Origin: Thermofilaceae archaeon
GTDB lineage: Archaea; Thermoproteota; Thermoprotei; Thermofilales; Thermofilaceae
Reading direction: 5' to 3'
DNA: 64,000 nt
NCBI GenBank assembly: GCA_038861545.1
Contig: JAWCCZ010000004.1
Location: 1 to 64,000 of the forward strand
Positions 1 to 64,000 of this stretch are shown here, piece after piece (position 1 is the stretch's first letter; each line of letters opens with the position of its first letter). The position numbers were made by a program, and so were the translations under genes. The notes under the pieces were generated by a model that saw only the letters and a program-made list of their open reading frames with translations, was not told where the DNA came from and ran no database searches.

Positions 1-150
1 AAGGCTGATTAAGCCATAATATTCTGCCAGCCCCACAGCTGCAACTAACTCCTGCTCCGTGCCATCGGCTGTTAAAACGCCTTCCTTAACCACTTCAAGG
101 GCAGCTGCAGGCGCGGGGAGTGGAGCCCCATAAGACAGGAGACCCGGCAC
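1..150 (-). CDS. hypothetical protein, runs off the left edge of the window
   Basis: GTG at 150 preceded by GAGGG; open frame to base 1 (VPGLLSYGAPLPAPAAALEVVKEGVLTADGTEQELV...). Not in the ORF track because it is truncated. Confidence 0.5.
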   Translation of the reverse strand, partial: MPGLLSYGAPLPAPAAALEVVKEGVLTADGTEQELVAAVGLAEYYGLISL

Positions 151-159
151 CGTTAACCC

Positions 160-324
160 TCAGCTTTTCCAGGCGATTATCACAGCTTCTTTTCCAGGCT
201 GAGCCACGTTTGCAATGTAAACATGCTCAACCCTGAACCAGTCTATGAGGAATGTCTGCGGATAGGCAATAGGTTCAAAGGCGATCTTACGATTTTCATC
301 AGCCTTTTGAAGGTAAAGCTCCAT
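160..324 (-). CDS. small hypothetical protein (5' end uncertain)
   Basis: The C-terminal part of ORF 160..735 reads as protein-like (MELYLQKADENRKIAFEPIAYPQTFLIDWF...) and ends 9 nt before the next minus-strand gene. Confidence 0.4.
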   Translation of the reverse strand: MELYLQKADENRKIAFEPIAYPQTFLIDWFRVEHVYIANVAQPGKEAVIIAWKS

Positions 325-847
325 GGTTCCTGTAAGCCTAAATATTGTTAGGCTAACGGCTGGCGTAAGCTCATTTAGCTCAACAGGGCTGAGCCTCGCA
401 ACTCCGAAGGATCTAGACGATGTTGCCAAAATATTCGAGAACTCATTCTCAGGGAGCTCTAGGTACTGGAGCCTCAGGCTTCTAAAGACCCTAGACGTGC
501 TGGTGGCCACCCTCGAGGACAAGGTTGCAGGTGCAGCGGAAATATACGCTACCAAGGTAAAGGGGTATGGAAATATGGGGGTAATAGGGTTCATAGCTGT
601 TGAAAAAGAGTATAGGCGAAGGGGGGTAGGGCGGGAGCTTCTCCTTGAGGCGGAGAAGGTATTCCGAGCAAAGAGTTGCAAATTCTCAGCTGCTAGTACA
701 AAAAAGGAAAACACTGCCTCTATTGGGCTTTTCACCAGCCTTGGCTACGCCCTGTATAAAAGGGGAAGTAAAGTTTTCGAGGACTTAGAAGCTCCCCTCT
801 ACGCCTACGAGGATGACGTCATCATGTTAAAGGACCTGAGCAGTTAA
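323..847 (+). CDS. GNAT-family N-acetyltransferase
   Basis: Acetyl-CoA motif IAVEKEYRRRGVGRELL and N..SIGLFTSLGY; start uncertain. Confidence 0.85.
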   Translation: MVPVSLNIVRLTAGVSSFSSTGLSLATPKDLDDVAKIFENSFSGSSRYWSLRLLKTLDVLVATLEDKVAGAAEIYATKVKGYGNMGVIGFIAVEKEYRRRGVGRELLLEAEKVFRAKSCKFSAASTKKENTASIGLFTSLGYALYKRGSKVFEDLEAPLYAYEDDVIMLKDLSS

Positions 848-1003
848 CTACTCAGCTTGTATTGTAAATTTTCAAACCTTTTTGGAAAAGTTAACAATTA
901 TTTTGAGTTGCTAGCCCTTTTTAGTCGGCCGGATTGGTCGGTTAACAAGCTCGAGTGGGATAAACCGACACATTAAATAAAGTGCAGCTTTCATCGTGAT
1001 CTG

Positions 1004-3133
1004 ATGCGAACTTTCAGAATTTCAGTTGAAGGACTTCAGGTTGTTATCGAGCACGGTGGTTTCCTCCTGGCTTTCGAGCCAAGAATCGCGGTGGGTGGAA
1101 GACTCGCTAAACCGCTTTCTCTGAGGAAAACTGAGAATGGCATCCTAGCGGAATATGAGTGGGGCTGCGGTTTTATCCGTTTTACAGAGTGGGGGTCTAA
1201 CACGCTTGTCGTTGAGGTAGAGGCTGAGGGGTTAAGCGAGGACGGTATATTAGCTGAACTGAAGTCGCGTCTTCAAGGCTTTGAGGACCTACTGCTTTTC
1301 CACTACACGTATGATCCGGATAAATACTTTGGAGAAGCTGAGGAACCCTATCCTTACCCCCAACTACGAGAAGCCGGCGATGTTGAGATAAGCGCATGGA
1401 GCTTTCCAATCCATAGGAAGGACTACAAGGGGCTTCCAAAGAACTTGAAAGTTTCGCAGTTATTAGCGAAAGGCGGGGAAACTTACGCTTACCTGCTCCC
1501 GATTTCTAACGCGGGGGCCCGAGGCCACATCATGTCGTTTGATGACGACTCGTTTAGCATCGTATTGAATAGAGGAGTGAAAGGAAGCTGGAGCAAAGCT
1601 TACTTATTCGCGCTGGCTGTATCGCCCAGCCCCTACGAAGCTATTGAAAGTTCATATGAAGCTTCTTTTACGGCTGTGGGTAGGGTAAACCAGTTGAGAA
1701 AGAATAAGACCCTGCCTGAGGTTTTCCGCGTCCTAGGTTGGTGCTCGTGGAACGCGTGCTGGCGCGAGCCTACGGCAGATAAAGTACTGTCAGCCTACAA
1801 GTCTCTCTTAGAAAACGGCATTAAACCGGGTTTCGTCCTTATCGATGATGGCTGGCAAGACGAAGAAGGCTCAGGTTGGCCAGGATTCAGAATACGCGGG
1901 CTGGAACCGAACCCGAACAAGTTCCCCGCCGGCTTTGCATGTGTCGTGAACCGCTTAAAAAGTATGGGTGCTCGATACGTCGGGTTATGGCACACCCTTA
2001 ACGTGCACTGGGGTGGTATCGCCAAAGAAAGTGAATTTGCCCGGACCTTCGCCGACTGCCTGATGGAGATCAACAACTACATCGTACCTAACCCGGCGAA
2101 ATCGTTTGAGATGTTCAGGAAGTGGTATGCTAGACTGAAAAGCGCCGGACTCGACTTCGTGAAAGTGGATAACCAGATGTTCGTTGGTTACGCTTATCTG
2201 GGTTGTATGGGTTTCGAAGAAGCGGCACGGGGATTACATGAGGGGTTGGAGGCAGCAGCTTACTTGAACTCCCTCGAAGTACTTAACTGCATGGCTCAGC
2301 AACCTGAAAATACTTTCAATTGGATTAGGTCAACAGTATCGAGAAACTGTGTTGACTACATCGTACCTCACAGGAAATCGAGGAATAAGTTACATCTTTA
2401 TTTCAACGCTTATAATGCGCTGTTTATGTCACAAGTGGTATGGCCTGACTGGGATATGTTTCAGAGCCACGACCCGTGGGCTTTACAGCAGGCGGTTGCA
2501 CGTGCTGTCAGTGGTGGACCTGTTTATTTAACCGATGAACCTGGAAAAACCATAGCCGGTATAGTTAAACCCTTAGCTTTCAGCGACGGTTCCTTGCCGC
2601 TTCCAGACCATCCAGCGTTTCCAACAGAAGACGTGATAATGCATGACCCCTACAATGAACAGATACCTCTGAAGATTTTCACTAGGGTAACTGTTGAGGG
2701 CTTAGGGGTATACGGCATAGTCGCGGCATTCAATGTAAACCGAGACGATGCGCCGGTGAAAGGCGAGGTAAAGCCATCAAATGCTTTGCTACCTGAGGGG
2801 AGATACTTGATATACGAGTATTTCAGTGAAGAGTTAAGGGAGGGGCGAATGGAGTTTGAACTTGAGCCCATGGGCGTTAAACTATTCATAATTGCTCCTT
2901 GTAGTCCTTGGCTAACACCTATAGGATTAAAGGATATTTATATAGCGCCACGTGGGATTGAGTGCGCCCACATATTTGATGATAAAGAGGCGGTATTTAA
3001 GTTAAGAGAAGGAGGGTTATTGGTTGCAAAAACCGCTGCTGAGGTAAAAGTAGAGGGGGGTGAAATCCTCGAGGTTGAACCATTGCTTAAATTAAGATGC
3101 CAAGAAAAAATAGTTCGACTTAGCGCGCGTTAA
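1004..3133 (+). CDS. GH36 Sip1/raffinose-synthase-like alpha-galactosidase
   Basis: Motifs LGWCSWNA, VLIDDGWQ, FVKVDNQ, PDWDMFQS, RAVSGGPVYLTD. Confidence 0.9.
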   Translation: MRTFRISVEGLQVVIEHGGFLLAFEPRIAVGGRLAKPLSLRKTENGILAEYEWGCGFIRFTEWGSNTLVVEVEAEGLSEDGILAELKSRLQGFEDLLLFHYTYDPDKYFGEAEEPYPYPQLREAGDVEISAWSFPIHRKDYKGLPKNLKVSQLLAKGGETYAYLLPISNAGARGHIMSFDDDSFSIVLNRGVKGSWSKAYLFALAVSPSPYEAIESSYEASFTAVGRVNQLRKNKTLPEVFRVLGWCSWNACWREPTADKVLSAYKSLLENGIKPGFVLIDDGWQDEEGSGWPGFRIRGLEPNPNKFPAGFACVVNRLKSMGARYVGLWHTLNVHWGGIAKESEFARTFADCLMEINNYIVPNPAKSFEMFRKWYARLKSAGLDFVKVDNQMFVGYAYLGCMGFEEAARGLHEGLEAAAYLNSLEVLNCMAQQPENTFNWIRSTVSRNCVDYIVPHRKSRNKLHLYFNAYNALFMSQVVWPDWDMFQSHDPWALQQAVARAVSGGPVYLTDEPGKTIAGIVKPLAFSDGSLPLPDHPAFPTEDVIMHDPYNEQIPLKIFTRVTVEGLGVYGIVAAFNVNRDDAPVKGEVKPSNALLPEGRYLIYEYFSEELREGRMEFELEPMGVKLFIIAPCSPWLTPIGLKDIYIAPRGIECAHIFDDKEAVFKLREGGLLVAKTAAEVKVEGGEILEVEPLLKLRCQEKIVRLSAR

Positions 3134-3287
3134 TGCATGCTGTGCTGTATGTGTTAAAGGCTACATCCATGTGTCGAAGATTAACGCTGAGGTGAAGTCA
3201 CACGGTTAAAGGTAACTTTAATGGGAAAGTAGACTGCCTTACACGGGAGCGGCATCAAATGTTTAAGTGTTCCTAATACATGATTTT

Positions 3288-5465
3288 TTAGGGGTTAATT
3301 GAATTCAGTGCTCCTGCGCTACCCTTACAAGGCACCTTAAAGCCTAGCTTAAAAACCGGGGACTCTGCCATTAGGGTAAAATTCCTAGTGTTAGTATCAA
3401 CAAACATGGGATCAGCTACAAGCGATAACAGATCATAACCCAGATTATGCCACTCGTCTAGTGTGTATACTTTACCCGTGCGCTGCTCCTTGCAGATAAT
3501 TAGCTTCCCCGTTAGGTCCCAAAACAGGTTGCGATCACTTATCACATTGCGTGTTAAGAAATCCTGAGCGTAGCCACCCAGGAATGCTGGCGACCCATTG
3601 GATAAGATTATGTTTCTCTCAAAGATTACTGCTAACTGCCCCGGTTCACCTCTACTCAGCACCACGTTGGCTTCTCCTCCAAGAGCGAAGATATTGTCTC
3701 TCACGGTATTATTCCGACCATAGTGTTGGTGGAAGCACCCGTGCGTTGTATCGTAAACTACATTGCCTTCAACCACAATATAGCTGCTACCTTCGTCAAG
3801 GTAAATCCCCCAGCCACCGTACTGGTACGCTTGTATATCGTGAATTATGTTACAGCGAATGACCGTACCTGGCTGCGCACCTAAGGTATAGATACCACCC
3901 ATATCACTGAGCAATCCCTTGCCGATGTCGTGAATATGATTGCCCTCGACTAAATTGTAGCCGGTGAAACTTTCCCCGTAGCCCCAAGTCCAACCCACCG
4001 ATATGCCAGTATAATAAAGATCATGAATCCAGTTACCAAGCACGCGGACCAGCCTAGCCTGCCCCACCCAGATCCCTACAGCGCTGTAGAAAACTCTTCC
4101 ACAGTCATGAATATGGTTGCCTAAAATGTCGATCACCTCCGTCCGCTCCCACTCATGTTTTGGCACATACTGTGTCCCTACCTTAATACCGCCAGCGCCG
4201 AGATCGTAGAGCTCGCAGTACGCTACCTTAACCCCCCTGCATCCATGCCCAACCTCCACTGCAAATCCTCCGACACTATGGATCGTGCAGTTTTCAATCA
4301 CTATATTGCGCGCCCCCTCTAAGTATATTGCACCTGGCACGTTTACCCCAGCTTGAGGCGATAAAGTATGGACCCAGTCCGCGTGCTCAAAAGTTAAGCC
4401 CCTTAAAACTATGTTCTCCACGAATTCCCCTCGCTCCGGATCACCTTTAAGTTCTAGAAGCCTCCAGACTAATCTGGGCGCGATCACCGAGCTTGTTTCC
4501 GGCTCTTCGCCCGGTTCCGGAAGGTAAAGTAGCTCGCCGCTCGATCTGTCCAGGTACCACTCACTAGATTCGGAGAGCGCTTCAAAGATATTTTCGATAT
4601 AATACCTAGGGTACCTTTCAGCAAATCCATCTCTAATAGCAAAAACTGTTTTGGAGGCCAGTTTTACAAGCTTCCTATCAAGGACAACCTCCACTACCGG
4701 TATCCTTTCCTCAACCCAAAAGTGTAGGATAACGACCTCTGTGTCTAGAAGGTTACCCCAAGCCCTTACATCGCTACTGTTGAATATAAACTCATCAGCC
4801 CCTTCGAAGAGCTGTAATTCTAAAAGCCTCCTACCGGCGTACGCGGGCACTTCGACAACCCTAAAGAAACCTTCTTTCGGCAGCCTAGCTCTAGGTCTGC
4901 GTTTACCATTCACGAAAAGCTGTTTAAAGATCCACTCTCCCTTAGCTACCTCTGGCAATCTTGTCACCCAAGCGGCTTTCCCATTGACATTGATGGTGCT
5001 GAAGCCGATTATAGTTTTGCCACCGCTGATAACTGGTCTTTCGCCCGGATAAGCCTGCCACACCACTGGGCACTCCTTACAACCAGAGTCTTCCGGCGTG
5101 AAAACCAGTGGAGATTCTAAATAATAGGTACCACCCCTAATCAACACCGTTGCAGGGCCTTTCCCAGCCTTTCTCAGCTTCCTTAACTGATCCCTCGCCG
5201 CAGCCAGAGAAGCCAATGGTCCATCGCTGCCATCCGGCAAGGGATCTGGGTATAGCCCAGACCATGAGTCGGAGCCATACTGTGACACGTAGATTATAAC
5301 TGATTCGCCGTCGCACCTGCATTCACCAGCTTTCGGATTCGCTACAGTGCGGTCAACCATATAACTGCTAAAGGGTAAATAACGGTATAAGAGAATTATT
5401 GCTATACCTGTTAACAATGCTGCTCCAAAGACCATTATTTTACTAAGCTTCATAGCAGCAACCAC
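3288..5465 (-). CDS. membrane-anchored/secreted right-handed parallel beta-helix protein, GH141-like glycoside hydrolase
   Basis: N-terminal hydrophobic helix; IYVS..GSD..SG start; repeated NxIHD turns; DMGGIYTLG and GIYLDEGSS motifs. Confidence 0.75.
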   Translation of the reverse strand: MVAAMKLSKIMVFGAALLTGIAIILLYRYLPFSSYMVDRTVANPKAGECRCDGESVIIYVSQYGSDSWSGLYPDPLPDGSDGPLASLAAARDQLRKLRKAGKGPATVLIRGGTYYLESPLVFTPEDSGCKECPVVWQAYPGERPVISGGKTIIGFSTINVNGKAAWVTRLPEVAKGEWIFKQLFVNGKRRPRARLPKEGFFRVVEVPAYAGRRLLELQLFEGADEFIFNSSDVRAWGNLLDTEVVILHFWVEERIPVVEVVLDRKLVKLASKTVFAIRDGFAERYPRYYIENIFEALSESSEWYLDRSSGELLYLPEPGEEPETSSVIAPRLVWRLLELKGDPERGEFVENIVLRGLTFEHADWVHTLSPQAGVNVPGAIYLEGARNIVIENCTIHSVGGFAVEVGHGCRGVKVAYCELYDLGAGGIKVGTQYVPKHEWERTEVIDILGNHIHDCGRVFYSAVGIWVGQARLVRVLGNWIHDLYYTGISVGWTWGYGESFTGYNLVEGNHIHDIGKGLLSDMGGIYTLGAQPGTVIRCNIIHDIQAYQYGGWGIYLDEGSSYIVVEGNVVYDTTHGCFHQHYGRNNTVRDNIFALGGEANVVLSRGEPGQLAVIFERNIILSNGSPAFLGGYAQDFLTRNVISDRNLFWDLTGKLIICKEQRTGKVYTLDEWHNLGYDLLSLVADPMFVDTNTRNFTLMAESPVFKLGFKVPCKGSAGALNSINP

Positions 5466-5693
5466 GCTAGTGTATTTATCTCTTAAAATTATTAATATTA
5501 AATTTCCAATACACTGAAAAAGCCTTTAGAAAACTCTGTAGAGGTGAATAATAGTAGGGCAGGATTTCGTATAATATTCATTGAGTACATGGTTGAATAT
5601 TGGAATCAAGAGCTCCGGAAACGCCAACTTCAGTATGACGCGCCAGAATCTCACTATTCGAAAGCGTTATATTTGGTCGCCTATTTTAATAGT

Positions 5694-6161
5694 ATGACTA
5701 TTTCGGGGAAAATCCTTACTCAGCCACCGAGAATAAAGGTTCTAGAGGCGCTTGGATCTATAGCGGACGGCCGTGTTAGGTTAATTGACTCGGATAGAGC
5801 TAGTGTTGAGTCGTCTACAGGGGAACGCGCCTATACAGTGTACGTGAATATGGAAAAAGGTGTAGCATTCAGTGACGATAATGGTACAAAGTTTAGAGGT
5901 TACATCGGCTATCCTATAATAGCTGTCTTAATGCTTAAAGGAGTTTTACCATTTGACGAGCGTTTAGCTAAGGCTTTGACCGGTATACCATGGAAGGAGT
6001 TAAATGAACAATATAAACGGTATGCGATCGTTGAGGAGCTTGTAAAAAGAGAGGCGGAGAAGAGAGGGGCAATCCCAAAAGAAGTTGATAGCTTCGTAAA
6101 ACGAGTTATGGACCGCTTGTCACAGATCCAGCTTCGATATATGCCTGCTCCAGAAGCTTGA
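5694..6161 (+). CDS. conserved hypothetical protein
   Basis: ATG at 5694 is in frame with ORF 5544..6161; PPRIKVLEALGSIADGRV and SDDNGT...GYIGYPIIA look like a conserved family. Confidence 0.7.
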   Translation: MTISGKILTQPPRIKVLEALGSIADGRVRLIDSDRASVESSTGERAYTVYVNMEKGVAFSDDNGTKFRGYIGYPIIAVLMLKGVLPFDERLAKALTGIPWKELNEQYKRYAIVEELVKREAEKRGAIPKEVDSFVKRVMDRLSQIQLRYMPAPEA

Positions 6162-6336
6162 GGAGTTCGCCAGCATTCTTCTTGGGGATCGCTATCTTAT
6201 ATTTAGCCAAGGGCCAGTAGCCGTCTTTAACCATAACTCGGCCCCCAAGCTCATTTACTATTCTAATAAAGTTAGCATAAGATAACTTGGAATGGTCAAC
6301 CTCAACTTCTATCAGCGTCCCCCTAACAGGCTTCAT
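6106..6336 (-). CDS. small hypothetical protein (ferredoxin-like/ACT-like pattern)
   Basis: 76-aa ORF with typical composition; TTTTAA box ~30 nt upstream; 56-bp convergent overlap with the previous gene. Confidence 0.65.
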   Translation of the reverse strand: MKPVRGTLIEVEVDHSKLSYANFIRIVNELGGRVMVKDGYWPLAKYKIAIPKKNAGELLKLLEQAYIEAGSVTSGP

Positions 6337-6454
6337 GTAAGGTTCGTCTAAAATAGTTAAAGGGGTTAAAATAAGTATACCGTAGTATCAGCGCCAGTTG
6401 CGAAGTTCTTCAGAAAAAACCAAAACAAATAACCGTAAATAAGAGCCTGAAGCC

Positions 6455-6736
6455 TTATAATAAATATACCGCGGCTGCAGTGCCAATCGCTTGCCCCGGA
6501 AGAGGATTGTCAAATTTTGCGATAACTTTCCCCCTATTCCCGTGAACTCTCACTATTTTTCCGCTTATTTCTAGCTTCTTGTTCAGATCCATCCACACAA
6601 CTTTCTTGCCTATCAGCCTCGCCGCACTGCCCTTGCTATCAACACCCTCTACTTCTAAAATAACGTACCTCTCGTTCTGCATTCCGGAATCCCTTTTGTA
6701 ACTTAACACGTATGCTTTCAAGAACCCGCCTTCCAC
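6455..6736 (-). CDS. rpl35ae: 50S ribosomal protein L35Ae
   Basis: ILEVEGVDSK..AARLIGKKVVW...GKIVRVHGNRGKVIAKFDNPLPGQAIG. Confidence 0.95.
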   Translation of the reverse strand: MEGGFLKAYVLSYKRDSGMQNERYVILEVEGVDSKGSAARLIGKKVVWMDLNKKLEISGKIVRVHGNRGKVIAKFDNPLPGQAIGTAAAVYLL

Positions 6737-6796
6737 GGTTAAGCCCTTATAGACAGGGATTGAAACATTTTTCTGTCGGATTTTAACTAGAAAAAT

Positions 6797-7198
6797 ATGA
6801 GTGAGAGTAAGTGCGCCCGGGTGACAGTTACTATCCCAAGAGAGCTACTGGACGAACTTAACAGGCTTTCATTAAAATTTTTCAAGAGTAGGAGCCACGC
6901 TGTGGCTGAGGCTATAAGGCGACTGGCAGCAGATTTCTCGAGGGAACCAGAGGGGAAAGTCGTGGGAGTAATCACATACCTTTATGCAAGCCATCACGCC
7001 TCGGAGAATCTTAGAGAACTGGGGCATAAATATATTGACGTGGTCGCGTCCACGCTTCACATCCACGCAAGTGGCGAAGAATGCCTAGAGGTTGCAGTGG
7101 TTAAAGGGTCAGCGGAAAAAGTAAGAGAATTCGCGGGAGAGCTTAGTAAGGTATCTGGTATTAAACGGTTTTCAATTACCCTTGCACAGATTAGGTAG
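6797..7198 (+). CDS. nikR: NikR-family nickel-responsive regulator
   Basis: N-terminal RHH (RVTVTIPRELLDEL...SRSHAVAEAIR); Ni ligands H...STLHIH...C in the C-terminal domain. Confidence 0.9.
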   Translation: MSESKCARVTVTIPRELLDELNRLSLKFFKSRSHAVAEAIRRLAADFSREPEGKVVGVITYLYASHHASENLRELGHKYIDVVASTLHIHASGEECLEVAVVKGSAEKVREFAGELSKVSGIKRFSITLAQIR

Positions 7199-7871
7199 GA
7201 GCTTCACTGAGTATCTGAAGTGCATGCGATGTTCCAATTCTAGAGGCACCTGCTCTTAGGAACTCGATTGCTCTGGAGTAGCTGGAAATACCGCCCGCTG
7301 CCTTCACTTTAGCTTTCTTAACTGTACTCGTGATGAGCCTTACGTCCTCCAAGGTGGCTCCTCTGGGACCGAACCCGGTGCAAGTTTTCACGAAATCTGC
7401 TCCCGCTTCCTCGACAAGCTTGCTCGCGGAAACTATCTCCTCGGGAGTTAAGTACCCAGTTTCGATTATCACCTTCACTACCACATTCACGCCCCTAGCC
7501 TCCCCCGCTCGCTTCGCCGCTTCTGTAACTTCCTCCACGTCTCTTTCAACGGCTTCGTAGGCACCTGACTTGAAAAGCGGTATATTTATGACAAAATCCA
7601 CTTCTTCCGCACCATGGCTTACTGCTAGCTCAGCTTCCCTAATTTTAACTTCTGTGAGACTAGCACCGAAGGGGAAAGCTATTACAGCGCATACTTTACT
7701 TTTACCGCCTTTAAGCAACTCAGCAGATTTTTTCACGAAAGGCGGTAAAACACATAAAGTACCAATATGGTTTTCGAGGACTTGTTTGCATGCTTCCTCA
7801 ATATCCCGATAAGTATTAGTTGGCTTAAGAACCGCGTAATCCAGTACCTTCGCTACTTCAATCCGATTCAT
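7191..7871 (-). CDS. deoC: deoxyribose-phosphate aldolase
   Basis: VIAFPFG, GAEEVDFV, KVIIETG, DFVKTCTGF, VKAAGGI, RIGTS. Confidence 0.95.
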   Translation of the reverse strand: MNRIEVAKVLDYAVLKPTNTYRDIEEACKQVLENHIGTLCVLPPFVKKSAELLKGGKSKVCAVIAFPFGASLTEVKIREAELAVSHGAEEVDFVINIPLFKSGAYEAVERDVEEVTEAAKRAGEARGVNVVVKVIIETGYLTPEEIVSASKLVEEAGADFVKTCTGFGPRGATLEDVRLITSTVKKAKVKAAGGISSYSRAIEFLRAGASRIGTSHALQILSEAPT

Positions 7872-8178
7872 AGATTTCTATATGTGAACACCGATTAAAG
7901 TTATTTCTATTGGTTCGCCAGCCTGGTGCACTTACCACAATGGGTATGGAGTGATTCTGCTTAAACTCCTTTAACTCGCATGGCTCAGGTTCTTCTATTA
8001 TGATGAATGATGTGTTTAGTTCCGAAAGATGCTTCATACATTGCCCAGTAATTTCTAACGTATCGGCTCCTAGTTTACTATACAAACAGGTGAACCTATT
8101 TGAGCCTATTACAATAACTCTGTTTTTAATATCCCGCTCTGGAGTAAAAGTCCATGAGGATCTTTTCATAGAGTTCAT
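7858..8178 (-). CDS. hypothetical protein resembling a diverged A/V-ATPase subunit F
   Basis: RVIVIGS...LGA...FIIIEE...IPIVVSAPG pattern; fills the gap between creatininase and deoC; start uncertain. Confidence 0.45.
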   Translation of the reverse strand: MNSMKRSSWTFTPERDIKNRVIVIGSNRFTCLYSKLGADTLEITGQCMKHLSELNTSFIIIEEPEPCELKEFKQNHSIPIVVSAPGWRTNRNNFNRCSHIEIYESD

Positions 8179-8920
8179 CGTTCCTCACCTTATTGATAAC
8201 TTCTGTTACCATTTTCAGGAGCTCATTAAAGAGCATTTCACCTTTTTGTTTACTTGCCGCTCTTGGATCGCCAACGTAGCCTTCCACTGCATAGACCACC
8301 CAGTCCACCATAGTCTCCAAGTGCTCTATTAACTGCTCCCTTCCTAGGCCCAGATTAGCTGGCCGACTAACACGCTCGAGCTTGCATAGCTCGGGAAAAA
8401 GATAAAGACCGAAACTGGTCTCGATCTCACAAGCATGCCCGATTTGTCCTGTCTCCCTAACTTTTTCGATCAACTCGTGTAAACCGCTCCACGGATCCAC
8501 CCATGCGTAGAGTAGGTAGGGTTTACCCTTCTCCTGCATCTCTCTTACGAAAAGGGAGAGAAGCTTGCTGTTCCCGCCGTGTCCGTTGAAGATCAGGATT
8601 CGCTTGAACCCGTTCCTGTACACCTCGTCGCAAATCTCTTCTAACATTTTAATGACAGTTAAGCCGCTCATCGATATGGTACCAGGGAAGTTCCGGTTCT
8701 CCGGAACATACACGTAAAAAAGAGGGGGTAACACAACGCAGGGTTGAGACCTCCTAGCTGCCTCCACTGCGATTCGGTAAGCTACCAGGGTATCGGTTCC
8801 TAGAGGCATGTGCGGCCCATGGACTTCGAGGGAACCTAAGGGTAGTATAACTACCGTTTTATCCTTGTTTATAGAAGCTAAATCCTGATATGTTAGTTTA
8901 GCCCACTCGACTTCGCTCAC
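8126..8920 (-). CDS. creatininase-family amidohydrolase
   Basis: LPLGSLEVHGPHMPLGTD, NGHGGN, GHACEIETS. Confidence 0.92.
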   Translation of the reverse strand: MSEVEWAKLTYQDLASINKDKTVVILPLGSLEVHGPHMPLGTDTLVAYRIAVEAARRSQPCVVLPPLFYVYVPENRNFPGTISMSGLTVIKMLEEICDEVYRNGFKRILIFNGHGGNSKLLSLFVREMQEKGKPYLLYAWVDPWSGLHELIEKVRETGQIGHACEIETSFGLYLFPELCKLERVSRPANLGLGREQLIEHLETMVDWVVYAVEGYVGDPRAASKQKGEMLFNELLKMVTEVINKVRNDELYEKILMDFYSRAGY

Positions 8921-8963
8921 GAAATGTAATCCTATCTACTGTACTTATGCTTTGCTTCACGCG

Positions 8964-9176
8964 CTACTCGGTTAACTTGAAAGCTATTCTTTTCTTAGCT
9001 CCCTCAACGATTTCCACTTTCCCCTCTCTTCCAAGCCAACCCAGAGCCCCGTAAGCATCGGTGAGTTTAATACCGGCTTTCGTTGCAATTTCTTTAATTG
9101 TTAAAGGCTTCCCAGCATCCTTTAATGCTTTCCAAACTTTACCCGCGTTAACACCAAAATATTCTTCAGGTTTCAT
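8964..9176 (-). CDS. small winged helix-turn-helix protein (DUF2582-like)
   Basis: GVNAGKVWKAL...ALGWLGREGKV. Confidence 0.8.
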   Translation of the reverse strand: MKPEEYFGVNAGKVWKALKDAGKPLTIKEIATKAGIKLTDAYGALGWLGREGKVEIVEGAKKRIAFKLTE

Positions 9177-9213
9177 CGAAAGTAATGTAAAAATTTAAAG
9201 TTTAAAAATATAT

Positions 9214-10371
9214 CTATATTAATGCATTTGAAAGATCTTCCTTTAAATCCTCGGGATCCTCAAGTCCCACTGAAAGCCTAAGTAAACTATCCGTTATCCC
9301 AAGCTTCAATCTTTCCTCCTCAGGTATCATCCTAGCCGCGCTGATAACGGGGTAGGTAAGTAGACTCTCCGTTCCCCCTAAGCTAGGTGAAGCCCTGATC
9401 ACCTTCACTTTGGATAAAACTTTCAAGGCTTTGCTACGGTTCCCTTTCACTTTAAACGATACAACGCCGCCGTATAGTTTTGTAAGAAAGAGTTTGTCAG
9501 CTAAGGTTTTGTAAGGGCTAGAATTCAACCCGGGATATAACACTTCTTCCACGCATGGGTGATCGCTAAGGTATTCCGCGATCTCTAAAGCTGTCCGAGA
9601 CTGTCTCTCAAACCTAACCCCGAGGGTTTTTATCCCCCTAAGCACCAAGAAGGCTTCAAAGGGGTGCATGATAGTGCCTAGCTTTCTCCTCCACTCCCAT
9701 AATTCTACTATTTTTTCACGTGTTGACGCTACACAACCACCTACGACGTCGTTGTGCCCTCCTATATACTTAGTTAAACTCTCCACTGTATATGATGCCC
9801 CATCGATTTGAGGCTTATACGTTACTGGAGAGGCGAATGTATTATCCACGATTAACGTAGCTCCAGCTTCTTTGCATGCCTTAGCTACCTCGCGGGCGTC
9901 GATCACCTTAAGCGTTGGGTTAGTAACTGTTTCAAGTATTACGAAATCCCCAGGCTTAATTGCTTCGATAAAGGCCTCTGCTGAAGGCCATACCTTCACA
10001 GCTTTAACGCCGAACTTTGAGAGATCCAGAGCCAGCTGTATTGTAGTACCGTATGCTTCAATCGGTACTATAATCCTTGACCCGGATTTGAGGAGCGTTA
10101 CGTATAGTGTAGATATAGCACTCATTCCGCTTGAGAAAGCTAGCGAGTCCTCTGCATCCTCGATTGCCGATAAAGCCCGCTCGAGAGCTCTTACCGTTGG
10201 ATTCTCCTCCCTAGAATACTTAAGCTCTGTACCCCGGTCAGTTAGCCTCGTCTCCCCGGTTCTTTTATCCGGCTGCTCGAACATCGCGACCTGGTAAATC
10301 GGAGGTATGGATGTCCCAGTTTCCTCTTCGAAGAACCCATGACCATGGACCAGCTTTGTTAAGAATCTCAT
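9214..10371 (-). CDS. metB: cystathionine gamma-synthase family PLP enzyme
   Basis: YSREENPT, FSSGMSAI, DNTFASP, ESLTKYIGGHND (PLP lysine), SLGGTESL, LRLSVGLED. Confidence 0.9.
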   Translation of the reverse strand: MRFLTKLVHGHGFFEEETGTSIPPIYQVAMFEQPDKRTGETRLTDRGTELKYSREENPTVRALERALSAIEDAEDSLAFSSGMSAISTLYVTLLKSGSRIIVPIEAYGTTIQLALDLSKFGVKAVKVWPSAEAFIEAIKPGDFVILETVTNPTLKVIDAREVAKACKEAGATLIVDNTFASPVTYKPQIDGASYTVESLTKYIGGHNDVVGGCVASTREKIVELWEWRRKLGTIMHPFEAFLVLRGIKTLGVRFERQSRTALEIAEYLSDHPCVEEVLYPGLNSSPYKTLADKLFLTKLYGGVVSFKVKGNRSKALKVLSKVKVIRASPSLGGTESLLTYPVISAARMIPEEERLKLGITDSLLRLSVGLEDPEDLKEDLSNALI

Positions 10372-10567
10372 AGTCCGCTGCTAGAATCACGCGCTTTAAA
10401 GTTAGCGCATAGGGGAAAGTGTAAAGATAGTGTGTTAGGGTCATAAGTAGCTTCTTAAGACGTAAATTTACTAGAGAAAGTCGCAGAGTTGAAAAGCAGC
10501 CGGTAACAGTAAACTTGAGTGCGATGCATGTACAAGCTACCCAGAAGAGTTAAAAACTCGTAGTGTA

Positions 10568-11497
10568 ATGCCCTATATTCCGATGTATGTTAAAACAGTA
10601 GCGACAGCCAGCGTAGCTAACATAGGGTGCTTATTCGATGCAGCAGCGATGGCGATAGAAGCTTTTGCGGATGAAGTTACTGTGGAAGAGGCTTCAGGTG
10701 ACGTTGAAGTCAAAGCCTGGGGAAATGTCCCGGGGGGTAGGATGAACGTCGCCTATGCTGCTGCAGTGCACTTTCTAAAGAGAATATATGGTAGGAGTAG
10801 AGGCGTAAGGATAACTGTGAAGAAAGGTGTGCCAGTGGGCGCCGGTCTAGGCTCTTCGGGCGCCACTGCCGCTGCGACGGTTGCCGCAATTAATGAACTA
10901 CTGGGTATCGGAGCTGGAGTAGGCGATTTGATCGAGGCGGCTGGCGCGGGCGAAACCTTAGCGGCTGGCACACCCCATTACGACAACGTGGCTGCGTCCT
11001 TGCTGGGCGGGGTTGTGCTAATCGATCCAAAGGATCCCTATTCCCACTTAGCGCTTGAACCACCGGAGTGGTTGAGAATCGTCTTATTCGTTAGGCGAGC
11101 CCCCACCCCAGCGAAAACTCAGGCTATGAGGGCGATTCTGCCGGAGAGAATCGACCTGCAAGAGGCAAGCCGGTGGGCTTTCGCGGCTGCAATGCTGGCT
11201 GTTGGGTTAACTAGAGGCGTTAAACGCTGCATATGCTTTGCCAGCATGGGTGGGCCCGTCGAGGAGGCTAGGTCTAAGCTGGTGCCGAGGTATAGGGAGG
11301 CTAAGGCGCTCGCGGTTCAAGCTGGCGCGCTTGCCTTCAATATTTCTGGGGCTGGGCCATCAGTTTTCGCCCTAGTCGAGGAAGGCCGGGAAGAAGCTGT
11401 GATTAGAGCGTTAAGCAGCGTACTTGAAGGTTACGAGCCTATTGTCTCTCGAGTAGCTAAGAAAGGGGCCGTTTATGCGACTGAAAGTAGGAGATAA
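10568..11497 (+). CDS. thrB: homoserine kinase
   Basis: ASVANIG..FD, GHMP motif GAGLGSSGA, HYDNVAASLLGG, ISGAGPS. Confidence 0.9.
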   Translation: MPYIPMYVKTVATASVANIGCLFDAAAMAIEAFADEVTVEEASGDVEVKAWGNVPGGRMNVAYAAAVHFLKRIYGRSRGVRITVKKGVPVGAGLGSSGATAAATVAAINELLGIGAGVGDLIEAAGAGETLAAGTPHYDNVAASLLGGVVLIDPKDPYSHLALEPPEWLRIVLFVRRAPTPAKTQAMRAILPERIDLQEASRWAFAAAMLAVGLTRGVKRCICFASMGGPVEEARSKLVPRYREAKALAVQAGALAFNISGAGPSVFALVEEGREEAVIRALSSVLEGYEPIVSRVAKKGAVYATESRR

Positions 11498-12314
11498 CCA
11501 CTGCCACCTGAACCCGCTTAACGGTATGGGAGTTAAGGCTTTCGCTAAAAGGTTCAAGGAATCCGGAGGCTGGTTTATCGGGTTGGTGAATCTCTTGTCT
11601 TGGAATTACGGAGTTCAGGTGAACTCCCCTGAAGACTATCGCAGGGTTTATGAGCTTACCGTGGATACTGCGTATGTTTTAAGGAGCAAGGGACTCACCG
11701 TGGCCGTGATACTCGGTCCACACCCAGCTGAGCTTGCAAGACTTATCGAAAGCGGCGTTAAACCGGTGAAAGCGGTTAAATTTTTGACTGAAGCTTACAG
11801 GCTAGCCGCCAAGTACGTGGAAACGGGGAAAGCTCAGGGACTCGGCGAAGTGGGTAGACCCCACTGGCAGGTCCCGCAGGAGATAGTTGAGGCCTGTAAC
11901 CAAGTAATGGGGAACGTGGCGGATATCGCTAAAGAGTTGAATTGCGTCGTCCACCTCCATACCGAGAGAGCGGGGTTGCTCACAGTGGAGGACATGGCTA
12001 ACCGGTTTAGGGGTTTGAGGAAAACCGTGCTGCACCACGCCGAGGGAGTTTATGCTGCGCAGGCAGAGAAGCTTGGCCTCACGCCGTCGGTACCGGCGAA
12101 AGAGAGCGAAATTACTGCGGCTGTCACTTGCCGCAACGTAGTTATCGAAAGCGATTTCCTTGACGACCCCAAGCGACCCGGGGCAGTTGTTGCCCCTTGG
12201 AGCATCGGCCGGCTATTCTCCAAGCTTATAGCCAAAGGCTTAATCAGCGAGGATGCAGCGAACGTAATGCTTGTGGAGAACTTGCTAAAGCTATACGGTA
12301 TCGAGATTGAGTAG
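11475..12314 (+). CDS. TatD-family metal-dependent hydrolase
   Basis: DNHCH, GEVG, HLHT, LHH, ESD metal-ligand motifs. Confidence 0.88.
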   Translation: MRLKVGDNHCHLNPLNGMGVKAFAKRFKESGGWFIGLVNLLSWNYGVQVNSPEDYRRVYELTVDTAYVLRSKGLTVAVILGPHPAELARLIESGVKPVKAVKFLTEAYRLAAKYVETGKAQGLGEVGRPHWQVPQEIVEACNQVMGNVADIAKELNCVVHLHTERAGLLTVEDMANRFRGLRKTVLHHAEGVYAAQAEKLGLTPSVPAKESEITAAVTCRNVVIESDFLDDPKRPGAVVAPWSIGRLFSKLIAKGLISEDAANVMLVENLLKLYGIEIE

Positions 12315-12880
12315 CTGAGAGGAGAGAACACGCGGCTCGGTGCGGGGCTCACATAGTTTACTCACCGGTCGTAGGCAGTAAGCTCGTCACAGCCCATGCA
12401 ACTCAACCTAGTACAGCTTTTAACCTTACCTTTACAGAGCCGTGCAGATAAACGTGGTTGGCACTCGATTCGCTGGGTGCTGAATTAGGCGAAAAATTAT
12501 AGCAAATGTCGGAGGTTTGCCATAACACCTCTACTCCAAACCCCTCAACGGCATACCTTGCATCTACGCGCCTCGGTCTAGATCAAACTTCGCTTCATCG
12601 GGTTCGTAAAGGCCTTTTGTGTAGTCGGACGGCTCATCCTAGAAATTGTCTTTTTAGCAAGAGGGTTTTTATCTTCCTCTACATCTCTTCTCAATAAACC
12701 ATCTTCTTTTCACATGAAGTCCTCCTCTAATTCTCCTCGGGAGGCCTCTGAGCGGCTATAGAATTGAAGGTACTGCGGCTTCGCATAGATAGCTTAGCTA
12801 ACCTACACACCATTATTCACACTTTTTTCTCAAACGCGAGTTAACCGTTAAGTGCTTTAACGTGCTCTGTTTACATACTA

Positions 12881-13756
12881 GTGATGAAGCTATCAGTAAT
12901 CACGGATGAAGTATCTCAAGATTTGAAGCGCGTAATAGGGTTCGCGTTAAAATACAAGCTGGATGGTATTGAGATTAGGACTTTGTGGAATAAGCCACCT
13001 TACGATCTCCATGATAAGGCCGGTGAGATCAAGCGGGAGTTGGGGCTAGCTGGTCTTAGCGTAAGTTGCATCGCCTCCCCGGTGTTTAAAAGCAACTTAG
13101 TTTCTGAAGTAGAGTTTAAAGATCACCTGGAAATGCTGAAGAAATGCATAGGCTTAGCGAAAACCTTGGACTGTCAGCTGATTAGAGTGTTTACATTTTG
13201 GAGACGTGGAGCCTTAGAAGAAAACTTAAGCCTTATCCTGGAGAAGTTCTTAGCAGCCGTCGATGTAGCCGTTAGCGAAGGTGTTCTGCTGCTCGTTGAG
13301 AACGAGCCCTCCACTCATGTGAACAACGGTAGGAGGCTGCGCCAGTTCCTAGACACTGTGTCTAAACCCAGTGTCGTCCGAGGAGTGTGGGATCCTGGTA
13401 ACGATGTCTGGGATCCGGAGGGGGAAAAACCGTTCCCAGATGGTTATGAGGCTGTTAGAGGCTTATTTGAACATGTACACGTTAAGGATGGTGTACGGCT
13501 AAAGCTAGGTCATGAATTCATGCCTGTGGGAGAAGGAGAGGTGAACTGGCTAAAGCAGGTTAAAGCCTTCTTACAGGACGGCTATAGCGGCTACTTATCG
13601 CTGGAGACTCACTGGCGCCCACAGCAGCTACCCCCTGAACTAGTAGAGCGCCCAGGCGGTGAGCTATACTCGGCTATGGGAGAGTATGCTTCCGGCATCT
13701 GCATGGAAAGGCTAAAGCGAATACTTGAGCAAGCTGGAATAGGGGTGAAAACATGA
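12881..13756 (+). CDS. sugar phosphate isomerase/epimerase (xylose isomerase-like TIM barrel)
   Basis: VENE, WDPGN, HVHVKD, SLETH. Confidence 0.9.
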   Translation: MMKLSVITDEVSQDLKRVIGFALKYKLDGIEIRTLWNKPPYDLHDKAGEIKRELGLAGLSVSCIASPVFKSNLVSEVEFKDHLEMLKKCIGLAKTLDCQLIRVFTFWRRGALEENLSLILEKFLAAVDVAVSEGVLLLVENEPSTHVNNGRRLRQFLDTVSKPSVVRGVWDPGNDVWDPEGEKPFPDGYEAVRGLFEHVHVKDGVRLKLGHEFMPVGEGEVNWLKQVKAFLQDGYSGYLSLETHWRPQQLPPELVERPGGELYSAMGEYASGICMERLKRILEQAGIGVKT

Positions 13757-14544
13757 AAACCTCGGTTACCGTCTACAGTTTGAGAGACTACTTCGCGCGA
13801 GGGTTACTCGATGTCCCAAAGTTCATAGAACTCGTGGCGGAAATGGGAGCTGAAGGCGTGGATTTAGGCTACTATTGGAGAAGCCGAAAGGAGAGAAAAG
13901 AAGCGAAGAAGAAACTGAGTGAATCAGGGCTTGAACTAGCCATCTACATCACCTCAAGCGACTTTTCAAAGCCTAAGGTCGAAGAGAGAAAAGCAGAAAT
14001 TGAAAAAGCAAAGAAGTCGATTCTTGAAGCTAAGGAGATGGAGGCGGCCATGCTCAGAGTCCACCCCGGTGATCTAAAACCGGGAGTTAACCCGGTTGAA
14101 GCGGAGCAATGGGTCAGCGAATCGCTTGCCGAAGTCGCGGATTTCGCCGCAGGGGAAGGTATAGTGATTGCAGTCGAAAATCACGGCAGGTACTTTAGTG
14201 GGGCTGACGTAATGGAGAGGCTTTTTAAAGCCGACAAACGACTGCGCTTGGTATTTGACACTGGTAACTTTACTTTAGAGGGCGATGATCCAGTAACGGC
14301 TGCCGAGAAGCTAGCCAAGTGGGTCGTTCATGTTCATGCGAAAGACAGGGATGAAAAAGGCCGTATGTGCTCCCCAGGTGAAGGAATTATAGACTTTGAG
14401 AAAATCTGTAGAATACTTAGTGATGAGGGTTTCAGCGGGTTCTACTCGGTTGAGTACGAGGGGTGGAGAGACCAGCTTTTGGGTGTAGGTTTAGGTATCG
14501 GGTACTTGAAAGCCCTCCACTTGAAAAGAGGCATTTTAAAATAA
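13753..14544 (+). CDS. sugar phosphate isomerase/epimerase (xylose isomerase-like TIM barrel)
   Basis: VENHG, FDTGN, HVHAKD, SVEYEG; ATGA overlap with the upstream paralog. Confidence 0.9.
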   Translation: MKTSVTVYSLRDYFARGLLDVPKFIELVAEMGAEGVDLGYYWRSRKERKEAKKKLSESGLELAIYITSSDFSKPKVEERKAEIEKAKKSILEAKEMEAAMLRVHPGDLKPGVNPVEAEQWVSESLAEVADFAAGEGIVIAVENHGRYFSGADVMERLFKADKRLRLVFDTGNFTLEGDDPVTAAEKLAKWVVHVHAKDRDEKGRMCSPGEGIIDFEKICRILSDEGFSGFYSVEYEGWRDQLLGVGLGIGYLKALHLKRGILK

Positions 14545-14571
14545 AATATTATTGTTAGTTAAAAAATATTA

Positions 14572-14871
14572 TTATTTTAAAAATTGTTTAAAATTTATAT
14601 GAATTATTTCTACTATATTCCCTAAACTTAACATTTTTCTGGCTTTCTTTAACTCTTGGTTGTAGACAAAGCAAAGCCTTTCCAAGCTATGCCCTTTAAC
14701 GTACTTACGGCAGGCCAACTTAAACTTAGTTCCATCTACTAGCAGTCTAAGCTTCAGCCATGAAAATAAAACTACAACGAAGAAGACAAGGTGTATACAG
14801 ATTAGAAAGATGTAGGCTGAAACCACCAATATGTTAAAAAATGAATGTATTGCTTCCCTTACGCTTCCCAT
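14572..14871 (-). CDS. small membrane protein
   Basis: N-terminal hydrophobic helix and basic C-terminus; last gene of a minus-strand run. Confidence 0.6.
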   Translation of the reverse strand: MGSVREAIHSFFNILVVSAYIFLICIHLVFFVVVLFSWLKLRLLVDGTKFKLACRKYVKGHSLERLCFVYNQELKKARKMLSLGNIVEIIHINFKQFLK

Positions 14872-14896
14872 ACGATTTTTTCTTACTCAGCTAGGT

Positions 14897-15268
14897 TCAT
14901 TCCTTTTTCTCTTCCTCCTTTTTCTCTACAACTTCTACTTCTTTCTTGATCGGTGGAGCCTGCGAGAACGCTTTCATCATATTAGCGATAGCGCCCAACT
15001 GATCCATTTTTGTTCTCAGGAACTGTTCAGTTAAGCGGGTAGCCGTATTCACATCTATACCCGCATCTATTAAGTTTTTATAGAACAGGCCGGTTTCTTT
15101 ACCGAGTTCTTCCCCTTTCAAACTGCTAAACAAAGTTTCTAGCAGATTCTTCAGCATTGGGGTTAGATCCTTGAGAAACTCGCTCACAGCGCCCAGCACA
15201 GCTCGTAATTCTTCTACGTCTCCTCCAGTCTCTACCTTCACTTCCCTCTTGCATGTTTCCTCCGTCAT
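14897..15268 (-). CDS. conserved helical hypothetical protein
   Basis: Internal ATG (MTEET...) of ORF 14897..15328; G...G.FYK.L.DAGI...A..LT pattern. Confidence 0.75.
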   Translation of the reverse strand: MTEETCKREVKVETGGDVEELRAVLGAVSEFLKDLTPMLKNLLETLFSSLKGEELGKETGLFYKNLIDAGIDVNTATRLTEQFLRTKMDQLGAIANMMKAFSQAPPIKKEVEVVEKKEEEKKE

Positions 15269-15334
15269 GCTAGTCAAGTATAGTAGCGTTGCCCACAGTG
15301 ATAAGCTTTTGGTGTCAATAGTGATCAAATCGCA

Positions 15335-15802
15335 TCAAGTTTTCGGCGGCAAATCGACCACTTTCTCCCTACCCTTCTTCTCGACTTTCAGCAATCCCTC
15401 TTCAGCTAGCTTATCCACCTTAGCCGCTACAACCCTCCTAGATGCGCGACCCCGATACCTTTTCAGCTCCGTGGTTAACGCCGACAGGTTAATCGGTCCT
15501 TTCTGCGCTACAACCTCGATAATAGCTCTTGAAATATCGTCTCGAACCCTGCTAGCTAGCAGGTGAGCGTTTGCGAGGCGCCTGGCAGCGCCCGCTAAGT
15601 CAACGGTCGATCCGCTTAGCTTCAGCAATCGTAGAGCGATCGCTAGGGCTTCAGCAGCTAAGGCATCACTGGGAACGCTTCTCCGGTCACTACTCAGCAG
15701 AACTTTTTCTAACTCCGATAACCGGTCCTCTATCCTTTTAAGCTGATCTTCTAGCCTTTTTAACGCGTCACGCTCGCTCGTGATCCCCGAAAAGTTCACC
15801 AT
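15335..15802 (-). CDS. coiled-coil + ArsR-like winged-HTH regulator
   Basis: N-terminal heptads; C-terminal DDISRAIIEVV...GPINLSALT...VDKLAEEGLLKVEKKGREKVV. Confidence 0.8.
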   Translation of the reverse strand: MVNFSGITSERDALKRLEDQLKRIEDRLSELEKVLLSSDRRSVPSDALAAEALAIALRLLKLSGSTVDLAGAARRLANAHLLASRVRDDISRAIIEVVAQKGPINLSALTTELKRYRGRASRRVVAAKVDKLAEEGLLKVEKKGREKVVDLPPKT

Positions 15803-15884
15803 GAATCCTAAAACTGCTCCTTTTTACGTTTATTGCCAAGGAAAGATCTTTAGTTTAGAAGAAATGCAGGAGGGTTTGGATAGC

Positions 15885-16316
15885 TTAGCCGGTGATTCTT
15901 GGCAGCAATTCCTCGATCGAGCTCTTCAGCTCTCTAACTCGTACAGCGTACCTGGCGGCCTCTAATGCACCTCTAACTACTTCCTCCCCGACGAAAGCTG
16001 CGCCCATCCTCGCCTTATCTGGTAGACTTTCGAGGTAGCGAGCGTACCTTTCCATGTATTGCGTAAGCTTCTTTAAATTCTCTACTAAGCCTTCTACTTC
16101 CTCTCCCTTTAAGCTTTTTATAGCCGCAAGCTTGAATATAGCATCATCCAGAGAGGTTAACCATTTATCAAATCCCATGCCCGTGCTTTGTTCGAAGTCT
16201 TGAGCTGCAAACCCTCTAGCGAACACCGGAAGGGTGACTATAGAGTTCTTCGTTGCTTCAATAGCCGACCTGAGCTCCCTTAACCCCCCTATAACTCGAT
16301 TTAACTCTTCTTCCAT
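15885..16316 (-). CDS. hypothetical helical protein
   Basis: 143-aa ORF, typical composition, TATA-like TTATATAT upstream. Confidence 0.75.
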   Translation of the reverse strand: MEEELNRVIGGLRELRSAIEATKNSIVTLPVFARGFAAQDFEQSTGMGFDKWLTSLDDAIFKLAAIKSLKGEEVEGLVENLKKLTQYMERYARYLESLPDKARMGAAFVGEEVVRGALEAARYAVRVRELKSSIEELLPRITG

Positions 16317-16445
16317 AGATACATTTCACCGAGGTTGAATATATAATCGACTGTCTTCTTATGGGTAGTTGAATATGAAATTTTTTAAAGCGTTAAATTA
16401 CTCTTTACCGTTACGGTTAAATTCTAACAAGGTGGAGCCATTGCG

Positions 16446-17435
16446 GTGCCCATCGTGGGCGCGGCTGTAAAAATCGTCAATTTCATTAAAAAGTTCGGCA
16501 GTACGGTCGCCGTTGACTGTTTAAACCTTGAGATCTATGAGGAGGAAATCTTCGGATTGCTGGGCCCAAACGGATCTGGAAAAAGCACCACCTTGCTGAC
16601 GATCACAACTGTTTATAAACCCACCTCTGGGGATATTTACGTCTTCGGGCACTCTGTGACTAAGGAAGGCGATGAAGTGAGAAAGTATGTTGGGATTGCT
16701 TTTCAGGAACCAAAGGCTATGTGGGTCGATACTCCCTATGAGCTCCTTATATGGCATGCGCGCGTAGTCGGTTACTCCTCCACCGAGGCAAAAAACATCG
16801 TGAAGGATGTGATGGAGAAGCTGAATTTATGGGAACATCGGAGGAAACAGTTCTACCAGCTAAGCGGTGGAACTAGGAAAAAGCTGGAGATAGCGAAGGT
16901 GCTAATTCAGCGGCCACGTCTCGCGATTTTCGATGAGCCTACAGCTCAAGTAGACGTTATTACGAAGCATGCGCTATGGGACGTTATCAGGGAGCTGAGG
17001 CAGGAAGGTTCCACGATCATAGTTGCCACGAACGATATGTTTGAGGCGGAAAGAATCTGCGAGCGCTTAGCTATAATGTACAAGGGCAAGCTCGGCGCTT
17101 TAGGTACCGTGAGAGAACTGAAGGACCGCATACCCGGAGGGGATGTAGTGGAGATAGGCTACGAGGGGTCTAAGGAAGAGGTTGAACGGGTAGTATCCCA
17201 ACTCCCAAGCGTTGGTAGATATATTATTGTGGATAACAGGCTGATCGCGTACCTAAATAGGGGAGAGGAGAGAGCAGCAGAAATCGTAAACCAGCTAACT
17301 AGTGCGGGCGTTAAGGTTAAGCGTATTATGGTGCAGGAACCTACCCTTGATGACGTTTTCTTCTACTTTACGGGTGCGCGTTTAAAGGAGGAGGAAAACC
17401 GGGATGTCATGTTTCACCAAGGTGCAGCTATATGA
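16446..17435 (+). CDS. ABC exporter ATP-binding protein (DrrA-like)
   Basis: GPNGSGKST, LSGG, IFDEPT, C-terminal PTLDDVF; the switch His is replaced by Asn (ATND). Confidence 0.93.
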   Translation: MPIVGAAVKIVNFIKKFGSTVAVDCLNLEIYEEEIFGLLGPNGSGKSTTLLTITTVYKPTSGDIYVFGHSVTKEGDEVRKYVGIAFQEPKAMWVDTPYELLIWHARVVGYSSTEAKNIVKDVMEKLNLWEHRRKQFYQLSGGTRKKLEIAKVLIQRPRLAIFDEPTAQVDVITKHALWDVIRELRQEGSTIIVATNDMFEAERICERLAIMYKGKLGALGTVRELKDRIPGGDVVEIGYEGSKEEVERVVSQLPSVGRYIIVDNRLIAYLNRGEERAAEIVNQLTSAGVKVKRIMVQEPTLDDVFFYFTGARLKEEENRDVMFHQGAAI

Positions 17436-18241
17436 CCGCGCTGAGCGACCTTAAAACGCTGACACTTTTTGTGTACTGGGATCTCCTAAGGATGAGGAGA
17501 AGGACGATGTTCATCGCTATGAGAGTAATCTGGTTTGCGCTTCAAGTCACCCTTTTCGCACTGGCTCTTTCTGCCATGGTGCGGTTTAGGGGTTACGTAT
17601 CCCAGAGCTTGGACTACTACCACTTTTACCTGCTAGGCGTTTACGCATCAATCCTCTTCTCGATAAGCACTTCTAACGCTTATGAGGTAGCTGAGGAATT
17701 CGAAGAGGGAATTATCGAGTATCACCTGTCTTTACCGGTTAAAAGGAAGATCCTAACGCTGGGTAGAGCCGTCGGCGGTGGGTTAGCCGGTTTTATCTTC
17801 ACTTTACCGATGTTCGCCATAGTCCTGGTACTGATCGGCGGTGCCTCCCCTTGGGCCACAGCTACCTCCCTAGTAGCCGCCCTAGCCTTTTCTATTGGCG
17901 TAGTCGGGTTAGTCCTTTCCATGGTTCTTAGCATTAAGTCGGGTGACGCGACTGATATACTCTTCGGAGTACTTGACGCTATAATAGTCAGGTTGAGCAC
18001 TATATTCTACCCATCGATAGTCCTCAGCAAAGTAACGCCGTACTACTACGCGGCCATCTCTAATCCCATGTCGCACTTCGTGGACCTGCTCAGGACGTTT
18101 TTCTTTTTCGAAGAGTATCGGGTGCTAGCAGTCTCCGACCCTGTTGTAATGGCATCGTATCTCATAGGCTTTGTAGCCGGCCTCGTTTCCGCGGCTATTT
18201 ACGTGGTTGAGAGGAAGCTGGAGGGTGGTGGATGGAGATGA
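17432..18241 (+). CDS. ABC-2 type permease
   Basis: Six hydrophobic segments; E.EEG..EY.LSLPV; coupled to the ATPase gene. Confidence 0.9.
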   Translation: MTALSDLKTLTLFVYWDLLRMRRRTMFIAMRVIWFALQVTLFALALSAMVRFRGYVSQSLDYYHFYLLGVYASILFSISTSNAYEVAEEFEEGIIEYHLSLPVKRKILTLGRAVGGGLAGFIFTLPMFAIVLVLIGGASPWATATSLVAALAFSIGVVGLVLSMVLSIKSGDATDILFGVLDAIIVRLSTIFYPSIVLSKVTPYYYAAISNPMSHFVDLLRTFFFFEEYRVLAVSDPVVMASYLIGFVAGLVSAAIYVVERKLEGGGWR

Positions 18242-19008
18242 ACGATTCCATTAAGGCGTGTTTCCTCATAGCCTATAGGGATTTGAGAAGATTCTGGAAG
18301 TTCAAACATTGGCTAGCTGCACAGCTTGCGATGAACTTGGCCGATGTACTGATCTTCGCCCTTGTATTTAACAATATAGTTAATAGGAACTTCATCCCTG
18401 ACTACATTAAGTTCATGTCAACCGGTATTCTGGCAATAGCTACGTTCGCCTCGGCGTTCTCTATTGGGAGGGAAGTAGGGGGCGAAATGAGGAGGGAGGT
18501 ACATTATTACCTGCTTTCCCTCCCCACCTCCCGCGGCGCTCTTGCGGCAGGTAGGTTCCTCGGCGGCGCGCTTCGAGGTTTAATTTACCAGCTGGCGTTT
18601 ATCGTGTTAAACTTACTCATCGTCGGCGTCCCAAGTCCTGCACAGTCTTTAGCCATTGCTTATACATCCTTCCTTTTTTCCCTTTCAATGTCAGCCCTCG
18701 CGATCGCAGTGGTGTCAAGCACAAGAGACTTCAACCTGCAATCGACTTTTAGGGCCTTGATTTACTACACCCTGTTCTTTTTCTCTAATGTTTTCTACCC
18801 CAAGGAGATCATCTCGCTGCGTTTCCCAGGTCCTCTGGCAGTAATAGTAGCGCACGCGCCTATCTCACGCGCTGCGGAGGTTTACAGGTGGGGGTTTGGG
18901 TACTATTCATCTTTAGACCATTTAGCGCTCCCTGAGGTGACGCTTTGGACCATACTCTTGTTATCAGCAGCCACGCTTCTTTACACACGTAACCTTTCTA
19001 AACAGTAA
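18232..19008 (+). CDS. ABC-2 type permease
   Basis: Hydrophobic; LLSLPTSR..L..GR; FFSNVFYP. Confidence 0.9.
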   Translation: MEMNDSIKACFLIAYRDLRRFWKFKHWLAAQLAMNLADVLIFALVFNNIVNRNFIPDYIKFMSTGILAIATFASAFSIGREVGGEMRREVHYYLLSLPTSRGALAAGRFLGGALRGLIYQLAFIVLNLLIVGVPSPAQSLAIAYTSFLFSLSMSALAIAVVSSTRDFNLQSTFRALIYYTLFFFSNVFYPKEIISLRFPGPLAVIVAHAPISRAAEVYRWGFGYYSSLDHLALPEVTLWTILLLSAATLLYTRNLSKQ

Positions 19009-19039
19009 CGTGGAAGCAGGTTCTTAAGAAAGGAAAATA

Positions 19040-19621
19040 TTGAAGTACGTGCCTATCTACGTCATCGTCGGCGATGGCGAATTTACAGATAAAGTTTCCA
19101 CTATATTTTTCCCCAGAGATTTCAGATACCTGCTCGGTTTACTAAGAAAGAAGTTCGATGTTTCCTACCCGACTATTGAAAAGCTGTTTAACGGGGAACT
19201 TGTGAAGCCCGTCGAACTTTTAGAAGAAGCTTTGGATCTGCTTATGCTGTTGAGGACTAGGTCTGCCGAGCTGCCAAAAGCGTACTTCTTCGCCGTTCTA
19301 CCTAAGGATTTCACTGATGTCGTTAGCCTTATCGGGGGAGGTGCTACCAGTATGACTATACCGGCTGGCTCAAAGGTTTACGAGCTCACCGGTGGGTTTG
19401 GCGCAGCCACGATTAAAGAAGACGGGGAAGAAGAAAGACATCTGGAAGCTGGAAAGGAGCTTACTATCAGTTCGGTTAAAATAAAAGTTTTCACTAGAAC
19501 GGCCTACGAAGCAACGGCAAGTCCTCTTAAGACACTGATAGTAGCTTCACTAATAGCGTCTAAGCTCGGTAAAACAGTCAAGGTGACAGGGGTTCAAGAG
19601 GAAACTTTCCAGTCTACATAG
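19040..19621 (+). CDS. hypothetical protein
   Basis: 193-aa ORF with TTG start, co-directional with the ABC operon. Confidence 0.75.
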   Translation: MKYVPIYVIVGDGEFTDKVSTIFFPRDFRYLLGLLRKKFDVSYPTIEKLFNGELVKPVELLEEALDLLMLLRTRSAELPKAYFFAVLPKDFTDVVSLIGGGATSMTIPAGSKVYELTGGFGAATIKEDGEEERHLEAGKELTISSVKIKVFTRTAYEATASPLKTLIVASLIASKLGKTVKVTGVQEETFQST

Positions 19622-19875
19622 CGTGAGTGGAGCTTAAGAGAGAGAAGCGTGGAGTAGATATTCTGAACACCCGCGTACGCTAGCATGAAAATTACTACAG
19701 CTAATCTAGGCCTATTGGACAGGGAATGTAGTATGCTAGATACGATAAGACGGTTAGTTCCCCGATTACCGGGGAATGGAACCCACCTTTCGCACAGTAT
19801 CTAAAGTATAAAAAAGGACTAAATGAAGTATTTTAGGCATCACAGCTTTATACTCCCGCCCACAGGAGGACTGCG

Positions 19876-20922
19876 ATGCTAGAGGAGACCGCTATCATGC
19901 TTTTACAGGACCTGACCAACAGCTTCGGCGTAGCCGGTTTCGAGGGTGAGGTTAGAGATTACATTACCCGGTACTTGGAGGAGTTAGGATATGAAATAAC
20001 TGTAGATAAGCTTGGATCGCTTATAGCTAGGCTTCCTATGAAAGGCCCGAAAGTCATGCTTGTAGCCCACATGGATGAAATCGGCATGGTTGTACGGTAC
20101 ATCGATGAGAAAGGGTTCATCTACTTGACGCCGGTCGGGGGGGTTAATCCTAGAGTTTTACCAGGTGCCAGGCTACTTGTAAAAACGGTTAACGGTTCCC
20201 TGGAGGGAGTGGTAGGGGAGAAACCGATCCACCGCATGAAAGATGAAGAGAGAAAGAAGGCTCCGGAGCTCGAGGAGCTTTTCCTCGATACAGGTTTAAG
20301 TGCTGAAGAGGTGAAAAAGGCCGTGAGAGTAGGAGACCCGGTTTGTTTTAAGCCATCTTTTTCCAAATTTAGCAAAGGTATAGTCACCGCGAAAGCCCTT
20401 GACGATAGGCTCGGCTGCTTAACTCTCCTCCTCGTCGCAGAAGAACTGCGAACCCGCAAACCAAACGTAGACCTTCACCTAGTCTTCTCCGCTAGGGAGG
20501 AGGTCGGCCTAGAAGGGGCGAGAACCGCTGCCTATAAAATAGGTCCGGACATAGCCGTAGCTGTTGATGTAACGCATGCGGGTGATACACCAGTTTTAAG
20601 CGAGAAAGAGTCTCCAGTTAAAATAGGCGGAGGACCGGTGGTTTCACGCGGTACCGCATTAGATAAGAAAGTTTCGGATGCCTTAATCCGTGTGGCTGAG
20701 ATTCTTGGGCTCGACTACCAGCTTGAGGCAGAGGGAGGTAGAACCGGTACGGATATAGATGCAGTAAGGCTTGTAGGTGAGGGGATTCGGGTAGGTCTAG
20801 TAAGCCTACCATTACGCTACATGCATACCCCTTCAGAAGTAGGTTGCGTTAAAGACGCCGAATCAGCTGCCAAGCTACTTGCAGGCTTTTTAGAAAGTGA
20901 GCTTAACGAGTTAGTACCTTAG
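19876..20922 (+). CDS. M42 (TET) aminopeptidase
   Basis: AHMDE, ALDDRLG, REEVG, VDV, YMHTPSE. Confidence 0.93.
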   Translation: MLEETAIMLLQDLTNSFGVAGFEGEVRDYITRYLEELGYEITVDKLGSLIARLPMKGPKVMLVAHMDEIGMVVRYIDEKGFIYLTPVGGVNPRVLPGARLLVKTVNGSLEGVVGEKPIHRMKDEERKKAPELEELFLDTGLSAEEVKKAVRVGDPVCFKPSFSKFSKGIVTAKALDDRLGCLTLLLVAEELRTRKPNVDLHLVFSAREEVGLEGARTAAYKIGPDIAVAVDVTHAGDTPVLSEKESPVKIGGGPVVSRGTALDKKVSDALIRVAEILGLDYQLEAEGGRTGTDIDAVRLVGEGIRVGLVSLPLRYMHTPSEVGCVKDAESAAKLLAGFLESELNELVP

Positions 20923-20975
20923 AGACTATTAGCAGGCTAGGGCGCAGCTAAACAGATTAAGTTCTTCTTGCAACC

Positions 20976-21779
20976 TCAACTTAGAGCAGTATCTAATAGC
21001 AGCATCGTTACAAAGCCGGCGAAGAAGCCTATAGTAGACTGTTCATCGTGCTCGTGGCCATAGATTTCTGGCACTACTTCGTGAACTACGACGTAGACCA
21101 TTGCGCCCGCAGCTAAAGCCATCATGAAAGGCAAAGCTAATTCCATGTGCTCTATTACCATGGGGGGAAGAAACGCTGAAACCGCTTCTGCAACTCCGCT
21201 AGCAACTCCTATGGAAAACGCTATCCACTTTCCCCTGCTAGCAACCAATGGAAGAGCTACAGCTAAACCCTCCGGTACATCCTGTAACCCTATAGCAAAC
21301 GCTAGCACTAGCCCCTCTGTTGAGCTCCTCGTGGCTGCAACGCCTACTGCCATACCCTCCGGTATGTTGTGAACCACCACCGCCAGAGCGACCAGCAACT
21401 CTTTCTCAAACGGATGGCGTAAACCTTCGAACCCTTTAACCCAGTGCATGTGTGGTAGCAGCGCGTCTAAAGCCTTAATCAACCCGGCTCCGACTAGAAG
21501 ACCGGCGATACTAGCTGGAAGCCCTCCTAGCTCCACAGCTGGGAGCAGGAGACTAGTGAATGAGGCTACAGTCATGACGCCGGCGGCAAACCCCATTCCA
21601 GTATCCCTTACTTTCTCGCTTAAACTTGCGCCGAGCAAAACCGGTATTGAGCCTAGAGCCGTCATCGCTGCAGGGATTAAACCGATTATAAAAACCCTGA
21701 CCAGCAAAGGGCTTTCTCCCAGGAAATTCGATAAAAAGCCTATGATCCACTCCACGCGAATCCCCCTATATTGGTACAA
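20976..21779 (-). CDS. ZIP-family (ZupT/GufA) metal transporter
   Basis: HNIPEGMAVG and QDVPEGLAV; start may be a few codons downstream. Confidence 0.92.
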   Translation of the reverse strand: MYQYRGIRVEWIIGFLSNFLGESPLLVRVFIIGLIPAAMTALGSIPVLLGASLSEKVRDTGMGFAAGVMTVASFTSLLLPAVELGGLPASIAGLLVGAGLIKALDALLPHMHWVKGFEGLRHPFEKELLVALAVVVHNIPEGMAVGVAATRSSTEGLVLAFAIGLQDVPEGLAVALPLVASRGKWIAFSIGVASGVAEAVSAFLPPMVIEHMELALPFMMALAAGAMVYVVVHEVVPEIYGHEHDEQSTIGFFAGFVTMLLLDTALS

Positions 21780-22350
21780 AGTAAAATGTTTTAAAAGTTA
21801 AAACCGTAGTTACGAACGCTAGCATGGCGCCTGCTACAAGCTGTGCAGTAGTGTGAGCTTTCATTTCAAGGCGGGCCCAGACTACGGGTATTAACAGCAG
21901 GTAGAGGAGAATGTAGTCAGGACCTGAAGTAAGCACTAAGGCTGTTGTGGGCCCAGAGATTCCAGCTGTGTGAACGCTGATCTTCCAGCGGGCGATCGTC
22001 GTCACAACAGCTAGCGCTGCAGCGCTGACAAAGTAGGATAAAGCTAAAACTGCGTAAACCCGGTAATTGCGCAGCATGGCGTATGCGATGCCTATTGTGT
22101 ATGATAAAATACTAACTAGGTAGTACTTTGGTCGCTTTTCGCGTTCAGTAACAAACACATCTATCACCCCTTTCCGAGTATCGATTACTATGGGCAGTAA
22201 AGGTATAACTGTTTGAGTGGTGAAAAGCACTAGTAAGGCCTCGACGCCGCCGATGCCTAGCTTAAGCCATATTACTGAGGCCACCAAACCCCCGTATACT
22301 TGCGGCGCGGTTAACAGAGAAATAGCTTTAGCCAGTCTACGCCTAAGCAT
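21766..22350 (-). CDS. PAP2-like membrane protein
   Basis: Multi-TM; R.KR, KISVH, WARL..KAHT..Q. Confidence 0.75.
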   Translation of the reverse strand: MLRRRLAKAISLLTAPQVYGGLVASVIWLKLGIGGVEALLVLFTTQTVIPLLPIVIDTRKGVIDVFVTEREKRPKYYLVSILSYTIGIAYAMLRNYRVYAVLALSYFVSAAALAVVTTIARWKISVHTAGISGPTTALVLTSGPDYILLYLLLIPVVWARLEMKAHTTAQLVAGAMLAFVTTVLTFKTFYFVPI

Positions 22351-22479
22351 CCCGCAGCTGTGAAAAACACAAGTTAAGAATATTGCGCGGTAAGACGCCT
22401 TAGTTTCCTATTTTATCCCCTTACTATAGGTGTAAATTACCAGTAGGCGTGAAGCAACCGAGACCTAGGCTAGGAGTAT

Positions 22480-23733
22480 TTACCACTGGTTAGAGTATCT
22501 TTTTGCTTCAATCGCGAAAAACAGGGAAGCTAGATCTACGAAAAGCGGAAGAAGCAACGTGAGATCCCGGTAGCCTGCATCCCATACAATTCCGCCTACT
22601 AGGGGAGCAACCGCGCCTATTAACCCTCCGAGCATATTCGAAGCCGTCAACCATGAACCTCTGTGGTTCGGCTGAGGGGATTCCCAGAAAGCGGTTATAA
22701 ACGGTATGAAGCTTACGCCTCCTACTCCATACATGAAACCGAAAGTCCCGAATGCCCCAGCTAGTACTAGTGCCGAGGGGGCGGGAATCAGTAACATGAG
22801 AAGCGTCCCCAGGTAAAGAAAAGTGCGTGTAACTAGAAAAACCTTAAGCCACCCGAGCCTATCAGCTATAACGCCCACAGGCGCTGAAAGGAGAAGAACG
22901 GCTATTACACCTGCTGTATTCATAGCACCTATAATGTAAGGATCAGCTCCTCTAACTCCCACAAGCCATAGTGGTAGGTATGCCATCGCTATACCAGTCG
23001 AGAAACGCTGGGCTGACATTGCTAGCATCCACGCAAATGAGCCCTTTTTCATAAGCAATAGCCTAGTGTTATTTAGAACTTCGATTAAACCGAGGCTGGG
23101 AGCATTAGCGGTAAGTGTTTCCGAGTTTTCGAGAACCGCAGCTAGAGCAAGTGCAACTCCTACGGCGGCAGTGAACTGTACCAGGAATAGGGGGCGCATA
23201 GCCTCGAGAGTTAAACCTCCAAAGGTTACGACCAGCATAGTGGCTACAGGAGGAGCAAATAAAGCAAATGCATTCCATACGGTACGGGAAAAACCCATTG
23301 CAGCGGCTCTAGATCCCTCGCGTGTAACCTCAACTATTATAATATCTGAAAGCGGATAGATGAACGAGGGGGCTAAAGCGGATAGCAGCGAAGCTGGGAC
23401 GAGGAAAAGCCAGTTCGCAGCTACTAAGTACATGCCAGCTGAAGCCGCGAAAGCGAGGAAGCCTAAAATGAGCACCTTCTTCGCCCCATACCTCGCCATA
23501 AACCAGCCGGCGGGGATGGCGGCAAACGCGCTTGCCACGCTACCTAGGCTAGATAAGAGGCCCAATTCGATCGGATCGGCACCTAACATAGTCGCGTAAA
23601 GTTGAGCGTAAGTGGCTGGGAGGTTTAAAGCCCAGCTGTAAACCCCAGTCGCCAGTAAGAGGATTTTATACCTTTTATCAAGCCTTCCGTTAAGGCTTTT
23701 CAAGAACAAGTAGGCCTTACGCAGGGAGCTCAC
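22480..23733 (-). CDS. MFS transporter
   Basis: ~12 TM segments; GWFMARYGAKK and GVIADRLG loops. Confidence 0.9.
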   Translation of the reverse strand: MSSLRKAYLFLKSLNGRLDKRYKILLLATGVYSWALNLPATYAQLYATMLGADPIELGLLSSLGSVASAFAAIPAGWFMARYGAKKVLILGFLAFAASAGMYLVAANWLFLVPASLLSALAPSFIYPLSDIIIVEVTREGSRAAAMGFSRTVWNAFALFAPPVATMLVVTFGGLTLEAMRPLFLVQFTAAVGVALALAAVLENSETLTANAPSLGLIEVLNNTRLLLMKKGSFAWMLAMSAQRFSTGIAMAYLPLWLVGVRGADPYIIGAMNTAGVIAVLLLSAPVGVIADRLGWLKVFLVTRTFLYLGTLLMLLIPAPSALVLAGAFGTFGFMYGVGGVSFIPFITAFWESPQPNHRGSWLTASNMLGGLIGAVAPLVGGIVWDAGYRDLTLLLPLFVDLASLFFAIEAKRYSNQW

Positions 23734-23808
23734 GCGCTACCCTCCAACTGACACTTAAATGTTTAACACAAAGGAAAATCATTTTTAACTGTCAGGTGAA
23801 GTCTGCGC

Positions 23809-24666
23809 GTGAAGGAGTTCTGGGAGTACATGGGGTTAAATAGAAAACCGACCGCGATTATACACCACGATGATCTGGGCATGTTTAAAGCCCAGAATGA
23901 CGCGTTTAGAGACCTGCCTTTCCCCACCGGTTCAATTCTCTCCCCTTCAACATGGGTCCCGGACCTAGTTGTGAACCCGAAACCCAGTGCGGATTTAGGA
24001 GTTCACCTCACCTTGAACAGCGAGTGGACGCACTGCAGGATTAGACCTCTAACGTGTGGTAGGAGCTTAAAGGATCCGCAAGGTTACTTATGGAGAACCA
24101 CTGAGGACGCTTGGAGGAACGTTAAAGCAGTTGAAGTTGAGGATGAGCTCAGAGCTCAAGTCGAGCATGTGCTCAAGCTAGGAATCGATGTGACGCATAT
24201 AGATACCCACATGGGCAGCGTTATGCGCCCCGATTTAGCAGAAATATACGTGAGACTCGCATGCTACTACAAGGTTCCAGCACTTATCCCGGATGTTACC
24301 CAGTACCCTCAAATTCAATCCGAGTTCAGAAAACAGTTGGAGGCTATCCTGGATAAAACCAAGCTTCCCAGGTTCAAGCTCGCCGGGATTCCGTATATCC
24401 AGTGGAGGCTAGAGGACAGGAAACGCGCTTTCAGGGATTTCCTACTGGAGGCGGAACCCGGCGTGTACCATGTAATTCACCACGCTTGCTTTAGAACGGA
24501 TGAGACCGGAAACTTACCCGACATTGATATCAGAGAAGGCGACTTTACGATTTTAAAAGACCCGGAGATCAGGGAGCTGATTGAGAAGAGGTGGGAGCTC
24601 GTAACTTATAGAGAAGTAAGGAATACTTTAAGAAAATATCTGGGTAATGAACCGTGGATTATTTAA
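23809..24666 (+). CDS. YdjC/ChbG-family carbohydrate deacetylase
   Basis: HHDDLG, LGVHLTL, THIDTHM. Confidence 0.88.
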   Translation: MKEFWEYMGLNRKPTAIIHHDDLGMFKAQNDAFRDLPFPTGSILSPSTWVPDLVVNPKPSADLGVHLTLNSEWTHCRIRPLTCGRSLKDPQGYLWRTTEDAWRNVKAVEVEDELRAQVEHVLKLGIDVTHIDTHMGSVMRPDLAEIYVRLACYYKVPALIPDVTQYPQIQSEFRKQLEAILDKTKLPRFKLAGIPYIQWRLEDRKRAFRDFLLEAEPGVYHVIHHACFRTDETGNLPDIDIREGDFTILKDPEIRELIEKRWELVTYREVRNTLRKYLGNEPWII

Positions 24667-24775
24667 ATTTCAAAGAATTCAGTTTAATAAACACTGATTA
24701 ACTCAGCTAACTTGTTTATTTTTTTTAAAAAAAAACTATGATAACACTTATAAAATCGCGATCTACTCAGTTATT

Positions 24776-25585
24776 ATGAATACCAACAGGCTTACACCTT
24801 ACGAAGTAGGCAGATTTATCTATCTTCCAGGGAAAAAACCCTACCTTTATCACCTACTTTTAAAGGAAAACACGCTTTCAGCTACAGGAATTCTTGAAGA
24901 AATCACTAGCGTATTTGCTAAACGGAAGATACCGATACTTAGCTTGAAAGTAAGCATGGCCCCTGCTTTAAAAATAATTATCGCCGTTGATTTAACCGGT
25001 AAAGAGCATCAAGCCGAAGAATTGGCTGCTCAATTCAAAGGTAAAACATATGTGCAGGACATTCAGTATTCTCCTCCCCTTTTTGAGGGGGTTGCTATTG
25101 ACCAATACTCTTTCCCCCTTTTCATAGCTGGTAACCGAACCCTTCTGTTTGAGAAGGCAGTTTACGAGGGGATGCTTAAAATCGGATGGGAGCGTTTCGG
25201 CACCCCTTATGCTATACTTCTCTACCTAGCTGGCTTCGGGGCGGGAAAACTTGCTTATGAAAGCCAAACTACTCTAACTCGTGATCCCGGTTTACAGCTT
25301 AAGTTTGCTGTAGCATATTTCCAGATGCTTGGCTTCGGCAGATTGGAGATTTTAAAAATTGACGATAAGCGTATGGAAGCCGAGTTCAGGGTTTACGATA
25401 GCTTTGAATGTGAGGTGTTCAGCGGGGTAGGGGAAATACGGGGCAACTTTGTTCGCGGTTTAACCGCTGGCTGGCTTGCTGGTAGATGGGGTATTACAGA
25501 CCCCGATAAAATGATTGCTAGGGAGAGGAAGTGTATAGCGAAAGGAGACCCGTATTGCGAGTATAGAGTACAAGTAGAAAAATAA
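24776..25585 (+). CDS. ACT-like + V4R domain protein
   Basis: C-terminal SFEC...GNFVRG...G...ERKCIAKGDPYCEY. Confidence 0.85.
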   Translation: MNTNRLTPYEVGRFIYLPGKKPYLYHLLLKENTLSATGILEEITSVFAKRKIPILSLKVSMAPALKIIIAVDLTGKEHQAEELAAQFKGKTYVQDIQYSPPLFEGVAIDQYSFPLFIAGNRTLLFEKAVYEGMLKIGWERFGTPYAILLYLAGFGAGKLAYESQTTLTRDPGLQLKFAVAYFQMLGFGRLEILKIDDKRMEAEFRVYDSFECEVFSGVGEIRGNFVRGLTAGWLAGRWGITDPDKMIARERKCIAKGDPYCEYRVQVEK

Positions 25586-25711
25586 ATTTAAAGGAGATAG
25601 GCGTGCCTCCCTGCTTTAGATAAACCTAGTAACAATAGAGCTCATTCTGCTTCTAGCGGCTAGGCTTTGCTTGATGCAATCGCCTTTAGTGATTTGCTGG
25701 AATTGCAGAAA

Positions 25712-28432
25712 TCATTCGCGTGAGATTTCGTACCATATGGTCCCGTACTCCGGCCCTATTTCGAAAAACGCTTGATCTCCTTCGACCTTCACGGGAACTT
25801 TAGTTTTCCTGTTTCCGGTTTCATCTAGCGCCCATACTTCAATGCTACTGGAAGCTTTTACATGGATTTTTGAGTGAATGCCCTCTACTACTGTTGGGGC
25901 TGACCCCCACGTGTTGGAGCAGGTGATCATCCCATTGAATGGTGTTACATCCACCCTGTAACCGCTGGGGCTTTTGATGATCCTCACTACCACTCTGTTG
26001 GCCCCATACTCTCTTACCTCCATTCCGGCGTTCCCTACGTAGCCAGTCGCGATTAGCAGCATCCTACCCGACTCGCTTAGAGGCTTTTCGTCTAGAGATA
26101 CAAGGCCAATCACGCTGAACCCCTCCAGCAGCGTGTAACCAGGCTCTACAGTTATATTTCGGAAGTTGAAGGTTTTATTAGCCCCATAGCCAACGATAGC
26201 TATGGTCTTCGGTGAATCCACTATCATAACGCACCTGCTTTTCTCGCCGCAGTCCCACGTAACCATGTTGTTATCAGATTTATATGCGGGTTCACTCATC
26301 GCTACGGCGGCTTCTGCTGGCGCCTCTTTACCAACTTGAAGAGCGAACCGGTGGATCAAGGGAGTATCCGGATTCCAATTCAAATGGTGAGCTCCCGGCA
26401 TATTCCAAGCGCTGAGCTTCCCGCGAATCAGCAAGTCGAGCTCTACTTCGCGGTCTATTGGTATGGTCACCAGCTCTTCCGCCGGATACACGTCGCTTCT
26501 GACAAATATGGCGTGAGCAAGTAAAAGCGAAGCCATCTTTGCAGGATGTTGATCAACGTCGAAGTAGCTTCTTATCCTACGTGCGTCTCTGGGTGAGCTT
26601 CCGTAGTCAAACGCGAATATCCCATCCCAGTCCTGAAGTGCTGCGTAAGTGGCTAGGATCACGTATGCTTCTGCGTCGTACATGTTTGGAGCTGGATGGT
26701 TGTACTCCGTGACCGTGAACGGTTTACCCAAGACCCTCCTAGATGCAAGCCAAGTTACCGTTCCGTCAAGCGGGTGGTTTACCATCGGCTCATTCACCAC
26801 GTACCAGTTGTTTGGGTCCCACGGTGTACCTGGGAACGCAGGATGCTGCCAGTAGGCGTGTGTGTCCACGACATCCAGCTCCGATAGGATCACTGGAGTA
26901 CTGCAGCCGGCGATCGTGCCTATTATGAGGGCCCTTACCTTTAACTCATCTTTCAAGTACCTGTACATATTTAAGAAATAGCTCCGCTCCAGCTCCCAGA
27001 GAAACTCCGCCCAATCCCTCTTAGCCTGAGGCGATCGTCCGAAGAAATCGCCGGGCGTGAAGGCTTCCACGGTGCCCGCTTCGATATTCTCACCATCTTT
27101 AAGCCCCGCTCCACTGTATAGCTTCATCGAAAAATCTGAAAAGTAGTAGGTGGTCTCGAGTAAGCCTAGATTCGAAATATCGAGCCGAGCGTTATCATCC
27201 GATTTCGAAACGCCGAGTACGACTTCGTAAGTCCTCCATTCCGGCGTAAGTTCCACACTTACGACCTGCGACAACGCCTGCCAGGGTTCGTGAGCCTGCA
27301 ACAGGCAAACAGTTACACGTGTATTCTCTTCGGCTCTAGCTTTAAACGTCACCAAGTATACCTCGCCTTCGTGAACCTGAATGCGGGGATAGTTTAACTG
27401 AACATGCCAGCCAGCCCTCCCCTTTCTTACAACTTGTATTCGGAGAACCCTTAGCCCTTGGTCTTCCACTAGTCCGTATGTGGCCTGAGCTACATCATGA
27501 CGTTCGACAACCCAGCCTGTCAAATCTCTCTCAAAACGAGGATTAGCTAGCACTTCACTGCCTAATCGAGTCTCGCCCCCCCAAGCTTCAACTAGCTCCA
27601 CCGTAGTGCCGTACTTAGCTTTTAACCACTCGTTCCACCTCTCCTTAAGCTTAATTTTGAAAACCTCAGGCAATCTGTCGATCGCTCCGTCCAGCCAAGA
27701 GTGTATAAGGCCCTGCTCGTTCACAATTTCAACGAAAGCTACTGCGGGATCCTCCGCGTACGTTAGGTTGGTGAAGGGGTTCCTGTGGAGTAAGAGCTGA
27801 TGTGCATACTCCTTTTGGAGCTCGCGTACTTCCTCGACGAAGAAGCCCAGTACTTGCTGGTCTTTCCAATCTACTTGCTCGATCTCTGAAGGAAGCCCAT
27901 CGGCGGCTGAAAGCCTTCGAGATACTAGGAGGTTGAGGTTCACGTACACTCCGTTCTCTTTAAGCTTCGCGATAAAATAGTCTAATCGTTCTAAAGCCGC
28001 TGGATTTAGCCGCCGGGTACCCGGTTTCTCGAAGATGTTGAAGCTCTCCCACGATGCATCCATGTGGTGGAATCGGACTATGTTCACTCCAAACTTCGCG
28101 AGCCTAGCTGCTATGCCTTCCGCTTCGGGTCTCGTTGGAAAAGCCGCGCTACCGCAGATATTTACCCCCAGGAACTTTATCCTTTGATCACTTACGTACA
28201 GGTGCCCATCGGATCCGATATACACGTATCCGTACTTGCCTGCAGGCTTGTGTAGGTAACGGCTGAAGCTTGTAGCGGTTTCGCTCGAGTCATCCCAAGG
28301 GAGGTAGAAAGAAAACACATTACCAGCTTCTCTCTTTTGATAGGTTTTCATAACGTTCCACCCTAAGGCGGATAAACAGACTAGGACCGCTAATATCAGT
28401 AACGTTAGCCTAAGTCTCCTTTTAGACCTCAT
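25712..28432 (-). CDS. membrane-anchored GH5-like (clan GH-A) glycoside hydrolase with inserted CBM4/9-like module
   Basis: N-terminal TM after MRSKRR (ATG 28432 preferred to TTG 28456); acid/base EIVNE; nucleophile VTEY; insert LANPRFE..LTGW...WHVQL...YLVTFKARA...YFSDFSM. Confidence 0.82.
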   Translation of the reverse strand: MRSKRRLRLTLLILAVLVCLSALGWNVMKTYQKREAGNVFSFYLPWDDSSETATSFSRYLHKPAGKYGYVYIGSDGHLYVSDQRIKFLGVNICGSAAFPTRPEAEGIAARLAKFGVNIVRFHHMDASWESFNIFEKPGTRRLNPAALERLDYFIAKLKENGVYVNLNLLVSRRLSAADGLPSEIEQVDWKDQQVLGFFVEEVRELQKEYAHQLLLHRNPFTNLTYAEDPAVAFVEIVNEQGLIHSWLDGAIDRLPEVFKIKLKERWNEWLKAKYGTTVELVEAWGGETRLGSEVLANPRFERDLTGWVVERHDVAQATYGLVEDQGLRVLRIQVVRKGRAGWHVQLNYPRIQVHEGEVYLVTFKARAEENTRVTVCLLQAHEPWQALSQVVSVELTPEWRTYEVVLGVSKSDDNARLDISNLGLLETTYYFSDFSMKLYSGAGLKDGENIEAGTVEAFTPGDFFGRSPQAKRDWAEFLWELERSYFLNMYRYLKDELKVRALIIGTIAGCSTPVILSELDVVDTHAYWQHPAFPGTPWDPNNWYVVNEPMVNHPLDGTVTWLASRRVLGKPFTVTEYNHPAPNMYDAEAYVILATYAALQDWDGIFAFDYGSSPRDARRIRSYFDVDQHPAKMASLLLAHAIFVRSDVYPAEELVTIPIDREVELDLLIRGKLSAWNMPGAHHLNWNPDTPLIHRFALQVGKEAPAEAAVAMSEPAYKSDNNMVTWDCGEKSRCVMIVDSPKTIAIVGYGANKTFNFRNITVEPGYTLLEGFSVIGLVSLDEKPLSESGRMLLIATGYVGNAGMEVREYGANRVVVRIIKSPSGYRVDVTPFNGMITCSNTWGSAPTVVEGIHSKIHVKASSSIEVWALDETGNRKTKVPVKVEGDQAFFEIGPEYGTIWYEISRE

Positions 28433-28755
28433 GGGTACAGGCTGATGCAGATCCAATTAAGCTTAACGAGGGTTATTCAGCTACCTTACTAGGGTATATT
28501 TCCTCAATACTAGGAGGATTCAGATACTTTGAATTGGCCTGCAGCCTATATTGACTGTGAGCATGCACCCTAGCTGGCAGGGGAAAGGCTTTACCGGCAA
28601 CCTCGCACCAGCGATCAGTGTCTTTGAGTCTCAAGGAGATCTTTGAGAGCCGTAGAAGGCGCTCGAAAGGCTTAAAGGCAGACTATAGCCACGGAGAAGC
28701 GGTTTTACCACCTAAACTCGTTAGCGATTTATAACGGAATACTTTACTATTCCCT

Positions 28756-30264
28756 ATGGGAAATCCTTGGGAAATCTTCAAGCATATCCCTTACCCGTCT
28801 AACGGTCGGTTTGAGCCGGACTGGGGATCGCTGAGGAATTATAGAACGCCGAAGTGGTACGTTGACGCTAAGCTTGGCATCTTTATCCACTGGGGTGCCT
28901 ACTCGGTCCCCGCTTTCGGCAACGAATGGTATCCGCGCAACATGTACGTGAAAGGAAGCCCTGAGTATGAGTTTCATCTGAAGACTTTTGGACCCCATTC
29001 AGAGTTTGGTTATAAAGACTTCATCCCTGACTTCACTGCAGAGAACTGGGACCCCGATGAATGGAGCAAGATCTTCGAACGGGCTGGTGCAAAGTATGTA
29101 GTGCTTGTAGCTGAGCACCATGACGGTTTAGCTCTCTGGGACTGCAGTTACACGCGCTGGTGTGCCACTCGCATAGGACCAAGAAGGGACCTCGTAAGAG
29201 AGCTCGCGGAAGCCGTCAGGGATAGAGGTTTAATCTTTGGGATATCGTACCACAGGGCAGAGCACTGGTGGTTCTTCGAACCAGGAACCCGAATCGACTC
29301 AGATGTAAACGATCCACGTTATAGGGACCTGTACGGCCCTGCGCGTCCAGCGTCGCTTAACCCACGGGATCCACCAGGCCCCAGTAACGAGTACCCTGAT
29401 GATGCCTTTCTGACAGATTGGCTGCTTAGGGCTGCCGAGCTGATCGAGAAATATAGGCCCCAGGTCTTCTACTTTGACTGGTGGATTGCTAACCCGGCCT
29501 TTGAGCCTTACTTGCTGGCTTTCGCAGCCTTCTACTACAATAGGATGGAGAGCTGGGGGCTAGAGGGCGTGGTCAACTACAAGCATGAAGCATTCAAGGA
29601 GGGCACTGCCGTCCCAGATATCGAGAGAGGAACTCTTGACAACGTTAAGTGTGAGCCCTGGCAGGCTGATACTTCCGTATGCTACAAGTCGTGGGGGTAC
29701 ATTAGAGACCACGAGTACAAGCCGCTTGAAGTGATAATCGGCCATTTCGTTGACGTTGTCAGCAAGGGCGGTAATCTTCTCCTCAACATCGGACCGAGAC
29801 CGGACGGCGCGATACCCGAGGGGCAAGTTAAACTCTTGGAGAATCTCGGCGATTGGCTCCGCGTAAACGGTGAAGCAGTTTACGCTTCCAAGCCGTGGGT
29901 GACGTACAGCGAGGGGCCGACTAAGTTGAAGGGAGGTTTCTTCGGCGAGCGGGAGTTCGAATTTGAACGTGGCGATATAAGGTACACCTGTAGAGAGCTG
30001 TACCCTCATTGCGAAGTTGTCTACGCAGTGATCTTGAAAGCCTCTGAAGGCAATGTGAAGCTGCAGGAGCCCATAGCAAGGGCACGGAAGTTTGGCAGGA
30101 AAATACTGTCAGTTGAGCTCCTTAGCGAAGAAAGGACTGCCTGGCGCAAAGTTGAGTGGGAGGCAGGGGAGACTCTTTCGGTTAAGATACCCCGCGTTGT
30201 TAAGCAACCCGCAGTAATTACGCTAAGGATTACGTTGGCGTGCGGCCCTCTTTTGAGCAGCTAG
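28756..30264 (+). CDS. alpha-L-fucosidase, GH29
   Basis: KLGIFIHWG, EWY, AEHHDG, nucleophile YFDWW, VSKGGNLLLNIGP. Confidence 0.95.
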   Translation: MGNPWEIFKHIPYPSNGRFEPDWGSLRNYRTPKWYVDAKLGIFIHWGAYSVPAFGNEWYPRNMYVKGSPEYEFHLKTFGPHSEFGYKDFIPDFTAENWDPDEWSKIFERAGAKYVVLVAEHHDGLALWDCSYTRWCATRIGPRRDLVRELAEAVRDRGLIFGISYHRAEHWWFFEPGTRIDSDVNDPRYRDLYGPARPASLNPRDPPGPSNEYPDDAFLTDWLLRAAELIEKYRPQVFYFDWWIANPAFEPYLLAFAAFYYNRMESWGLEGVVNYKHEAFKEGTAVPDIERGTLDNVKCEPWQADTSVCYKSWGYIRDHEYKPLEVIIGHFVDVVSKGGNLLLNIGPRPDGAIPEGQVKLLENLGDWLRVNGEAVYASKPWVTYSEGPTKLKGGFFGEREFEFERGDIRYTCRELYPHCEVVYAVILKASEGNVKLQEPIARARKFGRKILSVELLSEERTAWRKVEWEAGETLSVKIPRVVKQPAVITLRITLACGPLLSS

Positions 30265-30597
30265 GAAAAGTTTCGCAATGTACTTCAGAGCCTCTTTGAT
30301 TTTAATGCTCTTTTCTCAGTCTTCGCATCTATGATAAACTATCATTCTTCGCTTTAGCGCACACTGGTCCCGGTAGCACACAGACCTCTATGCGGTAGCG
30401 ATTACTACCAGGTGCCATGTCAAGCGCTAAGTGAGAAGATACTCCCGGTTGATACTTGGGCAAATGCGTGGTAACCCTATGGTTAAGATACCTGACTGGA
30501 CTGTTAAGCAGCTTCGGGTAACCACCGAGGACTAATATTCGGATAAAATCATGGAAGGTTTTATTTAAGCTGATTATGACAGTGGAAAATTTTAAAT

Positions 30598-30618
30598 AGA
30601 GGTAATTAAACTACCTCT
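30598..30618. promoter_or_regulatory. candidate operator (7-bp inverted repeat) between the TATA box and start codon of the aldo/keto reductase
   Basis: AGAGGTA-ATTAAAC-TACCTCT directly after TTTTAAA (30590-30596) and before ATG 30620. Confidence 0.45.
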
Positions 30619-30619
30619 T

Positions 30620-31588
30620 ATGGAGTACGCGACTTTCGGGAGAAAGGGGGAGAAGGTATCGAGGATTGGGCTAGGTGCTTGGCAGTTCAGCGATGCATGG
30701 GGTGTCACCGATTATGAAAAGGTGAAGGCTGTAGTGGGGAGGGCTGTAGAGCTAGGTATTAACTTCTTCGATACCGCGATGGTTTACGGTAACGGGTTAA
30801 GCGAAGCCGTGCTCGGCAAAGCGCTTAGGGAAAGCGGCGTTAAACGAGATGAGGTCTTAGTCACGACTAAGATACCAGCAGATTTCCTAAACCCTTTAGA
30901 CATAGCAAAAGCAGTTGAGAAATCGCTCAAGCTGCTGGGTCTCAGTTACATAGACGCGCTGCTCGTACACTGGCCTCCCGTCTGGCATAACTATCCTACT
31001 CGCGTATACGCCAGAGCGCTTGAGAAACTCGTTAACATGGGGCTCGTGCGCTACCTTGGCCTGAGTAACTTCCCCGTGGAGCTGGCAGAAAGCTTTAGGA
31101 ATAACCTCTCAAGAGTAGACGTCGAAGTTTTCCAACACCGCTATAACCTCATCGAAAGGTGGGCTGAGGAGGAGGTAATCCCGTACGCAGAAAGATGCCA
31201 GATAACGGTGCAGGCGTGGAGCCCCATAGCTAAAGGTGCTTTAACGGGTAAGTACACGCCAGATAAGCTTCCAAAATTCACTGATATTAGAGCAGCTGAC
31301 CCCGTCTTTCACTCTTCAAACTTTCCCAAAGTATGGGAAGTCGTAAAGCTGCTCAAGCATATCGGCGAGAAGTATAATAAGACACAAACCCAGGTAGCGT
31401 TGAATTGGCTTATTGGTTCCAGTCCCGTCGTAGTGCCGATCCCAGGTGCAAAAACACCTGAGCAAGTCAACGACTTAGCTGGATCAGTCGGGTGGAGGCT
31501 AAAACTGGAGGACTGGAGGCTACTAGATGAGGCTAGCAGGGCAGTCAACATTTCCTACTCTATATATTACGTCGAGTCAGGGCTGTAG
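30620..31588 (+). CDS. aldo/keto reductase
   Basis: IGLGAW, FFDTAMVYG, VTTK, LLVHWP, GLSNF, WSPIAKGALTGKY, PIPGAKT. Confidence 0.95.
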   Translation: MEYATFGRKGEKVSRIGLGAWQFSDAWGVTDYEKVKAVVGRAVELGINFFDTAMVYGNGLSEAVLGKALRESGVKRDEVLVTTKIPADFLNPLDIAKAVEKSLKLLGLSYIDALLVHWPPVWHNYPTRVYARALEKLVNMGLVRYLGLSNFPVELAESFRNNLSRVDVEVFQHRYNLIERWAEEEVIPYAERCQITVQAWSPIAKGALTGKYTPDKLPKFTDIRAADPVFHSSNFPKVWEVVKLLKHIGEKYNKTQTQVALNWLIGSSPVVVPIPGAKTPEQVNDLAGSVGWRLKLEDWRLLDEASRAVNISYSIYYVESGL

Positions 31589-31908
31589 TTTAAAAGTAAA
31601 TACTTTTTATTTTTAATATAAAAGTTTACTAAAAATAATATTTAATTAACGTATATGTTAACGCTGATTTTCCTCCATAAGCGCTTCAGAGTCACGGATT
31701 TCCTCTATTACTTTTTATCGGGCTTAAGGTTCTTGACTATGCTTAAACGTTTTGAAAATCATTTCAACAGAGACGTAGCGTAGGCTGATTAGGCTAAGTA
31801 AACAATACAACATTACAATGCTCTTACTTACCCATTTTTCGAATTTAATTCAAAGTATACTCGAGATAGTGCCGTAAATCCTTTTAGACAGCTGGAGCCA
31901 TAGGCCTT

Positions 31909-32898
31909 GTGCAGAGACTGAAAATAGGTTTCATCGGATGCGGTGGCATTGCTTCGGCCCATGCCGAACGTCTTTCATTGCTTGACAGCGTTAAACTTAC
32001 GGCTTTTAGCGACGTACAAGTGGAGAAAGCTAAAGGGTTAGCCGTTAGGTTTGGAGGCAGGGCATACCCGAGTTGGCGCGAAATGCTTGAACGGGAGCAA
32101 CTCGACGCCGTTTTCGTATGCCTGCCCCCTTTCGCCCATGAAGATGAAATTGAAGTTGCCGCTGAAAAGGGAATTCACATTTACATTGAGAAGCCTATAG
32201 CGTTGGATATGGCTAAAGCTTGGAGCATGGTTCGCGCAATCGAAAAATACGGTGTAAAAAGCCAGGTCGGGTACCAGATGCGTTTTTCTCCCGCCGCTGA
32301 GCGGGCAAAAGCAATCATAGATTCCGGCGCGGTTGGTAGAATAGGCATGGTAACTGGCTCTTATTGGTGTCGCTTTATACGCACAGACTGGTGGATCGAC
32401 CGCTCTAAAAGCGGAGGGCAGATAGTTGAGCAGGCCACGCACCTCTACGATGCCTTAAGGTGGCTGTGCGGTGACGCGCGCAGCGTCTACGCTTTTATGG
32501 ACAGGCTTTTCTGGAATGTCGAGGGTATGAGCATAGAGGATGCAAGCGGCGTTCTCATCCGGTTCAAGTCGAACGCAATTGGTTTAGTGTCCTCAACAAC
32601 CGGTGCAGTACCCGATCAATGGTGGTTCAAGTGGTCTATAGTCGGTTTAGACGCAACCTTAGTATCAGACAACCCGGATGAAGTGACTGTTTACTACACC
32701 TCCGACAAACCAGTCCGAGTTGAGACGTTTCGAGAACGGGGGCGAGACCCCATGTTGATGTCGGAGAAGAACTTTATCGATGCTATCCTCAAGGATCAGC
32801 CTACGAGAACCCCAATCATCGAAGGGGCGAAGACCCTGGAGCTAACTTTGGCTGCTGTAAAGTCCGCTGATACTGGTAAGCCTGTAGACATTGAATAA
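31909..32898 (+). CDS. Gfo/Idh/MocA oxidoreductase
   Basis: GFIGCGGIA, IEKPIA, SGGQIVEQATHLYD. Confidence 0.93.
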   Translation: MQRLKIGFIGCGGIASAHAERLSLLDSVKLTAFSDVQVEKAKGLAVRFGGRAYPSWREMLEREQLDAVFVCLPPFAHEDEIEVAAEKGIHIYIEKPIALDMAKAWSMVRAIEKYGVKSQVGYQMRFSPAAERAKAIIDSGAVGRIGMVTGSYWCRFIRTDWWIDRSKSGGQIVEQATHLYDALRWLCGDARSVYAFMDRLFWNVEGMSIEDASGVLIRFKSNAIGLVSSTTGAVPDQWWFKWSIVGLDATLVSDNPDEVTVYYTSDKPVRVETFRERGRDPMLMSEKNFIDAILKDQPTRTPIIEGAKTLELTLAAVKSADTGKPVDIE

Positions 32899-32950
32899 CT
32901 ACTCAAAACCACCGGCTGATACCTGTTCCAATGTATAGAGGTGAACCTGA

Positions 32951-34021
32951 ATGAATAGCCGAGAGAATTACCTACGTGCAATAGATTTCAAGTATCCAGA
33001 GAGAATTCCGGCAATTATCAGCGTCTTCTGGCCAGTGTGGAACACTCACCGTGAAAGCCTAGAGAGAATAGCTGAGCAGTATGAGTGCCTCTTTCCCGGC
33101 TTCCATAAGGGTTTGATACCCTATGAGGTAGAGAGAGGGGTAATATACGAGAAGAGAGTTTTTACAGATCCTTTTGGTTGCACATGGCTCTTTAATGTAA
33201 GAGGATACCAAGGTCTAGTGGTTGGACATCCTCTTGAGAACTGGTCCGCGTGGAATAGTTACAGTTTTCCAGACCCGGACAAAGGGTTGCCCATAGAGGG
33301 GGGAGGATTAATTCCATGGGAGCAAGTTTACGAGAGCATGGATCAGGCGAGAGAGGTAGGGGGGCCTGTGGTTGCGGGGATGCCGCATGGATTCTTTTTT
33401 CAACGCCTGTACTACTTAAGGGGTTTTACAAATCTATTGAAAGACTTCGTCCGTAAGCCGCCGCAAATATACGAGTTAATTAACACGCTAGCAGAGTATA
33501 ACTTGGAACTGGTTGACCGTCTTCTCAAGTACCCCGGAGTAGACGTAGTAAGCTTTGGCGATGACTTAGGTACGCAAACGCGCATGCCGATCAGCCCCTC
33601 AATGTTCAGAGAGTTTATTTTCCCTACGTACCGTTTAATATTCTCCAGAGTTCGGTCGAGGAATGTTAGAGTTAAACTGCACACGGATGGACACGTCGTT
33701 GAAGTCTTTGATCAGCTATTAGAAACTGGAGTAAATATACTCAACATACAGGATCGGGTAAATGGGCTTGAAAATGTTGTCCGGTTGAGAAATAAGGTGT
33801 GTGTCGAGCTCGATATCGATAGGCAGCGCTTGATCCCGCTGGGGACTCCGATTGATATCGAAATGTATGTAAGAAAGGTTATCGATCTGCTTGGATCGGA
33901 GAAAGGGGGGCTTATGCTATACGCTGAAGTTCATCCCCCAACGCCTCTGGAGAATATCGTGGCATTAGCTGAGGCATTGATGAAGTATACGAGACTTACC
34001 TTCAAGAAAGCTTACCAATAG
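32951..34021 (+). CDS. uroporphyrinogen decarboxylase/MtaA-CmuA methyltransferase-like protein
   Basis: TDPFGC.W, LRGFTNLL.D, GDDLG.Q...ISP..FREFI.P, LHTDG, P..TPLENI. Confidence 0.85.
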   Translation: MNSRENYLRAIDFKYPERIPAIISVFWPVWNTHRESLERIAEQYECLFPGFHKGLIPYEVERGVIYEKRVFTDPFGCTWLFNVRGYQGLVVGHPLENWSAWNSYSFPDPDKGLPIEGGGLIPWEQVYESMDQAREVGGPVVAGMPHGFFFQRLYYLRGFTNLLKDFVRKPPQIYELINTLAEYNLELVDRLLKYPGVDVVSFGDDLGTQTRMPISPSMFREFIFPTYRLIFSRVRSRNVRVKLHTDGHVVEVFDQLLETGVNILNIQDRVNGLENVVRLRNKVCVELDIDRQRLIPLGTPIDIEMYVRKVIDLLGSEKGGLMLYAEVHPPTPLENIVALAEALMKYTRLTFKKAYQ

Positions 34022-34104
34022 TTGATCTATTCAACTAGCTGTATCGTCGGCTAACGAGGCGTGATTAAAGTACACTTTAAATGGACCAAAAATTGATACT
34101 TAAT

Positions 34105-34160
34105 GGAATGAGGCACGTTCCCCATGCCTGATCGCTGAGGAGCGATAGGTAGACTGACCC
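34105..34160 (+). ncRNA. box C/D guide sRNA
   Basis: C-like ATGAGGC 34108-34114, D' CTGA 34128-34131, C' TGAGGA 34136-34141, 12-nt guide, D CTGA 34154-34157; TTTAAA at 34076-34081. Confidence 0.65.
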
Positions 34161-34233
34161 GCCCTGCCCGCGCACCCGCTGGGACACGGTGAAGCCGCGT
34201 ATGAGTAAGCGGGCCGGCGGTAGGGCGACACCG
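34161..34233 (+). ncRNA. box H/ACA guide sRNA (single hairpin with K-turn)
   Basis: Lower stem GCCCTGCC/GGTAGGGC, pocket CGCGCA/CCGGC, upper stem CCCGCT/AGCGGG, K-turn (GA...TAT-GA), ACA at 34228-34230, 14 nt below the upper stem. Confidence 0.78.
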
Positions 34234-34343
34234 CCTACGTTGATACTGCTAGATTAATGTTTGGATTGAGATTAAAACGGAGCCTTAGCGGCCTTGACAA
34301 TTTCTGAAAAGGGTTCCCTTCTTTTTAAAAAATAAATATCTCT

Positions 34344-36551
34344 TTACATTACTAACGGCTCTACTTCAACTAAGATATTATGCGGTTCCAACCCTCTACG
34401 TAACACAGCCCGACCGCGAATCCCTCGACGGAACCAGGCTAGCTCGCCTGAACCCAGCGCCATGTAGATTTGGGTCATGGACACATAGTCGGGATCGCTA
34501 TGGCTTAGAGCAAGCTTCCAGCCAGCTGTCCTTCTGAAGCTTTCCGGCACATCCCCCCAGTCATGAGTAAGCAGTATCACGGCTAGTCCGAATTTTCTTA
34601 GCATCCTTGCCGTAGTAACCACCTCTGGTTCTAGGTAACCTTCAGGCGGTCTCATGAAGAGATGAGCTTCATCTACTATTAGGAGCCATCTTGGTTCGCT
34701 AAGGCCAAGCTTTAAGGCGTGGTCGCGCATTTGGGCTAGCGTCAAACCAAATGTGAACTGCTGTATTTCTAAAGGCATAGACTTATACTCACCTAAAGCA
34801 CTGCTACCCATGCAGAGCACTAGAGGGCGGTTCGCCTCAAGCAAGTAGCGCAAGCTAGTTACAGGTTTGCTGTAGTAGGGTTCTACACGTCTTAACTTCC
34901 ATGATAAACTAGAGTCTCTAGAATTTTGAATCAAGCTTACGAGATCCCTCACTCCGCTGTCTAAGCACCTTCGTAGGATTTCTACCTCGTAGTCGTTAAG
35001 CGGAGAAATGTACCTTATGGACTTCTCTAGATCCTCCAGCCTACACTCGAGCGGATCAATAGGTCTATCAGCTAGATCCACGATTTCGAAACCGTAGTAG
35101 TTTGCGAAAGCCCTGTATTCGCCTGAGGGATCAACTATAACTGGCACGATTCCCTGTTCAACAGCTCGAACTGCCAAAGCGCGTGCGGTAGTGCTTTTAC
35201 CTGAACCCATAGGTCCTACGATTAAACCATGAACGTTCTCCAAGGCGTCAATTTCCAGATATACTTTCTCGCTTTTACGTGTACCGCGACCCAGATAGAT
35301 AGCTCTAGGCGTTCTACGGGTAGCCGCTCTAACGAAGGCATAAGGTGACAGCCATGCAAGCTGGCTGCTAACTTGAAGGGAGGAGTTTGATCCTCCCGGC
35401 AACCCTAAAATTGCCCTGGCCAACTGTAAAACAGCCTTCCTACCAAATAAAGAATTGACCTGAAAGCTTTGCTTAAGTCCAATCGATTCAAGCCTCCATA
35501 CAGGTCCTTTTGAGAAAAATTCTACCCTAAATGGCATCTGTCCTTCTTCAACTGCTCTGTAAATCTTGAATACTGCAACCGCCTTAAATTCGTCGCTTAG
35601 CTTGCTAGCTCCAGCTCGGCCAGCTTCCAACACTTCTAAAGCCTTAGAGGCTTTAGCTTGAAGCTCTGCAAGATCCTGAGGAATTACTAAGGCTACTATG
35701 GGTTCCTCGTATTGTGTGAAAAGTCTCTGAAGAATCCTTAAGCTCGACCCAAGGCTCCCAGCTTCAGGAATATCATTGGTCAGGGAGCTTAGAGAAATCA
35801 GTGGCATAAAACGTAAAACTATTCTTCCGCCTTTGACAAGCTTAAGTTCTTCGAAGATTATTGGAATAGGAATTAAAATAATTAAGATAAGCCCGGGAGC
35901 TAGAAAGTAGAGTAAAATGAGTGTTAAGAGATTTGAGAGAAGAACGTAGGGTAATGTGAACCCGTAGTTGCTCTCCTCTAAAGAAACTAACTCGGGGAGA
36001 ACTTCTGAGGGATTAACTAGAGATGTATATACACCGTAAACAGTAAGTCGTCGCCTGATCTCGGATACAAGCTGGGAAAAACTACTTATCATTGCGTTTA
36101 AATCTTCTTTATAGATCGCATTTATTTTCAGGTAGTAACTATAATTTTCCCGGCGAGGGAGCGCGATCACGTTGAAAGTTGTATTAGGAATATGTAAAGC
36201 GGATATAACTCTGGAAGCTTCTTCGCCGAGCTTGATATCGCTGTCGTGGAAATCTATATCTATAACTTTTAAGAATGAACTTAATATGCAGAAATTTCTT
36301 TTCTTAAATGATATTATTACATAGTTTTTCTTAAAAATAAGTTTATCTAAATTTAATAAAAGTAAAGCCCTCTCCCCGTAGAGGATCTCTATTAATGTTT
36401 CCCTGTTCACATAAATAAAATAAAAACCAAATAAAGTAGCTAAAAAGGTTAAGGGAACAGGCGTACCGGAGGCAAGGGCTAAGAGCATCGCTAGCATTAA
36501 AGCGAAAAACAGGAGCATTTTTTCAAAGCCGGGCAAGTACATAAAAATCAC
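34344..36551 (-). CDS. membrane-bound VirB4/HerA-family ATPase (CedB/TedB-like)
   Basis: N-terminal and internal TM pairs; HGLIVGPMGSGKST, VIVDPSGEY, LLIVDEAH, RMLRKFGLAVILLTH. Confidence 0.88.
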   Translation of the reverse strand: MIFMYLPGFEKMLLFFALMLAMLLALASGTPVPLTFLATLFGFYFIYVNRETLIEILYGERALLLLNLDKLIFKKNYVIISFKKRNFCILSSFLKVIDIDFHDSDIKLGEEASRVISALHIPNTTFNVIALPRRENYSYYLKINAIYKEDLNAMISSFSQLVSEIRRRLTVYGVYTSLVNPSEVLPELVSLEESNYGFTLPYVLLSNLLTLILLYFLAPGLILIILIPIPIIFEELKLVKGGRIVLRFMPLISLSSLTNDIPEAGSLGSSLRILQRLFTQYEEPIVALVIPQDLAELQAKASKALEVLEAGRAGASKLSDEFKAVAVFKIYRAVEEGQMPFRVEFFSKGPVWRLESIGLKQSFQVNSLFGRKAVLQLARAILGLPGGSNSSLQVSSQLAWLSPYAFVRAATRRTPRAIYLGRGTRKSEKVYLEIDALENVHGLIVGPMGSGKSTTARALAVRAVEQGIVPVIVDPSGEYRAFANYYGFEIVDLADRPIDPLECRLEDLEKSIRYISPLNDYEVEILRRCLDSGVRDLVSLIQNSRDSSLSWKLRRVEPYYSKPVTSLRYLLEANRPLVLCMGSSALGEYKSMPLEIQQFTFGLTLAQMRDHALKLGLSEPRWLLIVDEAHLFMRPPEGYLEPEVVTTARMLRKFGLAVILLTHDWGDVPESFRRTAGWKLALSHSDPDYVSMTQIYMALGSGELAWFRRGIRGRAVLRRGLEPHNILVEVEPLVM

Positions 36552-36569
36552 TTGAGCTTTAGTTACCGG

Positions 36570-39500
36570 TTATGTCAACTCATGTTGCAATTCTTGGAGG
36601 AGGTTTTCACCTAACTCCCTAAGTTTACATGCGCTATCGCATAAACTTAAGAGCACGGCATCAAGTGATTGTATAATGTTCACCATGTCGTAGAGGTCTC
36701 TGAATAGCAGCTTTGACCTATATTCATAAGCCTCAATGCGAATAGCTCGGACTTTCTCTTCAACTTCTCTTGATATACGAACAGCTTCCTCCACGGTTTT
36801 GTAGACCTTCATTGTTTCTCTACGTTCGTAATCCCTAAGAGCCGGCGAGTGCCACGGTTGAAGCGGAATCATATAACAGTTTAAAAATTTCATAGCCTCT
36901 CCAAGGTTTTTAGCAGCCGCTACGCCTTCTCGACAGGCTCTAGCGACAAAGCGGCCGAAAACTGAGTATAATTCGTCAAAGGACTTCTCTAAACTTAGGC
37001 GAAATATCTGCTCGATTATCCATTGACCTCCACCTTCTTTAGATACTTTTGCTGATGCATATCCAAGCCAGTAAGGGTCTCCACTTAATATATAGAATTC
37101 CACGGCTTTCTTTGCGTCTACACCAGCTTTTTCGAAAGTTTTCCAAAAACCTTCAATAATTTTCAGTTCTTCACGAGATAAATAAAGTTCATTTACATCG
37201 TTGATAAAGAGCTGTAATGTCTCTAGAATACTATACAATTGGTCACTCTGTTTAACTTGATCCAGAGCCATTCTAAAACTTTTTAATAGTTTCTCGGTAC
37301 CGGGAGGTAATTCGCCCACAAACCAAGGTTTATGCCCCTTCATGGTCTCTTGAACTAATCTTAAAGCTAGGTAGCGCCAACTCTCTCCTTTTTCGAGCGA
37401 GGCAAGCCAGGTAACAGCGAGACTAAATCCAGTACCTAAAGTTTCGAGTAATTTCTCATCTACATTGACCTTGGAAAGCCCTGAGAACAACGCTGTTTTA
37501 ACTTCATCGTCCGGTCTGAATATTCCAAGTGAAGCTGAGTCGGCTACTCTTAGAGCAATTTCGGGTTTCTCGCTTAGCAATTTCAATGTCAGAGTGCTAG
37601 CGTTGCCTATAGCACATGTAACTAGCGCAACTCTCCATACAAGCTCCCCTACCTCCAGCTTATCTGGTTCTGTAACCAATGCAACTCGCATTACTGATGG
37701 GGGTACGGTTATCGTGGTAAGAGCTCTAAAAAATCTTTGTATATCCTTAGGTTTCGGTTTCCCTCCTTGAAGCACCGTTTTTGATATTATATCTGAATAA
37801 GTCTTTAGAGAATCGATCCCCCTACAGCCCCCCTTATTAAGTAAGCCTACCCTAGTGGGGATCATTGATGCAAGTTTCACCTCCTGTAAAGTTCTTTTTA
37901 CAAATTTTGAAGACAGTGGTGTTGCAAACGGCTTCATGTTAAGCATCCAGGCTACTGCGTATAGCATGTCGCTTGCCGCTAACAATTTACTACCAACTGG
38001 ATGAAGCAAAGCCGCGAATAGTCGCTCTTCGTCCCGGAGCAAGGGATTCGTAACTTTGAATGCTGCTCTCCGCAACAGCTCTCCAGCCATATATAGAATA
38101 AAAGGCAGGGGGTAGGATTGCCTATGTCTCCACATAAACCTCAACATAGATTTCCCTACATGCGTGATCCTACCTTTAGGTGAAGAATTGATAGTCGCGA
38201 GGGTGGCTCTGTGAAGTTCCTTTAACGTACGCATATTATCTTCTAACCTTTTTCTTAGATCATATAACTCGTAAAGGTGAGGGCCTACAGCCATGCGGGA
38301 TAAACTTCTTCCCCTCTTTGTATTAATTAACGATTCGATAAAACCCAGTGCTGCCCTACCAAAGTCCTCAAGCAGATGAATTGATTTACTCAGTGGAATT
38401 AGAGGAATAACTCCTTTTATTGCAGTACCGCCGAAAATCCAACTTAGCATGTCGACACCTACAAATGATGCAATTAACGCGCTAGCAATTAAAGCAAGGA
38501 GCGAGATTCCATTAATTATATCAAGGGTTTCTTCTTTAATCAAATTTACATATGAGGGCTGGATTATGTCCTCCAGTAAAGTATCATAAAATAGCCCTGA
38601 AACCACGGACTCATCGAGCACTGTAAAATTAGCTATAACCAATTCAGGCTCGCATGTGCCTATTCCGCTAACCAAGGGAAGAGGCACTGTAAAGGTTGAG
38701 GCACTGGACCCCGTAGTGATTGGTCCAACAATAGCTGGTCGAGTCACGTTTCCAAAATATCTGACATTAACAGTCACAGAAGCAACATTTGTTTTAGGCC
38801 ATAGACCTTGCGAATAGAGAAGACGTTTATTCCATAAAATAGCGTGAATTCCGGACTGGTTACCATATAGACACCGGTTAGTTTCCGGGTTAACCATTGA
38901 GAGAGGTAGAGAGGCGTTTAGCACTCGAGCATATTGATCAAACCACTTAATTGCCTCGATTCTAGAGTCGGAGAAGATAAAATATTTTCGTTCCACTTGA
39001 CAGCTGAAAGCTGGTATAACTTTTAGCTTTGAACCGTTAATTGTTATTTCGCTTTCACCAGCGTCTATGATTGTAGGTTTACCGTCCTGGCATATACCAT
39101 CTGCGTTAATATCACCTTCGATCCAGATGGTGACATCTGTAACTGTCACATTAAGAGAATCAACTGATCCTTTTTCACTCTCTGGGGAAAAATCGTCAAG
39201 GACTACGTTACTCTGTAGTATATTCACTAGGCCTATTCGTGGATCAGCTACACCCACTACTTCATGGTTTAACAAATAACCTCCAACGGGGTACCATGGT
39301 AGCGATTGCCCGTACCTTTCTGAGCCTTCGTAAAGGAAAAAGCCTCGGCCAACCCATACTCCCCAGCCCTTAGGTGGGCTACCGTTAAGCTGAGCATTAT
39401 CGCTAAAAGCTACAATACCTTTACTGACTTTTATGCACACTATCGTGCAATTCTTAGATGATGAGCAGAAGTTGCTCCATCGTAAAGCTCCTTCCTCAGT

Positions 39501-40436
39501 GTCAATTGCCTGAGCTGAGAATTCAATAGGAAAATTACAAGGTTTCACATGGAAAGTGATACCTTCAAATGGCACGCTCAACCCGGAATAATATAATCCG
39601 ATTACCTCGTACTGGTCCACATACTCCATATAAGGCACGCCCGCCTGTCTCGCTGCTATACGACCGCTCGAGCTTCTATATACTATGATAAAACCCGGTG
39701 GCGCTTTAACACTTAACTCCTTAACGTTAAGTGTCGTGCTTAAACTCACGACTGGTACTGTTAGTTCGACTTCAAATTTTAATATTCCAATTTCCTTTAC
39801 TACTTCTTTTACAGGCTTGGGCTTCACGGCTATTGCGATACAGTTAAGCACAAGAGGTATCAGCAGTCCAAAGCCTACTCCGAGGGCCACCAATGTTGCT
39901 CCGAATCTTCTCGTAGTCCGGGAAACTAGGAAAACGCCACCAGTTGTAATGAGGAGTGGATATAAAAAATCTCCTAGATCGGCCACTACCATGTAAACCT
40001 GGCCGATGAATCTAAATACTTGTAAAGAGAATAAAGATGCGTTAAGGATAGAACTTATAGTATTTATGCCTGCATATGATAGCGAAGCTATTAAAGCTAT
40101 TGTGCCCCCACTCATTATAGATGAAATCAAAACAACAGATAAAATAATAGAATTAAGAGTAGAAAAAGCCAGTGCTCTTTGAATATTTACAGACATTGCT
40201 TCTTCGCATGATTGTACCGCTTCCCTACCGAGCCTTCTTGTCAATTCACTGGAAAGAATAGAAAAATCAACTCCAGCTAGACTGGCAACAATTTCTGCAA
40301 TATTGAGAGTTGTTAAAACTACAGCTAAAACAAAGTAGCCTACTGCAACAGTTAAACGATCCTGCTCTTTTCTATATCTCCAGGCTATAAATGCTGCTTC
40401 CGCTAAAAGTACATAGCCTAGTATGTTTTTCCACAT
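36570..40436 (-). CDS. giant CedA/VirB6-like membrane protein
   Basis: N-terminal TM bundle with GGVFLVSRTTRRFGATLVALGVGFGLLIP, beta-rich middle region, a TM ending WIFGG, long helical C-terminus. Confidence 0.65.
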   Translation of the reverse strand: MWKNILGYVLLAEAAFIAWRYRKEQDRLTVAVGYFVLAVVLTTLNIAEIVASLAGVDFSILSSELTRRLGREAVQSCEEAMSVNIQRALAFSTLNSIILSVVLISSIMSGGTIALIASLSYAGINTISSILNASLFSLQVFRFIGQVYMVVADLGDFLYPLLITTGGVFLVSRTTRRFGATLVALGVGFGLLIPLVLNCIAIAVKPKPVKEVVKEIGILKFEVELTVPVVSLSTTLNVKELSVKAPPGFIIVYRSSSGRIAARQAGVPYMEYVDQYEVIGLYYSGLSVPFEGITFHVKPCNFPIEFSAQAIDTEEGALRWSNFCSSSKNCTIVCIKVSKGIVAFSDNAQLNGSPPKGWGVWVGRGFFLYEGSERYGQSLPWYPVGGYLLNHEVVGVADPRIGLVNILQSNVVLDDFSPESEKGSVDSLNVTVTDVTIWIEGDINADGICQDGKPTIIDAGESEITINGSKLKVIPAFSCQVERKYFIFSDSRIEAIKWFDQYARVLNASLPLSMVNPETNRCLYGNQSGIHAILWNKRLLYSQGLWPKTNVASVTVNVRYFGNVTRPAIVGPITTGSSASTFTVPLPLVSGIGTCEPELVIANFTVLDESVVSGLFYDTLLEDIIQPSYVNLIKEETLDIINGISLLALIASALIASFVGVDMLSWIFGGTAIKGVIPLIPLSKSIHLLEDFGRAALGFIESLINTKRGRSLSRMAVGPHLYELYDLRKRLEDNMRTLKELHRATLATINSSPKGRITHVGKSMLRFMWRHRQSYPLPFILYMAGELLRRAAFKVTNPLLRDEERLFAALLHPVGSKLLAASDMLYAVAWMLNMKPFATPLSSKFVKRTLQEVKLASMIPTRVGLLNKGGCRGIDSLKTYSDIISKTVLQGGKPKPKDIQRFFRALTTITVPPSVMRVALVTEPDKLEVGELVWRVALVTCAIGNASTLTLKLLSEKPEIALRVADSASLGIFRPDDEVKTALFSGLSKVNVDEKLLETLGTGFSLAVTWLASLEKGESWRYLALRLVQETMKGHKPWFVGELPPGTEKLLKSFRMALDQVKQSDQLYSILETLQLFINDVNELYLSREELKIIEGFWKTFEKAGVDAKKAVEFYILSGDPYWLGYASAKVSKEGGGQWIIEQIFRLSLEKSFDELYSVFGRFVARACREGVAAAKNLGEAMKFLNCYMIPLQPWHSPALRDYERRETMKVYKTVEEAVRISREVEEKVRAIRIEAYEYRSKLLFRDLYDMVNIIQSLDAVLLSLCDSACKLRELGENLLQELQHELT

Positions 40437-40437
40437 G

Positions 40438-41238
40438 TTAAACCCTCAGTCTAGCTATTAGTGACTCGGGTAAGCCACCAGCAGCGGTAACGGCTCCGAT
40501 ACTTAAGGCCGCGGCTACAGTAGTGGAAAGCGTGAACCACGCTACGCAATCTCCCATTGCTTTAGCATCGTTTATTACTTCTTCTACCGCCCCTGCAAAA
40601 TATTGCGCTATCCCTGCAATCGGGATTCCAATGTACTTGAACCTTAACTCAGCAGCTGCACTATTCAAGTAGGGCGCGGCTACACCTACATAGACCTGGA
40701 GAGTAACAATACTAATCGCTAATGTAGGGCCTACCCTTTTAAACCTACTTATTCCTGTTAATACGATACCTAGGCTAGCTAGCGGTGAACCATAGATAGA
40801 ACAGAGGCGCGAGGCAACAAGGAGCGCTGTGCTGACCGTCATTAGGTATGTAGCGAAAAAATTTGCTAGGCTGCAAGCTGCATGCCATGTAGCAGCTAAA
40901 GGAGCCAATATACCAGTCAATGTAATATCTCGGGCTACATTAGCTAAATCCATTACGTAAGTCGTGTACCTATCCCTCGTTTGAAGGCAAAGTTGCTCAG
41001 CTTCAGCTGGGGATACTGAAAATATACCAAAAGCCGAAAGTATTATCTGTGAAGAAAGCAGAATAGCAGCCAGGATAAGGCCTAAAACCGCACTTTCAAA
41101 GGCATCGTATATTGTGACAAACCCTTTAGCTTTAATCTGTGGTGAAGGATTACTCAAGAGCCATGCTCCATAGAGTACCTCTATTGCAATGAAGGCGAAT
41201 GTAAAACCATATGCTGTCAAATCTATGCTGACTACCAT
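40438..41238 (-). CDS. CedA/TedA (VirB6-like) polytopic membrane protein
   Basis: 266 aa, ~6 TM; GAWLLSNPSPQIKAKGFVTIYDAFESAVL and LGIVLTGISRFKRVGPTL resemble CedA-type patterns; sits between the pilin and VirB4 genes. Confidence 0.7.
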   Translation of the reverse strand: MVVSIDLTAYGFTFAFIAIEVLYGAWLLSNPSPQIKAKGFVTIYDAFESAVLGLILAAILLSSQIILSAFGIFSVSPAEAEQLCLQTRDRYTTYVMDLANVARDITLTGILAPLAATWHAACSLANFFATYLMTVSTALLVASRLCSIYGSPLASLGIVLTGISRFKRVGPTLAISIVTLQVYVGVAAPYLNSAAAELRFKYIGIPIAGIAQYFAGAVEEVINDAKAMGDCVAWFTLSTTVAAALSIGAVTAAGGLPESLIARLRV

Positions 41239-41283
41239 AGCAATCGTAATTATAAACAGTTAAAAGATTATTTATAATTATCG

Positions 41284-41667
41284 TCACGGCTGCATGAATA
41301 TTTCGTTCCAACTAACAGTGAAAGGAGTTCCTTGAGGTAATAGGCCTATTGACACTAGTATGTCAGGTAGCCAGGCTACTAAGGCTAGAGAAAGCAACCA
41401 AAATATTGGACCTTCTAGGGTTTCGTAAAGGTCTCTGAGAGCACTACCCGAGTACACGCCACCGACTTGCTTTTTAAGTCCAGCTATCGCCGCTCGTATT
41501 AGTGAAGCTAGGAAAACTAATAAACCTGTTATTGTTATTGCTAATTTAATAGTTAGAATTGCGTAGCTTTGTAAAGCGTTAATATTTACAATGGGACCTT
41601 GGGCTTGAATAAGAGGTAAAGTAAACAAAACAAATACAACAAAAACTGCAATTATATTGCCTTTCAT
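41284..41667 (-). CDS. VirB2-like conjugative-type pilin (TedC/CedA1-like)
   Basis: Signal peptide ending IQA|QG, then two hydrophobic helices joined by a short charged loop; context. Confidence 0.65.
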   Translation of the reverse strand: MKGNIIAVFVVFVLFTLPLIQAQGPIVNINALQSYAILTIKLAITITGLLVFLASLIRAAIAGLKKQVGGVYSGSALRDLYETLEGPIFWLLSLALVAWLPDILVSIGLLPQGTPFTVSWNEIFMQP

Positions 41668-41692
41668 AATAATTAAATAGAGGTATTATATT

Positions 41693-42064
41693 TTAATTTT
41701 TCGATTGTTCTACAGGCATTATTTCCACGCAGTTCTTCTCGTTGCTGTAAAATATTCTCAACCGCACTCTACCTTTCGGTAAGGTATTTACACCTGTGTC
41801 TTTGCAAGCCTGATAGACCTTAATAGATAACCCGCATTCTTCTGAATATAATAAGATTGTATCCCCCTTCAATATATCTATCTTGGGTAAATCGTACACG
41901 TCGGTTATAGTACCTCTATTAATGGAAATGTATAGAAGGTCCCTTGACAATCTCCTGATATCTATGCATTTATCGTCTAATCTAAGGCTGAGCGCGTTAA
42001 TGGAGCTAATGGTGATACATACCATTGAAACCATGAAAACAATAAATAGAATTGCTTTCTCCAT
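41693..42064 (-). CDS. small protein with N-terminal TM, minor-pilin-like
   Basis: MEKA followed by a hydrophobic helix and a Cys-containing globular part. Confidence 0.6.
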   Translation of the reverse strand: MEKAILFIVFMVSMVCITISSINALSLRLDDKCIDIRRLSRDLLYISINRGTITDVYDLPKIDILKGDTILLYSEECGLSIKVYQACKDTGVNTLPKGRVRLRIFYSNEKNCVEIMPVEQSKN

Positions 42065-42074
42065 TTAACCACCT

Positions 42075-42698
42075 TTACGGAGGTATTCTTAAAATAATAC
42101 CAAATTCATCTCTCAGCTTAATCCGCTCTGGGACGCCGATTATCCACTTGCAGGGTCCATCTGGTTTTATATCAGCTATTTTCTCCGGGTCGGGGTGTAT
42201 AAGGGGGCATAGTGTAATATTAAAGAAAGGACTAACGTATCGGTGTATGTAGCTCACAGAAAAGCTGACCATATTGCATACTGCGCCCGAAATCGCTTTA
42301 ACGTATGTGTGTCCCTTGGTTACCCTTATCTCCACCTGAATCTTCACTTTAGTGTTTCCTGTTAGGGTTCTAACTTCGAAATCGGTTACATTAATTAGGT
42401 ATGTTGTCTCACCGTAGCTGAAGCGAAGTGTAGAGACGCTGAAGTTTGTAACTTCAAATAGTAGTAAGTTATAGCTTTCATTCATTGAATATAGTTGTTC
42501 AAGTAAGCTCTGGAGAACCTCGCTATTGCAGCTTTCTGTAGTTAGGCAAGCTCTTGCTAAGTGAACTAGCATTGCGGCCTGAAGATGCCCACGCTCGTAC
42601 ACGTAGATAGGCTCCTCCGGTAACGTTGAAACTATTGCAATGATTATTACAGCTAAAGCGGTAACGCCTAGTAAGGCAAACTGTGCTGTATGTTTCAT
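42075..42698 (-). CDS. minor-pilin-like protein
   Basis: MKHTA|QFALLGVTALAVIIIAIV resembles a class III signal; beta-rich body. Confidence 0.6.
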   Translation of the reverse strand: MKHTAQFALLGVTALAVIIIAIVSTLPEEPIYVYERGHLQAAMLVHLARACLTTESCNSEVLQSLLEQLYSMNESYNLLLFEVTNFSVSTLRFSYGETTYLINVTDFEVRTLTGNTKVKIQVEIRVTKGHTYVKAISGAVCNMVSFSVSYIHRYVSPFFNITLCPLIHPDPEKIADIKPDGPCKWIIGVPERIKLRDEFGIILRIPP

Positions 42699-42709
42699 CT
42701 AACCTCACC

Positions 42710-43039
42710 TCAAGGCTTAACGCAAGCCCTAAGGACATCCACGTTGTTAGTAGATACATCAAAGATTGCGAAAGCATAGCAGATGCTTTTCTGGATGGTA
42801 TTGGAAGAAGATAATGAAACCTCATTTACCCATAGCTCGACTAAGTGATCACCTAGCGTGGTAATGGTTAAGTTAACGGCCGTAGCTGTATCCTGGGAGC
42901 ATAAAAGAACCCAGGCTAAAGCTCTTTGAACTGAAACTTGATGAACCGGTGTAATTTGTTTTACAACAATCGCTGTAAAGTAGGTTAGTGCGAGAGTTGT
43001 AATCATTGCTATAGCAAGAGATTCTAGATGTCTCATCAA
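42710..43039 (-). CDS. minor-pilin-like protein
   Basis: MMRHLESLAIAMITTLAL: short basic leader, Glu, hydrophobic helix. Confidence 0.6.
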   Translation of the reverse strand: MMRHLESLAIAMITTLALTYFTAIVVKQITPVHQVSVQRALAWVLLCSQDTATAVNLTITTLGDHLVELWVNEVSLSSSNTIQKSICYAFAIFDVSTNNVDVLRACVKP

Positions 43040-43158
43040 AGTAGGGTTTAACTTTTAAGTCGGTAACTAGAGTCGTAGAGGACATGAATACCTGAACTTT
43101 CAAACTTACCTAAATTGACTTTCTAGTTTTCCGCAATCGAAGCTTACCTAACGTGTAA

Positions 43159-43482
43159 CTAAGTGTCGCAGCCTTCCGAATAATCTCCCATGATTTTAAT
43201 ACAAGCCGGAAAACTAGGTGTGCTGCCTTTAGCATAATGCAAACGCGTGATATAACATTCACCTGCTTGGCAGACCTGTACCCCTCGATCGCTAACCTTG
43301 AATGCAACGGGTTTTGGAAGAATTATTATAATTTCAGCGTCAGTTGGAGAGCTATTTATGGCTTTTGCGACTAATTCAGGGTAGCAGTCGTACTTTAAGT
43401 TCCAAAGCCTTAACGCTAAGGAGAATAATCCAACCATAAGGAAAACTTCAGCCAACGCCACTAGAGTTTCATCAACTGCCAC
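43159..43482 (-). CDS. minor-pilin-like protein
   Basis: N-terminal hydrophobic helix, Cys-rich body; overlaps the stop of the upstream gene. Confidence 0.6.
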   Translation of the reverse strand: MAVDETLVALAEVFLMVGLFSLALRLWNLKYDCYPELVAKAINSSPTDAEIIIILPKPVAFKVSDRGVQVCQAGECYITRLHYAKGSTPSFPACIKIMGDYSEGCDT

Positions 43483-44065
43483 AGAATACCACCTTCAATT
43501 TTCGTAACCTAACTTCGCGATAGCCTTTCCAGGTATAGATAACGTTTCCATTAACTGCAATTAAACCAAAGTTCCGTGAGAATAAATGACCTACATATGT
43601 ATCGGCTGCCTGAGTTACCACTAAGCAACCGTTACTATGAGAAATATCTGTTGCAACGTACGTTATGATTAGATGCACCCCGTTTTCAATTACGTCGACA
43701 GAACTGATGACTCCTGCATGTGTGCTGTTGCCCCATACCTTCCATAATGTAGGAAGACCTTCTTCAAAGGGGTTTTGAGGAGAGCCGGGTGAGCCGCTTG
43801 CCTCATATAATACTAAAACTCTCTTTAATGGGAAAGTATAGTTAACGCCATCTATACATGAATCAATCATAAAGTCTCTTTCTTCTAGTGTTACCGATAA
43901 TCCCTCTGGCATATTAGCATAACCACGCGTTAGGGCATCCCTTAAAATAAAAGCCACTTTATAATCGTAACTGGGTTTGAAAGCCATTATTCCTATTACT
44001 GTGAACATTATCATGAAGGAGACAACAATTATAGTTAATGCCAATACTAGGTAATTCACTACCAT
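43472..44065 (-). CDS. minor-pilin-like protein
   Basis: N-terminal hydrophobic helix and beta-rich body; first gene of the minus-strand run. Confidence 0.62.
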   Translation of the reverse strand: MVVNYLVLALTIIVVSFMIMFTVIGIMAFKPSYDYKVAFILRDALTRGYANMPEGLSVTLEERDFMIDSCIDGVNYTFPLKRVLVLYEASGSPGSPQNPFEEGLPTLWKVWGNSTHAGVISSVDVIENGVHLIITYVATDISHSNGCLVVTQAADTYVGHLFSRNFGLIAVNGNVIYTWKGYREVRLRKLKVVFCGS

Positions 44066-44309
44066 ACACTCTTAAGTTACTCCTTAAAATAAAAATCTTC
44101 CTCAAAGTTCTAAAGACCTCTTAGAGATGAGTGACAAGTTACGTTAGCTTAAACCCTTCCTTGCGGCTTTCCTTGCTATAAACCCAAGCATGAAGATTTA
44201 CCAATAAACAATAACTAGGAGACCAATTAATGTCACAACTTTTACTGAGAGAACTTGAATGACCAAAAAATATAATAATATCTTAATTTAACAATTATAA
44301 CTGGTAAAT

Positions 44310-44660
44310 ATGACTTTCAAGAGGGAAGAAAAGGTTGAGAGTGAAAACAAGGATTTCTTCAGAGAATATGAATCTACTAAAGCAAGAATGACTTCTTCGA
44401 ACGCCCATAAAGGACAGACGACAACTCCTGATGCAATAGAAATCCCAATGCAACGGGCGGATAAGTATACTTCACTCGACAGCTTAGTAGCAAGTTTGAA
44501 AATACTTAATTTTGACACAAAACCCCTTGAAGCATTGAGGGATTACGCTAAAAGGTTGGAGGAGGAGGAAAGCCGTCTGCTCAAGGAAATTCAAGATAAG
44601 CAAAGAATCTTAGAGAAAGTTCGTTCTGCTAGAGATATTCTGAGAAAACTCGGACTATAA
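44310..44660 (+). CDS. coiled-coil protein
   Basis: C-terminal heptads (LEEEESRLLKEIQDKQRILEKV); directly upstream of the secretion ATPase. Confidence 0.75.
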   Translation: MTFKREEKVESENKDFFREYESTKARMTSSNAHKGQTTTPDAIEIPMQRADKYTSLDSLVASLKILNFDTKPLEALRDYAKRLEEEESRLLKEIQDKQRILEKVRSARDILRKLGL

Positions 44661-44676
44661 TTATAAGTGAATCATT

Positions 44677-46176
44677 ATGCCCATCGGAAAGACTGCTCAA
44701 AAAATTCGGAAAATAGTACCAACGAGAGAAGGCAAAAATATACCTGAGGAAAGATCCTTGCAGCTACAGAATACGCTGTTAGCTAAAGAGAAAGACTGTG
44801 CTAAACAGTCCACCGAAAATCAAGTAAACGATAACGTCTATTCAACTTCATCATTTAACACACTACTTCAGCTGGGTTCTTTTACTACCACCTATCTTCA
44901 GCCAAAAGTAGAGTTAGGACAAACATTAAGTAAAAAGAAAGAAGGACTTCGTAAACCCAGAATGCCTGTAATAAAACTAAAGGAACCCTCAAAACTAGAA
45001 GGTGTTGAGGTACCTTTGCCTCCAATGTCCGGAAAAATCATACATATAACTAGTGGAGATATAGTTTTAGGTGATGGAAAAGTTAGAGTTTATTGCTTTA
45101 GTGAAGGCCCATGGGGGCCGCTGCAACCCCTTGCCGATTACCCCGAAACCCAAGAAATTTTCATTACTGAAAAATCCGGTTTACTCAACATAACTGCCAG
45201 TATTTCTGGAAAAAGATTCTTCGTAGAACTACCGCGAGAACTTATCGCCGAAAGACTCGCACAACGAATTGCCATTATGTCCGGTATGAGACTCTCGGAA
45301 AGGGAGCCGCAGGCTTCGGGAGAATACTGTGGTTGGAGGGTTAACATCTCCCTACCACAGCTTTCAGGTGGGTGGCAGATTGCAGCAGTTAGGGTAGTTA
45401 GAGTCGAACCATTCAAAGAAAATCCACTCCTCCTAGCTAGACTGTTGGCCTTAGCCGCTATGCCCTCATCTATCGCCTTTGTGGGACCACCAGGCTCTGG
45501 AAAAACTACAACTTTAATTAGAGTCTTAAAAGAAATGGTAAGATTGTGGCCTCACCTCAGGGTTAGCATTGTGGAAGAGGAACCCGAAGTTGCTGTGCAG
45601 GTACAGGGTCCATGCGTGATTTCCTATTTCTCCTTCGCTGGCCGTAAAGTTACAGATAATATACGTGCGACAAGGAGGTATGACAGACCCGATATCCTTG
45701 TGGTAGGTGAGCTCAAGGGTGAAGAAGTACCGAGCTGGTTTGAGGCGGCAGGTAGTGGTATACCGGTTTTTACAACAGCCCATAGCGTTACATTGAGTGA
45801 TCTTCTAAGACGGTTAGATTCGCTAATTCAAGCCAATGGTATCCATGGAGCGAGCGTAGTTGATGTTGTCAGAGTATGGGTTATATGTGGAAAAGTCATA
45901 GATTCGATTGGTAGTGTAAAGCGAGACATTTTAGCGGTTTATACTACCATGCCTAATGGGCTTCAGCCTATCTATAAGCCTGGGAGGTATCTTCCAGAAG
46001 ATGAATTTCTGGAATTGCTACCTCCTGAGCTACAGTTATCAATTAATAACGAATACGACTCGGTTGATGTTTACAGCAGCATTAAAGAAGCTCTTGACGC
46101 TACAATAAGTAATGTGCGGTTTGAACACTTAGATTCTATCCCCTTACAAGAGGTGCGAGGACATGAGGCTTTTTAA
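44677..46176 (+). CDS. TadA/CpaF/VirB11-family secretion ATPase
   Basis: GPPGSGKTT, Asp box SIVEEEPEV, R..RPDILVVGELKGEE, His box TTAHS. Confidence 0.9.
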   Translation: MPIGKTAQKIRKIVPTREGKNIPEERSLQLQNTLLAKEKDCAKQSTENQVNDNVYSTSSFNTLLQLGSFTTTYLQPKVELGQTLSKKKEGLRKPRMPVIKLKEPSKLEGVEVPLPPMSGKIIHITSGDIVLGDGKVRVYCFSEGPWGPLQPLADYPETQEIFITEKSGLLNITASISGKRFFVELPRELIAERLAQRIAIMSGMRLSEREPQASGEYCGWRVNISLPQLSGGWQIAAVRVVRVEPFKENPLLLARLLALAAMPSSIAFVGPPGSGKTTTLIRVLKEMVRLWPHLRVSIVEEEPEVAVQVQGPCVISYFSFAGRKVTDNIRATRRYDRPDILVVGELKGEEVPSWFEAAGSGIPVFTTAHSVTLSDLLRRLDSLIQANGIHGASVVDVVRVWVICGKVIDSIGSVKRDILAVYTTMPNGLQPIYKPGRYLPEDEFLELLPPELQLSINNEYDSVDVYSSIKEALDATISNVRFEHLDSIPLQEVRGHEAF

Positions 46177-46411
46177 CATTTTTAAGAAAGGAGATGAGTT
46201 TGAGATTGAAATCAGGGAAGCCCGGAAGCTTGCTAAAAGAGCGCTAAAGAAGATGAAAGGTATCGAGAAAGCTACCCGGAAGTCCAAGTTCAAGAAAAAG
46301 AAGTGGGGCGAAATACTTGAATTTCTGCTTCCAGAAGAGCTTTTAGATCCTACCGATTATTCTGAAAGCGAGGTAATAGGCTCACATTTTTCCTACAATA
46401 AGGAGCTCTAG
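46163..46411 (+). CDS. small basic hypothetical protein
   Basis: Overlaps the ATPase stop, GAGG upstream, Lys-rich helix. Confidence 0.6.
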   Translation: MRLFNIFKKGDEFEIEIREARKLAKRALKKMKGIEKATRKSKFKKKKWGEILEFLLPEELLDPTDYSESEVIGSHFSYNKEL

Positions 46412-47065
46412 TAATCTAACGATAGAAGCATCGAATTCTTCAGAGGTTAAATCAATGGTTTTCTTTAGAGTCTGAGGCGATAGCCTAGCTACGGCGGAAT
46501 CATATGGTATAACCACGTACTGACAACCAGTTTTCTTACAAAAGTTATCTATTACTTTCCTGTAGTATTCCACTATAGTTTGGTAATAAGGTCTAGGTTG
46601 ATTTAAGGCTATTATCACATGTTTATCACCAAATGTATAAAGAGACGTGCTAACTGAGGCCGGATTGGGTTCCGTAACAACAAGAATCGTGTCGGTAACT
46701 TCAATAAGGGGCATATACCTGCCGACAGTATCTACATCGGTTAGCGCTGGAAGATCTATAATTTTAATTTTAAATCCTAGAGATTTTACAAATTCAATTA
46801 CTTCATTTACATTCCTTATAGGTCCTCTATTTACTGATATAGTTAACTTAAGGTCCTTCACGTTTACACTCCTAAGTGATTCACTTGGACTCTCGGAAAG
46901 GTAAGGACCTGAAACTTCTCCAACTAGGTAAGAAGTTGCTCCACCGTCCGCGCTAGCATCTATGAGAAGCGTGGGTACTACAGTTGAAGAAACTAAGCTA
47001 AGAAAAGAGGCTAAAGTTGTTTTACCGGTACCCCCCTTGCTACCGCTAAACGTGGCTACTATCAT
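46382..47065 (-). CDS. ParA/MinD-family ATPase
   Basis: Deviant Walker A KGGTGKTT, LLIDA, IIDLPA, ALNQ, IPYD. Confidence 0.9.
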   Translation of the reverse strand: MIVATFSGSKGGTGKTTLASFLSLVSSTVVPTLLIDASADGGATSYLVGEVSGPYLSESPSESLRSVNVKDLKLTISVNRGPIRNVNEVIEFVKSLGFKIKIIDLPALTDVDTVGRYMPLIEVTDTILVVTEPNPASVSTSLYTFGDKHVIIALNQPRPYYQTIVEYYRKVIDNFCKKTGCQYVVIPYDSAVARLSPQTLKKTIDLTSEEFDASIVRLLELLIVGKM

Positions 47066-47142
47066 AATCTATAATTAAAATAGTATAATAATTTAAACTT
47101 TACGCATATTTACGCTTACTGCAGCTTAATGCGACTCTGAAT

Positions 47143-50100
47143 TTAGAGTCTTGGGGGGTATCTTATTGGTAATGGAATTATTATATAAATCTTGTTGTAA
47201 TTAGAAAATATACCTGACACCGGCTTAAGATATGCTGCTATCCACTTTTCCCTAATACCTATTCCAATGTTTAGTTTATCTTTCGGAATCTTATCTTTAA
47301 AGTAAAATACTTTAACGAGTCTTCTTGATCCCTCTTTAATGTCCCATTCTTCAATCTCGATGATTATATCTGCGTGCCAAGGTGCTTCTCCCAGAAAACT
47401 TTCGCCTACGTTTCCACTCGTAAAACATTGCCAGCCAATGCTCAAGCTATCCGCTTCCCAATTCACTGATACCACAGTTGCTGGTACAAGGGTTACGTTT
47501 ACTGGAGCTGAAAGCTGATATTTAGTCAACCTAGCGCTTGAAGCGGTACCAAGGTTGTGTTGCCATCTGACCCAAATCTGGAAAGGCTGCATGTAGCTTC
47601 CGGTAGAGTTTTTCAAGCCTGCGGGATAGACCTTCTCGTAGAAAAGTAAACTGTCACCCAGGTTCAAGCTATAGGTAACACTATCCTCTCTAAGGCTTGT
47701 AGGCTGGTAGCTCCAAAAGCCTATTTCCCCCTTATATGATTCGAGTGATACTCCTAGCTCTTCTGTAGGTAAGCCTAGTGTCGCATTAACGCTGCTAGGC
47801 GGCTTGTACTTCCACATTAGTGTAACGTTTAACGATACTATAGTTGTTCTACGCCTTAGCTGTGGAGAATACTCTTCAAAACGGTATGATGGTGTTATAT
47901 TTACAATCTCAAGTTGCGAAACTACAACTGGCTGCCGGATCTTTAACCCACTGTCTAAGTGATGGAAAATTAAGTTATATACAGCGTAAGTTACGTTGCC
48001 AATCCAAAGCTGCGACGCATCTACGGTTGAGCTTGCCTGGCTAAGTACAGCTTCTGGGTTCCATGCAACTAATGCCAGAAAATACCAATTTTTGTATAAT
48101 GATGGTATATTACCGTCTATTATTTGAGGGAAAATACCTATGCTACTTGCATTCCATTTAACCACGCACTTCGAACCAGTACACGTCTCACAAGAATCCG
48201 CTACTCTACTCCAGTCTACGGTCATGTTTACTTTCAACCAAGAAAATGGAACGTAAACAACCTCTGAACCATTAGTTAACATGACATAAATTTTGGCACT
48301 ATTATCGGTTACTCTATCAGGGTAGAAAATTGTTACATTTACCATCCACAGCCCAGATAATCCCCATATTCTATTCAGTAAAGGATTTGGTAAACCTTCA
48401 CCTGGTAGGAATATCGATCGATTTGTCAGAAGCATAGGTGAATGGTAAACATAACCTTCGGGAGCGTAACAGGCGGTAATAGTAGTTACGTTACTGGGGC
48501 GTAATCCAAATATTGTACTCCCCTTCACCTCTTGACCGTTAACGTCCCAATACTTTAAAACGAAATTCGTTGAATTCAGCTTAATCACTGACAGGTTTAC
48601 CTTACCTGTACTCCCACTATTATAGATTGTTATATAGCCATTAATATTTATATTCAATGCCGTCTTTGTAGTCCAACGAGTTGAGCCGCTACTTAAGTCG
48701 GTGATCAGGGCAGAACACCTCCAAAGCGGTGCATCCGGAGAAGGGCATATATAAACGTCTATGTCGGGGTTATTCCAAGAGGATCCTATCTTTATCACGC
48801 TGGCTGTCACGTCGTATGTTCCAGAGAAATACTGATTCCATCGATAAATCCCTCTTCCTAGCGTGATGTCTAAGACCCCCTCTAGAATCCTCACTGTAGC
48901 AGTTATCTGTAGGGGAGCAGTGAACATGTACCTGTTACTTACAACGAAACCTTGAGTATTGGAACCGTTTAAGCAAAGTAGAGGAGACACGTAAACGTCG
49001 TCCACTACGCCCTGCAACTGCACCATATCGTTCACCCAAGAGTTCTCAGGTAATGGTGTTAAGATGCGAGCTCGGAGCAACATATTAGGCTCGTATTTGT
49101 AAGCAGCTAAGGTTCCAACAATATAGTTTGCTGTGACACCGCCGGTAACTGTAGCATCCTCCACAAAACCTGTCCAATACCATTGGCTCGGAGATGATAG
49201 TCGAGCGTAACCTGTCCACCACCCTGCGAACTTATAGCCCGGCGCGGGCTGCGCTATGGCGGCATAGGCTGTCATAGCGGTACTAGACCAGCTGCGCACT
49301 CTTATACGGATAGGTTCATTTTTCAACTCTATGTCTAAGCTCTTAACCTCTAAGTCCATGGATCCCTGGTGATAGGTTAACTGGAGCCACCCGTTGCGGG
49401 TGCCTTTCTCGACCCATAGGTCGCCGATACCTTCAGCCTTGTAGTAAACCCTGTAAATGCCCGTCAGGTTAGCCGTGCTCATGGACGCTGTTCCCAGATA
49501 ATTGCGTGTCTTAACGAAGGAAACGTTGCCAGCTAAGCCTCCATTACCGTAAACTGAGTTGAAGGAGTGTGTCCACCCCACATTTAGCGCGGCGTAAGGC
49601 TTAGCATCCGGGTTAACAGTGATCGTGTACAAGTAACTAGAAGCAAGAGATACATTATAAGGGTAGTAGAGAGAGTAGGGACCAACTACTCGAGTATGAA
49701 ACATACCCGTTATAGGTACAATTAACTGTTGATATCTGCTCGGTGGGCTACTTTCACTTACTCTAGGATAATAGGCGCCGGTTACCCAAAACATAGCGGA
49801 ACCTATATCACCGTCTCCTGAGCCCACCTCTCTAATTCCTCCGCCCATGTATACGAATCCCTGAACTTTCCCATAATAGACAGTATAGTACATGGTAGCG
49901 CCTGTCCATCCACAGCCCACGACAGGGATACCAGAGCTCAGTTGTGCTGAGGGCCCGGCGAAACTGTACTGGTACTCAGGTGGATATAAATATACAGTGT
50001 TGTCCGTATCCGGCTGTGTAGGTGGTTTAATCGTCGGATTGTTATTATGGCCTCCAGTAGTTCCACTTTCCCAGCTAAGTGTGCACTCACAACTCTTATT

Positions 50101-50514
50101 ACCGTTCCAGCTCCAGAGGGAATTTACATAACTATGATCCGGATATAGCCAATACCACCATTTGATGTACATTTTCAGGTAATTGTAAGGTTGCCACATA
50201 CCATTATATGGCACGCTACCTTCGTAACGGTACTTTAAAGCCGCTATTGTCGGGCCTTTCTGTGAATCGTAGTCCCTAGGTATAGTGCCCCGCACACCTA
50301 TTCCGTGGACATCTTCTACCACTTCACCGTCATACCGGACGGAACAGTAGGTTGTAGAGCAACTGCTCAAAGCGATATCAGCGTCCCACCAATCCGGGTA
50401 TCCACAGAAACTGGTATTAGAGCAGTAGGGTGTTGATCTAACCTCCTTCACAGTCATATAATAGATCAAGAGAAGCATCAAAGCCAGTAAGGCTAACTTA
50501 TGTAACTTCATCAT
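47143..50514 (-). CDS. large secreted adhesin-like protein
   Basis: Signal peptide; Y/W/T/S/G/N-rich beta composition; many NxS/T sequons; one AQPAPGYKFAGWW repeat-domain motif. Confidence 0.75.
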   Translation of the reverse strand: MMKLHKLALLALMLLLIYYMTVKEVRSTPYCSNTSFCGYPDWWDADIALSSCSTTYCSVRYDGEVVEDVHGIGVRGTIPRDYDSQKGPTIAALKYRYEGSVPYNGMWQPYNYLKMYIKWWYWLYPDHSYVNSLWSWNGNKSCECTLSWESGTTGGHNNNPTIKPPTQPDTDNTVYLYPPEYQYSFAGPSAQLSSGIPVVGCGWTGATMYYTVYYGKVQGFVYMGGGIREVGSGDGDIGSAMFWVTGAYYPRVSESSPPSRYQQLIVPITGMFHTRVVGPYSLYYPYNVSLASSYLYTITVNPDAKPYAALNVGWTHSFNSVYGNGGLAGNVSFVKTRNYLGTASMSTANLTGIYRVYYKAEGIGDLWVEKGTRNGWLQLTYHQGSMDLEVKSLDIELKNEPIRIRVRSWSSTAMTAYAAIAQPAPGYKFAGWWTGYARLSSPSQWYWTGFVEDATVTGGVTANYIVGTLAAYKYEPNMLLRARILTPLPENSWVNDMVQLQGVVDDVYVSPLLCLNGSNTQGFVVSNRYMFTAPLQITATVRILEGVLDITLGRGIYRWNQYFSGTYDVTASVIKIGSSWNNPDIDVYICPSPDAPLWRCSALITDLSSGSTRWTTKTALNININGYITIYNSGSTGKVNLSVIKLNSTNFVLKYWDVNGQEVKGSTIFGLRPSNVTTITACYAPEGYVYHSPMLLTNRSIFLPGEGLPNPLLNRIWGLSGLWMVNVTIFYPDRVTDNSAKIYVMLTNGSEVVYVPFSWLKVNMTVDWSRVADSCETCTGSKCVVKWNASSIGIFPQIIDGNIPSLYKNWYFLALVAWNPEAVLSQASSTVDASQLWIGNVTYAVYNLIFHHLDSGLKIRQPVVVSQLEIVNITPSYRFEEYSPQLRRRTTIVSLNVTLMWKYKPPSSVNATLGLPTEELGVSLESYKGEIGFWSYQPTSLREDSVTYSLNLGDSLLFYEKVYPAGLKNSTGSYMQPFQIWVRWQHNLGTASSARLTKYQLSAPVNVTLVPATVVSVNWEADSLSIGWQCFTSGNVGESFLGEAPWHADIIIEIEEWDIKEGSRRLVKVFYFKDKIPKDKLNIGIGIREKWIAAYLKPVSGIFSNYNKIYIIIPLPIRYPPRL

Positions 50515-50545
50515 AGAATAAAAAAATTTTAGAGAATAAAAACTT

Positions 50546-52033
50546 TTAGCTTTCCCATTCCACGACTTCTATTTTAACGTACATAGTTCCATAGGACGTA
50601 ATAAGAAGCCAACCCTCCTTAATCCCTTCAAGTAGCCTGTATGATGGTCCACCCTGTGCTTGTCCACAGGATCTAGGTATCCCGTTCTCTAAGCCAAACT
50701 CGCATTTGATATATTTATTATACTCTGGCGAGGAAAATGGGTCGTAGCCAGGCACGTTCCAAGCCTTCAAGGCTTCCCTATCAAACAACACCACTACGTA
50801 GCCTGTTCCGTACACGTTACCTGTGGGGAGGACGTAACGGCCACATGCAAGGGTATCCGCTACGTTTCTTATGACCATCATAATGTATGAGTCGGCTATC
50901 TTACTGGGCGTGGTCGTGAGGTTCGCATATACTCTAATTTTTCTCCAGCCTTCTGGTGGCTCGATAAAAACACTTACCCTACCGCCTTCAAGCTTTAGGA
51001 CTCCATTACCTAGATACTCATACTCACCGATGAACGGGACTATCATCCACCTATCCCCGGGGATAACCGGAGCTTTTACCATTGTTCCATTAGGTGTAAG
51101 TATTTCTGTGTATTTGATTGGATACACTAGCTTCGTGTAGACAACCACCTGCTCTAGTTCTAAATCTTCCATTGCGGTTACATGAAGCCTTGGACTTGGC
51201 CACTCGCCTTTATTCACGAGCCAGGAGACAAGGCAAACTAAGTGAGTTTCATTAAAAAACACACAACCCCTTCTATCAGATCCATACGGCTCAACCGATA
51301 TAGTAGCGTTTAGCTTTACACGGAGAGATGCATCTTGTGTGCATGGGATTCTACTCATGTTCCCATTTGTAGTTATAGTGATGTTCACCGGCACGAGAAC
51401 CCTCTTCAATGTAACTAAAACCTTCGCTTTAACGAAATTAAATAACTCTGTCTTGTTGTCTTCAACCAACACTAGTAAAGTACCCCAAGGCCACTCCCAG
51501 CCTTCAGGTGGCACAGGTTTAATCTGCAACACGCTACAGGCAGGAACTTCAACTTCCACGGGCAGTATAAACAGGGACTTGTTCACCATCAGCAAACTCC
51601 CTTTAACGTTAGACTTGAAAACAACCCTATACCTGGACTTTTCGAAAACTGCTTCAACAGTAGTATTACCCCTTACATAAAGCCGGAGTTCTGGCATTGT
51701 GTCGTAAATTGTACCATTCACCAACCACCACTTAAAAGCCCAGCACCTCCTTGGCTGAGCTCGAAATTCCAGTAAAAAAGGTTCTGTAGAGTTTACCAGT
51801 GTAATCTCGCTACCATTCACCAATACTTTACCTTCTCCCTCTGAAATTATAAAAACGAAAAATGGTCTCGATTGGGTTGACTTCTCAACATTTGAAATTT
51901 CAGAACTTTCCGAGAACCCTACAGATCCCTCCTCTCTTAACAAGAATATAGATATAGTTATTCCAATGATCACTACAACTGCTGCTAATGCTACTTTGAC
52001 ACTTTTTTCTAACTTAATGCGTTTATATTTCAT
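50546..52033 (-). CDS. membrane-anchored surface protein with InlB-B/Flg_new-like repeat domains
   Basis: ATG 52033 after GGGGAGGG; N-terminal TM; GEGKVLVNG...AQP...WAFKWWLVNG...GNTTVEAVF. Confidence 0.75.
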   Translation of the reverse strand: MKYKRIKLEKSVKVALAAVVVIIGITISIFLLREEGSVGFSESSEISNVEKSTQSRPFFVFIISEGEGKVLVNGSEITLVNSTEPFLLEFRAQPRRCWAFKWWLVNGTIYDTMPELRLYVRGNTTVEAVFEKSRYRVVFKSNVKGSLLMVNKSLFILPVEVEVPACSVLQIKPVPPEGWEWPWGTLLVLVEDNKTELFNFVKAKVLVTLKRVLVPVNITITTNGNMSRIPCTQDASLRVKLNATISVEPYGSDRRGCVFFNETHLVCLVSWLVNKGEWPSPRLHVTAMEDLELEQVVVYTKLVYPIKYTEILTPNGTMVKAPVIPGDRWMIVPFIGEYEYLGNGVLKLEGGRVSVFIEPPEGWRKIRVYANLTTTPSKIADSYIMMVIRNVADTLACGRYVLPTGNVYGTGYVVVLFDREALKAWNVPGYDPFSSPEYNKYIKCEFGLENGIPRSCGQAQGGPSYRLLEGIKEGWLLITSYGTMYVKIEVVEWES

Positions 52034-52150
52034 CCCTCCCCAGTAACATGGAATATAAGCCGGCATGTCTAAGACCCTTACATGCAATTAATAAAAATAA
52101 ATATCAGAGTTATATAAAAATTTTGGAACTAAGTGAACAATCCATATATA

Positions 52151-52165
52151 GAAAAACTTATAAAC
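52151..52165 (+). promoter_or_regulatory. BRE-TATA promoter of the major type IV pilin
   Basis: GAAAAACTTATAAAC ending ~21 nt before ATG 52186 (leaderless spacing). Confidence 0.65.
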
Positions 52166-52185
52166 TGGAATTTTAAAATTATTTT

Positions 52186-52605
52186 ATGACCAGAAGAAGT
52201 GGTGGAGTGCCAGGAATCGTGACGGTGATCATAACTATTGCATCAATAGCGGCAGCGGCGCTTGTTGCGTACTTCATGTATACTACAACTAGAAGTGCGA
52301 CTAGCCAACCGATAATAGAGGTAACCTCTGCTTACGCGAGCGGCTCTAATCTGGCTCTAACTATCAGGAACCTTGGATCCGTAGACGTTACGATTACAGA
52401 TGCTTCAATAGTCATTAGGGATATCAGTTGTGTGGCACAAAATGCAAATAAACAACTAGCTAAAGGAAGTAGTATAGTAGTATCTGCTTCTTGTAGCTCA
52501 TTAGCTTTAAGTGATGGTGACAGTGGTTACGTCACGTTGTCCGGAACCACACAAAATAATTTAGCTTTCAGCATAACTATAGGCTTCAGAGTAGTTGTAC
52601 CTTAG
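52186..52605 (+). CDS. archaeal type IV major pilin
   Basis: Basic leader MTRRSGG, hydrophobic helix VPGIVTVIITIASIAAAALVAYFM, LTIRNLGS motif, Ser/Thr-rich beta domain. Confidence 0.85.
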   Translation: MTRRSGGVPGIVTVIITIASIAAAALVAYFMYTTTRSATSQPIIEVTSAYASGSNLALTIRNLGSVDVTITDASIVIRDISCVAQNANKQLAKGSSIVVSASCSSLALSDGDSGYVTLSGTTQNNLAFSITIGFRVVVP

Positions 52606-52654
52606 CGTTGATTTAGCGTAATAAATTAATATAAGTAATTTCTTTTTTACCATA

Positions 52655-53872
52655 ATGAAATTAAATAAATGGATCCGATCCGAAGTTGATGCTATACCTT
52701 TAGCTCTTATAATGCTTTCTTCACCTCAACTACCTTTAACCACCTTAAGGGAGTTGAAAAAAGTTGGCTTTGATTACTTACCCGATCCTGAGGAACTCAT
52801 ATCCGGTTACGCTAAACTAAACTGGCTATCCGAGAGAATGAAGAAAATTCTAGATGGCGCTATTAAAGCTCAGCTTTCCGGTAATCGTAACTCTTTAGAG
52901 GAAAAACTAAAGGATATACTAGCTGAGCTTTCAACAACTCTTGAAACAACCGATCATAACATCTCTAACCTTTACAGCCTTGTTTCAACGTTTACGAGTA
53001 CAGTCCCAGTAACTATAGTAGCAACGCAAGCTCTGCTCGGTGGAGGTGGAACCGCAACTGCTCTAAGTATGGCATTCATTGGTTTAATTATTGCTATGCT
53101 AGTTGGCTTCTGGGCTTTCCCCTGGGAGTTCGGTATATCTACACCTAAGCTGCAGACTTACGCGTTGCTACTACTGATCATGCCTTCTTACCTTCTTTTT
53201 AACTGTTTCAGCATACCCAATCCCTTTCTGCTTTCTCTTGCACTTGGATCCGCGCCTAGCGCTGCTTTCCACCTGCACCACACATTAAGTGAACTCAAAA
53301 AAATGGATAAATCTAGGGAATTGATCCGCGTGGCGGCACGAGCTATAGGCAATCCTTACTTAGCACTCGCTAGAGAGAAACTTTTAAAGGATCCGGAAGA
53401 GCTGTTGAATCAGGAGTGGAAAGGCTTCAGCAAAGCTGCTACGCTGGGCCTATGGCAGGTTCTCTTGCATGGTGGTTACGAGAACCTGCAGAAGTTGGAT
53501 GATTATGTTTCTAAAGTACTAGAGTTCACTAAACGGCTACGCTCAAAGACTAGAATCTTCCTAGTGTATGCGATTATTGAAGCCGCGATAGTAGCAGCGA
53601 TTTACGCGGTGATCCTCGGCATTGAACCGCTGTTTACGGAAGGGGGAGAATGGATGATTAAAGCTGGGATCAGTATATTGGGTTTAAGAGAACTAAGAGA
53701 AAATATTGACCAGATACTTTCTCTAAATGCACTTACATTAGCGGTAGCCACTGCGAGTGCCCGCGAGGGAAGACCCCATTTGCTTACCATGTACCTCCCT
53801 CTAATCGCCGGTATTGTGTGGTTTTTCTGGCTTATCTCCTCTACGCTTACGCCATTGCTAGTGGGTGGTTAG
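52655..53872 (+). CDS. TadC/T2SS-F-like pilus platform membrane protein
   Basis: Two soluble helical segments, each followed by TM clusters; directly downstream of the pilin. Confidence 0.62.
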   Translation: MKLNKWIRSEVDAIPLALIMLSSPQLPLTTLRELKKVGFDYLPDPEELISGYAKLNWLSERMKKILDGAIKAQLSGNRNSLEEKLKDILAELSTTLETTDHNISNLYSLVSTFTSTVPVTIVATQALLGGGGTATALSMAFIGLIIAMLVGFWAFPWEFGISTPKLQTYALLLLIMPSYLLFNCFSIPNPFLLSLALGSAPSAAFHLHHTLSELKKMDKSRELIRVAARAIGNPYLALAREKLLKDPEELLNQEWKGFSKAATLGLWQVLLHGGYENLQKLDDYVSKVLEFTKRLRSKTRIFLVYAIIEAAIVAAIYAVILGIEPLFTEGGEWMIKAGISILGLRELRENIDQILSLNALTLAVATASAREGRPHLLTMYLPLIAGIVWFFWLISSTLTPLLVGG

Positions 53873-54235
53873 GTGAAAGTTGATGCCGTTGTAACAATTT
53901 TCACAGCTGTATTAGCAGTAACGTTAATTCTAACTGCTTATTCTAAATACAATTCACTACAAGTTGAGGCCTACAACTGTTATGGAATAGCTCAATATAT
54001 AGCTAAGCATATTGCAAGAAAACTGGTTGAAGGAGAATCTCTTAATCTTGCTTCTTTGAAGGGGTGGGAAGTCTACATTTACTATTCCAACGGTACTGTA
54101 TGCCACTACGCGCTTAACATAATCCTGTGTGAACATGTAAATAACTTTAAACCTCAAAGCAAGTATAGGTGTTACACGTACTTCCTCGCTAGCGATAACT
54201 CTCCACAGCCCGTACTAGTAGAGGTGAGGGGATGA
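53873..54235 (+). CDS. minor-pilin-like protein
   Basis: MKVDAVVTIFTAVLAVTLIL N-terminus, Cys-containing body; abuts the TadC-like stop. Confidence 0.6.
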   Translation: MKVDAVVTIFTAVLAVTLILTAYSKYNSLQVEAYNCYGIAQYIAKHIARKLVEGESLNLASLKGWEVYIYYSNGTVCHYALNIILCEHVNNFKPQSKYRCYTYFLASDNSPQPVLVEVRG

Positions 54236-54248
54236 ATGTACCCAGATT

Positions 54249-54284
54249 TGGGTCTTTAGACCCATTAATGGGTCTAAAGACCCA
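54249..54284. repeat. perfect 36-bp palindrome made of two 16-bp palindromes; candidate centromere/operator
   Basis: TGGGTCTTTAGACCCA-TTAA-TGGGTCTAAAGACCCA, intergenic, ending 46 nt before the wHTH start. Confidence 0.92.
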
Positions 54285-54330
54285 GCATTGATGCAAACCT
54301 TCATAAGCAAGTATAGGAAAAAGAGGGGAA

Positions 54331-54663
54331 ATGAGCGAGTGTGATCCAAGCTTAATTACACGTTCACTGCTTGAAGAGGGAATGTACCAGCACATTGCAG
54401 TTCTGGTTCTTCTTTATAGGGAGAAAAATAAAAATAAAGATGAAATCATGATGAGTGACCTAAGGTATTTGCTTGGGAGTGGAAAATATCTTGCAAGCAA
54501 TAGGTATGCCGAATCAATAGTTAAAGATTTAAAAAATTTAGGTTTATTAAACGAAAAAAAAGTTAAAAAATTTAGATTTTTAAGTTTGACAAGATGTGGT
54601 GAGGAGGTTTCTAAACTATTAAATAATTTGATAGAGGATGTTGAACGATCTTCAAACCCTTAA
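54331..54663 (+). CDS. winged-HTH DNA-binding protein (AspA/PadR/MarR-like)
   Basis: IVKDLKNLGLL...FLSLTRCGEEV wing; lies between the palindrome and parB. Confidence 0.8.
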   Translation: MSECDPSLITRSLLEEGMYQHIAVLVLLYREKNKNKDEIMMSDLRYLLGSGKYLASNRYAESIVKDLKNLGLLNEKKVKKFRFLSLTRCGEEVSKLLNNLIEDVERSSNP

Positions 54664-54702
54664 GGGGAAAGTTTTAATAAGTTCGTTATGTATTTAATAC
54701 TC

Positions 54703-55608
54703 ATGGAACAGGTAACCTTTATACCTTTAGATAAGTTAGTGCCTTCATCAGTTAACGTGCGAGTATATGTTGACCAGCTAAGGGTCCGTGATTTAGCAGA
54801 GAATATCTCGGTAAATGGACTCCTCCACCCTTTGGTAGTGAGGCCAGAGGGGAAAGTTTACGGGATAATCTGCGGGCGGATGAGGTTCGAGGCAATAAAG
54901 TTGCTGCATGAAGAAAGCCCTGAAATCTTTACGAAACTATTCTCAAACGGGGTTCCATGTTTTGTTAAAGAGCTTTCTGATAGAGAAGCTGTCGAATTAT
55001 CTCTCAGTGAAAACCTGCGTCAGAACAATCTAACACCTGAGGAAGTTGGTAGAGCAGTAGCCAGACTTTACGAGCAAGGGCTTGAGGAGGAAGATATTAG
55101 AAGGAGAGTGCAGCTACCTTTAGAGGATATTAAGAGATTTGTGAGGCTCTATGCGAGGCTTCGAGAAATTACGCCATTCACTGCAGAATCGAGGCCCGGT
55201 AGACCTTCACCGAGGAGACGTAGGGTAAGCAGAACCGGTATGGAGAAAGTTGTCCGTGTAGTGGAAAACCTGGAAAGACAAGGATTGGTGGAGAAGCCGG
55301 AGGAGGTTACCAGGAAACTTGCTGAAATAGCTTCTGAAAAAAAGCTGAGTACAAGTGAACTTGAGATACTGGCGCATAAGCTGCGCGAAAAGCCAGAGCT
55401 AGTGAGAAAACCGGAAGAACTGAGCAGATTAGCGGACGAGATAGCTGGTGAAGAGATGGTTGAGCGAATAGTATTGCTGAGGAGAAAGGTGATAGACGAT
55501 GTTAGCGAGTATGCAAAACTTAAAGGATTAACTTTCAACGAAGCGGTTAACGAGCTTCTCGAACGCGCTTTATCCCGAATACGCCATGAGCAGTTTAGCG
55601 TTCACTAA
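54703..55608 (+). CDS. ParB/Srx-domain protein with C-terminal RHH-like segment
   Basis: LAENISVNGLLHPLVVR, ICGRMRFEA, SLSENLRQNNLTPEE; ATG 54703 fits the TTTTAATA box at 54672-54679. Confidence 0.9.
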   Translation: MEQVTFIPLDKLVPSSVNVRVYVDQLRVRDLAENISVNGLLHPLVVRPEGKVYGIICGRMRFEAIKLLHEESPEIFTKLFSNGVPCFVKELSDREAVELSLSENLRQNNLTPEEVGRAVARLYEQGLEEEDIRRRVQLPLEDIKRFVRLYARLREITPFTAESRPGRPSPRRRRVSRTGMEKVVRVVENLERQGLVEKPEEVTRKLAEIASEKKLSTSELEILAHKLREKPELVRKPEELSRLADEIAGEEMVERIVLLRRKVIDDVSEYAKLKGLTFNEAVNELLERALSRIRHEQFSVH

Positions 55609-55613
55609 ACTGC

Positions 55614-56450
55614 GTGGTTTTCTTGGCCAAAGGTGTCGAGTTTCTATTAGAATTGCTAGACAATGGAAGGCAGCTCACAATAATAGGATTACCGGGAGCC
55701 GAGCGAGCTGCTTTCTTATCTTCGATTATTCAAGCAGCATTTAGCGGTAAGTATGACATATTAGTGCTTGACTGGTACGGCAACCTTGCTGGATTAAACC
55801 TCCCCTCAGCAGGCTTCGCTCTACCCTACACCGCTATCCGCCCATACATCCATCGTGCTCTTTCAACGCCACCAGATCTGCGATCAAGCTCTGCAACTTT
55901 GGAGGCTGTAATAACTGAATGCGTCTCTGAAGCGACAAATTTGCAGCAAGCACTTTCAAGCCTATTAACTAAAAGTAGTGTAAACCCTGCGTCAAAGCTT
56001 GCATATTTAAGATTCCAGAGCATTTTGGCATACATTTCAGATATTGAAAACATGCAAACACATGCTTACGTTGATCTATCAAAAATACCTATTTTGGTTA
56101 GAGGCGTGATGCTACAGCTGTGGATAGCCTTCGCTCATCACCTTCTCTTAAGCAACCGACCGCTTAAGAAACAACTACTCGTGGTTGAGGAGGTGGGACG
56201 GGCACTTAGAAAAAGTGTATGGGTATGGGACTTAATCGATGAGATGACAGTGCGTGGAGTACGTTTAATATTAACTGACCAATACGTCAGAAGATCGTAC
56301 CTTAACTCTGTACTGGTGATTGTAAACATGAGCAACGAGACCCTTTACTCTACTATGCGATTTAGGATCCAGCTACCCATGATACCTAAGAGAACTGGTG
56401 AAGCAGTAGTAGTCGATGGAGCGGAACATTACACCGTACACTTCAGTTAG
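55614..56450 (+). CDS. degenerate (Walker A-dead) HerA/VirB4-like ATPase
   Basis: TIIGLPGAERAAF, LVLDWYG, YVDLSKI, LLVVEEV, RGVRLILTDQ, GEAVV. Confidence 0.72.
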   Translation: MVFLAKGVEFLLELLDNGRQLTIIGLPGAERAAFLSSIIQAAFSGKYDILVLDWYGNLAGLNLPSAGFALPYTAIRPYIHRALSTPPDLRSSSATLEAVITECVSEATNLQQALSSLLTKSSVNPASKLAYLRFQSILAYISDIENMQTHAYVDLSKIPILVRGVMLQLWIAFAHHLLLSNRPLKKQLLVVEEVGRALRKSVWVWDLIDEMTVRGVRLILTDQYVRRSYLNSVLVIVNMSNETLYSTMRFRIQLPMIPKRTGEAVVVDGAEHYTVHFS

Positions 56451-56459
56451 CAAATTATA

Positions 56460-56535
56460 TGGCGGGCCCGCCGGGATTCGAACCCGGGATCTCCGGCTTA
56501 GGAGGCCGACGCCTTTCCAGCTAGGCCACGGGCCC
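56460..56535 (-). tRNA. tRNA-Arg(CCT), intronless, CCA encoded
   Basis: GGGCCCG acceptor stem, anticodon arm TCGGC-CTCCTAA-GCCGG, T-arm CCGGG-TTCGAAT-CCCGG, ends GCCA; 76 nt. Confidence 0.98.
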
Positions 56536-56538
56536 ACT

Positions 56539-56587
56539 ACCCTCAGTTAATGATGCGGCAAAGCACCGCACCGATCTTCATAGGGTC
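56539..56587 (-). ncRNA. K-turn (box C/D-like) RNA immediately 5' of tRNA-Arg
   Basis: ACCC-T-ATGAAGA...CTGA-GGGT with internal hairpin GTGCGGTG-CTT-TGCCGCAT; CTTAAAA box ~22-28 nt upstream. Confidence 0.6.
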
Positions 56588-56666
56588 AAACCTTTAGATA
56601 AGAGAGAGTTTTAAGCGTTACCTTAGCGTAACTCATTTTTGAGTAGAACTTCCAAGGCATGCTAGT

Positions 56667-64000: not shown

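Follow-up and report, generated by a model that had tools for sequence, protein, structure and literature searches.

The locus described here lies on the chromosome of a hot-spring archaeon of the Thermofilaceae (GCA_038861545.1, contig JAWCCZ010000004.1; genome 1.63 Mb), at positions 34344-56450 of the window, by which we mean the whole stretch of 64,000 nucleotides that was analysed (positions 1 to 64,000 of the contig). Every open reading frame named in a preliminary description of this DNA was found, and that inventory was essentially correct; a tRNA gene abutting the locus, 9 bp beyond its last gene, had been missed. The features are:

34344..36551, minus strand: TedB, a VirB4-like membrane-anchored ATPase, 735 aa (DUF87 E 7e-11; Walker A and B intact)
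36570..40436, minus strand: giant TedA/VirB6 paralogue, 1288 aa (by HHalign and structure model)
40438..41238, minus strand: TedA, a CedA/VirB6-like channel protein, 266 aa (by HHalign to TedA)
41284..41667, minus strand: TedC, a VirB2-like pilin with a cleavable signal peptide, 127 aa (by HHalign, model and synteny)
41693..44065, minus strand: five minor-pilin-like genes (123, 207, 109, 107 and 197 aa), products with a single N-terminal hydrophobic helix
44310..44660, plus strand: small cytoplasmic coiled-coil protein, flanked in most relatives by ParA and the pilus ATPase
44677..46176, plus strand: assembly ATPase of the type IV pilus, belonging to a Thermofilales clade (T2SSE E 9e-13)
46163..46411, plus strand: small lysine-rich ORF, 82 aa (60% identical in genome G001)
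46382..47065, minus strand: ParA/MinD-family ATPase (CbiA E 7e-4; deviant Walker A intact)
47143..52087, minus strand: putative adhesins, two large proteins of 1123 and 513 aa that are secreted or anchored and conserved as part of the pilus module
52186..52605, plus strand: major type IV pilin with class III signal peptide (UpsA model E 1e-4; leader motif conserved)
52655..53872, plus strand: TadC-like platform protein, 405 aa, multi-TM, adjoining the pilin in most relatives
53873..54235, plus strand: sixth minor-pilin-like gene, 120 aa, following TadC in most relatives
54249..54284, no strand: perfect 36-bp palindrome, made of two 16-bp palindromic sites 20 bp apart
54331..54663, plus strand: winged-helix (wHTH) DNA-binding protein (best PDB matches AF1382, E 1e-5, and other wHTH proteins)
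54688..55608, plus strand: ParB, 306 aa, with a Spo0J-like N-domain carrying a GxxR motif, an HTH and a probable C-terminal ribbon-helix-helix
55614..56450, plus strand: degenerate small HerA (TedD-like), Walker A not working (by HHalign and tree)
56460..56535, minus strand: tRNA-Arg(CCT)

The VirB4-like ATPase, two CedA/VirB6-like proteins and VirB2-like pilin first reported here are borne out by HHalign comparison as TedB, TedA, a giant TedA paralogue and TedC. The Ted template locus was anchored by PDB 8DFT, which is matched by TedC of genome G093; save for G093, the species identities of the genomes that we call Vulcanisaeta, Caldivirga and other relatives are presumed. The window TedB aligns with Thermoproteales TedB over 346 columns that include the pre-ATPase region (P 99.5, E 1e-22), has VirB4 (4AG5) as its best PDB match and falls, in the ATPase tree, within the half that includes TedB, while the window TedA aligns with TedA (Pcal_0766) over 238 columns (P 99.1, E 9e-19). 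The weakest Ted match is that of TedC, which covers just 39 columns (P 90, E 2e-6) and stood at P 18 with a shallow profile before deeper alignments raised it. The predicted model of the window TedC is a helical hairpin and its gene lies directly upstream of tedA, as in ted loci; its profile found no match among PDB sequences, and a fold search that listed generic helical hairpins only, TedC not among them, was not discriminating.

The giant paralogue is built of a transmembrane bundle, an extracellular beta insert of about 400 aa, a transmembrane helix and a helical tail of about 600 aa. It matches both the giant ORF downstream of Pyrobaculum tedA (P 94.6) and the TedA family (P 93.9), and its predicted model (residues 1-700) aligns with R388 VirB6 (7O3V_F; Z 9.2, rmsd 4.9, 204/261 residues) in a match that spans the insert. 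Its best fold match in the Atlas, an unnamed 311-aa archaeal protein, covers the transmembrane part, and Foldseek and Atlas feature searches with the outer domain gave nothing usable. The Pyrobaculum counterparts of this second TedA are larger still, at 4,400-5,058 aa. Judged by sequence comparison, the conjugation-like half of the locus is Ted in its Thermofilales form.

The archaeal type IV pilus set is complete, with an assembly ATPase, a class III pilin and a platform protein, the last assigned by context and topology. The ATPase and pilin of the preliminary description stand, whereas its TadC, minor pilins and adhesins rest on context, topology or inference. For instance, the 405-aa TadC-like protein has no Pfam match and was assigned from its position, transmembrane pattern and family context, and the two putative adhesins have no family match. 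Each of the six minor-pilin-like proteins has one N-terminal hydrophobic helix, with a clear class III site only in the 207-aa family, in relatives; the order of the five clustered genes is identical in pilus loci with and without ted. Matches to the pilus ATPase better than E 1e-60 are confined to Thermofilales and one other family, the major pilin has up to four paralogues in relatives, and relatives too have small charged ORFs in their pilus runs. The pilus-type ATPase was considered as the VirB11 of the channel and set aside, the cognate TadC and pilin persisting in all five split-locus genomes tested; it may have a dual role in pilus and channel.

All of these parts lie side by side, as the claim of one contiguous block had it, but they do not form a single operon in the window, because inversions have broken a run that in the relative G019 is co-directional from ParA through tedB, with pilus and ted genes interleaved. 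Such a locus might be a conjugative element, immobilised or still mobile, in which a T4SS, an accessory pilus and the partition cassette of a plasmid or ICE serve the element's own transfer by export. Its parts list is like that of bacterial IncI-type plasmids, the tRNA 3' end abuts it, its GC content is 0.38-0.47 as against 0.46-0.51 in the left flank, and the Ted copies of Pyrobaculum and Vulcanisaeta are patchy, multi-copy and partly broken, with a second copy present in G006. The low GC runs on past the tRNA, however, and no att repeat duplicating the tRNA-Arg(CCT) was found. The sole match of a genome-wide tyrosine integrase search (PF00589) lies on another contig and none near the locus, and neither a relaxase nor a replication gene occurs among the window ORFs. 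Moreover, the same genes flank the locus in two genera and tedA is present in 19/23 genomes of the family, and we regard a conjugative element as quite unlikely. Purifying selection acts on all 14 of the locus genes that were tested (dN/dS 0.05-0.24). The loci of many relatives include RadA or XPD-like genes; these, and the active HerA genes of relatives, are absent from the window, so that to call the machine self-contained was an overstatement. No TFB gene was found near the locus in five genomes searched.

The dead HerA-like ATPase, ParA, ParB, wHTH protein and palindromic site are all present as first described, and it was proposed that the wHTH protein and ParB capture a specific centromere-like site and, with ParA and the dead ATPase as intermediaries, hand it to the channel, so doing the work of a relaxosome. 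ParB matches Spo0J at E 7e-27 (E 1e-11 in another search), with a weak ParG match (E 0.09) at its C-terminus, and is the most conserved gene of the locus (dN/dS 0.054); in G019, G017 and G009, wHTH-ParB stands head to head with ParA across a palindrome. There are also precedents in AspA-ParB-ParA (PMC5120986), in gonococcal ParA/ParB, which the abstract of PMC8716806 describes as required for T4SS DNA secretion, and in the VirC1 role proposed for the Ted ParA (PMC9905601). Against such site delivery, ParB was found neither in four complete Ted-bearing genomes nor in any of the 60 Thermoproteales genomes examined, and it adjoins the pilus even in genomes that yielded no tedA or have it 140 kb distant. 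ParB tracks the pilus and not the channel. The genome has four perfect palindromes of at least 34 bp, and the motif of the locus palindrome occurs only at the locus. The palindrome is kept in G001, but G019 has a different 36-bp palindrome and G026 repeated 16-bp palindromes. With its position in a promoter region and a sequence that differs between genera, it is probably a wHTH operator.

The dead HerA, which aligns with the small HerA encoded in ted loci (P 94.6) and falls on a long branch in the TedD-like half of the ATPase tree, is likewise a poor candidate for delivery, being limited to two genera and carrying a frameshift in the sister genome G001; an active TedD/HerA-like second ATPase is not in the locus, and an intact small HerA lies on another contig. 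The wHTH fold is confirmed by PDB sequence matches, but AspA was not among them at E<1 in this sequence comparison, and the likeness to AspA implied earlier did not emerge. We therefore consider delivery of a specific DNA site to the channel decidedly unlikely.

Of the 25 tedA-bearing Thermofilales genomes, 19 have pilus genes immediately beside ted genes, and since these genomes are kin this does not amount to 19 independent events; the linkage first seen in one genome thus extends across five families. There are two ancient Ted paralogue lineages, both linked to the pilus, and in two putative Vulcanisaeta genomes pilus genes lie between tedB and tedC/A, with RadA adjacent. ParA is common to pilus and ted loci, adjoining the pilus ATPase in relatives and tedB in Pyrobaculum and Vulcanisaeta. 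The TedA and pilus-ATPase trees agree (quick trees, compared by eye), as is also expected from plain vertical descent.

Alternatively, the pilus might be a general one for adhesion to surfaces or a host and the Ted channel might work alone, the two being joined by inheritance and shared regulation only. The pilus module does occur in about 10 genomes in which tedA was not found (57-95% complete), the pilus ATPase and TadC are absent from the ted loci of Pyrobaculum, Caldivirga and some Vulcanisaeta, and four Thermofilales genomes have no pilus gene adjacent to ted; Ted pili have, in addition, been proposed to form mating pairs directly (PMC11823120). Yet this reading sits poorly with the interleaving of the genes in one run and with the ParA-ATPase unit, which keeps to ted even where TadC and pilin have moved off (in split clusters these are retained at a distance of 28-56 kb). 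The recurrence of the linkage in both Ted paralogue lineages and Vulcanisaeta also argues against it, as do two further pilus systems of the genome that are available for general adhesion. We think such a division of labour unlikely.

Based on the four-gene Ted homology, the complete type IV pilus set, the linkage and co-inheritance, and the purifying selection, the locus is, in our judgement, probably a domesticated chromosomal Ted-type DNA-exchange system with its own contact pilus in the role of the Sulfolobales Ups pilus. In Sulfolobales, DNA exchange requires both a type IV pilus and Ced (PMC9905601 and PMC11868833); by analogy with Ced, any Ted system would transfer DNA, and import is the direction we assume. 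In such a scheme, the major pilin would be assembled by the ATPase and TadC into a type IV pilus that carries minor pilins and adhesins at its tip or base, and this pilus would catch kin cells as Ups pili do in Sulfolobales. TedB and TedA would then assemble a hollow TedC pilus or channel, and the giant paralogue would be an extended VirB6 whose fast-evolving outer domain stabilises or selects the partner. Single-stranded chromosomal DNA would pass without a relaxase and serve homologous recombination, which would fit the presence of RadA, XPD-like and HerA genes in the loci of relatives. ParA might position pilus and channel, the wHTH protein would bind the palindrome mainly as a regulator, and ParB may be accessory to the pilus module, having probably come from the partition cassette of a plasmid. 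One might go further and suppose that the mating machine of the Thermoproteales/Thermofilales ancestor was encoded in one operon, which combined a type IV contact pilus, a Ted channel whose giant VirB6 recognised the partner, recombination enzymes and a ParB/ParA/wHTH set with a CTP clamp, the last tethering the chromosome to the mating site as a substitute for a relaxosome; we offer this as a long shot.

The co-retention of ted and pilus across the order suggests that this lineage, which had no known example, does have a pilus dedicated to cell contact. In current models, Thermoproteales-type archaea are without an Ups equivalent and may pair via Ted pili alone (PMC11823120), and the pilus of this locus is a concrete candidate contact pilus for such archaea. 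Our analysis also adds Thermofilales to the range of Ted, offers a likely role for a pilus clade that had no explanation in 2016, and puts forward the giant VirB6 paralogue, hitherto overlooked, as a candidate for partner recognition. Cultured strains presumably carry the full or the split locus.

With the Ted of Thermoproteales, as described in PMC9905601 and PMC11823120, the locus shares the tedC-tedA order, a signal-peptide pilin, a full VirB4-like ATPase, ParA and a small HerA in the locus, a RadA-like gene nearby in relatives and the lack of a relaxase. Unlike the Ted published in those texts, it has a type IV pilus module and wHTH-ParB attached, and its HerA is dead; active TedD/HerA is an accessory feature outside the 2023 Ted definition. 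The same two texts contain, in the parts available, neither Thermofilales in the Ted survey nor any discussion that we found of a giant second TedA. We found no account of Ted-pilus linkage in the open-access text, figures aside, of the Ted literature, in keeping with the suggestion that the architecture may be undescribed, but it was half-seen in Makarova 2016 and in Beltran 2023, which already notes ParA and HerA in ted loci.

The pilus half is like subclade 4G of the archaeal T4P and the ATPase clade specific to Thermofilum in Makarova 2016 (PMC4858521) in its MinD/FleN ATPase, small cytoplasmic protein, diverged ATPase and TadC, two large secreted proteins and several minor pilins; the Vulcanisaeta pilus ATPase is distant from the Thermofilales clade in the tree, its likeness to 4G being one of gene content. 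Two membrane proteins, arCOG10497/10500, listed there as pilus parts in Vulcanisaeta/Caldivirga loci, appear from size and synteny to be TedA and TedC, although no DNA-transfer link was drawn for those loci. The AspA-ParB-ParA system of pNOB8 (PMC5120986) likewise has a palindrome before the wHTH gene and ParB adjacent, with ParA adjacent in our relatives, yet neither the window wHTH protein nor its ParB has a sequence match to AspA or pNOB8 ParB. The window ParB is a Spo0J-like protein of 306 aa with a probable RHH tail, as compared to the 470 aa and CenpA-like C-domain of pNOB8 ParB, and in place of an overlapping aspA-parB-parA operon there is a ParA that is divergent or separate and part of the pilus unit.

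From Ced and Ups of Sulfolobales the locus differs in that ced and ups occupy separate loci, Ced pilins are without signal peptides, and Ced has split ATPases, CedB and CedD, to which the window protein scores 34.8 bits against a cut-off of 700 and 29.3 against 600, respectively. The window pilus has many more accessory genes than Ups, and its major pilin matches the UpsA model below cut-off (22.5 bits, cut-off 130). A ParB-domain gene figures in the Ced model as well (PMC11868833), and it is with Ced plus Ups that the locus shares its overall composition: a VirB2/VirB6/VirB4-like channel with two VirB6 paralogues (CedA and CedE in Sulfolobales), together with a type IV pilus.

We note that the channel half of the locus is, by profile homology, Ted, the T4SS-like system of the Thermoproteales; it does not belong to Ced proper. 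Of 120 genomes searched across the class, 36 matched a profile of its 266-aa membrane protein, among them 25 of the 41 from the order, Thermofilales, and a weak match in G093 lies immediately 3' of an ORF matching the solved TedC pilin 8DFT, so the G093 locus is the published Ted locus. In profile-profile comparisons with families built from loci of published-Ted type, the 266-aa protein matched TedA (P 99.1, 238 columns), the 735-aa ATPase TedB (P 99.5) and the 127-aa protein TedC (P 90). The homology to a T4SS-type DNA channel proposed in the preliminary description is thus upheld, as is its ORF list, all of which falls within 34344-56450.

Features of the locus and its flanks
Left flank: uroporphyrinogen-decarboxylase-like gene
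34344..36551 (-): TedB
36570..40436 (-): giant TedA paralogue
40438..41238 (-): TedA
41284..41667 (-): TedC
54249-54284: 36-bp palindrome
54331-54663 (+): wHTH
54688-55608 (+): ParB
55614-56450 (+): dead HerA-like ATPase
Right flank: tRNA-Arg, GH5 hydrolase, DEAD-box helicase

The giant 1288-aa protein matched the giant ORF 3' of Pyrobaculum tedA (P 94.6). Its modelled residues 1-700 (mean pLDDT 72) hold a 400-residue beta region inside a helical bundle, and the model aligns with R388 VirB6 over 204 of 261 residues, spanning the insert, at rmsd 4.9; the Z of 9.2 is in the range of generic helical matches, and the notable feature is the coverage. That Pyrobaculum gene encodes a TedA paralogue of 4,400-5,058 aa (L067, G093:C1:722415-737591; also G097 and G112), not discussed in the excerpted text of the Ted paper (PMC9905601).

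The channel-pilus linkage seen in this locus recurs across tedA-bearing genomes of the order, although, the genomes being akin, the counts below are not a statistical test.

Pilus genes near ted in the 25 tedA-bearing Thermofilales genomes
Pilus core and ted in one cluster (10/25): G000 (the window's genome), G001, G006, G007, G017, G019, G025, G026, G029, G030
Minor pilins immediately 5' of tedC, at a contig end (4/25): G002, G009, G012, G015
ParA, coiled-coil protein and ATPase facing tedC head to head; TadC and pilin at a distance of 28-56 kb (5/25): G011, G014, G016, G018, G022
ParA alone kept beside ted: 2/25
No adjacent pilus gene: 4/25, two of them at contig ends

In G019 the whole run from ParA to tedB has a single direction, and the arrangement in the window is an inverted derivative of such a run. 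In the TedA and TedB trees the Thermofilales sequences fall into two old lineages, with TedB mostly fused in one and mostly split in the other; both are pilus-linked, and the groups of the pilus-ATPase tree match, as judged by eye. In the split-TedB lineage (L029, L032, L083, L084, L085) the two TedB parts are a membrane N-terminal protein and a soluble ATPase; the pilus ATPase gene has one for an XPD-like helicase 3' of it. The complete genome G006 carries both Ted lineages (G006:C1:1190656-1198813 and 1378452-1403322), a separate pilus ATPase accompanying each, as well as a pair of similar genes for XPD-like helicases.

The pilus itself is a conserved module in its own right, comprising ParA, a coiled-coil protein, an ATPase, one or more major pilins, a TadC-like protein, two large secreted proteins and six small single-helix proteins, in similar gene order throughout Thermofilales. 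Its ATPase forms its own clade, almost limited to the order. As genomes in which tedA was not found (e.g., G023, G024, G008) can also have this module, the small single-helix proteins are pilus rather than channel parts. Two further pilus systems in the window's genome are unrelated to it. In some relatives (L015, L004, L093) the 107-aa minor-pilin-like gene has long C-terminal extensions or matches inside the large putative adhesin (G017:C6:26719-29007; G020:C2:268562-271894), hinting at variable tip modules.

The preliminary description further held that ParB and the wHTH deliver DNA to the channel. This is the least supported part of that model and we consider it improbable: ParB, whose Spo0J-type N-domain is intact and RHH tail probable, has close homologues in 20 of the order's 41 genomes, but was not found in four complete Ted-bearing genomes or among 60 Thermoproteales genomes, and three genomes in which tedA is distant or was not found (G020, G024, G033) have it next to the pilus. 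The 278-aa dead ATPase matched the small HerA of ted loci (P 94.6) and falls on a long branch in the TedD-like half of the ATPase tree; its confinement to two genera and its frameshift in the sister genome, G001, count against an essential adaptor. An intact 356-aa HerA-type ATPase elsewhere in the genome (G000:C3:71399-72469) could stand in for it. The palindrome, a pair of 16-bp sites 20 bp apart, occurs once in the genome and is conserved in the sister, and in G019 a 36-bp palindrome of different sequence separates the divergent wHTH and ParA genes, a pattern that fits an operator co-evolving with its own wHTH. It may instead be a centromere, since the site bound by AspA also lies 5' of the aspA gene (PMC5120986).

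The window opens a 253-kb contig of a 1.63-Mb, 92% complete genome. Immediately beyond tedB lies a conserved, GC-rich non-coding element (34097-34233; identity 88% in G001, 71-74% in four genomes from a different genus), in which box C/D-like motifs precede a long hairpin with an ACA end; it had no Rfam match and is a candidate fused C/D and H/ACA guide RNA. A 1033-aa DEAD/DEAH helicase (59031-62132) is close to ParB in two genera; ParB-like and helicase genes also border the ups cluster of Sulfolobus.

The locus is likely to derive from a plasmid or ICE. The tRNA end directly abuts it; neither an att duplicate nor a tyrosine integrase near the locus was found. ParB-side flanking genes are common to two genera, and dN/dS against G001 is 0.05-0.24 for 14 locus genes, with synonymous sites near saturation. 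Here the locus behaves as chromosomal, the Pyrobaculum and Vulcanisaeta copies looking more labile. Across Pyrobaculum, Thermoproteus and Vulcanisaeta-like genomes, Ted loci are patchily distributed, partly broken and present in multiple copies (G094, G112, G084, G062; L108, L110, L118, L120, L164, L165, L167), which suggests that some copies are still mobile. Outside the order, in G078 and G081, which we take to be Vulcanisaeta, the interval between tedB and tedC-tedA contains genes for ParA, a pilus ATPase, a 4-5 TM protein and a pilin, with RadA adjoining, and G058 has a looser version. Pyrobaculum, Caldivirga and two other Vulcanisaeta ted loci have no pilus motor; ParA is kept in three of these four groups.

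The definition of Ted in Beltran 2023 (PMC9905601) covers five genera of Thermoproteales, whose loci were seen to contain ParA, HerA and a recombinase; its text mentions neither Thermofilum nor a linked pilus. A single sentence of Wu 2025 notes that Thermofilales have VirB4 and CedD, and Recalde 2025 (PMC11823120) proposed that Ted organisms pair directly by Ted pili. Makarova 2016 (PMC4858521) described 4G pilus loci with two additional membrane proteins, which from size and gene order look like TedA and TedC, and a Thermofilum-specific ATPase without pilin association, probably the one beside ted. The locus is real, conserved and selected, and joins Ted to a dedicated type IV pilus. On balance this pairing would most probably be a functional counterpart of the Ced channel and Ups contact pilus of Sulfolobales.
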